Positions 1 through 64,000 of a DNA stretch of 64,000 nt are shown here, in pieces. The stretch lies in contig NW_026250424.1 of assembly GCF_024521635.1 (NCBI RefSeq), positions 1 to 64,000 on the forward strand, read 5' to 3'. Below the pieces are notes generated by a model. The model was not told the origin of the DNA. It saw only the letters and a list, made by a program, of their open reading frames with translations, and made no database searches. The position numbers and the translations under genes are program-made. Within the stretch, counting starts at the first letter, position 1. Every line of letters begins with the position of its first letter. Source of the DNA: Tricharina praecox. Taxonomy: Eukaryota.

Positions 1-204
1 GGCCAGGTAGCTCTTTTGTCTTGTGTCGGAGAGTGTTCCTGAATCCTGACTTTCGGAGGATTCATCAGCGGAACAGTGAATATCATTTCATCACGGGCTG
101 ATTGAGTGCATCGATAACGATTGAAACGTTGCCGTTGCCCGTTGCCATTGACGTATCAGCCAGTCACTGTTTTGCCTTCTGCTCCTCTCCAGCCAGAGGT
201 CAAG

Positions 205-3200
205 ATGGCTTCACAGGATTTACCTCTCTCGCGGGTTTCCATCGACAGAGATCCCACGATAGGCATCGGTGAGTTTTGGCCCGTGGGGTTTGCTCCCCTT
301 TCGTGTACGGCAACTGATACGTTTCCACAGCTGCCCCTCCAACCACCATAGCGACGGCTCCACGACTTCTAGATGGCTTCGGTGCCAGTAGTGATGAGAA
401 GATCGCGCCCTCAGACGCCTCGGACACATCCGCAGCAGCAACGGCGAAACCAAAGAAAGATGTCGTGGTCAAGGACAAACCGGTCAAGGCCAAGACCTCC
501 ACTTACTTCTCGCTCCTCCTCCGATCCGGCGCGGAGCCGTTCGACTACTTCCTGTTCACCATCGGCGTCATCGCAGCAGCCGGCGCCGGAGTTCCATTCC
601 CACTGTTGGCGATCCTATTCGGCGAGCTGGTGGACAACCTCAATTCAACATCATCTTCCTGCGGCAATGACACGAGCCCCGGATGGGGCCTGCAGAGCAC
701 TGTCAACACCAAAGTGCTCAACGTGGTGTACGTCACGATCGCGAGTTTCTCGCTGATCTACATCCACTCATTCGCGTTTTCGCTGTTCGGCGAGCGGCTC
801 GTACGGCGGCTGCGGGAGCAGTACTTCACCGCGCTGCTCCGCCAGGAGCCCGCCTTCTTCGATTCGCTGGAGGCCGGTGAGGTCTCGTCGCGGCTCGCCG
901 GAGATCTCGAGGTCATCCAGACCGGAACCTCGGAGAAGGTCGGCATCTGTATCTCGTCGCTGGCGTACTTCATCGCGGCGTATGCGGTCGCCTTCTATAA
1001 GGATGCGAAGCTCACGGCAATGCTCGTCGCCGTCATTCCGGCGTTCTTCATTACCACCACTGTCGGCGGCAAGTACGTCAAGAAATTCACCATCGGCATG
1101 AGCGATCACATCGCCGGCGCTACGGGAATCGTGGCCGAGAGCTTGGGGAATATGCAGATCGTGCTCGCGTTCAATGCGGGTGACAAGCTGGAGGGTATCT
1201 TTGCGAAGCAATTGGAGGCTGCTAGGGATTTGGGGCTGAAGAAGGCGTTCGCATCGGCTACTCAGTTGGGGTCCATGTTCTTCATCGGATATGGAGCGAA
1301 CGCACTGGCTTTCTATCAGGGAAGTAGACATATTGCCGCTGCTGCCGAAGGTGGAGGCGAAACCGGTGGAACGGTTGGTGCTGTTTACACCGTCATCTTT
1401 GTGTTGCTCGATGGTAAGACCTAGCCGGGTGGGATTGCATGTGCGTTGCTTGCTAACCAACGCTATACAGCTTCGTTTATCCTCTCCCAGGTTGCGCCGT
1501 TCCTTCAGATCTTTGGGGCAGCAGCAGGTGCATCGCAGAAGCTGATGGCGACCGTTAAACGCGAGTCCATGATCGACGGTACCCACGAGAGAGGCGGCGC
1601 ATTACCGGACCCGCTCAACGGCGAGCTGGAGCTCCACGATATCTGCTTCACGTATGCGACTCGGCCCGACAGTCAGGTATTGAACAATGTATCGCTGAAG
1701 CTCCCGGCAAACCAGCACACGGCCATCGTCGGAGCTTCCGGCAGCGGAAAGTCCACCATAATTTCCCTCCTGGAGCGCCTATACAATCCCACATCGGGGA
1801 ATATCACTCTCGATGGCGTAGACATCTCGAGCATCAATGTCCGTCTCCTGCGCGGCTCGATGGCACTGGTTCAGCAGGAGCCCACGCTGTTCGATCGTTC
1901 GATTCTGGAGAACATCGCGCTGGGTCTAGTCAACTCCAGTCACCCGGAGCACATTCATCTCAAGGGCGCACTACTGGACTCCAGTCTAGCCGACCTCGCT
2001 AAATCCATCACCAGCGGCACGCCCATCAGCGCGGCCGTAGCCGCCTGCACCCCCGAAGTCAAGGAAATCTACCAGCACGTCCTCGAAGCGACCGAGCAGG
2101 CCGACGCCGCCGCTTTTATTGCGAGCCTTGCCCATGGCGTCGCCACTCGTGTTGGCAGTGCCGGATCGCAGCTGTCGGGTGGTCAGAAGCAGCGGATAGC
2201 GCTGGCACGAGCTCTCATCCGGAAGCCGAAGATTCTTTTGCTCGACGAAGCTACCGCTGCCCTGGACTCGAAGAGTGAGACCCTCATCCAGAAGGCTTTG
2301 GATAAGGCCGCTATCGGACGCACCACGGTGTCGGTGGCCCACAGACTCTCGACCGTTAAGAAGGCGGATTGGATCGTGGTTATGGAGAAGGGACGCGTAC
2401 TGGAAAGGGGAACGCACAGGGAACTGACCGAACTCAATGGGCGTTATGCCGAGCTGGTGCGTTTGCAAAGCTTGGTCCACGACAACATCTCGAAGGCGTC
2501 CACGATCGCGGAGGAGGAGGCGACCGTGTCCGAGGTTCGGACTACGGAGAAGGCAGCGTTCATCGAGGCGACCAGCGAAAAGACCAAGGAAGAAAATGAA
2601 AACCAAATAGCGCCTGCTGCCAAGGGGTTCGACAAACCTACGATGGCGCTTGGCGAAACCATCAGCGGTATCGGTCGTCTCGCGAAGCCACAGACACTGC
2701 TCATCATCCTCGGTCTGATCACCTCCGCCATCATCGGAGGTATATACTCCGCCGAGGCGGTAGTGTTTGGAAATACCATCGATGCCTTGAACCCGTGCCA
2801 GGGTGCCGACGATGTGCGGTCCGCCGGTAAATTCTTCGGTCTCCTCTTCTTCATACTCGCCCTGGTGGAAGTCTCCTGCTACATCGTCAATGGCTCTTCA
2901 TTCGGATGGGTGGCCGAGAAGATGCTTTACCGCGTCAGGGTGCTATCGCTTCGCTCTTTGCTCCATCAAGATATGTCATGGCATGAGTCCGACGGCCGCA
3001 ACCCTACAAACCTCCTTTCCTACATTTCCAGCGACGCCAACTCGCTGGGTGCCCTGACGGGTGTTATCCTGGGCACAGTCTTTACCATCATCGTCAACAT
3101 GATCACGGGTATCGTACTGGCACACGTGATTGCCTGGAAGATTGCCGTGGTGCTTCTTGCAACGGTTCCGATCCTCCTGGCATCCGGTTTCATGCGTCTC

Positions 3201-4496
3201 CGCGTCCTCGCGGACTTCCAGACCCGCCACCAGAAAGCTTTCGCCGAGTCCGTCGGCATCACCGTCGAGGCCGTTTCCGCCATCAAGACCATCGCACCGT
3301 TCTCCCTCGAGAAGGAATCACTCCAGGTGTATCGGCGTTCGTTGGCGGGTCCCTACAAAGCCACTCTCAAGGCGATCGCGTACGGAAACTTCTGGCTGGC
3401 GATGGCATTCTCCATCTCGAACTTAGTCTACGCACTCGCCTACTGGTGGGGAACCAAGCAGATCGTCACGGGTCTCTACAGTCAGACGCAATTCTTCATC
3501 GTTCTTCCGGCGCTGCTCTTCTCCGCCCAGTCCTGTGGCCAGATGTTTTCCCTCGCCCCGGATCTGACCAAGGCCCGCATCTCTGCCGGGAACATCCTGC
3601 ACCTGCTCAGCATCGGTCCGGGAACCATGCTGGAAGAAGACACCACGCACTCCCCACTGTCGCTCCGCAAGAAACCCAACGACCCCGAGAAGGACGTTTC
3701 GCACAGCGACACGCACCTGCTGCCGTCGCCAGACGCGCCCTTCCACGGCCTCGACGTAACCTTCACCGACATCTCCTTCTCCTACCCCTCCCGACCGCAC
3801 GCGCGGGTTCTTAGCTGCCTCAACCTGCACATCCCCGCCGGCTCCTTCGGCGCGCTCGTTGGCCCCTCCGGCGCCGGCAAATCGACGATCCTTCACCTAC
3901 TCGAGAAATTCTACGCGCCGCACTCCGGACGGATCACCGTGGACGGCCGCGACATTGCCTCACTGTCACCTTTGGCACTTCGCACCGACATCGCACTCGT
4001 TCCGCAGGAGGGCATCCTGTTCGCGGGATCCGTACGCTTCAACATCTGCCTGGGCGCGCGACCGGGCCACGAGCCAAGCCACGAGGAGCTCGAGGCCGCG
4101 TGCCGCCTCGCAAACATCCACGATACGATCATGGAGCTGCCCGACGGCTACGACACACTGTGTGGGCCTGGCGGCCGCAGCTTCAGCGGTGGGCAGAAGC
4201 AACGACTGTCGATTGCCCGCGCGCTGATTAGGAAGCCGCGCCTGCTGCTGCTCGATGAGCCCACGTCTGCGCTGGATGCGGAGGCGGAGAGGGTGCTCCA
4301 GGGTGCCCTGGAGGGCGTGATGAAGCGGGGGTGCACGGTTGTCGCGATCGCACATAGGCTGGTCACCGTTAGGCGCGCGAATAGGATCTTTTATATCTCT
4401 GGCGGTCAGGTGTCGGATTTTGGAACGCATGAGGAGCTGCTAGGGCGCTGCGAAGGTTATGCGGACAGTGTCAGGGCGCAGATGGTTGAGAGTTGA
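205..4496 (+). CDS. Full-size ABCB/MDR (P-glycoprotein-type) transporter, TMD-NBD-TMD-NBD, ~1390 aa; probable siderophore exporter. Exons 205-268, 331-1413, 1471-4496
   Basis: Two NBDs with Walker A (GASGSGKS, GPSGAGKS), signature (LSGGQKQR, FSGGQKQR) and Walker B (LLLDEAT, LLLDEPT), plus two hydrophobic TMDs. Introns 269-330 (GTGAGT..CTGAT..CAG) and 1414-1470 (GTAAGA..CTAAC..CAG) join the ORFs in frame. The export role is inferred from cluster context. Confidence 0.92.
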
Positions 4497-5118
4497 GGGT
4501 TGAAGGTTGAGGATTGAGGATGACGCGGATGAGATATGTGCCATGTGAGAGATGAGATATGTGCCATGTGAGAGATGCGAAAAGCGGTGTGATGTGGTGT
4601 GGTGGTTTGAGTGTTTTGCTTTCGTTTATATGTATGCTTTTTTAATTGGTTAGATTATGATATGATTGGATTCTATGATTGCAGTAATGTGTGACTCGAT
4701 TCTTCGGAGAGCTCGAGTGTTCTCCCCTAAATGTCCGGCTCAATCAACTCCCATTACCTACTCTGCTCTTCACCAACGGCTTTCCGCCATTCTCAGAGAG
4801 GTCGGTATGCATGATGTCTCCAAACTTGCTCACGGGTGAACACAACCGATGATACTTCACTAGGCGTTAACTTGCCTTTGGGACGCGTCTTCCGCCGAAG
4901 TTTCGGTAGGCTCTCGAGTCGCCTGGGACACAAATACCCCATACTAAAAATTCGTCACGATTTAGATGAACACTTCCAAGTTCCAATCCCAAGGTTCATC
5001 AGATTACAACCTCTGCCTCGGGTACGTAGGTACAAACTACCTTCAATCCGGCAAATTCGTCGCGACACGGCAAGAGAAGTGGGTCATCACCGGCGACAAT
5101 TGCACAGCAAGTATTTAC

Positions 5119-5914
5119 ATCTGATACGGAAGTCTGGCCATGCCCCGACATGCACAACCGGCCGGCCAACTGCGAAAGCCATGGAAAGTGGCGCAAAAAC
5201 ATGTTTCCGCCGGTCGTCTACGCAACCAGGCTAACTATCAGGAGCTACCAGCAGCCCACGGCCAAGTCAGCAATTCCTCGCGAGGTGGAGGGTGGGGTAT
5301 CAGATCCTTCAAAGTGGGGGAGCGTCACCCAGCTTCCCGTTCCATCATGGCTATTTTTCTTCACGGCGTCTCCGATCCGCAGCGCTGTGCGACCAGGAAA
5401 GGTTATCAGATCCTTCAATCGATCTGGTCGATTGAGCACCACAAACCCGGAATAACCTGTTCGGGATGCTCCTGCATACAGTACCGCAGATGGCCACAAC
5501 AAGCACCGCGATGAAACTTGGTTATCAGATCCTTCAATTTCCCCCCATCGGCGCCCACTCTCAAGTGTGAATCCCCGACCCGCCGATGTCCCCATAGGGC
5601 ACGCCCAGCCGTGGTTGTCGGTAACTATATACTGACCCCCCGACAAAGAAGTGTAGAGAGTCATAACCATGGTGGGAGCCCCGCCCCGGCTCCAGTCGCC
5701 ACTGTTTTCTGGATCCATCCTCCGGCTCCGGAAGGAAAGAAAAAAATTCAGTTCGCGTTCGTCTGGCTCAGGCGCTAATCGCATCTGATATCGTTAAACA
5801 CTTTGCCGATCATTGCATCCTGGATCCTTGCCGTAGAGGTTAGTTCTGCATGGGCATGCAGGCCACCATCAGATATCGCTTCGACCGGGGGGAGGTGAGG
5901 CATTTTTATCTGAT
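5119..5914. promoter_or_regulatory. Cluster of SreA/Sre1-type iron-repressor GATA boxes upstream of sidF
   Basis: Perfect ATCWGATAA on the minus strand at 5403-5411, 5522-5530 and 5906-5914. One-mismatch copies at 5119, 5297, 5783 and 5868. Confidence 0.75.
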
Positions 5915-6242
5915 GGTGGTCGGCGCGGGGAAGAGGTGTGGATGTTTGTAGCATGTCGGGACTGGGCAGGCCGTTGAAGCGGGCAGCTTGCACCTTGCAG
6001 CTTGCAGGCATGGGTACAACATCGTGATGTGCCGAGGTCCGTATTATTTTTTGACAACGATTGGGCGCCGTGATGACTGATGATGCGGAAAGAATTCCCC
6101 ACGCGACTCCGTTGCTCACCCGGTTCTGGTCGTCTGTAGTTCATAATTATAGCTGATGGGAAAGTTAGTTTCTTGAATAGAACGGTGATATCCTGTGAGT
6201 ATCTTGATCTTCCGTGTGTATTGAAGCAACCAGCAAGCAATC

Positions 6243-7550
6243 ATGTCGTCGCCGCAACTGCAGATCCCCGCCGTCCGCCTTCCCCACCCCTACCTGACCG
6301 CCTACACTCTCCACCCCGCCGCCGCTCCGCTCTCCTACCGCCTTGTTCTCAGCACATCACAGCCCGCCGACGCGACCCTCCCTCCTCAGCTCCTCCACAA
6401 TGAGTCTCTCTCCTTCACCTTGCCCGCTACCACGCAAGGCGCCCCCTCCGCCGACAGTGACAACACCCCATACGCGCGCGCCCGCCGCTCCCTCCACTCC
6501 ATAATTTTCTGGACCGCCGAAACCACACCCACCGTCGGCCAGCTATGGCTCCTGACATATGTGCTCTTCACCTCCTACCACGCACAAGAAACCATCCGCA
6601 TCACGCTCTCGGGGCCCAACTCCGCGTCACTGCGGAAGGCCGCCCTGGCCGCCTTTCTGGCCCTACCCCACCCCTTCCCCACCACACCCGTAATCCCATA
6701 CCCGGATACGAGCTGGAGCACCGACGAGTTGCTCCTCTCGCGCTCAACCTTCTGGCAAGGCGCGGGCTCACCGTTCGGCCCGCGCGCCGCCTGGGTCACC
6801 GACCCATCCACCCTGCTCCCCACCGCGCCGCAAGTCGTCGAGTACACCTTCACGACGAAGTTCCCTAGCACGCGGGTGTACGTGCGGCACCCGATGCGGC
6901 CGTGCAAGCCCGCGCCGGGCAGCACCGTGTACTCGCGGTGGATCCCGCACCTGAACGAGGTGTTTACCATGGTCGCGGTGGACTGGCGCGACGCGGCGCA
7001 TCTGGATGCGTTCCACACGTGGCAGAACGACCCGCACGTGTCCGCCGGGTGGAATCAGAGCGGGCCGGTCGAGGAGCATAGGAAGTACCTCCAGGATAAC
7101 GAGGAGGACCCGCATATCCTCTCCGTCCTTGGATCGTTCGACGGCGAGCTCTTTGGGTACTTTGAGGTGTATTGGGGCGCCGAGGACCATCTCGGTGCGT
7201 ACTATAGGTTTGAGGATTGGGATCGAGGCAGGCACTCGCTCGTTGGAAATCGACGGCTGAGAGGCGCACACAGGGTTCGCGCCTGGTGGAGTGGGCTCAT
7301 GCATTATTGCTTCTTGGATGACTCACGGACGCAGAGACTCGTCGGTGAGCCCAGAGAGAGCAATAGTGTCGTCGCACAGTATGATCGTGACCACGGCTTC
7401 TGGCATGAGGGTACTGTGGACTTACCGCATAAGAGGGCGCATCTGGCGATAGTCACTAGGGAGAGATTTTTCAAGCTGGCGGCACTACATTGGGGTGACG
7501 AGAGTGGGATTGAGGGTGAGAGGGTTAAGAAGGTGGAGGCGAAGCTTTAG
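6243..7550 (+). CDS. sidF: N5-hydroxyornithine acyltransferase (SidF-like, C-terminal AlcB/IucB GNAT domain), 435 aa, intronless, PTS1 -AKL
   Basis: N-terminal LPHPYLT, FWQGAGSPFG and HPxRPxKPAPGSTVYSR motifs. GNAT region FHTWQNDPHV..GYFEVYW..DRGRHSLVG..VGEPR..DLPHKRA. Ends in AKL*. Confidence 0.85.
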   Translation: MSSPQLQIPAVRLPHPYLTAYTLHPAAAPLSYRLVLSTSQPADATLPPQLLHNESLSFTLPATTQGAPSADSDNTPYARARRSLHSIIFWTAETTPTVGQLWLLTYVLFTSYHAQETIRITLSGPNSASLRKAALAAFLALPHPFPTTPVIPYPDTSWSTDELLLSRSTFWQGAGSPFGPRAAWVTDPSTLLPTAPQVVEYTFTTKFPSTRVYVRHPMRPCKPAPGSTVYSRWIPHLNEVFTMVAVDWRDAAHLDAFHTWQNDPHVSAGWNQSGPVEEHRKYLQDNEEDPHILSVLGSFDGELFGYFEVYWGAEDHLGAYYRFEDWDRGRHSLVGNRRLRGAHRVRAWWSGLMHYCFLDDSRTQRLVGEPRESNSVVAQYDRDHGFWHEGTVDLPHKRAHLAIVTRERFFKLAALHWGDESGIEGERVKKVEAKL

Positions 7551-7734
7551 GTAGTTGGAATGCATGTACATAACCTAATTCACGGGCGATCACGAAAACG
7601 CACGGTATGTGTGGCGTAACGTCCATCACCATGATATACAGAGAACAATCGCAAATGCATTTCATAATCATTATGTGCTTTTTTCCCAAAACGATAAACC
7701 CAAGACGTGATAACACAACACCAGTACACAAAAG

Positions 7735-9540
7735 CTACGCCATCATACCGCCCTTGTCCCTCGGCCTTCTCGTCGGCCTGACATCCTTCACCACTGGCGT
7801 CCTGACCCCGTTGACGATCTCCTCCGCCGCCGTTCTCAGCCCCGGCTTCAGTATCTTCCCACTGCCTGTCTTGGGCCAATCCTCGACCGCCTCGCCCCGG
7901 CCCACCCAGAAGACGTACTGCGGCGCCTTGAACCTTGCAAGCCTCTGCCTACACCAATCTCGAACCTCCTCGTCCGACGTCCTCTCGCCCTGCAAGAAGC
8001 ACCCCACAGCCTCACCGTACTTCTCATCCTTGACGCCGACGACAGCGGCGGCCTCAATACGGGGGTGCTCGACGAGACGCTCCTCGATCTCAGCGGGGTA
8101 TATATTCTCTCCGCCGCGAATGACGATATCCTTAAACCTACCGGTGATGACGCAGTGCCCCTCATCATCGAAATACGCCTCATCACCCGTATGTAGCCAC
8201 CTCCTACCGTCCTCATGCACCCTAAACGTCTCCCTAGTCTTATCCGGTGCGCGAAAGTACCCGCCACTCAGCGCGTAACCAGCTATACACAGCTCTCCAC
8301 GCACTCCGACGGGCACGGGCGCAGTGGTGCCGGACACCACGACCTTCGCTGATATGTGCGGCATGATCTTGCCGACTGTGCGCAGCCGCAGGTCCAGCCG
8401 CGTGTCCGTGTGCGCGTTGAAGCACGTCGGCGACGCCTCCGTCAGCCCGTACGACGATGTGTACTCACGCATGCCCAGCTCCGAGAATAGTCGCTTCATC
8501 AATGGCGCGGGGACCGGCGAGCCCGCGATTATCCCTGTGCGCAGCGAGGAGCGCCAGCCTGCTGGCCGAGGCAGGGAGAGCAGCGCCGAGAACATCGTTG
8601 GTACGCCGTGAAGGGCTGTGCAGGAGTGGGAGTTTATCGCGGTGAGCACCGCGGACGGGTCGAATGTCTCCGAGGGGAGCACGATCGAGGCGCCGTGGTT
8701 GATGCATGCGAGAAGGCCCAGGACTAGGCCGAAGCAGTGGAATAGTGGTGGTGGACAGCAGAGGATGTCGGCCGGGGTGAAGTCCATGCGCTGGCCGATG
8801 AAGAGGGAGTTGTTGACCAGATTGTGGTGGGAGAGCATTGCTGCCTTGGGGTTTCCCGTACTGCCGGAGGTGAATTGGAGGTTCACCAGATCATGCATCG
8901 AAGTCTTTGCTTCTGCGGCCTTCAGATCCGCCGACTCGACCGCCTGTCCCGCCGTGATCACATCCGCGTACGTCGGGAAATCGGTATAAGTCCCGCGCAG
9001 GATCACGACGAGCTCCAGCGTCCCCTGCGGTGTCGTCTGTGTGCTCAGAGACGCCGCATTATCGTGTCTCCCAATCGTCGGCGTGATGAAGAGCACCTTG
9101 CACCCCGTGTGTGCCACGGCAAAGTCAAGCTCCGTAGTGGTATATGTGTTGTTCAGCACTACCAGGACTGCGCCGACTCGCGCCACGGCAAAGAACACCG
9201 CTACGTACTCGGCGCTGTTGCCTGCCATGATGCCGATGCGGTCGCCGTGCCCGACTCCCAGCGCCAGGAGCCCCCGCGCCAGCCGGTCGGCCTCCCCATC
9301 GAGGTCGGCGTAGGTCCATGCTGTGGACGTCCATGGAACCGTGACTGCTGGGCGCTCGGCGAAACGGGTAGCTTGTGTGCGGAGGAGGGAACCGAGCGTC
9401 AGCGTCAGCAGCGGTGTCGACGTTGGGCCGTGGAGGACGGAGAGTCGTGGTAGCTCATGGGAGTGGCGGAGGTGGGCGAGTGTTTGCTGGAGACGCTGTA
9501 GCGCTGTGCCGGACGGGGAGAAATGGGTTTGTTCTGCCAT
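7735..9540 (-). CDS. sidI: AMP-binding acyl-CoA ligase, SidI-like (mevalonyl-CoA ligase), 601 aa, intronless, N-terminal PTS2
   Basis: Motifs QFTSGSTGNPK, YGLTE, WLHTGD, GRFKDIVIRGGENIYP and PKTGSGKI. PTS2 RLQQTLAHL at residues 16-24 (9469-9495). The first ATG is at 9540; the ORF track start at 9618 is TTG. Confidence 0.85.
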   Translation of the reverse strand: MAEQTHFSPSGTALQRLQQTLAHLRHSHELPRLSVLHGPTSTPLLTLTLGSLLRTQATRFAERPAVTVPWTSTAWTYADLDGEADRLARGLLALGVGHGDRIGIMAGNSAEYVAVFFAVARVGAVLVVLNNTYTTTELDFAVAHTGCKVLFITPTIGRHDNAASLSTQTTPQGTLELVVILRGTYTDFPTYADVITAGQAVESADLKAAEAKTSMHDLVNLQFTSGSTGNPKAAMLSHHNLVNNSLFIGQRMDFTPADILCCPPPLFHCFGLVLGLLACINHGASIVLPSETFDPSAVLTAINSHSCTALHGVPTMFSALLSLPRPAGWRSSLRTGIIAGSPVPAPLMKRLFSELGMREYTSSYGLTEASPTCFNAHTDTRLDLRLRTVGKIMPHISAKVVVSGTTAPVPVGVRGELCIAGYALSGGYFRAPDKTRETFRVHEDGRRWLHTGDEAYFDDEGHCVITGRFKDIVIRGGENIYPAEIEERLVEHPRIEAAAVVGVKDEKYGEAVGCFLQGERTSDEEVRDWCRQRLARFKAPQYVFWVGRGEAVEDWPKTGSGKILKPGLRTAAEEIVNGVRTPVVKDVRPTRRPRDKGGMMA

Positions 9541-10617
9541 CTTTGGGGAGAGCTCAATGGACGACGGAGATCTTTGCGATGAGATGTTCTTTCCTTCAAG
9601 TGTCTGGTATGTACTCAATGCCGGCTAACTATACCACTGGAGATATTTTCCAGCTTCTCGGGACACTATACAAATCGTGTGTTTATTTAATGTCTGCCTG
9701 CTTGCTTGCCATCCTATCCATCCAGTCGATATTCCGAGATGGCTTACCCATGAATTGACCACTGGAGCTAGGAGCCTAAGACTGGCGGCCTCGCCGTGCT
9801 TCCGTGAAGACTGATTCTCCAGGGGGGGAAGAGCTGGCAGTGGCCAAAATGCAGGATATCAGTCTCGGATACCCGGAAGATCCGGTCCTCGACTTCCACC
9901 TCCACCTCCACTACTCTGCATCCACCCACTCACTCACCACATTTCCCCATTAGCGGTAGGTTTTGTTTCCCACCTTCAGGGAATCCCCGAATGTCAGAGT
10001 CAGAATCTCGATCGTGATCGGAGTTGCCCACTCCTGCGTCCTCGGTCTTCGGCGGCACGAGCATGAAGATTAAACCACTGGCCAGTCGAATCGGCTCGCA
10101 AGGGCCCCACATGCCATATGCAGGCTTCTAGATACCCTGGAGTTCGTTGATCGCATTCCACCTGAATAAGTTCACCATCGAATATCCGATCATCAGCACT
10201 CTGATAGTGCCATGTAACCCCTCATCCTATCTAAGCTTCCTCTTTCCCCACCAACGAACCGAAGGAGTAGGCCACCAGTTAGTAGGCGCCTACCTACTAT
10301 ATCGAGAATAACCAGCCAGAAAAAATCTCTGCTTGCCGATGCTGTATGGAGTAGTCAACGAGCTGCCGCTGGGGGGAGGTCCAAAGGGACATCTGTACCC
10401 GATCTAATCAGATCACGCAGGAACGCCATGCATGATGCATCGCACCACTTCCTTTTGCCTCGGATCTGGCCCGCGCAATCAATCAATCTACTACTACTAT
10501 GAGTACGGTACGTAATCAATTGCTAGTAGTTACCGAGCAATTGCTGGTTGGGTCCTCCGCCGGTTTTCGGTCTCCTCGGAAATCCAGAGTGCGTCTCCGC
10601 CCGCTTCCGACCCCATG

Positions 10618-11198
10618 ATCTGATAAATCGTCGCGGCTGGAAGCATCAGATAAAATTTTCCTGCAAGGGCTACCTCTTAGTGAAGTGCGTAGAGTGCGGT
10701 ACTCTACCTTCCCAAACATCTCCCTCCCACCGACCGGGCACCAGGGCTGGGAAGGGGGAAGGAGGGCAGGGAAGGGGGGGTGCGGTTAAAGTTATCAGAT
10801 GTGTCTCGAGCGCCGTGCTGTGAGTGTTCACGTCAAGTACGTGATCCATGTTATACGTCATTCTCCTCCGACATGTGCCGACCGACCCCTGGCTGGTCAC
10901 TGGTGCGGTGCGCTGTGCGATTATCAGATGGTCGATCGGCGTAAATAATACCTTGGCGAGGATTGGAAAAAATAAAAAATAAATATTGGTCGTCTCGGGG
11001 ATGGAGACTACCGGGCTGGAGGGAGCCTGGACGATGGGCAGGACATATCTGATCCGAAATTCCGCAGGATCTAGGCGAGGGTGTGGTGTGTGCCCTCCCG
11101 TCCCCCTCCTGTAACCGCAAACGCTAAACGGCCTACTATTCGTACTTCATGCATGTTTTTGGTCCTGATGCTAGTTTGTCTATCGCAAGATATCTGAT
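10618..11198. promoter_or_regulatory. SreA-type GATA boxes in the divergent sidI/NRPS promoter
   Basis: Perfect ATCWGATAA at 10618-10626 (+), 10645-10653 (+), 10792-10800 (-) and 10921-10929 (-). ATCAGATAT variants on the minus strand at 11045 and 11190. Confidence 0.75.
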
Positions 11199-11645
11199 GG
11201 CGGGGTGGGGGGGTAAAGATCGGGACATCTGATTGTAGCCCGACGAGGGTGGAAACGAAGAGCTCCTCAGATCGGAGACCTCCTCGGGTAGTTTGGGTAT
11301 GCAAGGAAAAAAATCACCTTGAGCACTCGCCCGCCGCGTCGTCAGGAATAGTAGTGGCTCCAGGCTCCCCGCTCTCGGTCTCCGTGCCTTCTACTCTACA
11401 TACACGGCGCACTAGAGTACCTGACCAGGGAGAGAAGAGCTCATCTCATCGTCTAGCTTCACAGTGCGCGTGTTCCATTCCATCTCATTGCTCTTTCGAC
11501 AGGATCACCGTCAGCTCAGGACTGTTCACATCCATCTTTCCCATTGTACCTCTCCCGCAAACCCCATAGCGATTCCGGGTCCCAGTATCCCTCCCTCCCT
11601 CCCCCAATCACATAACATAACGAACCGGAAAGGAACCCAGGAATC

Positions 11646-14600
11646 ATGTCAGATTTACAGCGGTATCTGCAGGACCTCGAGGTTCATGCGGGTGGAGAAG
11701 CTGTACCGACAACAAGACTTCCAGCTTTACATCCCTCGTCGAGAATTGAGGTCGGCGGTCGGAACGAGCAGATAAGTGTAGATGCCGCATTCGAGGCGGT
11801 GGAGAACTGCGTAGTGGGCTTTGCGCGGTTTATTGGGCTGTTGACGGGCACCGACGAGGTGACGCTGGAGGTCGAGGGAAAAAGCCTTGTTGCGGTTGTG
11901 CGGAGAGATACCGCAACCACAGAGGTCGTGTTGAGACTTGTGGAAGACACGGTGGTGGAGAGTGATTTCGTATTGCGGGTCGAGGTGTGTGGTGTTGTCT
12001 CCGTGCTGGTTGTGAGGTCATTCATTCGTCTGACGGCTGTAGAACACATCAGTATCTCCGGAATCACGATGTCGAACGTCATGCGCTGCGGAAGAAAAGG
12101 TATGCTTCTATGCCCGTAGTCATTGGCAGTGGAGGTGTTAACAGCGCCGAGCAGCCTTTCGTTCTCACCCTCACCTCTACCACACTGGACCTCTCCTATG
12201 CGCCATCCATTGTACCTCCGACGGCAGCAGCACACCTGCTCTCCGCCGTGGCCTCCTACATGCTCCCATCTGCGCCGCTGCCCGATCTCTCCATCCTGAA
12301 CCATTCCGCGCAAAAAGCGCCCTGTAACCCCGTATTCACCCTTCTCCACTCCGGCTTCGAACACGCGGCCGCAACATATCCCAGCCATCCCGCGCTCGAC
12401 TTCCTGACGGGACTTCCAGCCTGCCACGAGGTCTACACGTATGCCGAGCTTAACGCAGTGGCGAACAGAGTAGCGGCGGCAATCCACGCAATGGCGACAG
12501 ATGAACAGCGGATTGTCCCAGTGTATCTGGGCACCTCGCCGCAGCTGTATATCTCGTATCTCGCCATCCTCAAGTCTGGGCGTGCTTTCTGTCCGTTGCC
12601 GATTGATGCGCCGATTGAGGGTCTGAGTGGCATCCTCGCGGATATGGCAAACGGCATTGTCATCGGAAGAGGCGCTGTGCCGGCAAGCATGGAAGGCAGG
12701 TGGCTGGATATCGATGCGGCGATCCGTACTCGCGAATCCGCCACGACCACTCCAATCGCCCCAAGAGAGGTCATGCCGGAAGATATCGCGTACGTCCTCT
12801 ACACCAGCGGCACAGATGGGCGACCGAAGGGCGTGCAGATCTCGCATCTCTCAGCGACGTGTGCGATCGATTCAAACGCGCAAATCCTCCCGCTGTCGAC
12901 GTTTCCCGCCGTGCCTTCGCGGTGGTTCCAGTTTTCCGCACACACTTTTGGCCCCTCAATCCTTGAGATATTCGTCACTTTGTCGTCGGGCGCGACACTG
13001 TGCTCGGCGGAGCGGGAACTGACACTGGCGAACGTGGAAGCGGTGACAACCTCGCTGCGCGCTTCCGTAATGATGGCTACGCCCTCTCTCACGGCCGCGA
13101 TGAAGCCCGCGCAGATGCCCACACTGCGGAGTCTCTGGGCCATGGGCGAAGTCCTTGGTCGACGCGTCATCGACGGCTTTGCCGAGGACTCGCTCATCCG
13201 TGGTATCGTCACCGTGGATGATAGTGAGAATGGACCGAGAGGTCTCACGAACGGATATGGGCCCGCCGAGGGTGCGATAAATTGTACCCTCTTCCCCTTT
13301 CCTGCCGACTACAGAGGTACCATAATTGGGCCTCCGCTGCCAACTTGCTCCCTGTTCGTTATTGACCAGGAGAGTGAGAGGCCATGTCCCCTGCCTCTGG
13401 GATTGGTCGGGGAGTTGGCGATCGGTGGCCCCCAGGTCGCGATCGGGTACCTCAATCGACCCGAGGAGACGGCACGGGCATTTATCGACTCCGAGTTCGG
13501 ACGGCTGTACCGGACAGGTGATAGAGCTCGAGTTGTCTGGACACGTGAGGGGGAACCAGTGATCGAGTTCCTGGGACGCATCAGCGAAATAGCTACAATT
13601 GGTTCCGGTCGAGTGATTCTAGGTGATGTTGATGCGGCAGTGGAAACTGCACGCGGTGTTTCCCAGGTCGCAACAGTTGTATGCTCCTCAAAACAGGGCG
13701 ACAAGCTGGTTACTTGCGTCGTGCCAGCGCCGGGGGGATTTGTGGAGGAGGTGTGCGACGATCTGGTCACGGACATGCTCCCGGCACATATGCGGCCGTG
13801 GAAATATGTCACGTTCCCGGTCTTGCCGACAAACTCAAGCGGAAGATTGGATCGTGCCGCTCTCACGAACGCCGTCGAAGTGGCATTGAAAGACTGCCAC
13901 CCATCCTTCACTCCGGCCACCTCCCTGTCGGCGTCGGGCGATGTAACACCCAGTCCCGAGCGCGCAATATCATACTGGAAAACCCAGCTCGATTCATTCT
14001 CCCCAGAACCATTCCCGCACCTTACCGGTCTCAAGACCAGTGCAATCCGGCAAGTATCCGAGACAGTCGATATCACATCGAAGATCTCGTCCGCCGACCT
14101 TGCGGATAGATCCCGTGCCGTCGATTCATCACCCTTGGCCGCGCTGCAAGCAGCATGGGGACTAATCTTGGCGTCGTACTCCGACACCATGTCTGAGGAT
14201 AACGTCTTCGGCACTGTTCGCATGGGTGTATTCGACACTGGGTCGGGCGTGGTTCCGACACGCATCAATCTGGCGACCATCTCGAAAGAGTCTCCGGCAC
14301 GCGTTGAGTCTGTGCTGCAGCACCTCTCGCGCGCAAACGTCGAGGCGCTACAGCACCTGAAGTTTCCAGCCCAGGCTCTGTCGGGCACTCACGGTGAACC
14401 GCCATATTCCACGGTTCTCGCCTTCGAGACTCCCGCGAGTGATATCCTAAGCACCACCGCGACATCCTTTGCCGTCGTGATTGACGTCCTTCCTGCAGCG
14501 AATGGCTCGTTGAAACTGATAGCGACGTTCAAGGACGAGTTCTTGAGTAGGAGCGGCGCCGAGATCATGTTGCGCCAGATGGATGATGTGTTGATCCACA

Positions 14601-17600
14601 TACTCAGCCACCCAGAGAGCGTGTACACCGACGTGAGATCTGATGTGTCTCCCGAGTTGCGCTGTTCCTTGAATCCCAAGCCTCAGGGCGAGCCGGAGCC
14701 GGAAGATTGTTCTGCACTTCAGCTACACGGGCAATTCGAGGAGCATGCCAAAACTCATCCCAGAGATATTGCTTTCATCTTCAAGTATGATCTCGATGAT
14801 GACTCGTGAGTATTCCCCTGTACTTATGCGAAAAGATCCACTTAGGCTAACACTGGCGTAGTCGCGCGGTCCAATGGACATATGCCGAGCTCAACGAGCG
14901 TGCCGATCGACTTGCCACTTACCTGGTACAGACCTACGGCCCGCTGACCGACTGCTGCATTCCTCTGTGTCTCCACAAATCTCCAGAGCTATACATCTCC
15001 GTCCTCGCGGTCCTCAAGGCCGGCGGAGGATGGTGTCCTATCGATCCCGCTTTCCCAGCGCAGCGCAAGCGTGATCTTATCCTACGCACCAAAGCGAAGC
15101 TTCTCCTGATCACCGACCCTGCGAATGTAGCCGGTGACGCCGTCCCAGCTGGCGTCCCTCTCGTCAACGTCGCCGACGCCCTAAGCCGTATCCCATCCCC
15201 AGACTATGCACTCTTGGCCGAGATCAAAGCCGCAGCGAAATCAAACCATCTAGCCTATCTGATCTGGACCAGCGGCACCACCGGTGCACCGAAGGGTGTT
15301 CCGATCGAGCACCACTCCGGGGTAGCATCAATGAAAGCGTTGCAAGCGGGAGTTTCGCACGACGTCGAAGGTGGTGTGCGACTGCTCCAGTTCGCATCCT
15401 ATACGTTCGATGTATTCATCCAGGATTTGTTCTACGCCTGGGGTGTTGGCGGTGTCCTCATAGCGGCTACGCAAGAGATCACGTTCGGAAATATCGCCGG
15501 GCTGGCGAACAAGACGAACGCGACTCACGCACACCTGACTCCTGCCTATTCCGCTGGAGTACCCAGGAGCTCGTGCCCCACTTTCCAGGTCATCACGATG
15601 ATCGGTGAGAAACTGACGCAGAATGTCGCCGACGACTGGGCCGTCAATATGAGGGCGTACAATACCTACGGACCTGCCGAGGCAACCGTCGTGTCTACGA
15701 TGCGCCAGTTCGGTGGAGTCGAAGACCCTGTCAAGGCCGAGAACGTCGGTATTCCCCTTCCGACGGTTTCCTGCCACGTCCTGCGCAACGGCCGCGTGAC
15801 GATGCTCGGAGGAGTCGGCGAGCTGGCGCTGGGAGGATCCCATCTCGCGCGTGGATATCTCGACGACTCGGAGAAGACGAACGCCAAGTTCATCTGGGAC
15901 GAGGAACTGCAAGAGCGCATCTACCTGACCGGCGATATCGTCCGTTTCCTTCACGACGGATCAATCGAATTCGTTGGTCGCACGGACGATCAGGTGAAGC
16001 TAGGAGGAATCCGTGTCGAGCTGAGTGAGATCAGTGCCGCAATGTTCAAATGCCATCCACTCGCCGACCGCGTAGAGACAATGTTCATCAACCGTCGCGA
16101 CCGTCCCAACAAGATCATTGTCACGTTCGTTGCAGCGTCTCAGCTCGCCATGTCGGACCTCAAGCCGAACACAGCCATCACGGGCGACGGTGCAGTGGAA
16201 GTCGCTCTTGCTGCCCGAGCCCAAGCACAGGAAATTCTGCCCGAGTACATGGTTCCGGGCCTGATTATGGTTATTCCTTTCGTGCCGCAAACCCCGTCGG
16301 CAAAGATTGACCGCAAAGCACTATCGGCAACCTACGAATCGATCGACTTGACTGAGTGGGATCTGAAACTGAATCCCGTCCCCAAGCAGCCAGTGCAGGA
16401 ATCTCGATCGGTTGTGGAGAGCGTTGTCATCAAGCAGATTGCCGTCTTGTCGGGCATGGAAATTGATTCCATCAATCTCAACGCATCTCTTCGGTCTTTG
16501 GGTATCGACTCCATCCGTGCCATTCAACTCGCCGCTTGGATGAAAAAACGCGGCTACACTCTCTCAGTGCTCAACATCATCGAGAGCCGAACCATCAAAG
16601 AGCTAGTAGCCTGCATTAAAGTCGAAAACGACGGAAGCGAAAAGGAAATCTCCTCTGGGAAGCTCGAGAAATTTGACGAGCTATGGCACCATTCCGTTGC
16701 CCTGAAGATGGGAGACGGTGCTGAGTTCGCCGTGCTCCCCTGCTCTCCGCTCCAGGAGGGCCTGTTGGGCGAAACGATGAAGAACCCATCAGCGTACTGG
16801 AGCAACAACTTCTTCACTCTCAGCCGCAAGATTGATCTCGACCGGCTTCACCGAGCTTGGTGCCAAGTAGCCGAACAGACGGAAGCTTTGCGTGCAGCAT
16901 TTATTCCAACAGCTGAGCTCTCTCACCAGGATCCTGTGTCAAGGACGTTCGTGCAGATCGTCTACAAGCAACATCCAGGTGTCGAGTGGAAGAAAGTATC
17001 CAATTCGGTTGATAATCTGCGGGATGAAGCGAAGAGACACGCAGCGGAGATCACCCAGAGAAACCATGAGAGGGCATATAACGCTCCGCTTTGGGCTGTG
17101 ACAATATTTGAGCGCGATGAGCACTCGGTGATGATGTGGTCACTGCATCACGCATTGCACGATGCGGCGTCGCTGGGGTTCATCATCGGCGACGTGCAGG
17201 CCGCTTATCTGGGTTATAACATCGTCCCAAGATCCCAATTGACGGATGCGCTGCGTCTCACAATAACGGAAGAGGAGGCAGACGAGAAGAAGAACGAGGA
17301 ATTTTGGACAGAAGAGTTGAAAGATTTTGTAGACCCAGAGGCAATCGGCTTCCCCGATCTCACAGGCAAGAAGCCAGACCCATCGAAAGGTACGATACTC
17401 CGAGAGATATCCCGAAGCAACAGAAATTGACTGCCGTGAGTAGGTCGCAAAGTATACCTCGAAACCGAGTGCAGAATATCAGCCACAGATATCCAGGCCT
17501 TTGCACCACACTTTGATCCCACGTCACTCATATCCATCGTTCGGGCTGCCTGGGGCTGTACGCTCGCCGGCTACCTCGAGACCTCGAACATCGTGATCGG

Positions 17601-20600
17601 GGAGACCCTCTCCGAGCGCATTCAGGACGCCACACTATCCAACACTATTGCGCCGCTCATCAGTGTCGTCCCAGTCCCCATCCAGGCACACGCAACCGCA
17701 CGCGAGATTCTCGAAAACCAATCACGTCTCTCGCGTGATGTGTGGAAACACCGGCACATTCTTCCCACCACTATGCGCAAAGTGCTGCAGCGACCGCAGT
17801 CCGGCGCTCTGTACCCAGCCATGTTCGTGTTCCACCCCAACTCCGAAGGTGCTTCGGAGGTCATTTCGGCGATCTGGACGCCAATGGAGGATATCGTCGG
17901 GCTTTCGGTCGAGCACGGTCTTGCGCTGGACGTGTTCATCGAGGCGGACGGTCAATACCGGCTGGTCTTCTCTGCCGAGGAAAGCCTTATGGGAAACGCT
18001 CAGCTGGAACTTCTCATGCGCCAGGTGGAGGCCTACGTCAAGTTAATGGCCATGCATGCCGATATGCCCGTACCAGAGCTCGTCCCATCATTTCCGGAAG
18101 AGCTGCTGTCGATCGCCCGTCCAGTTGTTAGCGAGGCCGTTCGCAGTGCCTATGAGACCGACCCGATGTCTTGGGTTGAGTACTACGCCGAGAAGCATCC
18201 AGAGTGGCTAGCGGCAGAGGTTGCCGATTCCATCACCAGCGAGGGAGCGCAAACCAGAGCTTGGAGCTACGCACAACTCAACGCGCAGGCCAATCGCATC
18301 GCAGGTTTTATCGACTCATGCGATATTGGCCGGAATCGAATGGTTGCACTCTGTCTCCCACGGACGCTCGAAGCGTATGCTCCGATCGCCGGTGTATTCA
18401 AGGCTGGGTGTGGTTATCTTTCGATCGACGAAGGACTCCCCGCAGAGCGTAAAGGTCTGCTGTTGGAAGACAGCAACGCGGGAATCCTGTTTACAACCAC
18501 CGAGTTGATAAAAACCTTCCCCGAGCTCCCTGCCGGCGTGGTAACTATCAATATCGACGATCCCGAGTTCGTCACGATGCTGGCGACCTACAGCGCAGTC
18601 AACAGAAGCCGAGACACGCGCCGCGATGACATTTCCTACCTTCTGTACACATCCGGTTCCACCGGGAAGCCAAAGGGCGTCCAGGTCTCTCGCGGTAATC
18701 TGAGTGCCTTCGTCGAGGCACAGTCCGACTTCATATGTCGCGAGGTACCCGCTACCCTCGAGCTTGGAGGGAAAGGAAAATATCTCGGCCTTGCTAGTAG
18801 AGCTTTCGATGTGCACGTCGCAGAGATGTTTTTGGCGTGGCGCCACGGCTTGGCCACTGTTACCGCACTGCGATCGATGCTCCTCGATGACATCGGACTG
18901 GCACTTGCCCAGCTGAAAGTTACTCACGCCAGCTTTGTGCCATCGCTCCTCGATCAAGCGGATCTTGTACCTGCGGACGTTCCAACCCTCCGCTTCATGG
19001 GTGTTGGTGGCGAGAAGATCTCGCAGCGCGTGTTGGACACCTGGGCAGCCAGTAAAACTGTCTCTCTCGTCAATGCCTACGGTCCGACGGAAGTCACCAT
19101 CTGTTGCAGTTCTTTGCGCGTCAGCCCCGATTCAACCGTAAGGAACATCGGACACTTGATCGGAAATCTCGTCGGTTACGTCTTCGTTCCCGGAACTTTC
19201 ATCCCCACAAAGCGCGGACAGCCCGGAGAGCTATGTGTCAGCGGTGACCTCGTAGCCCTCGGCTACTACCAACGGCCAGAGGCAAAGGGCTTCGTCGATT
19301 ACAATGGCGCACGCCTCTACCGCACCGGTGACATGGTGCGCCTTCTATCCGGCGATGCTATCGAGTACCTCGGACGCAGCGATGACCAAGCCAAGATCCG
19401 TGGTCAGAGACTAGAACTTGGAGAGGTTTCGGAGGGAATTCGTGCTTCGGCGAAGGAAGAGCTGGATGTTGCCACTCTCATCCTCCAGCATCCGGAATTG
19501 TCGCGGCCACAACTCGCGTGTTTTGTCGCCCGGTCAGCTGATCGTGCTACATTTTCGGGCCACGCCCCCCAGTTCCTGGTGAAGGACTACCAAGTCTTCG
19601 CCCTCGAGTTGCAGGCTGGATGTCGGCAGAAGCTGCCTGCATACATGGTGCCCGATGTCGTGATCCCGATCAACATCATGCCACTCGCCCCGATGTCCGG
19701 AAAAGCGGACGCAAAACTGCTCAAAGCTTTGTTTTCTGGGATTCCGCTTTCAGATCTACTTCGAGGATCTGGTGTCCGGCAGAGTGCCGCCTCACGGGAG
19801 TTGACGCAAGCTGAGATGGAGATCCGGGATATGATCGCGAAGATCATCAAGATTGAGCCGGATCACGTTTTCCATGCCTCCAACATTTTCGAGCTCGGCA
19901 TTGATAGTCTCAGCGCGATCACCCTCTCGTTGAAGATGAAGAACATCGGCTACAACTCATCAGTTGCCAGCGTTCTCGGACATCCCACCATCGAAGAACT
20001 TGCCGCCCTGCCACGCAATACCGTCGCCAGAGAAAATTCAGCTGAAAACGAGCTTCTATTCGCTCGGGAGCAGCTACGGGTTTTTGATGAGCAATTGCGA
20101 CCACGTATTTCTTCGATAGTTGGTGTTTCCGCAGCCCCCATTGCGGCGGTGAGACCTACTTTGCCGCTGCAGGAGGGAATCATCGCACGGTCGATAAACA
20201 GCGAGAGCGGGCCCATCTATGTCAATCACGTCATCCTCAAGCTGGGTAGCGAGGTGGACCTGGAGAAACTCCGTCAGGCATGGAAGGAAACCATCGATAG
20301 CAACGAGATCCTACGCACATGCTTCTGCCAACCCGACGATGCGTTCGTCCAGGTCGTTCTCTCTGCTGGTACTCTCGAAGAAGAATGGCAGGAGTCTTCC
20401 GCCGAGACAGTCGATGATGCTCTCGCCGCTTTCCGTCGCCGACAGAATGACGTTGCCACGGAGATTATTTCTCAGCTTCATCAGAGACCGCCGCTGAGAC
20501 TCAACCTGTCGCGCACTAGGTCTGACTCGTCCCTGCTGTTCATCTCGATGCATCACTCGATCTATGATGGCGAGTCCTTCATGATGTTGTTGGACGAGGT

Positions 20601-23600
20601 TTCCAGACACTATCAATCCACAGCAGTCCCTGAGCGGGTCGCCTTCAGCTCGTTCCTTGAGCATTTGGCATCTCAGAGCATCGAGAAGGCGAAGGATTTC
20701 TGGACTAACTCCCTCACTGATTGCCGCTCCACATTGCTGTCAACGGAGACAGGGTATCGCAAAGAAGAGGAGGTCTTCTTCTCCGAACATGTGATGTCAC
20801 GTCCACTTTCTGCGCTTGAAGCGTGCGCGTCGAGCATGCGGTGCACCTTGCCATCGCTGGCACAGTTAGTCTTCGGTATCCTCCTGGCCCAGCGCGTTGG
20901 CCACAATGATGTCATCTTCGGCTCTGTCCTCTCGGGCCGCACGGCAACTGTGGACCTCGCCGAGATGATATTGGCACCCTTAGTCACCACGATCCCGCAA
21001 CGTGTCAAGCTCCAGAGCGGCACGTCAACGATCGCCGAGTTGGCAGAGGATTACCAAAAGTCGAACGCTCTGTGCTTGGAGTACCAGCACATCTCGTTGA
21101 GACAGATTCAGCGCTGGGCCGGTGCTGACAAACCGTTGTTTGACACCCTGTTTTCGTTCACCCGCAAGGTGGCCACTCCCGGTGCTGGCTTGTGGGAGGA
21201 GATTGAGAGTGCAACCGTGGCGGACTACCCTTTTGCCATTGAGTTCGAGGCGGATACGGAAGAGAACAAGTTGGTTGCGCGCGTGGGCTTCACGCCGTCG
21301 TACGGAACTGCGGCAGAGGTGAAGGTAGTATTGGAGAAGTTTGATTTCCTGCTTCAGGAGATCGAGCATGGGCATGCAACGTTGAAGCTTAGCAGTCTGG
21401 GTGTGTCGGACTTGAATACTGACATCGAGGACCGCAAAACGGATGTTTACGATGAAGTCTCGTGGTCTTCTACAGAGACCACCATGCGCGAACTTGCTGC
21501 AGAGATTTGCCAGCTTCCACTCGCTCAAATTACTAAAGGTGCGACGTTTTATAGCCTGGGCATCGACTCCGTCACTGCTATCCGGTTCGCTCGCAGACTG
21601 AGGGAGATGGATATCGCGGTGTCATCATCGGACGTGATTCGCTTCCCCTCGATCGGTGCACTGTCAAGGCATGTGGCGCAGGTGGAGGATGAGGCCAGTC
21701 CTTCGGTGGAAGCGCCAGCCATCAATATCACCGAAGCATTGAAACGAAGCAACATCGAAGTTGACTACGAGTCAATTGAAGCCGTCTATACTTGCACGCC
21801 ACTTCAGAGTGGAATGATAACCCAAACACTTGCGTCCGATGGCCGACTCTATGTCCACCACCATTGCGTCAAACTAGACTCCAGCGTCGATCTGCTTCGG
21901 CTTCAGAGCTCCTGGTTTAATGTGGTTGAGAAGACTGATGTCCTTCGCACGTCATTCTATCACTCGCCCACATCCGAAAATCCCTGGACAGCGCTGGTCC
22001 GCAAAACATCGCCCGCAAAAGTGATAGAGGACGATGCTTCCGTCTCTTTTGACCAGACTCTGGCAGACATCGTGAATAACGTGGTATTTACCGAAGAACA
22101 CGACTTCCACAATCCTCCTGCTCAGGCCAGGATCGTCCGAACCCCGACGGACAATTACTTCGTCCTTTCCCTTCATCACAGTCTTTACGACGGTGTTTCA
22201 ATTCCATTTGTTTTCCACGATTTGGCATCGGCTTATCTTGAGGGCTGTAAGTTCACCCCCACATCATTCCGAAAAACCGGAAGTTAATAATCGCAGCTTT
22301 TCCTCGCCGCCGCCCCTTTTCCGACGCTGCGGCCCTCATCGCTCAGCGCAAAGACGATGCGGCCGAATACTGGCTTCGCACCATCTCGGATTATTCGGTC
22401 ATTCACCTAGCCCGTTTAACCGAGGGCGAGAGCTCGTCCGCGATCCACCAAGCATCGAAGACGCTGGGCCCAACCACCGCCGAAATCTTAGCCGGCTGCA
22501 AGAGCCTGGGAGTTACGCTTCAGAGCGTGCTACTTTTGGCCTGGGGCAAGACGCTGTCTTCGCTCGTTGGCCGTCGCGACATCGTGTTTGGCCAGGTCGT
22601 TTCCGGTCGTACTTTGCCGCTCGACGGAGTGGAAGGCATCTCTGGTCCCCTCTTCAACACCGTTCCTATGCGCATCCGGCTTCCGAACAACCTGCAGACC
22701 AACGAGAGCGCTGTATCGCAGATCCAACTTGCCGCCGCCGAGTCGCAGGTCCATCAACACGCATCCCTGCGCACCATCCAGAACAGGTGGCGTGCGGTAA
22801 GCGGCGGCACCGCTGGAGTTCTCTTCGACACACTGTTAGTGTTCCAAAAGGTGGAGGAGGACGATCGGGAAACCTCTAGTCTCTGGACTCCGGTTGAAGT
22901 GGAGACTGGTGAAGTGCAAGCGGAATATCCCCTCAACATCGAGATTGTTCAGGGAACTCAAAATGTGGTTCTGCAAGCTGCAGCTCAAGGAGAGTTTATG
23001 ACAAATGAGAAGTTAAAAGACGTCTTGGAGGAACTTTCCTTGACGGTACTGGATATCCTACAGAACCCCGCTCGCTTCGCAACTGCTTTCCCTGCCAGTC
23101 TGCACACTCTTCCGGTCGTCATCTCCGACTCGATCGCCGTGAAGGGTGACGCGTTAGATGCAAGGACCGAGTTCAACCCCGATGAGGCCGCGATCAGAAA
23201 GATCATCTCAGAGATTGCTTCTTTCCCGAGTGAAAACATCACCCTCCGTGTAAGTATCTACGCGTACGGCATTGACTCCATATCGGCCATTCGCGTCGCT
23301 GCGGCGTGTCGCAAGCAGGGAATTAAGCTCAGCGTCGCCGACATCCTCCAGGGAGGTTCCATCGAGGGCATCTGTGCACGATTCGCCAGACTTCAGAAGC
23401 CTCCGACTTCAGAAGAGGCCACTGTTCTTGTGTCACCGGTCGAAAAGGATCGCGCCCTCGCCATCCTCAGTCTCTCCGATGATGCGGTGGAGACAGTACT
23501 ACCCGTCCTTGCTGGCCAATTCTTTCATCTCGAGGGTTGGCTCAAGTGCGGACGGACGTCCTACCAGCCGACCTGGACTTTTGCGGCAAAAGAGCGTCTG

Positions 23601-24797
23601 AATATCGACCGTCTCCAGGTGGCATGGCAGGCACTACTCCACCGCCACCAAATCCTCCGCACCGCCTTTGCCGCCGTCTCGCCCGAGAAGGTGTTGCAGG
23701 TTATCCTGAAGCCTTCCACTCTGGCCGAGTCGCATGGGTGGTCTTTCGAGGAAGTAGAAGGGGAAGCGACTCCCGCCGTGAAGAAGGCGGTGTACGACCT
23801 GGCACACTCCCCGCTGGATATGTTTACCCCTCCTGTCAGGCTGACGGTCCTCCGCGGAGACGACTTTGACGCGGTGCTATTCAACTTCCATCACGCCGTG
23901 TACGATGCCTGGAGCATGCCTTCGCTGATCTCGGACTTGATCTCACTCTACTCGGGAACCGGATGCACGTCGAATGCCGCGTTCGCGACCTTCGCCGAGT
24001 TCGTTGCAACCACGCGCTCCAAGTCGGAAGAAGAATCATACTGGAAGGCGTCTCTAGCCGCAGCCGAGTCGACCGTGATCGGGCCTACCTACAACGCATC
24101 GCCATGTGCGTCCGCCGAGCAAACACTCCTGATCGTCCCCGGCGTCGTCGAGAACTACACGTCACTTGAAGCGCGCTGCAAGACCGCTGGCATGGCGTTA
24201 TCGAGCCTCGTTCTCACCTCTTTCTCGCGCGTTCTCGCCGCCATGACAGAAACGCGAAACCCCACCTTCGGCATCTACCAAGTGGGCCGATCCGCCTCCT
24301 TTGACGGGCTGGAGACGCTAGCGGGCCCCTGCCTGAACCTGCTCCCACTCACCGTTCCCGCGGACCTGTCAGCTCGTGACGCAGCAAAAACGATCCAAGC
24401 CGAACTCGGCAGCCGATCGGCATTCGAGCAGACGTCTGTCCGCGACGTCCTCCGGTACCACTCCGGCCCGCCGCTCGAGTTCAACGTCTTTGTCAATCTC
24501 CTCTGGCACACGGAGAAGATGCGCGAGGATCCGGCGGCGCTGCTGAAACATATCACGGTGGGCGCGCCCGCGGATTTCTGCAGTGAGGGGCCGTTGAACG
24601 GAATTACCGCGCTGGATGCCCTCGATGTAACGGGATTTCCGCGCCATCCGGTCTTTGTCGACCTCGGGCCGAACTTGGAGACGGATACCATCGATTTCGG
24701 GGTTAGGTGCGATAGGGTGCTGATGAACGAAGAGGAGGTGCAAGCGTTTGTGGCAAGGGTGGGCGAAGAGTTGATGGCTGCGGTAGAGGAATTGTAG
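11646..24797 (+). CDS. sidC: Ferrichrome-type siderophore NRPS (SidC/NPS2 family), ~4292 aa; architecture dA-(partial C)-A-T-C-A-T-C-T-C-T-C. Exons 11646-11984, 12043-12099, 12155-14805, 14862-17389, 17444-22246, 22297-24797
   Basis: Three A-domain folds, four T domains (LGIDSI, LGIDSL, LGIDSV, YGIDSI) and four full C domains (HHALHD, HHSIYD, HHSLYD, HHAVYD). The terminal T-C-T-C repeats are typical of ferrichrome synthetases. Five GT-AG introns link the ORF fragments in frame; the first two are less certain. Confidence 0.9.
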
Positions 24798-27700
24798 GTA
24801 GTGTTGGATGGTAGTGGAGACGGAACATACAGACGTGAAATCTGCATTGCTGGCTTTGGGTTACACAGATGCGCAATTTTATGCGCATTCCGTTCGAAGA
24901 TTTTCTAGGGGGTTTTCAAGGGTTTTCTTAAGCTGTGGATATTGGGGCGTTTTTTTAAGATTTTTTTGTCTTTTGGCTGTATGTTATAGGGGTAGTTTTT
25001 CCTTTTCGTGTAGTCTGAATGTTCGTTATTGTGGGCAAAAAATGGTGGCCGGGAGGCTTTTGCAGATGTGACTCGTGAACACGCGACATGGTCCGGTACC
25101 TACGCACTGTTCGAAATATGTACACACGATCAAATTAGTATCGTCCAAATTACAGCGTCCCTTCAGCTCACACTTCAAGCCCGCCGAAACTCCAACAGCG
25201 ATGACAAGTCTTGCACACAATATCACTCGCTCGTCCGAGGTTTTCTGTCCGGCTCGGTTTCACGCGGACCCGCCGAGCCTCAGTGTCCCTGCCGCTCTCC
25301 TATCCCAGTAGTGGCGGAGTGTTGGAGGAGCTGTCGGTAGAAACCCCGAATGTGGTTGGTAGTGGGCATCAACGTTGGTGGGCATTGCCACCACCACGAG
25401 AGGAGCAAATGTAGGATAGATGGAGGATCTGATAAGATGGAAGTAGGAGAGGCTAGTCGGATCAGTGGATCTGAATGGTGGTGTCAGCTAAACTAGCCGG
25501 ATCGAGTGACATGGAACGTTGTAGGCAGCGGAGGAGAATCATATTAGATGGCTCTTCGAAGTTGAATACAACCTCAACTTCTTCATCATTTTCCATTTTC
25601 GCCGTCTTGCTTCCAGGATTACGCCAATATGGCTGGGTCGACCACTGACCGAAGATTGGGGGGGCACTTAAACTGGCACCCGCGGGGTTTCTTCTTGTTT
25701 CTTGATCACCTATCGAATAGACACTCAACCCCTCATGTCCTCTCTCTCCTGTGTGCGCTTCTTTTCTCTTCGAGTCTGTAGAGGTATTGGCAAAGAGCCC
25801 TCACAAAACCGTTCTGTCCACCTATGATATCGACGCCTCTCCACCACAATGGAAGTGTCCTCGCAACGGCCAATCTTTTTTCGTCCGTCTAATTAGTAAT
25901 CATTGATTGTTTGCACGCTATCCAGATCATGACGATATGCACACGCTTTTTCCTCGTCCACCGTGCAGACTCGCCCTCGCCGCCCGATTCCAGCTGGGTA
26001 CTTAGTCATGCCTGCCGGCCAGAAAGCTACGACGAGTGATGGCGGCGTGAAGTAGCGATGCGTATGGCATGAGCGCGGCACGCTCGCTCGCGCAGAAGGC
26101 GCAGGTAACTGACTCGCAACAGCTACGTCAAGCCACCATCTTCCTGCGTGCACGGGAGCCGGCAGCGGAGAGAGTTCCCGACTTGTGGATATCACACGCC
26201 TCGACCTGCAGTTCCGCGGCCGTCGTACCTTGATTCCCTTCCAAGAGTCCGCACTGTCACGGTCTCCATGGGGATATCGCGTCTCTTCGTGATCACTCGT
26301 CTTTCCAGCCCACTGTTTACATCCCGTGGTCCTACGAGGTATGTATCTTGCATGTTGCAAGTTGTAATCCTGCAATCCTGCACTCCCCAGGCGCTCACGC
26401 AGACCCATTCAAGCCGGGACTTCCAAGTTCCACCTACCTACCCTCTCCCCCTTCGGTCTGGTACTCTGCTCCAGAACTGCTTCTCGATGCCATGCCCTCC
26501 CCCCCACCCCCCAGAGACTCCGACGCAGCACCGATGCACCACGATCCAGACAGTGCGCCATTAATCTCCAGTCTCCACTCTCCACCCACGCATCGACGCT
26601 GCCATCCCACGCCGCCCATCGACACGACCATCCCACGCCGCCATCCCACCAGCTCGTACGTAAACGCTACCGAACGGCGCACTTGCACTTGTTGCACTTG
26701 TTCCAGACAGTCAGAGCGCAGGGCACCGTGTGTCATAGACTCATAGCGATCCGCCGATGGGATGGGCGGGAGTGGGATTGCGGGAGTCGGAGTGGGAGTG
26801 GGAGTGTGGGGGGATGCCAGGTGTAAGGTGTAAAGTGTAAGGTGTAAGATTTAAAGCTCCCGCACTTATGAGTGATCGATCGCGGTATGGTAACTATCGT
26901 AACTATCGTTGCGAGGAGGATGAGCAGGAACATAGCACGGGGATGCGGGAAGGGTTCTTAGCTGGGCGACACTACCCTGCTGATGAAGTGGGGGGAGGAT
27001 GGAAACGTATGCATAACGGGGATATTCGCTCACGGGCGTCGGGCGTGAGTTTTCACGAGCGAGTCCATATCCACGAGTCCATGAGTCCACAAGACAATGA
27101 CAGCTGGTGGGGTATGGAGTTATTGGGGAGGAAAGCGGAGTTCCGGAAGCCCGTGGGTTCTCACGATGACTCTGGAGCAGAGATCTGGATACTCATTCAC
27201 CCCATAACATAGCAATTACGAACCTATTACCTTTGTGTACGAAACACCGGCCCCGCCCCCGCCCCCAAAGCGATCAATGATGTTCCATGGCTGCGTATAT
27301 TATCCGGCATGTACAGAGCCACAACCCCCCACACACACCCGCATCTGGACAAAGATCCTGAGAGAGAGAGAGAGAACATCAATGTATTGTCGCATGCGGC
27401 CTTTACTAGGTAGACTATGCCGACCAGACGTAGATCCTGCGGACATCGGTCTGCGAGCCCGCGCGCGCGGCGAGTGACATGTGGTGCACGCACGCATTTA
27501 GTGCCCCACTCACCCATCCACCACCACCGCCGGTAAGTAGAGTACCCACACACCCGCATGGGAGTACTATCGGCAGCGGTGCGGTTCGGTGGGTAGGGAA
27601 TAAGCGAGCACGCGTCTGAGGGCACCGCATGCCCTATATATCAATATCGCAGAGTAGCGCCCCGGTCTCCACCTTTCCCCACGCACGCGTGGGGGTTACT

Positions 27701-29512
27701 GTCACGGCCGTGTTACGGGCTGTGATGCGTATATCGACGACGACGGGTGGCGGCTGCTGTCCGCTGGCCGTTGGGAAAACAGTGGGGGGCACGGTCTGTT
27801 TGCTGGTGGTGTGGTGGCGGGATATATCATGTATGTTGTTTAGAGTGCGCACTGCGGCCTGCAAGATTGGATTCGTCTAGATGTTTCCTGCAGCGATGCT
27901 ACGTTACCTACTCCCTGCCTGCGGCCTGCCTGCCTACTCAGGGTACAGGGCTGTGAGGGTTGTGAGCATCCGCCATTGCGTAACGCTTTCACAAACGCCT
28001 GGGGCTTCGACCAGACAGGACAGCTGGCAGACATTTACTGAAGCTTAGAAGCTGTCAGGCGACTGCTTCACGATGACTTCCTAATTCCAATGAACTATGT
28101 ATGTACATACATTATACATAGATACATCACAATAAGCGGAGGAGGGACGGAGGGCATCCGAACAGCTTCACATCACTTCACCGGATCATCTGGTAGCGTA
28201 CCCGAGCGCCTGCCTGGGGCCTACATAGGACGATGCTGGATGCTGAATGCAGAAGTCCAGCTCCCCGTGTCGTGGAGAATGTCGAGGCTCGATGAGCCGG
28301 CTGACTGGCCGGCAAGCGGGTAAGATGGGTTTCAATGTTCATTCGATGCTCGATTCCAGTATTTTCTTTTTTGTTCTTTTTTCACATGGGAGGAGGACAC
28401 TCCTCGATATGATGGATACTTGGGTATGTACCTTGGTATCGGTCGCATTGGCCGGGGGTTGCTATGTGCTATGTAGTAGCTCGCACGATGTCTCCACAGC
28501 TATTTCAAGCTGCCATACCGAACTGAGTAACCGTACTGCGGGTTGCTCCCGCTGATCTTCGCTTTGGCGTCATTGGCTCCACCAACCCGCACGCTTGTGC
28601 ACCACCAACACTCATCCCCCACCCCCGGCTATATGGCGTATACGTATCTCATGTACTCCATATAGAGTATAGTGGAGTGTTTTAGTGGTGGTAGCTGTAG
28701 CTGTCTGAATGTCTCTGGTGAAGAATGCGGGGTAGACGTGTCCTCGCAAGTTTGCAACAACATCAACAGCAGCAGCAACAGCAACAACAGCAGCAGCAAC
28801 AGCAACAACACACCGTTGCAATATACGGGTGCACGAGTAGTCAACTCGTTAACGACAGCATTGGTAGAAACCCAGCAGGGGCTCGATGAGCATTGAACTC
28901 ACCTCGCCCCACTCCACCCATCCACACCCACATTCACAACAGTTCTGACACTTTTTCCTCCATCTGACTCGGACCGGCCGCGAACCAGCGGCGTGTGGAG
29001 ACGAACGAACAGCATGTCAGCAACTGCGGGTCGGTTAATGGACTGCAACTGCTCCCGTCTGGGGTCTGTGGGGTGCCGGGGGGTGGTCGTACGTACAGGG
29101 GCGTGTGTGGGGGGTGAATTCCCTCATTCGACTGTTAACTACACACCTACATAACCATGTGAGTTGGTCGATGCTTACTTGCAGTAACTAAATAACAGTT
29201 GGTTGGTTGGTTGGGGACCACTGCGGAGTGAGTGGTGATATGTAGCAGCGCGCACGGGCCCACTACTGGATACATGTAACATACCCAAGTAGTTAGAGTA
29301 CAATACATAGGGTACTTCTTACCGGTGGACATGGATGGCCTCAACGACAGTGTTTATACATACCAACATACATACACACCTCATACTACTCTACCGACAT
29401 TACATGCCACGAACGCGTGGGACAGCGACCAACCAGCGTGCCGGACGCGGCCAAGATGTGGGGTGGCCATAGCGAGTCCACTCAAACCACTCAATTCTCT
29501 CCATATTATCAC

Positions 29513-29547
<35 letters not shown>

Positions 29548-30129
29548 ACAAAAACCCGTTGTAACTTGTCGATCCGTATCCGTCGTGTGCGGAAGGTACT
29601 ATACTATACTATACTCTACTCTAGAGCACAGTCCATCGACGCCAGCTCAAGTGGAGTCGAGTGGAGTGGACTGAGTGGAGTCACTGGAGTGGATTGAGTG
29701 GAGTGGAGTACAGCTGTCGTCGCGGTGTGTAGATATATTAAACGCTGTCTCGGCCAGCTCCAGCTCCAGCCTCCAGTCCGCCCCCCACGCTCGACTTCGA
29801 ATGCAGCGTATATTTCGAGATGGGCACTGCAGCAGCGTGACCTCTCTCTCTCGCTCGGTCAGGACCGGACGACTGACGACCAGCTACCCAGAGTGGAGTA
29901 CCTACTGCGGCGTGGTTAGCGAGCAGCCATCTCGGCCAGTCCGGGATGCTGATCTGATCCTCACTCACAACGCACGACTACGACCATCACCATCGCCTCG
30001 TCCGCTCACATAGCTCTCTATGGAGTCTGCGTGGCCGTTGCGGTTCCCACTTTTCCCCTGTCGGTGGGTGGGTGGGTGCACCGGTTATGTGGGAGATGAC
30101 TGCCCAATTTGATTCGGTAACTAATGCTT

Positions 30130-30164
<35 letters not shown>

Positions 30165-32380
30165 TTGGTGGTGGTGGTGGTGGTGTTGGTGGTGGTGTTG
30201 GTGTTGGTGGCTGTTGGTAGTAAACGCGACCTCGTGAAACGTCGAACGTCGAAAGTCGAAAGTCGAAACGTCGTCACGGCGATCCAATGGAGTTAGTTAG
30301 TCGACGTTAAGCATAAACCCGTAAACGAGCCCGTCACTTTTTTCTTTCTTTTTCCTTTTTTATTTTCCAACTTCTTTTTTTCTTTTTATTTCCCCACATT
30401 TTTGCTTTCTTTTTTTTGCTGTGAACGGCGCTGGTTCTTTTACGGCCGCATAACTAAGGCTTAGGTACATTTTGGGTACTTCTTACTTCTTACTAAACGT
30501 ATGTACGGCACCCAGGTTGGAGCACACACGTATGTAACTGCGGCAATAATCCGTAGTTTCGTGGTTTCGTGGTTCGTAGTCCCGTGGCAGAAAATGGCCA
30601 GAAACCAGCTTCGTTCGTCCTCGCCGGTCGCCCATCGCGGTGCCCCCCCCCCTCCGCGGCCTCAGTGCTGGGTCAATCCCTGGCCCCGGCCCCCAGCACC
30701 GGTGGCGGATCAATCCCAGCTTTCGGCCAGGAACATATAGTGCGTGGGGGAGTGGGGGGCGCAAAGGCGAACCATGCTGCCGGCACTGTTACGGTATACG
30801 ACGGTACTATACACTGCCTACATACGGTATTGAGAACGGCAACGATCACGGCCGCAAGGAGTCGTTTACTCACTGGTCGAGTGTAGAGTATGGCGAGCAT
30901 CTCCACTTTGCACTTTCCAGGTTGCGGTGACTCTCCACTTTGAAGTTTGCACATTCCACTTTCCACTTTGAAGTCTGCAGTTGGCAGTTTGCAGTTTCCA
31001 CTTTGCACTTTGCAGGCGTGGGGGGACGTTCCAGTTGCGCTTTCGTATGATATCTTACACATCATGTTTGCGGAGTCTTTCCCGTCCGGATGGGAAGTCG
31101 AGCTCTGCTCTAACTGCCTCCTCTAACTAACTGCCTACTCTAACCAGCTGTAGAGTACGGTACCGTAAGTCTCCGCCGCGAACTTCCCGACTCGACTAGC
31201 GACCGCCGACCGGCGAGCAGCGCGGCAGCTCCAAGTTCCAGCTCAGCTCAGCTCGGCAGCCCGGCAGCGCTCACGATAGCTCCGCAGCCAGGTGGCAGCT
31301 CGGCACGTGAGGAGCCATGCAGACCATGACTAATTGTGAGTGATTTTGGAGCACACGTGGGAGCACACGTGTATGGTGGTGGCTAGTAGCTCTTTACTTC
31401 TTGCTTTTTGACCTCGGGGTATTGCTAGCTACATACCCGTGCTTGGTATGCGAGACACCGAATCAACACTATTACGGGATATTACTGCTACTACTACTGC
31501 TAACTACTGCTCCCCAGTGTATGTATTGCCCGCAGCTAAACCACGAGCGCGCGCCCCACGAGTTGCGCGATTATACGATGCCGGCAAGTATGTACTTCAT
31601 ACATACATACAGCCAGCTCGCAGAGTCGCAGACTCCAAAGGGCTGGTGGATCTGCTGTGCATACGAGCATACGAGCATAGGTGCATAGGTGCATAGGTGC
31701 ATAAATCCGTGCATAGCACATACTTGTAGATAGCATATGATATCGACAAGCTCTGCTACCCAGTAATACTATACACGTATCCACGTATTTCGGGCACGGG
31801 ATTTCGCGTCTGTTGAGTCAGGGATCCACCAGCAGCTGGCCTGCCTGTTGCGGAATCTGCGGTTGACGGAGGGGAGGGTATGTCTTGTCTGCATTCGGCG
31901 TTAACTATCATACCAAGTAGACATCAGTGGTCCGCTCGCATTCGCTTTCGATTCTCCCCGTCGCATACCTAGACATTGGGCATCAGTGTGGTCTACGCTG
32001 AGCAGGCAGGGCAGAGTGCGGGGTGGAGATGCCGCGTGCGGCGTCCATCCAACAACACAAAAACAACAACAAAAAACTAATGTAATGCGTTCCCCGGCCT
32101 GCGCGGTGGACACTGAACATGGTCCACGGACCACGGTCACAGTGGCAATGGCAATTGCATTGACTCTGCCCAGTGTGGAGTACGTGCATCCTACCGTGTG
32201 TGCGTGTGCGCTCGACGTGTAACTGTGGCTCCGCTCATAGGTACTCGCCAGGAGACTCGCGGGAGCGAGAGGGAGGGAGAGATCCAATTCCAAAATACAA
32301 TCCACAACCCACAATCCACACACGCACCCACCCACCCAGTGCTGCAGCAGCATCCAACATCCTTCTCCTTCCTCCGGCTT

Positions 32381-32460
32381 GCTGTCAGCCTACTACCCTA
32401 CATAACGAGCAAAACAGCTCGCTGTCAGCCTACTACCCTACATAACGAGCAAAACAGCTC
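32381..32460. repeat. Perfect 40-bp tandem duplication
   Basis: GCTGTCAGCCTACTACCCTACATAACGAGCAAAACAGCTC occurs twice in tandem. Confidence 0.95.
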
Positions 32461-33173
32461 GCTCGCCAGAGTCCGGGGTCAATTATCCGAGCAAAGCGGA
32501 TCTACACGACTAACTCCTCTAGATACATGAACTAACTTCTCCACATTCCATGGCATGCACCCCCTCCCCCTCCCTCCCCTCCTTACACTTCTAAGTTCTG
32601 TGCGACTTATTTCATGTAGGTTAACTACCCCGGATTTTCTGGGCCAATCAAGTTCTTCACACTCTTTGTACTCGTGTAAGGGTAAGTGCTGCCTCACCAG
32701 TTTTCGCCCCATACAGCTTAGCGTCTCCCCTCCATACAACTTAGTCACAACCACTCACTCATTTCATTGTATCTGGCTTAGTGCCCTTATAATATACACT
32801 AGCGTTTATTTGCTTATAATTCGTAATGGTGGTGAGGCACCACTTATCGGCAGCTCCTAGTACATAACCCTGCGTGTTCCGGAGAGAGGCAGAGGCAGAG
32901 GCTATTAGGCACAGATTCATTGCTTTTCCGTTTGCTTTTTTGCCCGCCCGCGATCCACTGGACCACTGTCAATGGCCATCACATTGACAGGTAGAGTACC
33001 TATTGGCCCGCGAGCGAACACGCGATGTCAAGACTCAGGACTCAACTCGCGTTGAGCCCGGAAAATAAAGTTGAAAGTAAAAACAAAAACAAAAGATAAA
33101 AAACAAAAAGGAAGAGAAAAAGGAAGAGAAAAAAAAACCACATGGAAAAATCCCGCAAAAGCAACGATGACTG

Positions 33174-33180
<7 letters not shown>

Positions 33181-33244
<64 letters not shown>
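33181..33244. repeat. (CA)n microsatellite, ~32 units
   Basis: Read directly from the sequence. Confidence 0.95.
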
Positions 33245-33246
<2 letters not shown>

Positions 33247-36200
33247 GCAACCTCAACCTTTGGGCCTTGCGATTTGGTGCCTTGGTGCCTTGCCAGCATG
33301 GCTGCATTGGTATGGCTGGACTCTGGGCTGGGGGGGTAGGGAAGATGTGCTCAGGTACTCCAACTCGAGTCTCCAGATGCTCTCGTCTCCGCAGTCCGAA
33401 TGGCGTAATCTACATAACAGCACAGACCAGGAGCTGAACTCCGCAAGTCCCAGTGGTCCCAGTGGTCCCAGTCAGTGCCTGTGTGTATGTGCGTTTAAAG
33501 CCAAGCCAACCACGACCCGACAACTCAGAAGCCAGCGCTGGCCCCAGCGGTCCTCCTCCCAGCGGTGGAGGAGGGGTTGAGACTTCCAAGTTCCATCTAA
33601 AGTATATATGTAAAACTTGCATCGAAAGGTGCCGGACGTGACTGGCGGCGCCGGCGTCACAGGCGGGCCCCGTTCTACGTTCCATGTTCCACATGTGAAT
33701 TTCCTGGCGCCCGTGCCCTCCCCGCCTGAGAAATCGACCGGCGACCTCTGGAGCCCGACTGTCCGAGTAGCTCTACTTTCCTCTAGGTGCTCTAAGCTGC
33801 CGCTGCTGCACGCTTCTTCTTCTTCTCATGCACATGCTCATTCACGCCCATAGCTCTCGATTGCGAATTTACAAAAGCGTGAAGGAAAGTGAGGAAAAAG
33901 TCTCTATTCTACAGTAACCTTCTACCATAGCATAGATCCATCGTCCAATCGACGTGCATGCATTGCATTGCATAATGGCCGGACGTCTAGACGTGCGGTG
34001 AACCAGCACGCACGGACTAACGTAACGCCGTCATGTCCGTGAAGAGCGGTGAAAGTGCTGCGTGCCACACCGCCTGTTATGATGATTCGGTATGTATAGT
34101 ATCGAGACTCGAGACTCGAGACTCGAAAGAGAGCGCCGACCCCTCCCCCCACCCCACCACACCCACGCAACGAGGGGGGGAATTGATTACTTGCCAGAGC
34201 TTGGGATCCATCTGCCCTCTGGGGAGAGAGGCGCGCAGGGGTATCCACTCTATTACTACACACATGTAGGCAGTGTGCGCTGTGATGATGTGCTCTCATT
34301 GGGGCCCGCGCCTCGTCATAGCTAGTGCCTGGAGGTTGCTGGCCTCCATAGTCCGGACGTCATCAACGTACGTCGGACGTCGACGTCGTTGTCAGCTGCA
34401 TGAACGTCCGTCTAGACGTCGGTTATTGTACTCTACATATCACACGTCGCTTGCTGTATGTGTTACTGTATGTACGTCGGTTCGGTTTGCGTCCGTTGCG
34501 TCCGTCCGTTGCAACTTGCAAGTGGCGTCCGTTGTTTCTTTCGTTTTGACAGCGGCGGCGGTCATCTAAAACGAATGGTTCCTGGCCGCCACCCCTCCTC
34601 TAGATGTATGTAAACAGACGGATTCTAAACAGACGGATTCCAGAATCCAGCCTCTGCAGGCTTCAGTTCTGCCATTTTTCTCCATGCCACGATTTCGACT
34701 CGACGAGAGAGGTATGGAACGAACGGACGAACGAACGGCATGATTTACATAACTACATAGCGGTCCGGTAATCGTGTCAGACCGCTCCGCCGGATCGCGT
34801 ATTCCGATCCGGTACCTATAAGTCGTCGCCATAAGTATTTCGACGATCGCCGGATTTTTGAATTTTTTTCCGTGGTGCAAGATGTTGGCGTAGTTGCGGT
34901 GGTGGTGGTGGTGGTGGTGGTGGTGGTTGTTGTTGTTATTGTTGTGGTGGGGCGTCGTGGTGGTGTGGGGTTGGTATTATGCCACAGCTCGGTGTCGTCC
35001 GTGCACTACTTGGTAGTGGGGGGGCACCGGAGCTATTATCACACTCCATGTCGGGGTTGGCAAGTTGCAAGTTGCAACGTCCACCCAGGGTACTGGGGCG
35101 GGCAACAACCAAAAAAAAAGAGCAGAGTCCAGCGCAGTCCAGCGCAGCCAACTCCGTCTCCGATTGGCCGGACCGAAGCAATCGGAGAACGCCAGCCAAC
35201 AGGAGGCCAGGAGGCCAGGAGACCAGGAGACCGGGGAGTATTCGGCGGGCTCCCAAAGAAGTAAACCTTTGCGCCGTACCTACTTTAGCGGTCGCGAAGT
35301 TTGGGGAAGAAGGTACGGACAGCATGTACTTGGGATGGAGATGACGTCGGGGGAAAAATACCGAGACGTGGGGGGAAGGGCAAGGGGAAGGGGAGCGAAG
35401 GGAAGTGCATAGAGGCGAACGAATCATCTGCTGCGCCTGGAGGACCGTTGGATGGTGGATGGCCGAGGTGCGCGCGCGGTCGATGGATGTCCGTCGTCCG
35501 TCGTCCGTCGTGGAGACTGGAGTCTGGAGTCGAGTTCTGGATCCGCCCTTTGGGATTCTGGCAGAATTGCTCTGTGCTTCGAGTTTTGTGCTTCGTGCTT
35601 CGTGCGTGACCCATCCATCCATCCACATAACTACACGCGTGGGGGGGAGTCTGGAAGGGCAGAGGTTTCCGAGGAGAAAGAAGAGGAAACAGCATGCGGG
35701 TTTAGGTACTGTACTCCACTCTACCGAATCATCCGGAACCCCCCTCCCCCCCCCCTCCCCCCCGGACAGCGCGCACTGATGTTTCCCCATGCCGGCGGGA
35801 CAGAGAGCATCATCAGTCCTGTATGTATGTACCGTATGTATGTACGTACGCACATACCATAATACCATACCAGACCGCGCACTTGGCTGGTCCGGACATG
35901 TCTCAACTCTCGATCGATATTCGCATCACGGCTGCTTGAGTAGGCAGACGCAAGCGTCATGAGATTTGTGCGACGAACTAGAATACTCGACCCAACCCAT
36001 GCGGGAACTGAAGCGGGCCGGTTTGGGGAGGTCAAAGCCATACCGTACCTAGCCTGGAGGAAGGAGAGTGGGTGAGGTGAGTTGGTGAGTTGGTGAGTGC
36101 GTGGGAAAGGTTTGTACTGTACTGTACATACGGACCTTCATACACGCTCAAGACATACCTACAGTACCCACTCTGTATAGAGTAATCATGGGGGGCAGCC

Positions 36201-38727
36201 TCTGCGTTGTTGCGGGCAACGCTTTCATTAGTTGGACAGTGACTTGGACACTCTCGAGTCTCAGCTCCGACGAACGGTGGATTTGGATTTGGATTTGGGT
36301 CTCTGCGGTGAAGTCCGAATGTCTGTACTTGCCGATTCCAGGTCCTGCTGGTGCCAGGTGGGTGACCTTTCTCTTTCCCCTCTGCGCACCGCACAACGCT
36401 GCGGAATGCAAATCGCCTTGGCTGCTGTGGGCTGCATGCACAGGCTCGCTCGCTCGTCAGCCTGATGTGTGTTGAGATGGCGGCGCATCTAGGCAGCGTC
36501 GCGATAGTTAGACGCATGCCATGCGTGGTGGTGGTGGTTGTGGTGGCAGCAGGGTGTAGCCGAAAGCGCTAGGACGATCAGTTAGACGGCCACGGCCACG
36601 GGCGACTGGCACTCGACTCAACTCGAATCAACTCACTGGCACTCGTATGAGGCATGTATAGTATGTAGTATGTAGTGTACTCTACGCACGTCTGGTCTGT
36701 TTGCACTGCCGACACATAGTTACTTGAGTACTTTGTTAGGTACCTGTGTAGATGACGGCGTGAGGTACATACTCAGCCAGCCAGCCAGCCAGGGGATGTT
36801 GTTTGAGCCGATGGACGGTGGGGGGGATTATTGAGTAAGAGAAAGTCGGTAAATAGAGTGGTGAGCAGGGAAGGGGGATGAGGGAGGGAGGAAGCCTGAA
36901 GGGCAGGAGGTCATGTCCGACGATGTGGAGCGGACGTATGTACGTAGAATAGAGTAGAGTAGAGTACCATACATGGAAGCGAAGATCGCCCCAGTCCGGC
37001 GCTGCCTTCAGCTGTTGGTGATCAGTCTGCCACTGTGTTCCAGTCCAGGAGCCCACGACGATTCCGAGTGACTTCTCTGTGCAGCGTTGCGGGTGGGCCG
37101 GCTAAGAGTGCTGTGCGTGAAGGAACGAGCGGACGGATACCATGTGCTCGCAGCAGAGCAGAGTACTATAGGTAACCACGTGAGTGAGAAGACGAATGTA
37201 CCGTATTCCCAAGTACTTTGGTACATAGCAGCAGGGATGGATATTGCGAGTATTGTTCGCTCGCTGTCCTGTCCTGAACTGTGTCCTGCGCTGTGTCCGT
37301 GTCCCTGGAGATGGGTCTGGGGAAGGGGACATTCTCCATAGAATGTTTTGCGAATCCCTCGCACACACATTGCACATTGCTCATTTCATACTGCACACTG
37401 CACAGTGCACACTCTCGACTCTTTCGAGCGAAGAAAAAGAAGAAGGACCCGCTCTGCGTGCGCCGTGCGCCCTCCCTGCTCCTGACGGACTGGCCGGGAT
37501 GATCACCCCACGATCCAGCAGCCGAAAAAGCAAAGAAAACGAAACCCCCACGAATAATATGGGAGTGACCCGTAGCTGCGGATCCTTGGAAGTTGGTGCG
37601 AGAAAAAAAACTGCTTGGCGTAACTGTATCTCGACTCGACGCGTTGCGCTCAGCTCAGCTCTCGCACTGGCTGGCTAGCTAGGGAAGTACTCTACTTTGC
37701 CATGGCTGGAGTAAGAGCTCTTCTCTCCAACACCACCACCACCATCACCACCACCATCACCACCACAGTCGTCTGCGCCCTGCGTGCGGATGGTTGGGGC
37801 GTGCCCGGTGGCAGCAGCATCACCGCATCTTGTCGCAGGAAAAGAAGAAAAGAAAAGAAAACCAATTCGGATTCCGCACGTCGACCGCGCCCGCTAAATT
37901 AGTCGAGCTTCCGCAGGGCTTGAGACAGTGGATGTGTGTGTGGGCACAGTAGCGAAGGGAGATCCTGCCTGCTTACCATGTAGAGTACAGCTCGAAAGGA
38001 AAGGAAAAAAAGGCGAGCAGCACGGAAGGAAAATCAATCGGAAGGCTATCGCTGATCGTGACATCTCCACCTCCACCTCCACCATCTCCACCTCCATCAC
38101 CTCCAGCACCTCCGTCACGATCACCACCACCCCCGTTTGTTGATCTCCCCCGGAAACGTCATGGACGTGGACGTGGACAAAACTCACCGAGAGAGAGAGG
38201 TACATACCATACCGACAGACAGCCACGAAACGAGACATCGCATGACAGCATGGCTGGGCTCGAAGCTCATCTGGGGATGCGCTCGGCAAGAGGGTCCCGT
38301 GGCCCTGTAGAGTTGATTACGCAAGGAGACAGGCACGTCCATTGGTCCCTCAGCGGAGATTCACTTCCGTCTGGCACCCCCAGACTGACTCGTCGACACG
38401 CCCGCCCCGCCGCCGCCGCCTCCACTACCACCTCCACTACCACCTCCACCACTGCGAGGCTTCGTTGGTAGGGCTTCAAGCTAGAGGTTTCCGAACAGGA
38501 GCTAGATCGAAATCCATATAAAGCTCCATCCCGTCCCCCAATCTAGGTTTTGTTTCTCCACACCCCATAGCGACATCTTCACGACATCCTCCATAAGCTT
38601 ACAGTATCAACATAAAGACTACTCCCCATCATCATCATCCTCCTCGTCGTTCTACACCTTTTGTACCAGACCTCCTCCCCCTGCCCTCACTCCAAACAAC
38701 CCCCCACCCAACCCAACTCCTAAGCAG

Positions 38728-39861
38728 ATGCCTCCCCACACCAACGAGTCCGATATGTCGCTCAGCGGGCTGTCGATCCACGAGTCCGACGATGCCAATG
38801 GCACCTCCCGTTATGCCAACTCGCAGTACGTGGGTGGATTCGGCACGCCTTCGCGGCCACTGGTGCCGGGCACGTATGCACCGACACCGGCATTCTTCGA
38901 CCCCGCCACCGACGACCTCGACATCGAGGTGATCAGGAAGCACGCTGTGCGGCTGGCGGAAGCTGGGCTGCAGGGCATCGTCACGCAGGGCTCGAACGGC
39001 GAAGCCGTGCACCTGAGCCACTCTGAGCGCCGCCTGGTCACGGCGGCGACACGCGAGGCGCTGGACAGCGCCGGCCACACGCACATCCCGGTGATCGTTG
39101 GGTGCGGCGCACAGTCCACCCGCGAGACCATCGAGCTTTGCCACGACGCGATGCTCTCGGGCGGCGACTACGCCATGATCCTGCCGCCGTGCTATTACCG
39201 GCCGCTGTACACGGGGGAGTCGCAGCTCGACTTCTTCCGCGACGTGGCCAATGAATCGCCCATCCCGATCCTGATCTACAACTTCCCCGGCGCCGTCGGC
39301 GGCATCGACCTGGACTCGGACGTGGTCACGCAGCTCTCGCGCCACCCCAACATCGTCGGCTGCAAGCTGACGTGTGGCAACACGGGCAAGCTCGCGCGCG
39401 TCGCCGCCGCCGCCCCCGCCGGATTCATGACCATGGGCGGCTCGGCCGACTTCACGCTGCAGACGCTCGTGGTCGGCGGCAAGGGCATCATCGGCGGGCT
39501 GGCGAACATCGCGCCGCTGGCGTGCGCGGCCCTGTTCACCCTGTACACCACGGGCCGCAAGGACACGGCGGAGAAGATGCAGGCGGTGATCGCGCGCGGC
39601 GACTGGGTCGCCATCAAGGGCGGCGTCGTCTCGACCAAGAGCTGTCTCAACTCGTACTTTGGCTACGGCGGGTTCGGCCGCAAGCCCCTGCCGCGCCCCA
39701 CCGAGAAGCAGGTCGATGACGTCAAGGCGGAGTTCGAGGAGCTGCTGCTGCTCGAGGAGTTCCTGCTCGCTGGCAAGAGGGAGCAGGACGTCCACTCCGC
39801 TAGGGGCAAGGATTTCCCGCAGCTCTTGGAACTCGAGCGCATGCTCGTCGCAGACGTCTAG
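38728..39861 (+). CDS. DHDPS/DapA-family class I aldolase (related to GaaC/LGA1 L-threo-3-deoxy-hexulosonate aldolase and HOGA-type enzymes), 377 aa, intronless
   Basis: Motifs PGTYAPTP, GSNGEAVHL, LPPCYY, PILIYNFPG and the Schiff-base Lys motif HPNIVGCKLT. Strong GC3 coding bias. The exact substrate cannot be determined. Confidence 0.88.
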   Translation: MPPHTNESDMSLSGLSIHESDDANGTSRYANSQYVGGFGTPSRPLVPGTYAPTPAFFDPATDDLDIEVIRKHAVRLAEAGLQGIVTQGSNGEAVHLSHSERRLVTAATREALDSAGHTHIPVIVGCGAQSTRETIELCHDAMLSGGDYAMILPPCYYRPLYTGESQLDFFRDVANESPIPILIYNFPGAVGGIDLDSDVVTQLSRHPNIVGCKLTCGNTGKLARVAAAAPAGFMTMGGSADFTLQTLVVGGKGIIGGLANIAPLACAALFTLYTTGRKDTAEKMQAVIARGDWVAIKGGVVSTKSCLNSYFGYGGFGRKPLPRPTEKQVDDVKAEFEELLLLEEFLLAGKREQDVHSARGKDFPQLLELERMLVADV

Positions 39862-40260
39862 ACTGCATCCCTCCCTGGTTCGGGGACGGGTACTCCCTGT
39901 GCAACCGTTGGTTACACACAGACCAACCTCTTCCATCTGCCACCTGCCATCCATCTTATGCTGCCACGGTGCGAGCACCTCCTCTTCCCTCACTCTGTGG
40001 TTTCGATCGATCATTCCTTTGTAAATATCCAGCGTCTCCGTGTTTCAGCGTCTCAGTGTTTCAGTGTTTCAGTGTGTCTCAGCGTTGCTTTTCCGCGTTT
40101 GTTTTCCGCATATGTTTCCTGTTTTGTTTTGTTTTGGTGTTTCCTTTCGGTTTCTATTTACTTTTTCGTTTTGTTTACTGTTTATTCAATCTATGATTTC
40201 TGGCAATGGGATAAAAGGGGATTCATCGGACAAAGTGTATGTATTGGGCGAGCATCCAAC

Positions 40261-40390
40261 ATTTCACATATCTACACCATCTTGCTTGCTTTGCTTGCTT
40301 TGCTTGCTTTGCTTGCTTTGCTTGCTTTGCTTGCTTTGCTTCTTTCGGTGCCTTTAACGTTTTCACATATCTACACCATCTTGCTTGCTT
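40261..40390. repeat. (TTGCTTGCT)n array inside a duplicated TTTCACATATCTACACCATCTTGCTTGCTT unit
   Basis: Read directly from the sequence. Confidence 0.85.
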
Positions 40391-41948
40391 ACTTACTTGC
40401 TGCTTTGAGCTCTTCCATCTGCGATTTTGGGCATTATGTTTCTCTTCTTCCTTATGATTGTGATTTATTTACTTCTTCCGCATGCGTTTCAGAGTTGGTT
40501 TTTGCTTTTTCTTTTCTTACGGTTCCGTGTTCATTCGTTAGGGATCCACGGGGCGGTTGCGGCTCGTGGGTTGTGGGATGTGGCCAAAAGGCATACAGGC
40601 GAAAAATTCCATCATATCATATCATATCGTATCATATCATATCGTATCAGATCAAATCGTAGCACACAAATCGTATCATACAAATCGAAGTCTTCTTCTG
40701 TCTCCGACACTTTTATGGTCCTGTCTGAAATTCGTTCTATCACACAATCAATGTTCTCATCAATTGTTCTGAAACACTTGTGGTCCTCTCTAAAATCCGT
40801 GCTGGCGGAAACTCTATCACATCATAGGTACAATCGAAGTCAACATCAACATCTTCTCCTTCTGAAACACTTGCAGCGGTCGTCCCCTCTGAAATCCGTG
40901 CTGGCCGATCGCTCTCGGTCTTAGTCTCGGTCCCGTCTCGTACCTACATAACCTGCCTATTCTATCCTATCCCACATATCATATCCCGTGATTACAAGTT
41001 CCAAGCTCGAAGCTCCAAGTTCCAAGTTCACGTTTCCAAGTTTTCATCTCCAACGAGCCACACCACGCAGCCACGCAGTCATGTAGCCACGCAGCCACGC
41101 AGGACATGAAACGCAACCACGCAGGAAACGAAGCGGACCGGACAGCGGGCCGGGCAAGTGACTGGCGATGGGGCTGGGCTCGTTGTCGCAGCTATAGTAG
41201 GTACGCTTCTCGCTCGATTCGATTCGATTGTTTCGATTGTTTCTCTCTCTCGAGCTGTGGGCCCGATGGTCGTGGTCGTGGCTACGATACCTATCGTACG
41301 GCGCAGTAGAGCAGGTGTGATATAGAGGAGGTGTTAGAAGGTGGAGCTGACTTAGTTAGTACTATAGAGTGAGTAACCTCCGTCCGCATCATCAACATCG
41401 TCAACGCAACTCCGATACGATATGTACAACACCCAAGTATGCACACTTCGGTATACGGTACGGTTCCTATACCTGCGTAGCGAGCGAGCGAGGTGTGGAG
41501 ACATCTCTATGGTTAGGTTAGGTTAGGTAGGTTATGCGGTTCCAACGTGTGCGTGCATGCTGATTCAATTCTCCGTGCCCCCTCCCGGCGCCGATGGGAT
41601 TTCGTGATCGGGGCTTGTGTGCGTGCTTGCTTGCTGGGTGTGTGATGTGGGATCAGGATCCGGGAGTCGAAAGCACTCTACATACTAGTTAGTCGGTTGG
41701 TTAGTAGTTGCATCGTGAATCGTGATCGCGAGACCATAGTCCATCCGGGCTGGCTGGTTGACTGGCTGGTTGACTGGCTGGTTGACTGGCTGGCTGAGCC
41801 ACTTGCGCTCGGCGCGATCGCAGGCGGTAACGGCTGTACTCTGTCCATACCGGTAGAGTGCGTACAGCTCGCTCGACGACGACAACTCGATTAGCCCCCC
41901 GCCCGCCCCCAGCGGAAATTTTCTCCCTCTCCCTCTCCCCCTCCCTCT

Positions 41949-41949
<1 letters not shown>

Positions 41950-42001
<52 letters not shown>

Positions 42002-42030
42002 GCTCTCACTCTCGCTCTCACTCTCACTCT
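41950..42030. repeat. (CTCACT)n hexanucleotide microsatellite
   Basis: Read directly from the sequence. Confidence 0.9.
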
Positions 42031-43181
42031 CTTTCCCGTCACTTCCTTCCTTCCTTCCTCATCCTCTCTCCTCTCGAGTAGGATCGCACCCGCTATGTTA
42101 TGTAGTTAAATAGCTATTACGCGAATGAATCCTCGGTCGATTGAGATGGCGGGAAACACGTAGGGCTACCTATATAGTATATCCATAGTACCTGCTTGAG
42201 TAGAGTAGCTAGTTCGCATGTGCTGGCTCGTCTGCACATGGCGGTCTTCCCCGGATCGTCATCCGCGGCGGCGTTTGTTACGCTGATGGGTACTGGCGCA
42301 GACTGGGTAGACGGTGGTAGGTACCGTACGACAGCACGACAGCTGCGAAATAGACTATTCGCTGGTCGCTGGTTGGTTGGCTGGTCGACTGACTGGATGG
42401 CTGGTTGGCTGGCTGGCACTCGTTTGCCAGCGGCCAGCGGCCTGCCCCAAATTCCAATGCGGTGGGATAGGTCGAGATGGCGCCCCCGTCCGGGCCGAGG
42501 TGAAGGGAGGGGAGGCGGCGGCGACGGCTTCGCTTGGGAGTGGTCGACTACGGTAGGTACTCTAGGTAGAGTGTATAGAGTACCGGTAATGCGGTATTTC
42601 GGTTCCGTGTGGATGTGATTGGCAGCTGTAAAGTAAGTGCTCGACGGCCATTGGCGACGGGTGATGGGTGATGGGTCGGTCAATCAGCGTTCGATGGGTT
42701 GTGCAGTCCAAGACGTTTTGGTCCCCGTTGACACATCGATCCATCCAGAACGACGTCATCCCGTCGAGATCAGCAGCGGCTAGTCTCCCCGCACCACCAC
42801 GACGACAACCACGACAACGACGAAGACAACCACGACAACGACAATAACGACGACAACAACAAAGGACAGACAGACAGACAGACAGGCATCGACGATTCGG
42901 CTCCGCACACGAACCGCCATTGACAATGCCTATCCTCCATCAGCATAGTTACGACTAACTACTAGAGTCCAGCAAACCCGCGGAATAAATCAAAAACTGG
43001 CCAGTTTCTCGATTATTCCGCGAACCCCAAGTCTCGTGCGTCTCGTGCTTGACATCACACCTCATCTACCCCGCGCACTGTGCAATTTACATACTCCATA
43101 CTCTACGCAGTACTGATCTCGAGCTCCTGCAGCGCCGGTCGAGGTCGAGGTCGAGGTCTAGAAATTCCACGGCGGCGGGGC

Positions 43182-43231
43182 GGTGGTGGTGGTGGTGGTG
43201 GTGGTGGTGGTGGTGGTGGTGGTGGTGGTGG
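43182..43231. repeat. (GGT)n microsatellite
   Basis: Read directly from the sequence. Confidence 0.95.
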
Positions 43232-44025
43232 CTGAAGCATCTGGCCGGTCTTGCCCTGCCCTGCCCGCTGATTGGGCGTCTACTCGGTTCCTGACAGCTG
43301 TCATGCAGTAGTTGGCCCGTCGTGGTCCAGCTTTCAGAGCCGTGCACGGATGGGAGGGGGGCGGCCTTACCTTTCCCGCCCGCCCTCCCTCCCTCCCTCC
43401 CCTGTCGCCTGGTCACTGGGTATCACGAGGGAACGTTCGATTGTAGAATTCGAAGGGCCCAGCCCCCCCTCCCCGCCGCTCAACGGCCTAGAACTTCGGT
43501 GCAGGGTTATGTCATCGTATGCAGAGGAAGCGGAGTCGAACCCACCCCGCCGACCCCCGTAGCCTATCGCAGTGCGCCGTGCTCTCGGCGCCCCTCACGA
43601 AAACAAAAACCATGCATCTCTCGCATCTACCCTTCTGCAGTGAGATTCGTTCTGCCGCAGGAAGCTGCGGCGCGGTGATATCATTCCCGTCGTCCGTCTA
43701 CCTACGTCGTCATCGTCGTCGTCCGTCGTCCCCTGCCCCCTCCCCCGGGTCGGCAGGAGCACTCTGACCACGCCGCCGCGGCCGAGGGCTAGACGCTGCC
43801 CCACCCCCCCCCTCCCCACCCGACCCCAACCCCTCATTTCGCAAAGACATTTAAAGCTAGAGCTCCAACTGCACTGTACATAGGAGCAGAGCAAGTCGTT
43901 GTCGAAATCGGTTTTCACGAGAGCAATCGGAACCCAAACCACCCCAAACCACCCCAAACCAGACCAATTCAGACCAAACCGGACCAGACCAGACGCCCCG
44001 GAGATTTCCAACATCTGCAACTGCA

Positions 44026-44059
<34 letters not shown>

Positions 44060-44419
44060 CCCTGCGCCCGCGCGCGCGCGAGCCCACTCGGCAAAACATG
44101 TTGTACTTACATGCTTCATTCATGCCTTGCGTTACAGTACCGCATATCGTTGCCAGACCAGGTCGATCCCACAACCCTGGCTGGACTTGCTCCTCCACCT
44201 CCTACCCGCGCAGCAGCAGCAGCAGCAACGTCGATGTCGACGAGATACCTATCCAAGCCAGCCCCGGTCCGCGCGAGTCACCCATGCGTGGCAACGAGCG
44301 AGAAGGAGGGTCTTGCGATGTTTGACGTTGGCAATTGACAGTTGGCATTGGGAGGGAAGGACGGCGGGAAAGGGAACAGAAGTGCGAGGGGTACACGGGT
44401 CGGAGATCGGAGATCGGGA

Positions 44420-44484
44420 ATCGGAGGTCGCGGGTCGGAGGTCGCGGGTCGGAGGTCGCGGGTCGGAGGTCGCGGGTCGGAGGT
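44420..44484. repeat. 14-bp minisatellite (GGGTCGGAGGTCGC)n, ~4.5 units
   Basis: Read directly from the sequence. Confidence 0.9.
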
Positions 44485-47400
44485 CACATCGTTTCGCCCC
44501 CGTGCCACACGACCACACGAGGTCGCAGCGAAATCAAACCAGGCGCCAGGACGAGGAACATACCCCCACCCATCACATACTCACATACCGCCCCCCGGAC
44601 TCAGAGATTGCAGCCTGATACTTTGCAGCAAAGCATTCGACAAGTCCACGCTCGAGTCCTCTGCTCGGCTCCCCACATCGTGACCTCCGTTTCGTGCCTC
44701 TTCTCCTTCTTCTCCTTCTTCTTCTTCCCCCTTTTCGGTCCAGAACCGTCCCGAGGCGATCGAGGTGGATGGGCGGACAGTCTGACGTTGAAGCTAAAGA
44801 GTCCGTCTTTCCATCCACCCATCGTGTCTTGGCAGCGAGAGGGGGGGCTGATGTGTCTGCGCTCAGTCACTCACCCCACCATGCCTCACCGCACTGCCAA
44901 CCGGCGCGCGATACCGTCATTGCACATACACAAAATCATCCGATAACCACCTAAGACAAGACACTTTAGCCAGGGTGAAAAGGAACAATGTCTTCCGTTC
45001 GTTCCATGTCGATGCATCGATGCATCGTGCGTTTGCAACCGCCGTATGTATGCACAATACACTACATACAACATACTTCTACGTGGTTGGTTGGGTGGAT
45101 TCGCGATTTGAGGCTAGGTAGGTAGGTTGGGTAGGTTGACTTCGTTCCACCCAATCGCGAGCTTTCCCCCCCCCCGCCCATCTCCCGTGCGACAGGTTTA
45201 CACGAACGAACGAACACAAGCCCGAGAGATCGAGGGAGGTCGACCCAACTCCAACTCCAACTCCAACTCCTAACCCAACCTCACAGACGACGGGGACGGA
45301 TTCGGAGGGGGACGAGGGGGGACTTCTGCAGGGCCTCAACTCAGCTCAGCTCGGTGTGGTGACTTACCGCTTTCTCGTCTCCACAACGCAGTAATAGTTA
45401 CTACGGTATACTATAGGCTTTCCGTTGCTTGTGTGTAGGTAACCAACCGCGAAGGATATCTTATCTATCGGCACCCCATACCACCTAGTATCTACACGTG
45501 CGCACGTCTCCGCCGCCTGTGCCTGCCTATCTCTGCCCGATGTCTCAGACTCTCAGGCGAGCCTTCCCTCCCTTCCGGTCAGCCTGCCCACCCGCTCGCT
45601 CGCTATCTTGTTGATTTTTTTTTGTTGAAACCCGAAGAACCCGCTTCCCCCGGCCGATTAACCAAATCACCCTGGCGCCCGGCGCCAGGGTGGTGGGGCT
45701 CGGGCTCTGCGGGTGGACTGGGCTGGGTGGGCTGGGTGGGCTGGGCGGTCCGGCTTGTGGCCGGTAGCAGCTGTTGAATCATAGCTTTGACCAACTAATA
45801 TTCTTTCCTTTTTCTGTTTTCGGGGTTTTTGCTTTTTTCCTTTTTTGTGGTTCCGATCCTTCCTTCGTTCCGTTCGTTGCGGTGTTGCTTGCTTGCTTCT
45901 TCGGCGAACTTTGGCGAACCTTGATAGCTTCGCGCCCTCCGACTCTTCGAGTATCAGCCGGGGTTTGCTCGACAACGTCATGCTTCCGAATGCCTCGTGC
46001 CGGGGGCTGACGACAGCACGGTGAATGGCAAGGCAAGGCTCGACTCAATCCGATCAGATCAGATCAGATCAGATCAGGCTGAGACCTCAGAGTTTCAGAC
46101 ACCCGCCTCGCCCGCCCGCCTCACTCGCCCGCCTTGCTCGTGCTATGTTTACAGTACACGCGGCCTAAGAAGGAAAAAGGAAGGAAAAAAGAAGACTCTT
46201 ATCAGTGAGTAGGTACTTTCAGGTAACTACCGTACCTACGATACCGGTATTTGCTTTTTTAACACTTGCAAGATGCCCGGATGGCGAGACACCCAACGCA
46301 ACAACACAACGCAACAGACAGAACAAAATAATGCCCTCGCCCGTACGAGTACAATACAACAGGCAGGAAGCGGCGTCCCCTCCGCACTGCACTCTATGTA
46401 CGAGCACATACAACAGCTGCAACAACCCCGCGGCGGGAGGCACGCAGGATCACTCGCGTCTTGGCGATAACGACCCCCATGCCCGCGAATGGGGAGGCGG
46501 GGCTGGCCGATTGTACGATAGGTACTCTATCTACCCAACTCCGGCGCAACACGTTCCGGGCCGTGAGCAGAAAACATGCCCTCGTTCGTTCGACCTGCCC
46601 CGCCATGAGCAATTGCGACTCGCGAGCAAAACTGCGCACTTCGGGGGTCAGCCTTCAGGTCTGCAATATGGATTGATGGATTGTGTGTGCGAATCGCTTC
46701 GAATCGCACCGCATTGGTTGGTCGGACAACACTGTCGTGGTCATACCCACCGTACCGGTATGTACCTATTGGTTTCTTTCTTCCCGCAACGAATCAGAAT
46801 CATATTCGGTCGGCGGCGGCGGAGTCTGTGGCTCTTGCTTCCAATTGCTTACTTGCCCGCTCGTTCGTTCGGTTGCTGTTGTCCCCAGGCATGTACCGCC
46901 GATACCGCTGTAGATATGTGCCAATCAGCGGCGGGTAGCCACTCGACACGCTAACTACCAGATGCCATTTATTTCTTCTGAATGCGTCGTTAGTTAACAA
47001 GTACATGTTAGTTCGGGTTCGATTGCGGGGGAATAATATCGTCTCCATGTACTCTGCATACATACGAGTACATATCTACAGTGTGCGGTGCGGTGCGATA
47101 AGCTCCCCCCAACCAACGTGCGATTCGGCTTCTTCCCGAACCCCTGCGATTTCAATTGCAACTGCAACTGCAACTGCAAGACCGAACATACCGACATAAC
47201 ACAACATGTATTTCCCGCAAGCCGAGCGAGCGACGAACCTGAACGTATGTAACGTATGTACGGCCCGTCCGCCCTAGTCCCGCCCGCACAAGCACAAGCA
47301 CAAGCACAACCCCCTCACCAGCGAGCGAGCGAACGAATCCATGGCTGCCGCCTCACTGGCGGGAAGGTTATTTTTCACCCCCATTCCCATCACAAAACGA

Positions 47401-48893
47401 ACGAACAAAACACATTAACAATACGACAGCTTCCGGCGTGCTCTCCCCTCTTCCCTCTCCCTTCCTCTCGAGGCGGTCGCTCCGCATGACTCCCCCTCCG
47501 TCATGGGGGCGGGGGGGATGTTGGTTGGCTCACAGTCTGTGCGGGTTTATGGTGTGGGTGTGGTTGTGGCTCATGCTCATGCTCATGCTCATGCTCATGC
47601 TTATGCGGTCGAGATCATGATACTTACTAACTCACTAACTGGCTACATAACTGACTAGTAGCATACGGTAGCATACGGTAGCATACGGTAGCAACTGTGT
47701 CGTCCACAACCACCACAACCACCACAATGCGGGATCTTCCAGAAGCCGTCAAGCACATACATATGATACATGTACTGTACTGTGGTGTGCTGTGCTGGAT
47801 AGTGCTGTGCTGTACTGGGCAGCCACCTCGGGCGTACCAGCAATTCTCTGTCTGTTTCTGTCTGTCTCAGGCTCTCAGATGATATGGCTGGGAGGGTGCA
47901 GCAGCAGGAAGGTCAAACTCAACTCAACTCAACTCAACTCTCGCTTTCAAGTTTCGATCGATATCCTTGGTATCTTTGCCCTTGCCCGACCAGCAAAGCA
48001 AAGCAAAGCAGAGTCGCTCTCGATCGATTGATTGCAGAACACTGAAGAGAAAGCGTGTTGCTTCGAAGGTGGAAGCCTTACATTACACGCAAGCGTACCG
48101 CGTACCACCTGCTGCCTCTGCTTCTACCTCTGCTTCTACCTCTGCCTCTGAGCGAGCGTGAGGTTTCGATCAGGACCGGACTGTGCGGCGGCAGGAACCT
48201 AGTGATGCAGGGGACGAGGGGGGACGAGGGAGCCCGGTGGATGTACAATACCCAGTGGACAACTCATCTGCCCTCTACCAGTACGGTGCTCTAGCTTCGA
48301 ACAACCTGAGGTCGAGAGCGAACGTGAGCCACACCACCACCGCTGCTGAAACCACTTTCCTCGACAGACAGACAGACAGACCGCCATCATGCATGATGTG
48401 TGAGGATAGCCCCACCCCCTGCAACCTACGTAACACTTCGTCTTGCGGATCAAGCGATTGCTCGTGATCGACCGCAGGTCCGCAGGTTCGCAGAGCAACT
48501 TGGCTGCTCCTGCACCGAGAGAAGGGGGAAGATCGAAGCAGTCGGCCGGCAGTCTTCACCTTCACCGGGGGCTGGTTCGCAATTCCTTCGTTCTTCGTTG
48601 TGTCCTTTTCAAAGTTTCCTTGGTTCTGCTCTGCTTCTGTTGTCAGGAGCGTGGGGACACAGACACAATGTACCGTAGTTACTGTAATGTACTTTACGTA
48701 TCACACCGCAATTGAAACTTGAAAGGTCACATTGCCGTAACTTTGTACGAGCGGACTTGTCCGAATCCGAATTTGAATCGACACTCTTCATGAAGAGATC
48801 ATCAATTGAAACCGTGCGGTGGTGGTGGTGGTGGTGGTGGTGGTGGTCTGTAGCAGGGGCTGTAGGTAATACCTAGGTGGGTCGCATTGATCT

Positions 48894-48944
48894 GCGAGAC
48901 TGCGAGACTGCGAGACTGCGAGACTGCGAGACTGCGAGACTGCG
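48894..48944. repeat. 8-bp tandem repeat (GCGAGACT)n, ~6 units
   Basis: Read directly from the sequence. Confidence 0.9.
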
Positions 48945-50557
48945 ACGTCCCCGCTCCTGTCCGCCCGCGGCCCAAGTTCAAGTTCAACTCAACCCCCGTC
49001 CCTCGCTGTCATACCTACACATGCCATACTATGCAGGTTTCCCTCCCTTCCTGCCTTGCGAGAAGAAGCAGACGTTAAAGAAAAAACCTGCTCAAGACCC
49101 TCGACGTCTAAGCCCACCCGATCCGTGAGTCCGTGACGAGTGATATTCTACGTAACGTGGGGGGATGAGATGTCGGCAATTAATCCTAGGTACTCTAGAG
49201 CACTATACCAAGAGCAGAGCAGAGCAGAGCAGAGCACCAGTGCATCTCCCGAACGCAGGTCAAACTTTCAGTAGCGAGGCGAAGCAGCAGCAGCAGCAGC
49301 ACAGCAAAGCACGAGTGCCGGCGCGGGGACGGGGGCGAGGACGGGGGCGAGGACGGGGGCGGGGACGGGGGCGATCCTAAGACTCCGCGGACTGTGGCAC
49401 TGTGGCAATCCGCGGGTGGCGTAGACGCCCAACGATCGCAGTCGAGACCGCAGCATGGCATGCACACTGTGTTTTGTGGTGGGGGGTGGGGCGGAAAGCC
49501 ACAAAAAAAGGAAAGAAAAAGAAGAGAAAAAGAAGAGAAAAAAGGAAGAGACCGTCGGTCTCGGATGGATGGATGGATGGATGGAATGATACACTGTAAG
49601 TACTTACCAACGTACAAGCCTACCTTGTAGATGATAGGTAGAATGCCACCAGCGAGAAGGCCCACATCTCTCCGGCTCCAGCGCGTTGCTGCGGCCAGCA
49701 TTGGCCTGGATTCCTGGCTTGCGGGCGGGGCGTCGAGGATCCTGCTGCCCGGAGACAAACTTCGGGCATTTGCATCCGGGTTCTGGCATGGTTGGACTAC
49801 GGTACGGTGGTACTGTATGGCCACCAAAGTGCCCGTCGTTTCCTGCTGGCTCCGCTGCTGCGGGAGGAGTGCTCGAGCTGTACATAGCGGGTGGCGTTTT
49901 GCATCGGTGGCGGAAGCGCGGAGGATCCTACTGCTGGGCCGGAGCCATAGGCCCGTAGCGGGTGGCGCGCAAATAGGTGGGGTGCGTGTGGACCTACCTA
50001 TCTACCGTGCCAGTGCCAGCATCAGCACCAGCAGCACATCGCGGTAACCAAGTGGACTGTGGCGGAAGCAGAAGTAGCCTGGCTCACCCATTCGCGCTGC
50101 GCGGAAGTGGCTTTGGTCTGGGCGTGCGCTGAGATGTCACTCGACCGCGTGATGGCGTGTGATGCTTTGTGCGAGCCCCTCAGCACCCGTGAACAAATAT
50201 TTCTCGCGTACGAAACTGGGTAAGTACTTATGTAGATAAGTAAGTGCTATGTAGGACGGATTTGGGCTCGTGCCTCGGCCCGTTGAATGGCTTCCTTCCG
50301 TCCCCATCGGTGGATAAGCTACCCAGGCTTGTTTTTTCTTCTGCCGAATCTCAACCCGAGTCCTCAATCCATCACTCGCGCTTTCCGTACCGGTACCCAA
50401 GTGGTCACCACACTTCGCTACAAAATGTCTTCCCTTTTTTTCCTTCTGATGCGGATATGTTGATATACATGTGAACGCTATTTCGCCCCACGTTCGTTGC
50501 AAGATAATCGGTCATACGTTGTGGGAAAACGAGTGCGTGTATCCTGAATATGTTACA

Positions 50558-50959
50558 GGGTCTAATTTGTGAACTACCTATACTATAATTGACTGGCTAT
50601 TGGTTCGGTGGCACACTTGGTTCTGGGTACTTTGCTAACCGAAATTGAGAGGTGGGTGGTTGAGGGGAGGGGGAAGTGCGCAGGAGCCTGGAGGTGATGG
50701 ATACATAGAGGGGGAGTGCTATGGGGACGACAGTGTTGTGGAAATATCACCCGACTGCTTAGTCATTGTAGACAGCACGCGCCTCGGGATGGGAAAGGTG
50801 CTAGTGCGGCGATGAGGGGAGTTGGCTGGGAGTGGGCGTGGAAGAACCGCGGAGGTGCGGTCGGAAGGGTGCGGATATGGCCTGGGAGGAAGAATGGCCG
50901 TGTCAGGCGGATACCACTCGACACTTACCCCGACCCTTCGAGTGCTGCGAGTATGAGCT
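50558..50959 (+). repeat. ~400-bp dispersed repeat, copy A (inverted relative to 56799-57210)
   Basis: Collinear similarity along its length to the reverse complement of 56799-57210. The first 39 bp are identical. Confidence 0.9.
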
Positions 50960-51097
50960 ACACCAGCACTATTGCCGTCGCAACCATCACCAGCACACGT
51001 TTGCAAAACAGATAAAACGACAAACGAAGAATGTACGCATGAGCAGACTAGTTTCTCCGGGCCGGCAAATCAAGTATGTTCAAAACTCCCAACTATC

Positions 51098-52086
51098 TTA
51101 TCGTTCCGGCTCCTCCCCCAGCAGCGCCGAGAGTACTTCGTACGAAGATTTATACCTATTCCACTATCAGTCTCATATCTCCTCTCGGGGGTCCTCTCAA
51201 AGGTGCATACCACTGCCCAGCAATCTCCCTATCCGCCTTCCCCGCCTCGCGAGCGCCCTGCCTGGCCCTAACCGCCTCATTCGCGAACCTCTCGAGGCCC
51301 TCCTTCTCCCTCTCCCTAGTGACGATCTCCTTCTCCAACTGCTCGACCTGCTTCTGCCTCCTCGGTATAGCCACACCTAGCAGACTCTTCAACTCGCTCT
51401 GCAGCATCGCCAGCTCGCTCTCCGCCGCCCCCACGTACTGCAGCGTGTCGTCCAGCGGAAGGTTCATCTCGGGCCTGTCGTCTGCCGCGCCGCGAAGCGT
51501 GGCGATCTCCGCCCGCATCGTCGCTGTCTCCGCAGGCAGCGAGCGCGCTTGCTTGGCCGTATTAAGGAGGCGCTCGTATGCTGTAGATAGCTCATGCGTT
51601 AGCGCACCCTTCCCCCTTCCCCACCCCCCTCTGACTCGAAAACCTACCCGGCGCCAGCCTCGCCCCGACCTCATCGATCTCCCTGAGAGTCTCATCGACC
51701 TTCTTTTTACACCTCTGCAAACTCTCTTTCGCGCTCTTCAGCTCCGCCTCGCGCGCGGCGTTCTCCTCGGCCTCGTGGATCTTCGGCGGCTCCTCGGTCA
51801 CGTAGCGCAGGAACTTCTCCTTCGTCATCTGCTCGAGGTACGAGAACCGCAGCTGCGAGAATAGCTCCTTATAGTGCTCCAGCTCCGTGCAGAGCGTGCC
51901 TGGGTACGTGGACACCGCGCGCGTGTCGTCATCAGAGTTGCCGGCGTCGTAGGGGAGGGAGGAGGGGGGTGGGAAGGATTCGATGGATGAGGTGAGCGTT
52001 TGCAGGGTGAGGCGCGCGCTCTCGAGTTTGCTGAGGACGCTGGGTAGGTCGTTTGTGGCTGCTGGTGGGGGTGAGGGCGTGGCCAT
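51098..52086 (-). CDS. sos7: Kinetochore protein Sos7/Kre28-like (Spc7/Spc105-binding), ~288 aa. Exons 52086-51648, 51580-51211, 51155-51098
   Basis: Family motif HYKELFSQLRFSYLEQMTKEKFLR followed by a coiled coil. Introns 51647-51581 and 51210-51156 have GT..CTAAC/CTGAT..AG and restore the frame. Confidence 0.8.
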
Positions 52087-54375
52087 GGTGGCGCGTTGTG
52101 TTGCGGAAGTCTGGGAGACGCGATGCGGCGGACGCGATCGGTTGTTGGGTGGGCGGGAGGGTCCCCCTGCTCCGATTGTCAACGCGCTAGCTCATCGATT
52201 ACCATCACCGGTCCCCGGCAAGACACGGGAGGCCAATGGACGTTTCAGTGGGGGCGCGGTTACCTCACGAGAGACTGAATCAAGGCTTAAGATTTTCTTC
52301 TTGGAAGAGCTGTCCCCTTGGAAGAATAACTACAGATGGGCTTGGAAGTTGGAGTGTGCTTGGAACAAGTATCTACGAGTGCGGGCTCCAAAGAAGGGTC
52401 ACGGGTGGGCTTGGAAAAAGGACCCTTGGAACATCTACAGCACCGTGAAAGTGTCTGCCACTCTATGTATGTCTACGCCTTGTCGAGAATGAAATCGCCG
52501 TGCTAACTACCTACTACATAGTAATTATGCCTGCGCAGCTGCAGCCTGCAAACCACAGGAACGGTGCCCTCCGAGAGTGCGGTACCGTTGGCTGATACCC
52601 ACCGGTACGTACACTGCACCGGGTATTGCGGGCGCGGTATAGTAGGTACACACCACTACCGGTATCCAGGTACCGATTCGGTCTCTTTGCGACGAACGAG
52701 CTGGACTGGAGACTGGAGACTGGTAACTGGAGTTCGCCTCCTCCGCCGAGGTGCCAAGAGCGCTTCCACCAACGGCCATTCCTCGCCGCTCACTCGAACA
52801 GCAATATTGCGCTCGCAGCTCCGCTTTTGGTCGGGGAGGGGTGCGCCGGTTGCGTGTGGAAGGTAGGTGGTGAGAAGTGCGTCCCTGCTCAGGTAGGTAG
52901 GGGAGCATCACGGAGGGGTGATTCGATGGCAAGCAGCGGACCGTGGTGCAGCGATCGTCACGCGTACACACAGACTGAGAACGAACTACCAGCTCAAGAT
53001 GGGCCATCGTCTGCTTACGTCGCCCCCTCGGGGCTCGAAAAGAGGCAAAGCGAGTACCGTATGTAGTGCTGCTGCTGCTGGTGGTGCGGGGAGTCCAGCT
53101 CCGAGAGAACCTCTTCAGGAATCAGGATCCGCACAACCTGGAGGGAGGGCGGGGCGTCATGCCGACTGAGGCGAGAAGGGGTAAAGAAACACAGATACGC
53201 ACACACCAGGTGCCTATATCGGAATTGTCAGTTGTAGGGACGTCTAGCCAGGCTCTTGGACTTCTGTACGGACGCTGCACGTACTGTCGGCAGAATGGCC
53301 CTACCTAGTTACTGTTGGGAGGGCCACCAGGACGGAATGTGGTGATTGTATCGTCAGAGTAGCCTGGGAGGAGTAGGAACATAGGGAGGGGGAGGTGGAA
53401 GTTCTCCTCCATCGCCGTTTGCTGAACAAGGTGGATTGTCTGGTGAGGGGGACTTGAGGGAGCCAGCGTGCCGTTCCCTCGGGTTACAAACGCATATTTA
53501 GCTGCCATTACCTAAAGTAGAGCACACACGTCGTACCTGGTAGTTGGAATGCAAGCAAAAACCGACTCCCACTTCGTTGCCGAGCAGCCACCACATGGCC
53601 TGTGCCTCCAAGTAGAAGCGAAATCCTCCAAACTCTTCACCGGACGCACGAACCACCGTTCATGGCCAGCTGCGTTTGCTCCCACCTGGAACGTGATCCT
53701 GCCAACCATTTCCGACGGGACAAACCCAGCAGTTCGAAATCCGCAGGCGCACGGCGGGAGTCGATCGTCCGTGGACAGAACGCTGAAGACATGCATGTAT
53801 GTAGAATCCAGATATTCTTCCAGCAGTGGATAGGTACTCTGGATTAGGGTTAACTACATACACGCATGCCGGGAGGACATGTGGCGATACTTCCAGATGC
53901 GGCACGATTAGGGTTCCGGAAAATCCACCCCGTCTCTGCTGCCGCATCGCATCGACTACACATGTACCGGTATGATACATAGTGGATCAATCCCGTCTGG
54001 CACGACCCGAGCTCGCTCAACCCCGCATTATAGTCGCATTTATATTACTGCTTGGGGAACTTGTCCCGTACAAAAAAAACCCCAGATGTCAAGTGTCCGC
54101 ATGTCGATCGGTGGGCAGCCCTCCGAACCCTGCCACACATGTACGTACATACTTAGGCACGTACCGGTACCGTGCACGCATACCATGCATGGCTTATCGA
54201 CGCGGACCCGGGAAGATAACCATTCTTCGGCAGTGATGGAGATGAGGAGGAGGATGAGGAGTATATTAGGTACATATATAAAATCCAGTTTCTGCGAGCG
54301 ATGGACCGGAAAAAAATAATCAAAATCCCCATCAACGACCGACCGCCGATCGTCGGCCACCGATTCGTGCCAGCT

Positions 54376-56075
54376 ATGGATCAGTATCTCAGGCTCCCGC
54401 CGCCGTACGTGCTGTACGCCATCTTCGCCTCCATCGGGGGTTTCATCTTTGGGTGAGCAGCGAGCTTCCCTCCCCGGCCGGCCGCGGGCTCCAATCCACA
54501 GAGGAACCGACTGACTTTGCCTCCGCAGCTTCGACACGGGCAGCATCGGCCCGATAACACTGATGCGACCATTCCAGCGGTCGTTCGGCGTGCTGTCACC
54601 AACGATGCAGGGCCTCTTAGTCTCGTCGATCCTTCTCTCGGGGGCGCTCGCCTCCTTCTTCGCGGGCTGGCTGTCCGACCGGCTCAGCCGGACCTACTCC
54701 ATCTCCCTCGGAGCAACCGTCTTCGCCGTGGGCGCGGCACTGTGCGCCTCCGCGCACACGCTCGCCCAGCTGTTCGTCGGCCGCCTCGTCTGCGGCGCTG
54801 GCGAGGGCGTGTTCATCTCGTGCGTCGCCGTGTACGTGCTCGAGATCGCGCCGGTGCGGATCCGCGGCACGGTGGCGTGCATACTGCAGCTGTTTATCAC
54901 GCTCGGAATCATGATTGGGTATTTTGTCTGCTACGGGTGCTTGCAGGTCACCACCAGCATGGCATGGCGAACACCGTTCGTCATGCAGACCGTCTTTGCC
55001 GTCGTACTGGCCCTGGGGTCGCCGTATATCGCCCACTCGCCCCGCTGGCTGCTCTTGAGAGGCCGTCGACCGGAGGCGGCTCGCACACTGGTTAAGCTCG
55101 GCATTGGTGAGACCGAGAGGGAGGAGCTCATGCAGCACGCGCTGAATCCTGATGAGAAGGCCGGCGGGTATAGAGCCGCTTGGGGGAAGGATGTGCGCGG
55201 GCGGACGGCGCTGGCAGTTTACATGTTTGCACCCCCCCCCCCCCCGCGATGGATGCATACCGAGGAGCTGACGGCTAATCAACGATTGCAGGCAGGCAAC
55301 CCAGAACCTCTCCGGGATCGACGGGGTGCTCTACTACGCGCCGGTCCTCTTCCGGCAAGCGGGGCTGGAAGCCGAGAAGGCCGCGTTCCTTGCCTCGGCG
55401 ATCACCGGCGTGGTCAACGTGGTGTTCACGGCGGTAGCGCAGATCTTCGCAGACAAATGGGGGCGACGGCCGACGCTGATCGTTGGCGGGCTGTTAATGG
55501 CGGTGCCGATGACAGCCATTGGCGCGATATACGCGCACCCGACCGCGTCGACCACGCACGGCGGGCAGTACACAGTGATCGCGCTGATCATGGCGTATTT
55601 CATCGCGTTCATCATGTCGTGGGCGATACTGATGCGGATCCATGTGAGCGAGGCGCAGCCGGTGCGCACTAGGGCCAGCGTGTCGAGTCTGGCGCAGTGC
55701 GCGAATTGGGTCGTTAACTGGGTCGTCGCCTTCTCTACCCCCATGTTCCTCGATAAGAGCCCCAGTGGCCCGTACTTTCTCTGGGCCGCGAGCATTTGGG
55801 TTGCTGTCGCGGTCATGGCCGTTTATCTGCCGGAAACCCGCGGCAGGGAGATGGAGCAGTTTGATGGCAAGGTCAATAGCAGCTTGGGTAGGTGGGTGAA
55901 GGGCTTGATGGAGCGGAGGATGAAGAGTGTGGCCTGTGTGGGATCAGGCCCCGGGAGTGTGCTGGCTGTGGGGGATGAAAAGGAGCAGGAGTTGGAGTTG
56001 GAGAGGGTACCGACGGCGAGGGGAGCGACAGTAGTAATAGTAGTAGCAGCGGGGGACGGGGATAAGCGGGAATAG
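54376..56075 (+). CDS. MFS sugar porter family transporter, ~518 aa. Exons 54376-54452, 54529-55224, 55292-56075
   Basis: Motifs GGFIFGFDTG, SDRLSR, YVLEIAPVRIRG, SPRWL, QNLSGIDGVLYYAP, DKWGRR and PETRG. Two GT-AG introns restore the frame. Confidence 0.9.
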
Positions 56076-56398
56076 CTAAGGGGAGAACGAATGGCAATGA
56101 TCCATGACCGTCAACATGCGCGGAGGAGGTGCAGTCCGAGTGATGCAATGTGATGTGGTGTTTACGCAGCCGCCGAGAAGCAGTAAAGGCAACCAACCGG
56201 GCTTGAGATCACCGAGTCAACGATCGAGGCCAGCTGTGACTCTTCCGGAGAATACCCAATAAACCTGGCGCTTCGTCGGCATGGTGGATCAGTCCAGGCC
56301 TCACTGGGTAAACAGTGACTCCCGGTTGCTCCTGATCGTTGGGAATACACCTTCCTCCCTCTCAGCCAGTATATAACAATGTACACAGACAGTCTAAC

Positions 56399-56517
56399 AG
56401 CTACGGTCATAGAACCATGAACACACGGCTTCCCGTCCGCTCAGCCCTAGTTAAGCATGGTATCGCCAGGTTAGTACTGCAGTGGGTGACCATGCGGGAA
56501 TCCCTGGTACCGTAGTT
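56399..56517 (+). rRNA. Dispersed 5S rRNA gene (119 nt)
   Basis: Conserved fungal 5S blocks GGCTTCCCGTCCGCTCAGCC, TTAAGC, GGTTAGTA, GTGGGTGACCA and GAATCC. The terminal helix AGCTACGGT/ACCGTAGTT pairs. TATATAA lies at about -29 (56370). Confidence 0.95.
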
Positions 56518-56523
56518 TTTTTT
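56516..56523 (+). terminator. RNA polymerase III T-run terminator of the 5S gene
   Basis: T8 run at the 3' end of the 5S sequence. Confidence 0.85.
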
Positions 56524-56798
56524 CCCTACCTTTCCTTTGATTTTGGGGTTTTTTCCTCAGCTTCTGTCTTTCACACTCCCATTGTATAGTACCGTCTTTC
56601 CGGGTTGTGGTTCTGGCTCATTCCATTCCAAGCCGTCCCGAGAACGGCGCGAACGAAACGTTGCGGTGGGCAAGATGGATGCAATTCTCCCCACAGTACA
56701 GTATGAATAGCCTGGGTATCTCGAATGGCACATCGAATGGCACATTAAAGGAAATGGGTGGTGTATGTATTGTACATACGTAGCCACTCCTAGTCACA

Positions 56799-57210
56799 AG
56801 CTCATACTCGCCGCACTCGAAGGGTCGGCGTAAGTATCGAGTCGTAAATGCCTGACACGGCCATACTTCCTCCCAGGCCGTATCCGCACCCTTTAGACCG
56901 CGTTTCCTCCAAGCCCACTCCCAGCCAACTCCTTCCGCACCAGCAGCGGTCCCATCCCAAAGCTCATGCTCTCTACAATGACTAAGCCGTCGAGTGATAT
57001 CCACAACTCTGCCGTCCCCATAGCACTTCACCTCTATCCATCACCTCCTGTACACTCCCGCACACTTCCCCTCCCCCTTCCCCTCCAACCACCCACCCCT
57101 CACTTCCAGTCACCAAAGTACCCAGGGCCAACTTCCAAGATCCAAGTGTGCTACCGAATCACTACCGATATCCAGTCAATTATAGTATAGGTAGTTCACA
57201 AATTAGACCC
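56799..57210 (-). repeat. ~410-bp dispersed repeat, copy B
   Basis: Reverse-complement match to 50558-50959. Confidence 0.9.
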
Positions 57211-57602
57211 AGTCACCCAGTATACATCTTACATCCCACATACACCACATTCTCTCCCTCCCTCCCTCCCATCCATCCACCCAACCATCCATCCAGCCAG
57301 CAACTCCAGATTCCAGAAGGAACAACCTCCCCCCGCCCAACCCCAACCACTCACATGGATAAAACTGTCAAAACACCAAAACACCCACCGGGCTCCCAAT
57401 ATATGATACGATGATACGATGATGATGCAGTTCGGAAAGGAAAGGAAAGAAAAGGAAAGAAAGAAAAATTAAGAGCAAAAAAGAAAGAAGAAACAGATGT
57501 GATAAGGTATCATCAATGCTATGTGTGACCCCATTGTTGAAAAATGTGCACTCGAAAGAGAAAGAAAACATGATACAGAAAGAAAGAAAGAAAGAAGTCA
57601 AT

Positions 57603-58137
57603 TTATGGCTGCAATCCCCTGCCCTTCCACCTGCCATCGGCCATTCTCTTTGCGCGGTCGGCGCTCGCCGCGTTCACTGCGTTCGCCGCAGAAGCAGCCG
57701 CAGTCATAGGGAACGTCTTACTGCGTGCCAGCTCCTTCTCTTTCTCTTTCTCTTTCTCGCCCTCAACCGCCATCCCCATCCCCATCCCTATGCCGCCGGC
57801 AGCCTGCATCTGATTCTGATTCTGCTCGCCGTGCAGTCCTCTCCTACGGAACTCCTCGCCGCCATTAGCAGAGCACCATTTTACGAGCATCTTCTCGAGC
57901 AGCCCGCCGCGCACCGGCTTGGCAAGGTAATCGTCCATGCCCGACTCCTTGCACTTCTCGCGGTCGCCCTTGATGGCGCTGGCGGTCATGGCCACGATCG
58001 GGATGCGGCTGAGCCACTCGACGACGTCGGGGCCTTCTAGGGGGGCGGCAGGGGCGCCAGGTGCCGTGGAGGTGGAGGTGGAGGTGGAGGAGTGCGCGTG
58101 TAGCCGCCCAGAGCGGATCGCCCGCGTCGCAGAGTAC

Positions 58138-58168
<31 letters not shown>

Positions 58169-61100
58169 GGATTACGTCGGGGCGGCGGAGGGAGGGCGGG
58201 TTGGTGGAGGTCGCGTCGGCGGTGGTGGGTAGTGCCGCGCACCGCGCCATGAACTCGAGGCATTCGAGACCGTTGCGCACCGCGGATACGGTAAAGTTTA
58301 GCTTCTTGATCAGACGGATCGCTATTTGTTGGTTGACTTCGTCTGTTGGTGGAATGGTTAGGGTGGGTCAACGAAGTAGGTACTTGGATAGTGGTTGGAA
58401 CAGACTGTCTTCGACAACGAGCACGTGGCGCTTCCGCCGCTCTTCGAGATCGCTCTCGACCCCTTGTGGGAAAGCTCGACTGATATGCTGCAACAGTGGG
58501 CTCGCGTTGGCCGGCCGGTTGATCTCGCCCTCAGCCGGACACAAATCGCAAATTGATTCCGGCGGCGTCCGAGTGCCAGTGTTCGACGATGATCGGCACG
58601 ACACCGACATGTCTGACTGCAATCGCTCCGGAAGCGCGTCACTATCGAACTCCAAGAACCGCCTGTTGCTGGCTTTCTTGAACGGGATCGCCAAGTGAGC
58701 TGATGTGCCCTCGCCGGCACTGGAGACGAGGCTGATATCGCCGCCCATGAGAGTGACGAGCTGAAGGTTCAGTTGTCAGCAAGTCGGACCGGCGACCTCA
58801 AACGGGGCTGAACCTTACATTCTTGCATATCGTCAAACCCAACCCAGTCCCTCCAAACCTCCGCGCAGTAGACGAGTCCGCCTGCGTGAAAGGCTGGAAG
58901 AGTTTACACTGATCCGAGTCCGCGATGCCAATGCCAGTATCCCGAACAGCAAAGTTCACCGACAGCGTGTCATCGTCCTCATCGCCAATTGTAGCTTTCA
59001 ATTCCACGATACCTTCATGTGTGAACTTGACCGCGTTGCTAAGCAGATTCGCCAATATCTGTCGGACGCGCCCGGGATCACCCATGACCGTCAAGTCCCC
59101 GCTGCCCGGGAAATTGATCTCGTGTTCCAACTGCAGCCTTTTGCGGTCCGCCTCGAAGGCGAGCATCTTCACCACATCCGTAATCACTACCGAGAGGTTG
59201 AAGGGGACTTCTTCGACGTCCATTTTACCGGATTCGACCTTCGAAAGGTCGAGGATGTCGTTGATGATGGTCAAGAGAGCGTTTGCTGATCGTTGTATAC
59301 CCTCTCCAAGCTCTCGCTGCTCGGGCGTCAACTTCTCGTCGAGGAGAATCTCACACATTCCGACAACGCCGGCCTGATGTTGGTTAGCCGTATTCGCACA
59401 GAACACCCATGTGGGAGAGAGAGAGGGAGGTCTCACGATTGGCGTTCGTATCTCATGTGACATAGACGCCAGAAATTCGCTTTTGAGTTTCGACGCCTCT
59501 TTTGCCGCCGCCTCATTAGCCTGCAGCACACGATTCTGGCGCTCGCGCTCCTGCAGTTCGCGCTCCGTCTGGTAGATCGCCGTAACGTCCATACTGAGCC
59601 CGATAACGTCGGTGACAACATTCGGATCGAACTCCCCGCCAGGCCCTCTAAGCCCGCGTACGGGCACAAACTTATTGCTGTACCATCGGCCGTTGAACTC
59701 GCTTTCACGGAACCACTCGTTGATCTCGCCCTTGAGCACTCGCATGACGCCGTCCAAAGCCCCGTACTGATCCTCGGGGTCGACCCCGGCAAAGATGTCT
59801 TTGATATCCTTTCCGATGAATTCGGATGGGTCGGGCACGTCCATCCCTGCAAAAGGCGATATTCTCACGTTATCTTCAAATTAACAGTTTGGGCACTCCA
59901 ATCTAGACAACTAGGGAAGAGGGGAAGAGGATATTATTGCGAACCTTCTAGCATGTACATGGTGCGATTGGCATCGACCGCCCACAGGGTGAGTTTCGCG
60001 TGCCGCAATGCTTCGCTGAGTTGTCGTCGGGTCGCTCTTTCGGCCGTTCGCGCCTGGACCATGTCGTGGATGTCGGTCGTCGTTCCGTACCATTTGACGA
60101 TTTCGTTAGTTTTGGGATCTCGGAGAGGCAATGCGCGTCCCAACATCCATCTGAATTCGCCGTCATGTCGTCTGCACCGGTACTCGACCACATAGTCTTC
60201 ACCGGTGGCCAGACAGTGGGACCACCGCGCTTCTATGGTTTCGACATCGTCCTGTCGCCGTCAGCGGACAGGTGTTCCGGACAAAGATGGGAGACTTACG
60301 GCGTGGTAACCGTCCACCCAACCCTGAGCATCGGGCTGCAGGTCAGCCGGATAACGGACCATGTTGGGACGAGGCAGGAGGCCTACAGTTCCCAGACACT
60401 GCTCTGGCTTCAGGCCAGTATAATCGTACCAACGTTTTGAGAAGTAGTCGTGTCGACCGTCGGGAGTGCTGGTCCATATCTAGGGGGTGACGTGAACAAC
60501 GGCCATCAGTGAATGAATCATGTGCGGAGTTCTTCCGGCCCGACGCGAAAACCCCTCTTTCCCGAGGGAAGGACACATGCTTACCATCTGCGGAATACAA
60601 TCCAGTATGTTTCTAAAGCGCAATTCGTTCCTCTGGGCCTCGGTATCCAACGTCTTCTGCATCTCAGCCATCTTGGTCACGTCTTGCAACACAACCAGTG
60701 CGCCCACGAACTCGCCCGTCTTGTTCCAGATGCACTTCCCGGTCACGTCCACCAACTTCTTCTGTCCACCGGCAAGCATTCCGATGGTCACCGGTTCGAC
60801 GGGCTCGTGCGTCGCAATCATTTTGGCCAGCGGCGACTCGTCGGCGCGCAACTGCCGCGAAAAGTCGGGGGTGTAGGATTTAAGATTGCTCCATGTCTGC
60901 ATCCGATCGAACGGTCGTGGTTCTTCGCCAACGCCCGTGGTCGAGTCCGGCGGCTGGATAAGTTCGAAGCATGCCCGATTCGGTAGTGCAACGCTGCCGT
61001 CGTTGTATATCTATGATCACCCAGTCAGTGAATTTTGCTCTCGCGGCGAAGGTTGAGGGGGGAGGGGCTCACGGCAACAACGGGCGTCTCCATCGCGTCA

Positions 61101-62113
61101 ATCAGCGCTTCTTCCAACACCTCAATCTTCTCCATAAGCGTCGCGGATGCCCGAGCGGATTCGGACTCCGAGAATTCATCCGCCACCGTATAGTTCCTCG
61201 CGCGCCAAGTGTCTGACGCCGCCGACGCCGCCTCCTCTTCCGGAGGTCGCGACAGCCATTTCGTAGGCAATGTTTTGAACATGCATGTGAAGAAGAGTTT
61301 CCCGTCGTCTTTCCACGGCAAAATCGTCAGTTGTGTGCGTCGCGCCGGCCTGGGTTGTCCGTGTCCCCATGAAACCTGCACCCCTCCCCACGGCACGTGA
61401 ACATCGATCCTTTCGCTCTTGAACTTTCCGTCGGCGCCGACCTCTCGCGCCAACGAGTCCAGTTGTGTCTCCCACGACAGCAGACACAGTGTCGAGTCCT
61501 TCGCGAACGCGTCAATTCCAAGCTGGTTCAACGTGTTGCCAAATAGCCTTTCGGTGACGTCGTCGCACCGAGTGTCACCACCACCTCCTCCACCACCACC
61601 TCCACCACCGATCGAGTCTGCGCCGTCACCGAGTCTGACATCCCCGCCGCCTGCGCCGCCGCCTTCGCGCGCCGAAAGACCCAGGTATTCCCCCAGCGCA
61701 TCGTTCGCGAGAATTATCGTTTTTTGATCGTCGAGCACGAGTAGAGGGATCGGGAGATGCTGGAGGACAAGGAGGGATACCGACGCCGACGTCGACATTG
61801 TGTTGCGCCTTTTCTCAAGAGCCGAAAGAGAAGGTTGCGAGGATAGCGTTGATCCCTCCGACGACGACAGCGACGACGACAACGACAACGGCGACGACAA
61901 CAACGAAGGCTCTAGGTGCTGCTGCTGGTGGTGTTGCTGCTGGTGCTGGTGCTGGTGCTGTTGCTGCGCGTGTGGCGGCGGAGGCGGCGGCGAATCCGAG
62001 ATCGCCGTCACATCTGCTTCCGCTGCATCTGGCTGGAAGAACATCGCCTCTAGCGATCTTCGCTGCTCGAAAAGCGCTACGAGTGACTCTGGCCGGATGC
62101 CTGTGCCAGCCAT
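57603..62113 (-). CDS. Cytoplasmic hybrid histidine kinase (PAS/PAC-HisKA-HATPase-receiver, probably fungal group V-like), ~1316 aa. Exons 62113-61073, 61010-60585, 60479-60387, 60323-60300, 60251-59945, 59846-59437, 59373-58819, 58760-58406, 58342-57603
   Basis: PAS/PAC motifs ([33 protein letters not shown]), H-box [13 protein letters not shown]-box [15 protein letters not shown] boxes DTGIGI and GGTGLGL, and receiver [26 protein letters not shown]. Eight GT-AG introns give one continuous frame. The group assignment is tentative. Confidence 0.9.
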
Positions 62114-63220
62114 ACAGAAGTAGTGTACCAGTCCAATCGATGCGTTCGCCCCGGAAACCCGATCACCTTAGAGTACCGTGCCTACGGTATGTACTGCACC
62201 CAAATCTACGCGTTCTTATTCTTCTCTTAACTCTCCACTCTCCACTCTATCGACCTCGACCTCGCCCTCGACCTCGTCAACGTACAGTAATCAATCTACT
62301 ATACGGCAACCCGGTTTGCAAGAGGGTGTGACGTTTTCTCGGTCAGCTTGCGCCAGTCAGCGACTTCCGTTAACTTATGGCCTAGTCGAAATGGCTCGGA
62401 GGAATGACGCGGGGGGTGAGGATGGGGTCGGGTGTGTGCAGTGGTGCGCGGAACAAGGTCCCGAGATCTCTCTCAACAGGCGGCTGTGGGGGGGCTACCG
62501 GGAGCGGATCGCGTTTTCCTAGGGTTTCTTCTTCTTCTTCGTCTTCGAGAATGTTTTGACCGCAGCGAGTGAGGGGATCACGGACTGTGAATAGTAGAGT
62601 AGAAGGCAGTGAACGGCGGATGTGGACAGACGCGAGAGGTCACTGCCTAGTGCCCAGTGCCTCTTTCTCTTCCTCTCCCTCCTCCCACCACCACCACCAC
62701 CACCCACCCCCCTCCCAACCCCCATACGCATGGATCGTCGAATTGCTGGTGGTTAAAGATATTTCCCCTCTTTAGCTCGTCGTCCGATCCGGACTACTGA
62801 GGTGCCACTAGTCATTGATGCGGGCGGGCTGCCCCACAATTGCGTCGCCCTTGCGCTGGAAGGGATCATCCGTGCAACACGAACGTGTCGAGACTCGAGA
62901 CTTGTCGTGGCTGGGATTTCAGCTCTGGGACGGGATCTCCCGTGTCTACAAGGAGTCAAATTCAAAGTCAAAGTCAAAGTCAAAGTCAAAGTCAAGGTTG
63001 AGTGCACATCTCATCTCATCCCCAGCTCGAGCTCGAGCTCGGATGTTGTCTAGAGGAGCGTGAAAACCCGCGGCAAATCAGGAACCGCGCCCATCTTCGT
63101 TCAGCATACAAGGTCAAAGGGGCGTTGTAAGATTCGGTGCAGTTCCCCGTCTGATCTTGGTGGAGGAAGCGCTCTCACCGCGAGTGACGCCGCCATTGAC
63201 GGTGCGAGCTTGCTCTACTC

Positions 63221-63802
63221 TATGGTTGGGGACACCTAAAATAGGAGTGAGAAAATGCCCGACTCCATCCCCGGTTTAACTCAACCACAACACCCAGTAA
63301 AATTAAAAGAGCTCTATAGCATGATAGAGGAAGGGTTAAAGTAGGGCGCTATAGAAGCGAAATAAAAATACAAAGCGTGGTGAATTAATTTAAGCGGGTT
63401 GAAAAAAACTGATTTGTATGGGGAGGATTTTGGAATGTCGCAAATAATAGCATGCACTGAGGCTCTAGCGCTCTTTTAACTTCCTAAAACGGTAATACGA
63501 GTGACGGATGATGAGCCTTATTCGAGCCTTGGCGCTAGTTGATCCTTGCTCACCCTAACTGAGCTCGCGCATGAGTGCTATTCGACTTGGACCTCCTCAG
63601 AACACACGCGAATAGGTCAAAAATGGGGGCCATACGGCCCAAAAATCTTCACAATTACGAAAATTACTTGCTCTGTATTCGAAAAATTGCCTGCGACGCA
63701 CTTATTAACCCTCATTTTTGGTGTAGACACTATAGTCACTCGTGATTTATCAGCCAAAATGAGTGTCGTAATTCACTCCGGTTATAGGCGTCCCCAACCA
63801 TA
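63221..63802. mobile_element. Non-autonomous TIR element (MITE, Tc1/mariner-like), ~580 bp
   Basis: 30-bp inverted termini at 63221-63250 and 63773-63802 match at 26/30 positions. Both outer ends are TA. The interior is AT-richer with no ORF. Confidence 0.7.
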
Positions 63803-64000
63803 CATCAGTACCGATCATCGCCGCCGTCCCGGTGTCATATGCGAACCGGGAGCGGCATGTCACGCTCGCTACATATGTATGGCGGAGATAGATCCGTTGG
63901 GGTATCCTCGAATACGGTATATATCACATGAATCTAGAGGCGGAGCCGTAAAGGAGTTTGCCGCCCCCGTACTCTATGTACTCAAGTACATACTCCACAT

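Follow-up and report, generated by a model that had tools for sequence, protein, structure and literature searches.

A Tricharina praecox gene cluster predicted to make a secreted ferrichrome-family siderophore, with a conserved relic of NRPS module 1

A gene cluster of the cup fungus Tricharina praecox should direct the iron-repressed (SreA-type) biosynthesis of a secreted siderophore of the ferrichrome family. It joins a SidF-clade transacylase, a SidI-type ligase and an ABCB transporter, the presumed siderophore exporter, to a SidC-lineage nonribosomal peptide synthetase (NRPS) whose first module survives as a degenerate relic. The window, here the whole 64-kb stretch of DNA analysed, contains the following features.

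205..4496, plus strand: ABCB (P-glycoprotein/MDR-type) full transporter, 1390 aa (Pfam and gene model)
5403..5914, no strand: upstream promoter region of sidF, three ATCWGATAA sites at 5403, 5522 and 5906 (motif search)
6243..7550, plus strand: SidF-clade N5-hydroxyornithine transacylase, 435 aa, intronless (Acetyltransf_8, Pfam)
7738..9543, minus strand: SidI-type acyl-CoA (mevalonyl-CoA) ligase, 601 aa (AMP-binding and AMP-binding_C, Pfam; ORF of the spliced transcript)
9544..10805, minus strand: long 5' leader of the sidI transcript with short upstream ORFs (RNA contigs)
10618..10929, no strand: divergent sidI/NRPS promoter region, four ATCWGATAA sites at 10618, 10645, 10792 and 10921 (motif search)
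11646..24797, plus strand: SidC-lineage ferrichrome-type NRPS, 4292 aa (spliced RNA contigs, Pfam, alignment with nine SidC homologues)
12155..13890, plus strand: degenerate A1 (dA1), protein residues ~133-710 (alignment with SidC homologues)
13891..14805, plus strand: C1 remnant, C-terminal half only, lacking the HHxxxDG-type motif, directly upstream of A2 (tblastn, alignment)
14862..17389, plus strand: A2 of Gly type (10-residue code DVQHTITVVK), followed by T2 and the beginning of a further C domain (Pfam, alignment)
18316..20028, plus strand: A3, predicted to activate acyl-hydroxyornithine, code DVASGGAICK (alignment, best PDB match)

Cluster organization and promoter sites

A preliminary description had placed the ABCB, sidF-like, sidI-like and SidC-type NRPS genes together; all four were recovered at their positions, and its view of them as one co-regulated cluster around a remodelled SidC-type NRPS gains support. 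The transporter has the order ABC_membrane-ABC_tran-ABC_membrane-ABC_tran (318-4496, Pfam), and its gene model, with predicted introns at 269-330 and 1414-1470 that were picked by eye, ends in one terminal stop. Its closest Atlas clusters are fungal ABC multidrug or Pmd1-type proteins, and its counterpart in the equivalent place on contig L001 of a metagenomic relative shares 81-84% identity with it. SidF-like residues 7-424 align with A. fumigatus SidF (PDB 7QF6; E 1e-121), an unspliced RNA contig spans 6171-7504, and the protein ends in the PTS1-like AKL, with [P/A/L/T/S]KL ends in 114 of 120 homologues. The SidI-type ligase is 55-60% identical to Aspergillus proteins, for example ATEG_05074, encoded next to SidC ATEG_05073, and 56% identical to "Acyl-CoA ligase sidI [Penicillium diatomitis]"; several of its matches carry the mislabel "Sid4". 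Its residues 16-24 (RLQQTLAHL) form a PTS2-like, conserved N-terminal motif, and its leader contains introns at 10342-10398 and 9666-9747, the latter spliced in X1 only, according to RNA contigs from runs whose label was guessed and which can neither rank expression nor show iron regulation. Against the relative, dN/dS is 0.13 for SidF and 0.12 for SidI, and a synteny comparison found sidF, sidI and the NRPS gene linked on contigs there too.

As the preliminary description had held, the window contains no SidD/NPS6-type synthetase among the scanned ORFs: Condensation and PP-binding matches (Pfam) are confined to the gene at 11646-24797, in scans covering 12 of 38 ORFs of at least 150 aa (1-30 kb), 62 of 82 of at least 130 aa (24.8-64 kb) and 49 of 70 of at least 70 aa (24.8-34 kb). 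These ORF scans found no NRPS within 13 kb to the right of the cluster, and in the relative none lies within 4.4 kb to the left of the ABC gene. SidH-type hydratase, SidA and SidL were not found within the 64-kb window.

ATCWGATAA, an SreA-type extended GATA motif described in PMC2610380, occurs eight times in the window against 0.53 expected, a count reached in none of 100 shuffles; the generic HGATAR motif shows no enrichment there (101 found, 120.8 expected). Seven of the eight sites fall in the two cluster promoters, matching the SreA boxes noted earlier upstream of sidF and between sidI and the NRPS gene, and the eighth lies at 25427. The relative carries sites at L001 9424 and 9902 in the equivalent of the sidF promoter, and three each in L001 and L002 in the equivalent of the sidI/NRPS promoter.

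The NRPS and its module 1 relic

Removal of five GT-AG introns (11985-12042, 12100-12154, 14806-14861, 17390-17443 and 22247-22296; RNA contigs, two runs) leaves one frame of 4292 codons with a single terminal stop. An exon is 100% identical to a T. praecox protein whose public gene model is partial (3206 aa), and the best named matches are SidC (41-48% identity). The architecture is dA1-(T1 and N-half of C1 deleted)-C1 C-half-A2-T-C-A3-T-C-T-C-T-CT. In the alignment A2 and A3 are intact, as are the serines of four T domains and four HxxxD motifs; A3 finds its best PDB match in 3ITE, the A domain of SidN (E 5e-135).

Module 1 had been called broken, and the alignment bears this out. Specifically, T1 and the N-terminal, catalytic half of C1 with its His motif are deleted, corresponding to A. 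fumigatus SidC residues ~819-1161, while residues 1164-1457 of that protein map to 13970-14803 (tblastn). In dA1, D235 is replaced by G (FGPS) and K517 by R (SSGRLDR), core A8 QVK is gone, and the code reads GPLMWMGINR against DPMMWMAINK in SidC A1; core A3 reads TSGTDGRPKG, and A5-like and A7 motifs are kept. Judged by these motifs, module 1 is a catalytically dead, conserved relic. It is shared with the metagenomic relative, whose 910-aa protein (P0363) is colinear (query 1-883 to 27-909, 70% identity) and degenerate in the same region, and it is under purifying selection, with dN/dS at a dS of ~1 being 0.22 in dA1 and 0.14 in what is left of C1, next to 0.10 in A2. In the relative, cores A3, A4 and A5 show additional losses that differ from those seen here, which fits a non-catalytic role. 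Most likely, dA1 and the half C domain do no more than provide A2 with a structural platform; a SidC A2T2 construct without the preceding C domain is described as highly unstable (PMC10192304).

Discussion

The NRPS resembles SidC of A. nidulans and A. fumigatus, a ferricrocin synthetase, in its lineage, divergent sidI neighbour, A2 code and A3-T-C-T-C-T-C tail, but it has sidF and an ABC gene in its cluster and an A3 pocket that differs at 239, 299 and 331. Two enzymes without module 1 bear on its ring. SidC engineered to lack A1-T1 is described as making ferrichrome only, with A2 alone building Gly3 (PMC10192304), and the lichen enzyme XpSidC, in which A1, T1 and the greater part of C1 are naturally missing, is presented as a proven ferrichrome producer (PMC13462969). 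Because these enzymes yield ferrichrome and the A2 code here agrees at all 10 positions with that of AnSidC AMP2, a Gly-loading domain (Table 2, PMC2644324), the ring segment is predicted by analogy to be Gly-Gly-Gly, a known ring and not a new one. The earlier expectation that a broken module 1 would give a different, perhaps undescribed ring is not supported.

The manner of the loss nevertheless differs among these systems. In contrast to SidC and its engineered form, the loss here is natural, having removed T1 together with the catalytic half of the C domain after it but spared the dead A1. The Xanthoria parietina cluster (SidA-SitT-SidC; PMC13462969) is likewise described with no working module 1 and a clustered ABC transporter; however, XpSidC lost A1 altogether, and the same account gives X. 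parietina as lacking SidI, SidH and SidD, whereas the present cluster includes SidF and SidI and keeps dA1 under selection, and SidA is not in the window. Further comparisons are U. maydis Sid2 and S. pombe Sib1 (PMC2644324); the degenerate A domain of Sib1 retains D235 and K517 and belongs to a module with T and C domains of its own, while dA1 lacks D235, K517 and a T domain.

As to the acyl group, the favoured product is an anhydromevalonyl Gly3 ferrichrome, to which we give about an even chance. It is favoured because SidI is conserved, no SidD gene is nearby, none of the NRPSs of Pyronema is recognised as SidD type, and the A3 pocket is closest to Fer3. Retention of SidI with its PTS2-like motif and low dN/dS counts for it, as does the sharing of contigs by sidF, sidI and the NRPS gene in the relative. 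Pyronema confluens belongs to the same family as T. praecox. Its genome account lists seven NRPS genes (one siderophore, one of unknown kind, five AAR-type), the siderophore NRPS having four A-T-C and two T-C units, and recognises none of the seven as SidD type (PMC3778014). The A3 code shares 8 of 10 positions with that of U. maydis Fer3 A3 (DVSSGGAIMK, methylglutaconyl type; PMC2644324), 7 with A. fumigatus SidC, 6 with AnSidC and only 6 with the AMHO-activating SidN (DVGGGGVIGK), the last counting against anhydromevalonyl. In a pocket survey of 121 sequences, 5 of them unparsable, position 331 is Cys only here and Gly in all 114 other homologues with a parsable pocket.

Known systems offer partial parallels. 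The ferrichrome A system of U. maydis also combines a ferrichrome-type NRPS with a mevalonate-pathway-derived C6 acyl group from a SidF-type acylase; to our knowledge, that pathway has no SidI step. It differs in that three A domains are functional in Fer3 (Ser, Gly, AHO), and in that Fer4 (hydratase, SidH orthologue) and Fer5 (acylase, SidF orthologue) lack peroxisomal signals (PMC4162504). Epichloe festucae SidN is described as a SidC-like enzyme that incorporates trans-anhydromevalonyl-hydroxyornithine into an extracellular ferrichrome-type siderophore, epichloenin A, and sidN, as here, has an MDR-type ABC neighbour (abcI); the same account reports no siderophore-like NRPS in that genome besides SidC, and it differs in giving SidN three complete A-T-C modules and an octapeptide product and in reporting neither sidF nor sidI in the cluster (PMC3642064). 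A third cluster, that of Histoplasma capsulatum (SID1, SID3, SID4, NPS1, OXR1, MFS1, ABC1), is described as iron-induced and, like the present one, combines an ABC transporter with an acetylase (SID3) and an acid-CoA ligase (SID4) (PMC11380514).

The main rival, possible but clearly less probable, is plain ferrichrome, cyclo-(Gly)3-(N5-acetyl-N5-hydroxyOrn)3. Under it, SidF would be an iron-induced transacetylase and the ABC protein would export the product, while SidI, a hydratase and SidF would feed a separate SidD/NPS6 synthetase of fusarinine or coprogen type elsewhere in the genome; the H. capsulatum NRPS is presumably of that SidD/NPS6 kind, whereas the one here is of SidC lineage. [quoted passage not shown] The proposal that this NRPS takes the SidI/SidF product is still favoured, but not proven by the presence of SidF, and SidH is absent from the window. 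Plain ferrichrome also draws on the module-1-less SidC enzymes, all of which, as described, made it when tested (PMC10192304, PMC13462969), one of them clustered with a SitT-type ABC transporter; on S278, A322 and I330, which A3 keeps as in acetyl-type SidC; and on a placing of T. praecox enzymes near desferriferrichrome enzymes (Zhou 2024, as cited in PMC12934349). The adjacency of sidI and sidC is widespread in Aspergillus, where in many species sidI does not feed SidC, a caveat that was rightly raised at the outset and that counts against anhydromevalonyl. Against plain ferrichrome stand the lack of a SidD-type gene near the cluster on either side (right, window scan; left, relative), the Pyronema gene set as reported, the linkage of sidF and sidI to the NRPS gene in the relative, and the departures of the A3 pocket from Aspergillus SidC.

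An altered backbone or acyl set is unlikely: an asperchrome-like acetyl/anhydromevalonyl mix, a shorter peptide, or an altered A1 adding a residue that is not an alpha-amino acid. Selection on dA1 and its kept A5-like and A7 motifs would suit such a reading, a bifunctional SidF, as described, could provide two acyl-ornithines, and the C domain after T2, reported to set SidC chain length (PMC10192304), could differ here; however, A1 lacks D235, K517 and its own T domain, the relative's additional core losses fit a non-catalytic role, and the A2 code is that of a Gly domain. That the NRPS is a decaying pseudogene whose neighbours work only with synthetases elsewhere, as the damaged module 1 and partial public model might suggest, is already close to refuted by the uninterrupted frame after RNA-supported splicing, the core motifs, all intact in A2 and A3 and in four T and four C domains, and dN/dS of 0.10-0.22.

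For the anhydromevalonyl Gly3 ferrichrome, we propose that only two adenylation domains, A2 and A3, would work. On the model of A. nidulans SidC, A2 would load glycine and build a Gly3 chain on T2, A3 would load N5-acyl-N5-hydroxyornithine onto T3, T4 and T5, and the terminal C domain would cyclise the hexapeptide to cyclo-(Gly)3-(acyl-hydroxyOrn)3. The acyl-hydroxyornithine would come from peroxisomal SidF, its acyl group most likely being anhydromevalonyl, which the clustered SidI and a hydratase encoded outside the window would derive from mevalonate. The product would be a Gly3 analogue of ferrirubin or ferrirhodin, which T. praecox would export through the ABCB pump.

A siderophore gene cluster under shared SreA-type sites

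Pfam searches of the long reading frames resolved four genes, encoding an ABCB transporter, an Acetyltransf_8 (GNAT) protein, a minus-strand AMP-binding ligase, and a multi-domain nonribosomal peptide synthetase (NRPS). Together with homologue matches, they bear out the gene set of the preliminary description, in which an ABCB transporter, sidF-like and sidI-like genes, and a SidC-type NRPS lie side by side:

205-4496, + strand: ABCB transporter gene; predicted product of 1390 aa, introns 269-330 and 1414-1470 (modelled from sequence, without RNA joints)
6243-7550, + strand: sidF-like acyltransferase gene, unspliced (run contig spans 6171-7504)
7738-9543, - strand: sidI-like ligase gene; 601-aa frame after a 1.1-1.2 kb 5' leader (9544-10805, -) with two introns
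11646-24797, + strand: SidC-type NRPS gene; introns 11985-12042, 12100-12154, 14806-14861, 17390-17443, and 22247-22296, all +, from run-contig joints

The fungal origin of the window is evident from NRPS exon 17491-22245, which is 100% identical to [quoted passage not shown] (3206 aa). For the gene models, contigs of two public sequencing runs were read as transcript assemblies because seven GT-AG stretches are precisely left out of them, the RNA label being a guess. When spliced, the NRPS forms a single frame of 4292 codons from the ATG at 11646 to the stop at 24797, so the N-terminal quarter is missing from the public model of 3206 aa. That model begins at 15073, leaving the dead module 1 (11646-15072) out of the annotation. 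The sidI leader contains upstream ORFs of 59-67 codons, and its intron at 9666-9747 is spliced in one of the two runs only. Contigs of the second run differ from window positions 5001-24900 at nine single bases (6695, 6798, 6818, 11627, 12439, 14708, 22684, 23383, and 24789); this run carries a different organism code, which points to a near-identical strain or to its label.

To the right of the NRPS, no siderophore-related gene was found by Pfam in 62 of the 82 ORFs of at least 130 aa between 24.8 and 64 kb, and 49 of the 70 ORFs of at least 70 aa between 24.8 and 34 kb gave no significant Pfam match. Some 13 kb (24800-38500) are without a Pfam-recognisable coding frame, and the neighbours recognised by Pfam are ordinary:

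38506-39861: DHDPS-family enzyme
51592-52191: kinetochore protein Sos7
54515-56075: sugar transporter
57603-59880: hybrid histidine kinase (HisKA, HATPase_c, receiver domain)

The extended motif ATCWGATAA, for which an excess in front of SreA-regulated genes has been described (PMC2610380), occurs eight times in the window against 0.53 expected, a count reached in none of 100 shuffles; the generic HGATAR is not enriched in the window by motif count. Three copies lie upstream of sidF, four in the divergent region between sidI and the NRPS, and one at 25427-25435. Seven of the eight are thus in cluster promoters, in the two regions for which the preliminary description noted SreA boxes. The corresponding metagenome contig of a relative, L001, has six copies against 0.04 expected, which lie in front of its ABC gene, in front of SidF, and in the interval separating SidI from the NRPS. 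Over-representation of this kind in promoters would place the cluster in an SreA regulon, and we infer that it is regulated by iron.

Acyl-donor enzymes and exporter

Residues 7-424 of the SidF-like protein align with residues 26-451 of A. fumigatus SidF (7QF6) across both domains (E 1e-121). From this alignment and the Pfam Acetyltransf_8 match, it has the N-terminal SidF-specific domain and C-terminal GNAT domain of the SidF clade. Its identity is 44-52% to most listed ascomycete SidF-type proteins and 76% to that of the relative. By the PTS1 and PTS2 consensus patterns, its C-terminal AKL is a PTS1 (an xKL ending is found in 114 of 120 homologues), while the N-terminal RLQQTLAHL of the SidI-like protein, which aligns with the conserved RRLQQTLSH of Aspergillus proteins, is PTS2-like. 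The SidI-like protein is 55-60% identical to Aspergillus proteins adjoining SidC (for example, ATEG_05074 by ATEG_05073 and BDW74DRAFT_175901 by 175902), and one of its matches carries the name "Acyl-CoA ligase sidI". With its ANL-type kinship and apparent N-terminal PTS2, it would be a SidI-type mevalonyl-CoA ligase. SidI, SidH, and SidF are described as peroxisomal, with signals kept in orthologues (2014 review, PMC4162504).

Because SidI-type genes adjoin SidC in Aspergillus, the divergent sidI-sidC pair is old and widespread; the earlier caution that such linkage does not prove a shared product was well placed, the pair being common across that genus. Linkage resembling the T. praecox cluster may also occur in some Eurotiales (Rasamsonia, A. 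avenaceus). In Rasamsonia, a SidC-type NRPS and a SidF-like protein (database matches P0009/P0130) are each encoded on a contig of 504,458 nt; in A. avenaceus, a SidC-type NRPS, a SidF-like, and a SidI-like protein (P0061/P0242/P0247) are each on a contig of 142,953 nt. The ABC gene encodes a full-size (TMD-NBD) x 2 MDR-type protein within the cluster of the synthetase, as siderophore-cluster ABCB genes do, and the pump would export the siderophore.

A SidC-type synthetase with a dead first module

After its own protein, the next-best matches of the NRPS are SidC-type synthetases at 41-48% identity. We aligned it with nine SidC homologues and compared A. fumigatus SidC with the window by tblastn; in both, SidC residues ~819-1161 have no counterpart in the window. 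The missing stretch takes in T1, where the LGLDS serine lies, as well as that half of C1, the N-terminal one, which carries HGIFDGGS; in its place, ~27 residues span the gap. Further, damage to A1 falls on positions invariant among the nine homologues: FGPS in place of FDPS removes D235, SSGR in place of SSGK removes K517, and core A8 has lost DQVK plus one residue; the A1 P-loop reads TSGTDGRPKG. D235 and K517 are present in every ferrichrome-synthetase A domain examined by Bushley et al. (Table 2, PMC2644324), including the degenerate one of Sib1. The later A domains, A2 and A3, keep all core motifs, and four T serines and four HxxxD motifs, that of the terminal C domain (CT) included, are present. 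Because module 1 is damaged and the rest intact, the working architecture is A2-T-C-A3-T-C-T-C-T-CT behind a relic made of the degenerate A1 (dA1) and half of C1.

This arrangement departs from the Type II NPS1/SidC plan (three full A-T-C modules, then T-C-T-C) in that module 1 is incomplete, A-T-C-A-T-C-T-C-T-C being present. Its kinship is with SidC: the best named matches are SidC, and the A2 code is of the Gly type. The terminal A domain, A3, is of the hydroxamate-ornithine type, with D235, K517, and intact core motifs, and among PDB entries it matches the A domain of SidN best (3ITE, E 5e-135). Nor is it the compact XpSidC type, for although T1 and half of C1 are absent, a ~580-aa A1-derived domain is kept. 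As a stage, the NRPS is intermediate between SidC and lichen XpSidC, in which compaction is complete.

The relic and the cluster are conserved in a relative

A search of the exon encoding dA1 and the C1 remnant against 1.84 billion representatives returned a 910-aa protein at 70% identity. Since the alignment is colinear (query 1-883 to 27-909), this protein carries the same deletion. Its A1 shares K517R and shows additional, different losses in cores A3, A4, and A5. Members of its protein cluster lie on contigs of 10,842, 26,745, and 39,440 nt with SidF-like (76%) and SidI-like (78%) genes. Two JGI metagenome contigs of this relative were used for comparison. Gene order in L001 is MaoC-type hydratase, Pyr_redox_2 oxidoreductase, ABC transporter, SidF, SidI (minus strand), and NRPS, so the synteny comparison suggested earlier finds the order of the four T. 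praecox genes kept.

Amino acid identity and pairwise Nei-Gojobori dN/dS between T. praecox and the relative; the ratios are rough because dS is 0.9-1.3, near saturation
ABC: identity 81-84%, dN/dS 0.09
SidF: identity 76%, dN/dS 0.13
SidI: identity 78%, dN/dS 0.12
dA1: identity 68%, dN/dS 0.22
C1 remnant: identity 74%, dN/dS 0.14
A2: identity 85%, dN/dS 0.10
T2-C: identity 74%, dN/dS 0.15

The relic is clearly constrained, yet has about double the latitude for change that a functional A domain has, and the deletion in module 1 is older than the split of T. praecox and the relative.

Just upstream of the ABC gene, L001 carries the MaoC-type (hydratase 2) and Pyr_redox_2 oxidoreductase genes (L001:70-1061 and L001:1553-3130). 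The MaoC-type product ends in SRL, which is PTS1-like, and no ATCWGATAA stands in front of either gene. This hydratase is a candidate to take the place of SidH, which the window lacks. An oxidoreductase, OXR1, is likewise listed for the H. capsulatum SID cluster (PMC11380514).

In a FastTree phylogeny of 29 rows (28 homologues chosen by name; midpoint root, no outgroup), the NRPS forms a long deep branch with Cirrosporium, among SidC-type sequences and outside the Eurotiales clade. Its placement would fit old vertical descent rather than recent transfer. A recent transfer of the cluster from Eurotiales, raised by best matches in Paecilomyces, Thermoascus, and Rasamsonia, is unsupported, since the NRPS branches outside that group. 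Three Fusarium SidC-type proteins (P0100, P0110, and P0115) nest within the Eurotiales clade beside Talaromyces, which looks like a transfer or paralogue issue.

A known ring is predicted

A-domain codes were extracted with offsets that we take to follow GrsA numbering; applied to A. fumigatus SidC, they recover the published AnSidC AMP1 code. The 10-residue A2 code, DVQHTITVVK, equals that of AnSidC, FgNPS1, and Umfer3 AMP2, all predicted to load Gly. In SidC, A1 is reported to favour Ser, A2 to load Gly, and A3 to load acetyl-hydroxyornithine; SidC without A1-T1 yields only ferrichrome, and C2A2T2 alone makes Gly3, even with the C domain inactivated (Jenner et al., PMC10192304). Ferrichrome is likewise the reported product, on expression in A. 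fumigatus, of a natural SidC homologue from Xanthoria (2026, PMC13462969). That enzyme has lost A1, T1, and the greater part of C1, and its gene is grouped with those for SidA and a SitT-type ABC transporter. Given the A2 Gly code and these module-1-less precedents, the predicted peptide is Gly-Gly-Gly plus three acyl-hydroxyornithines, and by analogy the ring is predicted to be the known ferrichrome ring, not a new one. Module 1 is indeed broken, as the preliminary description held (T1 and the N-terminal half of C1 are gone and A1 is degenerate), but the probably different ring that it drew from this gives way to a predicted Gly3 ring. Conservation of the half C domain agrees with a structural requirement reported for A2.

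Which acyl group is carried

The chances that the acyl group is anhydromevalonyl, delivered as N5-anhydromevalonyl-N5-hydroxyornithine (AMHO), are in our judgement about even. First, sidF and sidI accompany the NRPS in the relative, and because SidI is conserved and constrained, some anhydromevalonyl siderophore would be made. Second, the 13 kb to the right show no other NRPS, nor do the 4.4 kb on the left flank of the relative's ABC gene. Third, Pyronema confluens, which belongs to the same family as T. praecox, offers, like these flanks, indirect evidence on whether a SidD is there to consume AMHO. Only seven NRPS genes are reported for it: one siderophore synthetase (four A-T-C units plus two T-C), five AAR-type enzymes, and one whose kind is unknown (PMC3778014). 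A recognised SidD type is absent among those seven. Finally, Epichloe provides a precedent for AMHO use by a SidC-like enzyme, the cited account naming no siderophore-like NRPS there besides SidC (PMC3642064).

The A3 code, DVASGGAICK, points both ways: its nearest counterpart is Fer3 (8/10), which favours anhydromevalonyl, ahead of A. fumigatus SidC (7/10) and AnSidC (6/10), but it shares only 6/10 with the AMHO-activating SidN A3. Position 331 (window 19530-19540) is Cys here and Gly in 114 of 114 other parsed SidC-type homologues (5 of 121 sequences were unparsed, and two parsed rows are the T. praecox protein), a uniqueness that we set on the anhydromevalonyl side. Fer3 has Met at this position and SidN has Gly; we rejected position 331 as an AMHO signature because SidN, which activates AMHO, has Gly.

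[quoted passage not shown] The same points speak for an acetyl group, with plain ferrichrome as the product, which we regard as the less probable outcome, somewhat unlikely but a serious competitor. The substrates named here are those we infer.

Significance

All parts of the system are of known kinds, and their combination differs from every case compared. Specifically, the NRPS belongs to the SidC lineage with a selected dead A1 and without T1 and catalytic C1; the cluster joins sidF, sidI, and an ABCB pump to the NRPS under shared SreA-type sites; and the host is a member of the Pezizomycetes. The fullest proposal, in which T. praecox and related fungi would release cyclo-(Gly)3-(N5-anhydromevalonyl-N5-hydroxyOrn)3 as a siderophore not described before, is improbable as a whole. 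By calculation, the ferri-form of this compound (C39H60FeN9O15) would have [M+H]+ at about 951.4, lower by 60.02 than ferrirubin/ferrirhodin, against about 741.2 for the ferri-form of ferrichrome. Under the proposal, the dead A1 and half C domain would have been co-opted, under selection, as structural support for A2, the domain that forms poly-glycine, and the SidH step would fall to a peroxisomal hydratase of the MaoC type (hot-dog fold) that is not orthologous to SidH. In the relative, a MaoC-type gene whose product ends in SRL is separated from the ABC gene by the oxidoreductase gene only. We know of no list of ferrichromes that includes an anhydromevalonyl Gly3 form.

Should the cluster yield plain ferrichrome, the result is an ordinary one, yet SidF would be a clustered acyltransferase serving a ferrichrome synthetase. 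If the acyl group is anhydromevalonyl, the cluster would be a compact, self-contained pathway of ligase, transacylase, synthetase, and pump, useful for hydroxamate engineering. The loss of carrier and catalytic parts, with a dead A domain retained under selection, offers a direct way to test what structural role NRPS domains without catalytic activity play.
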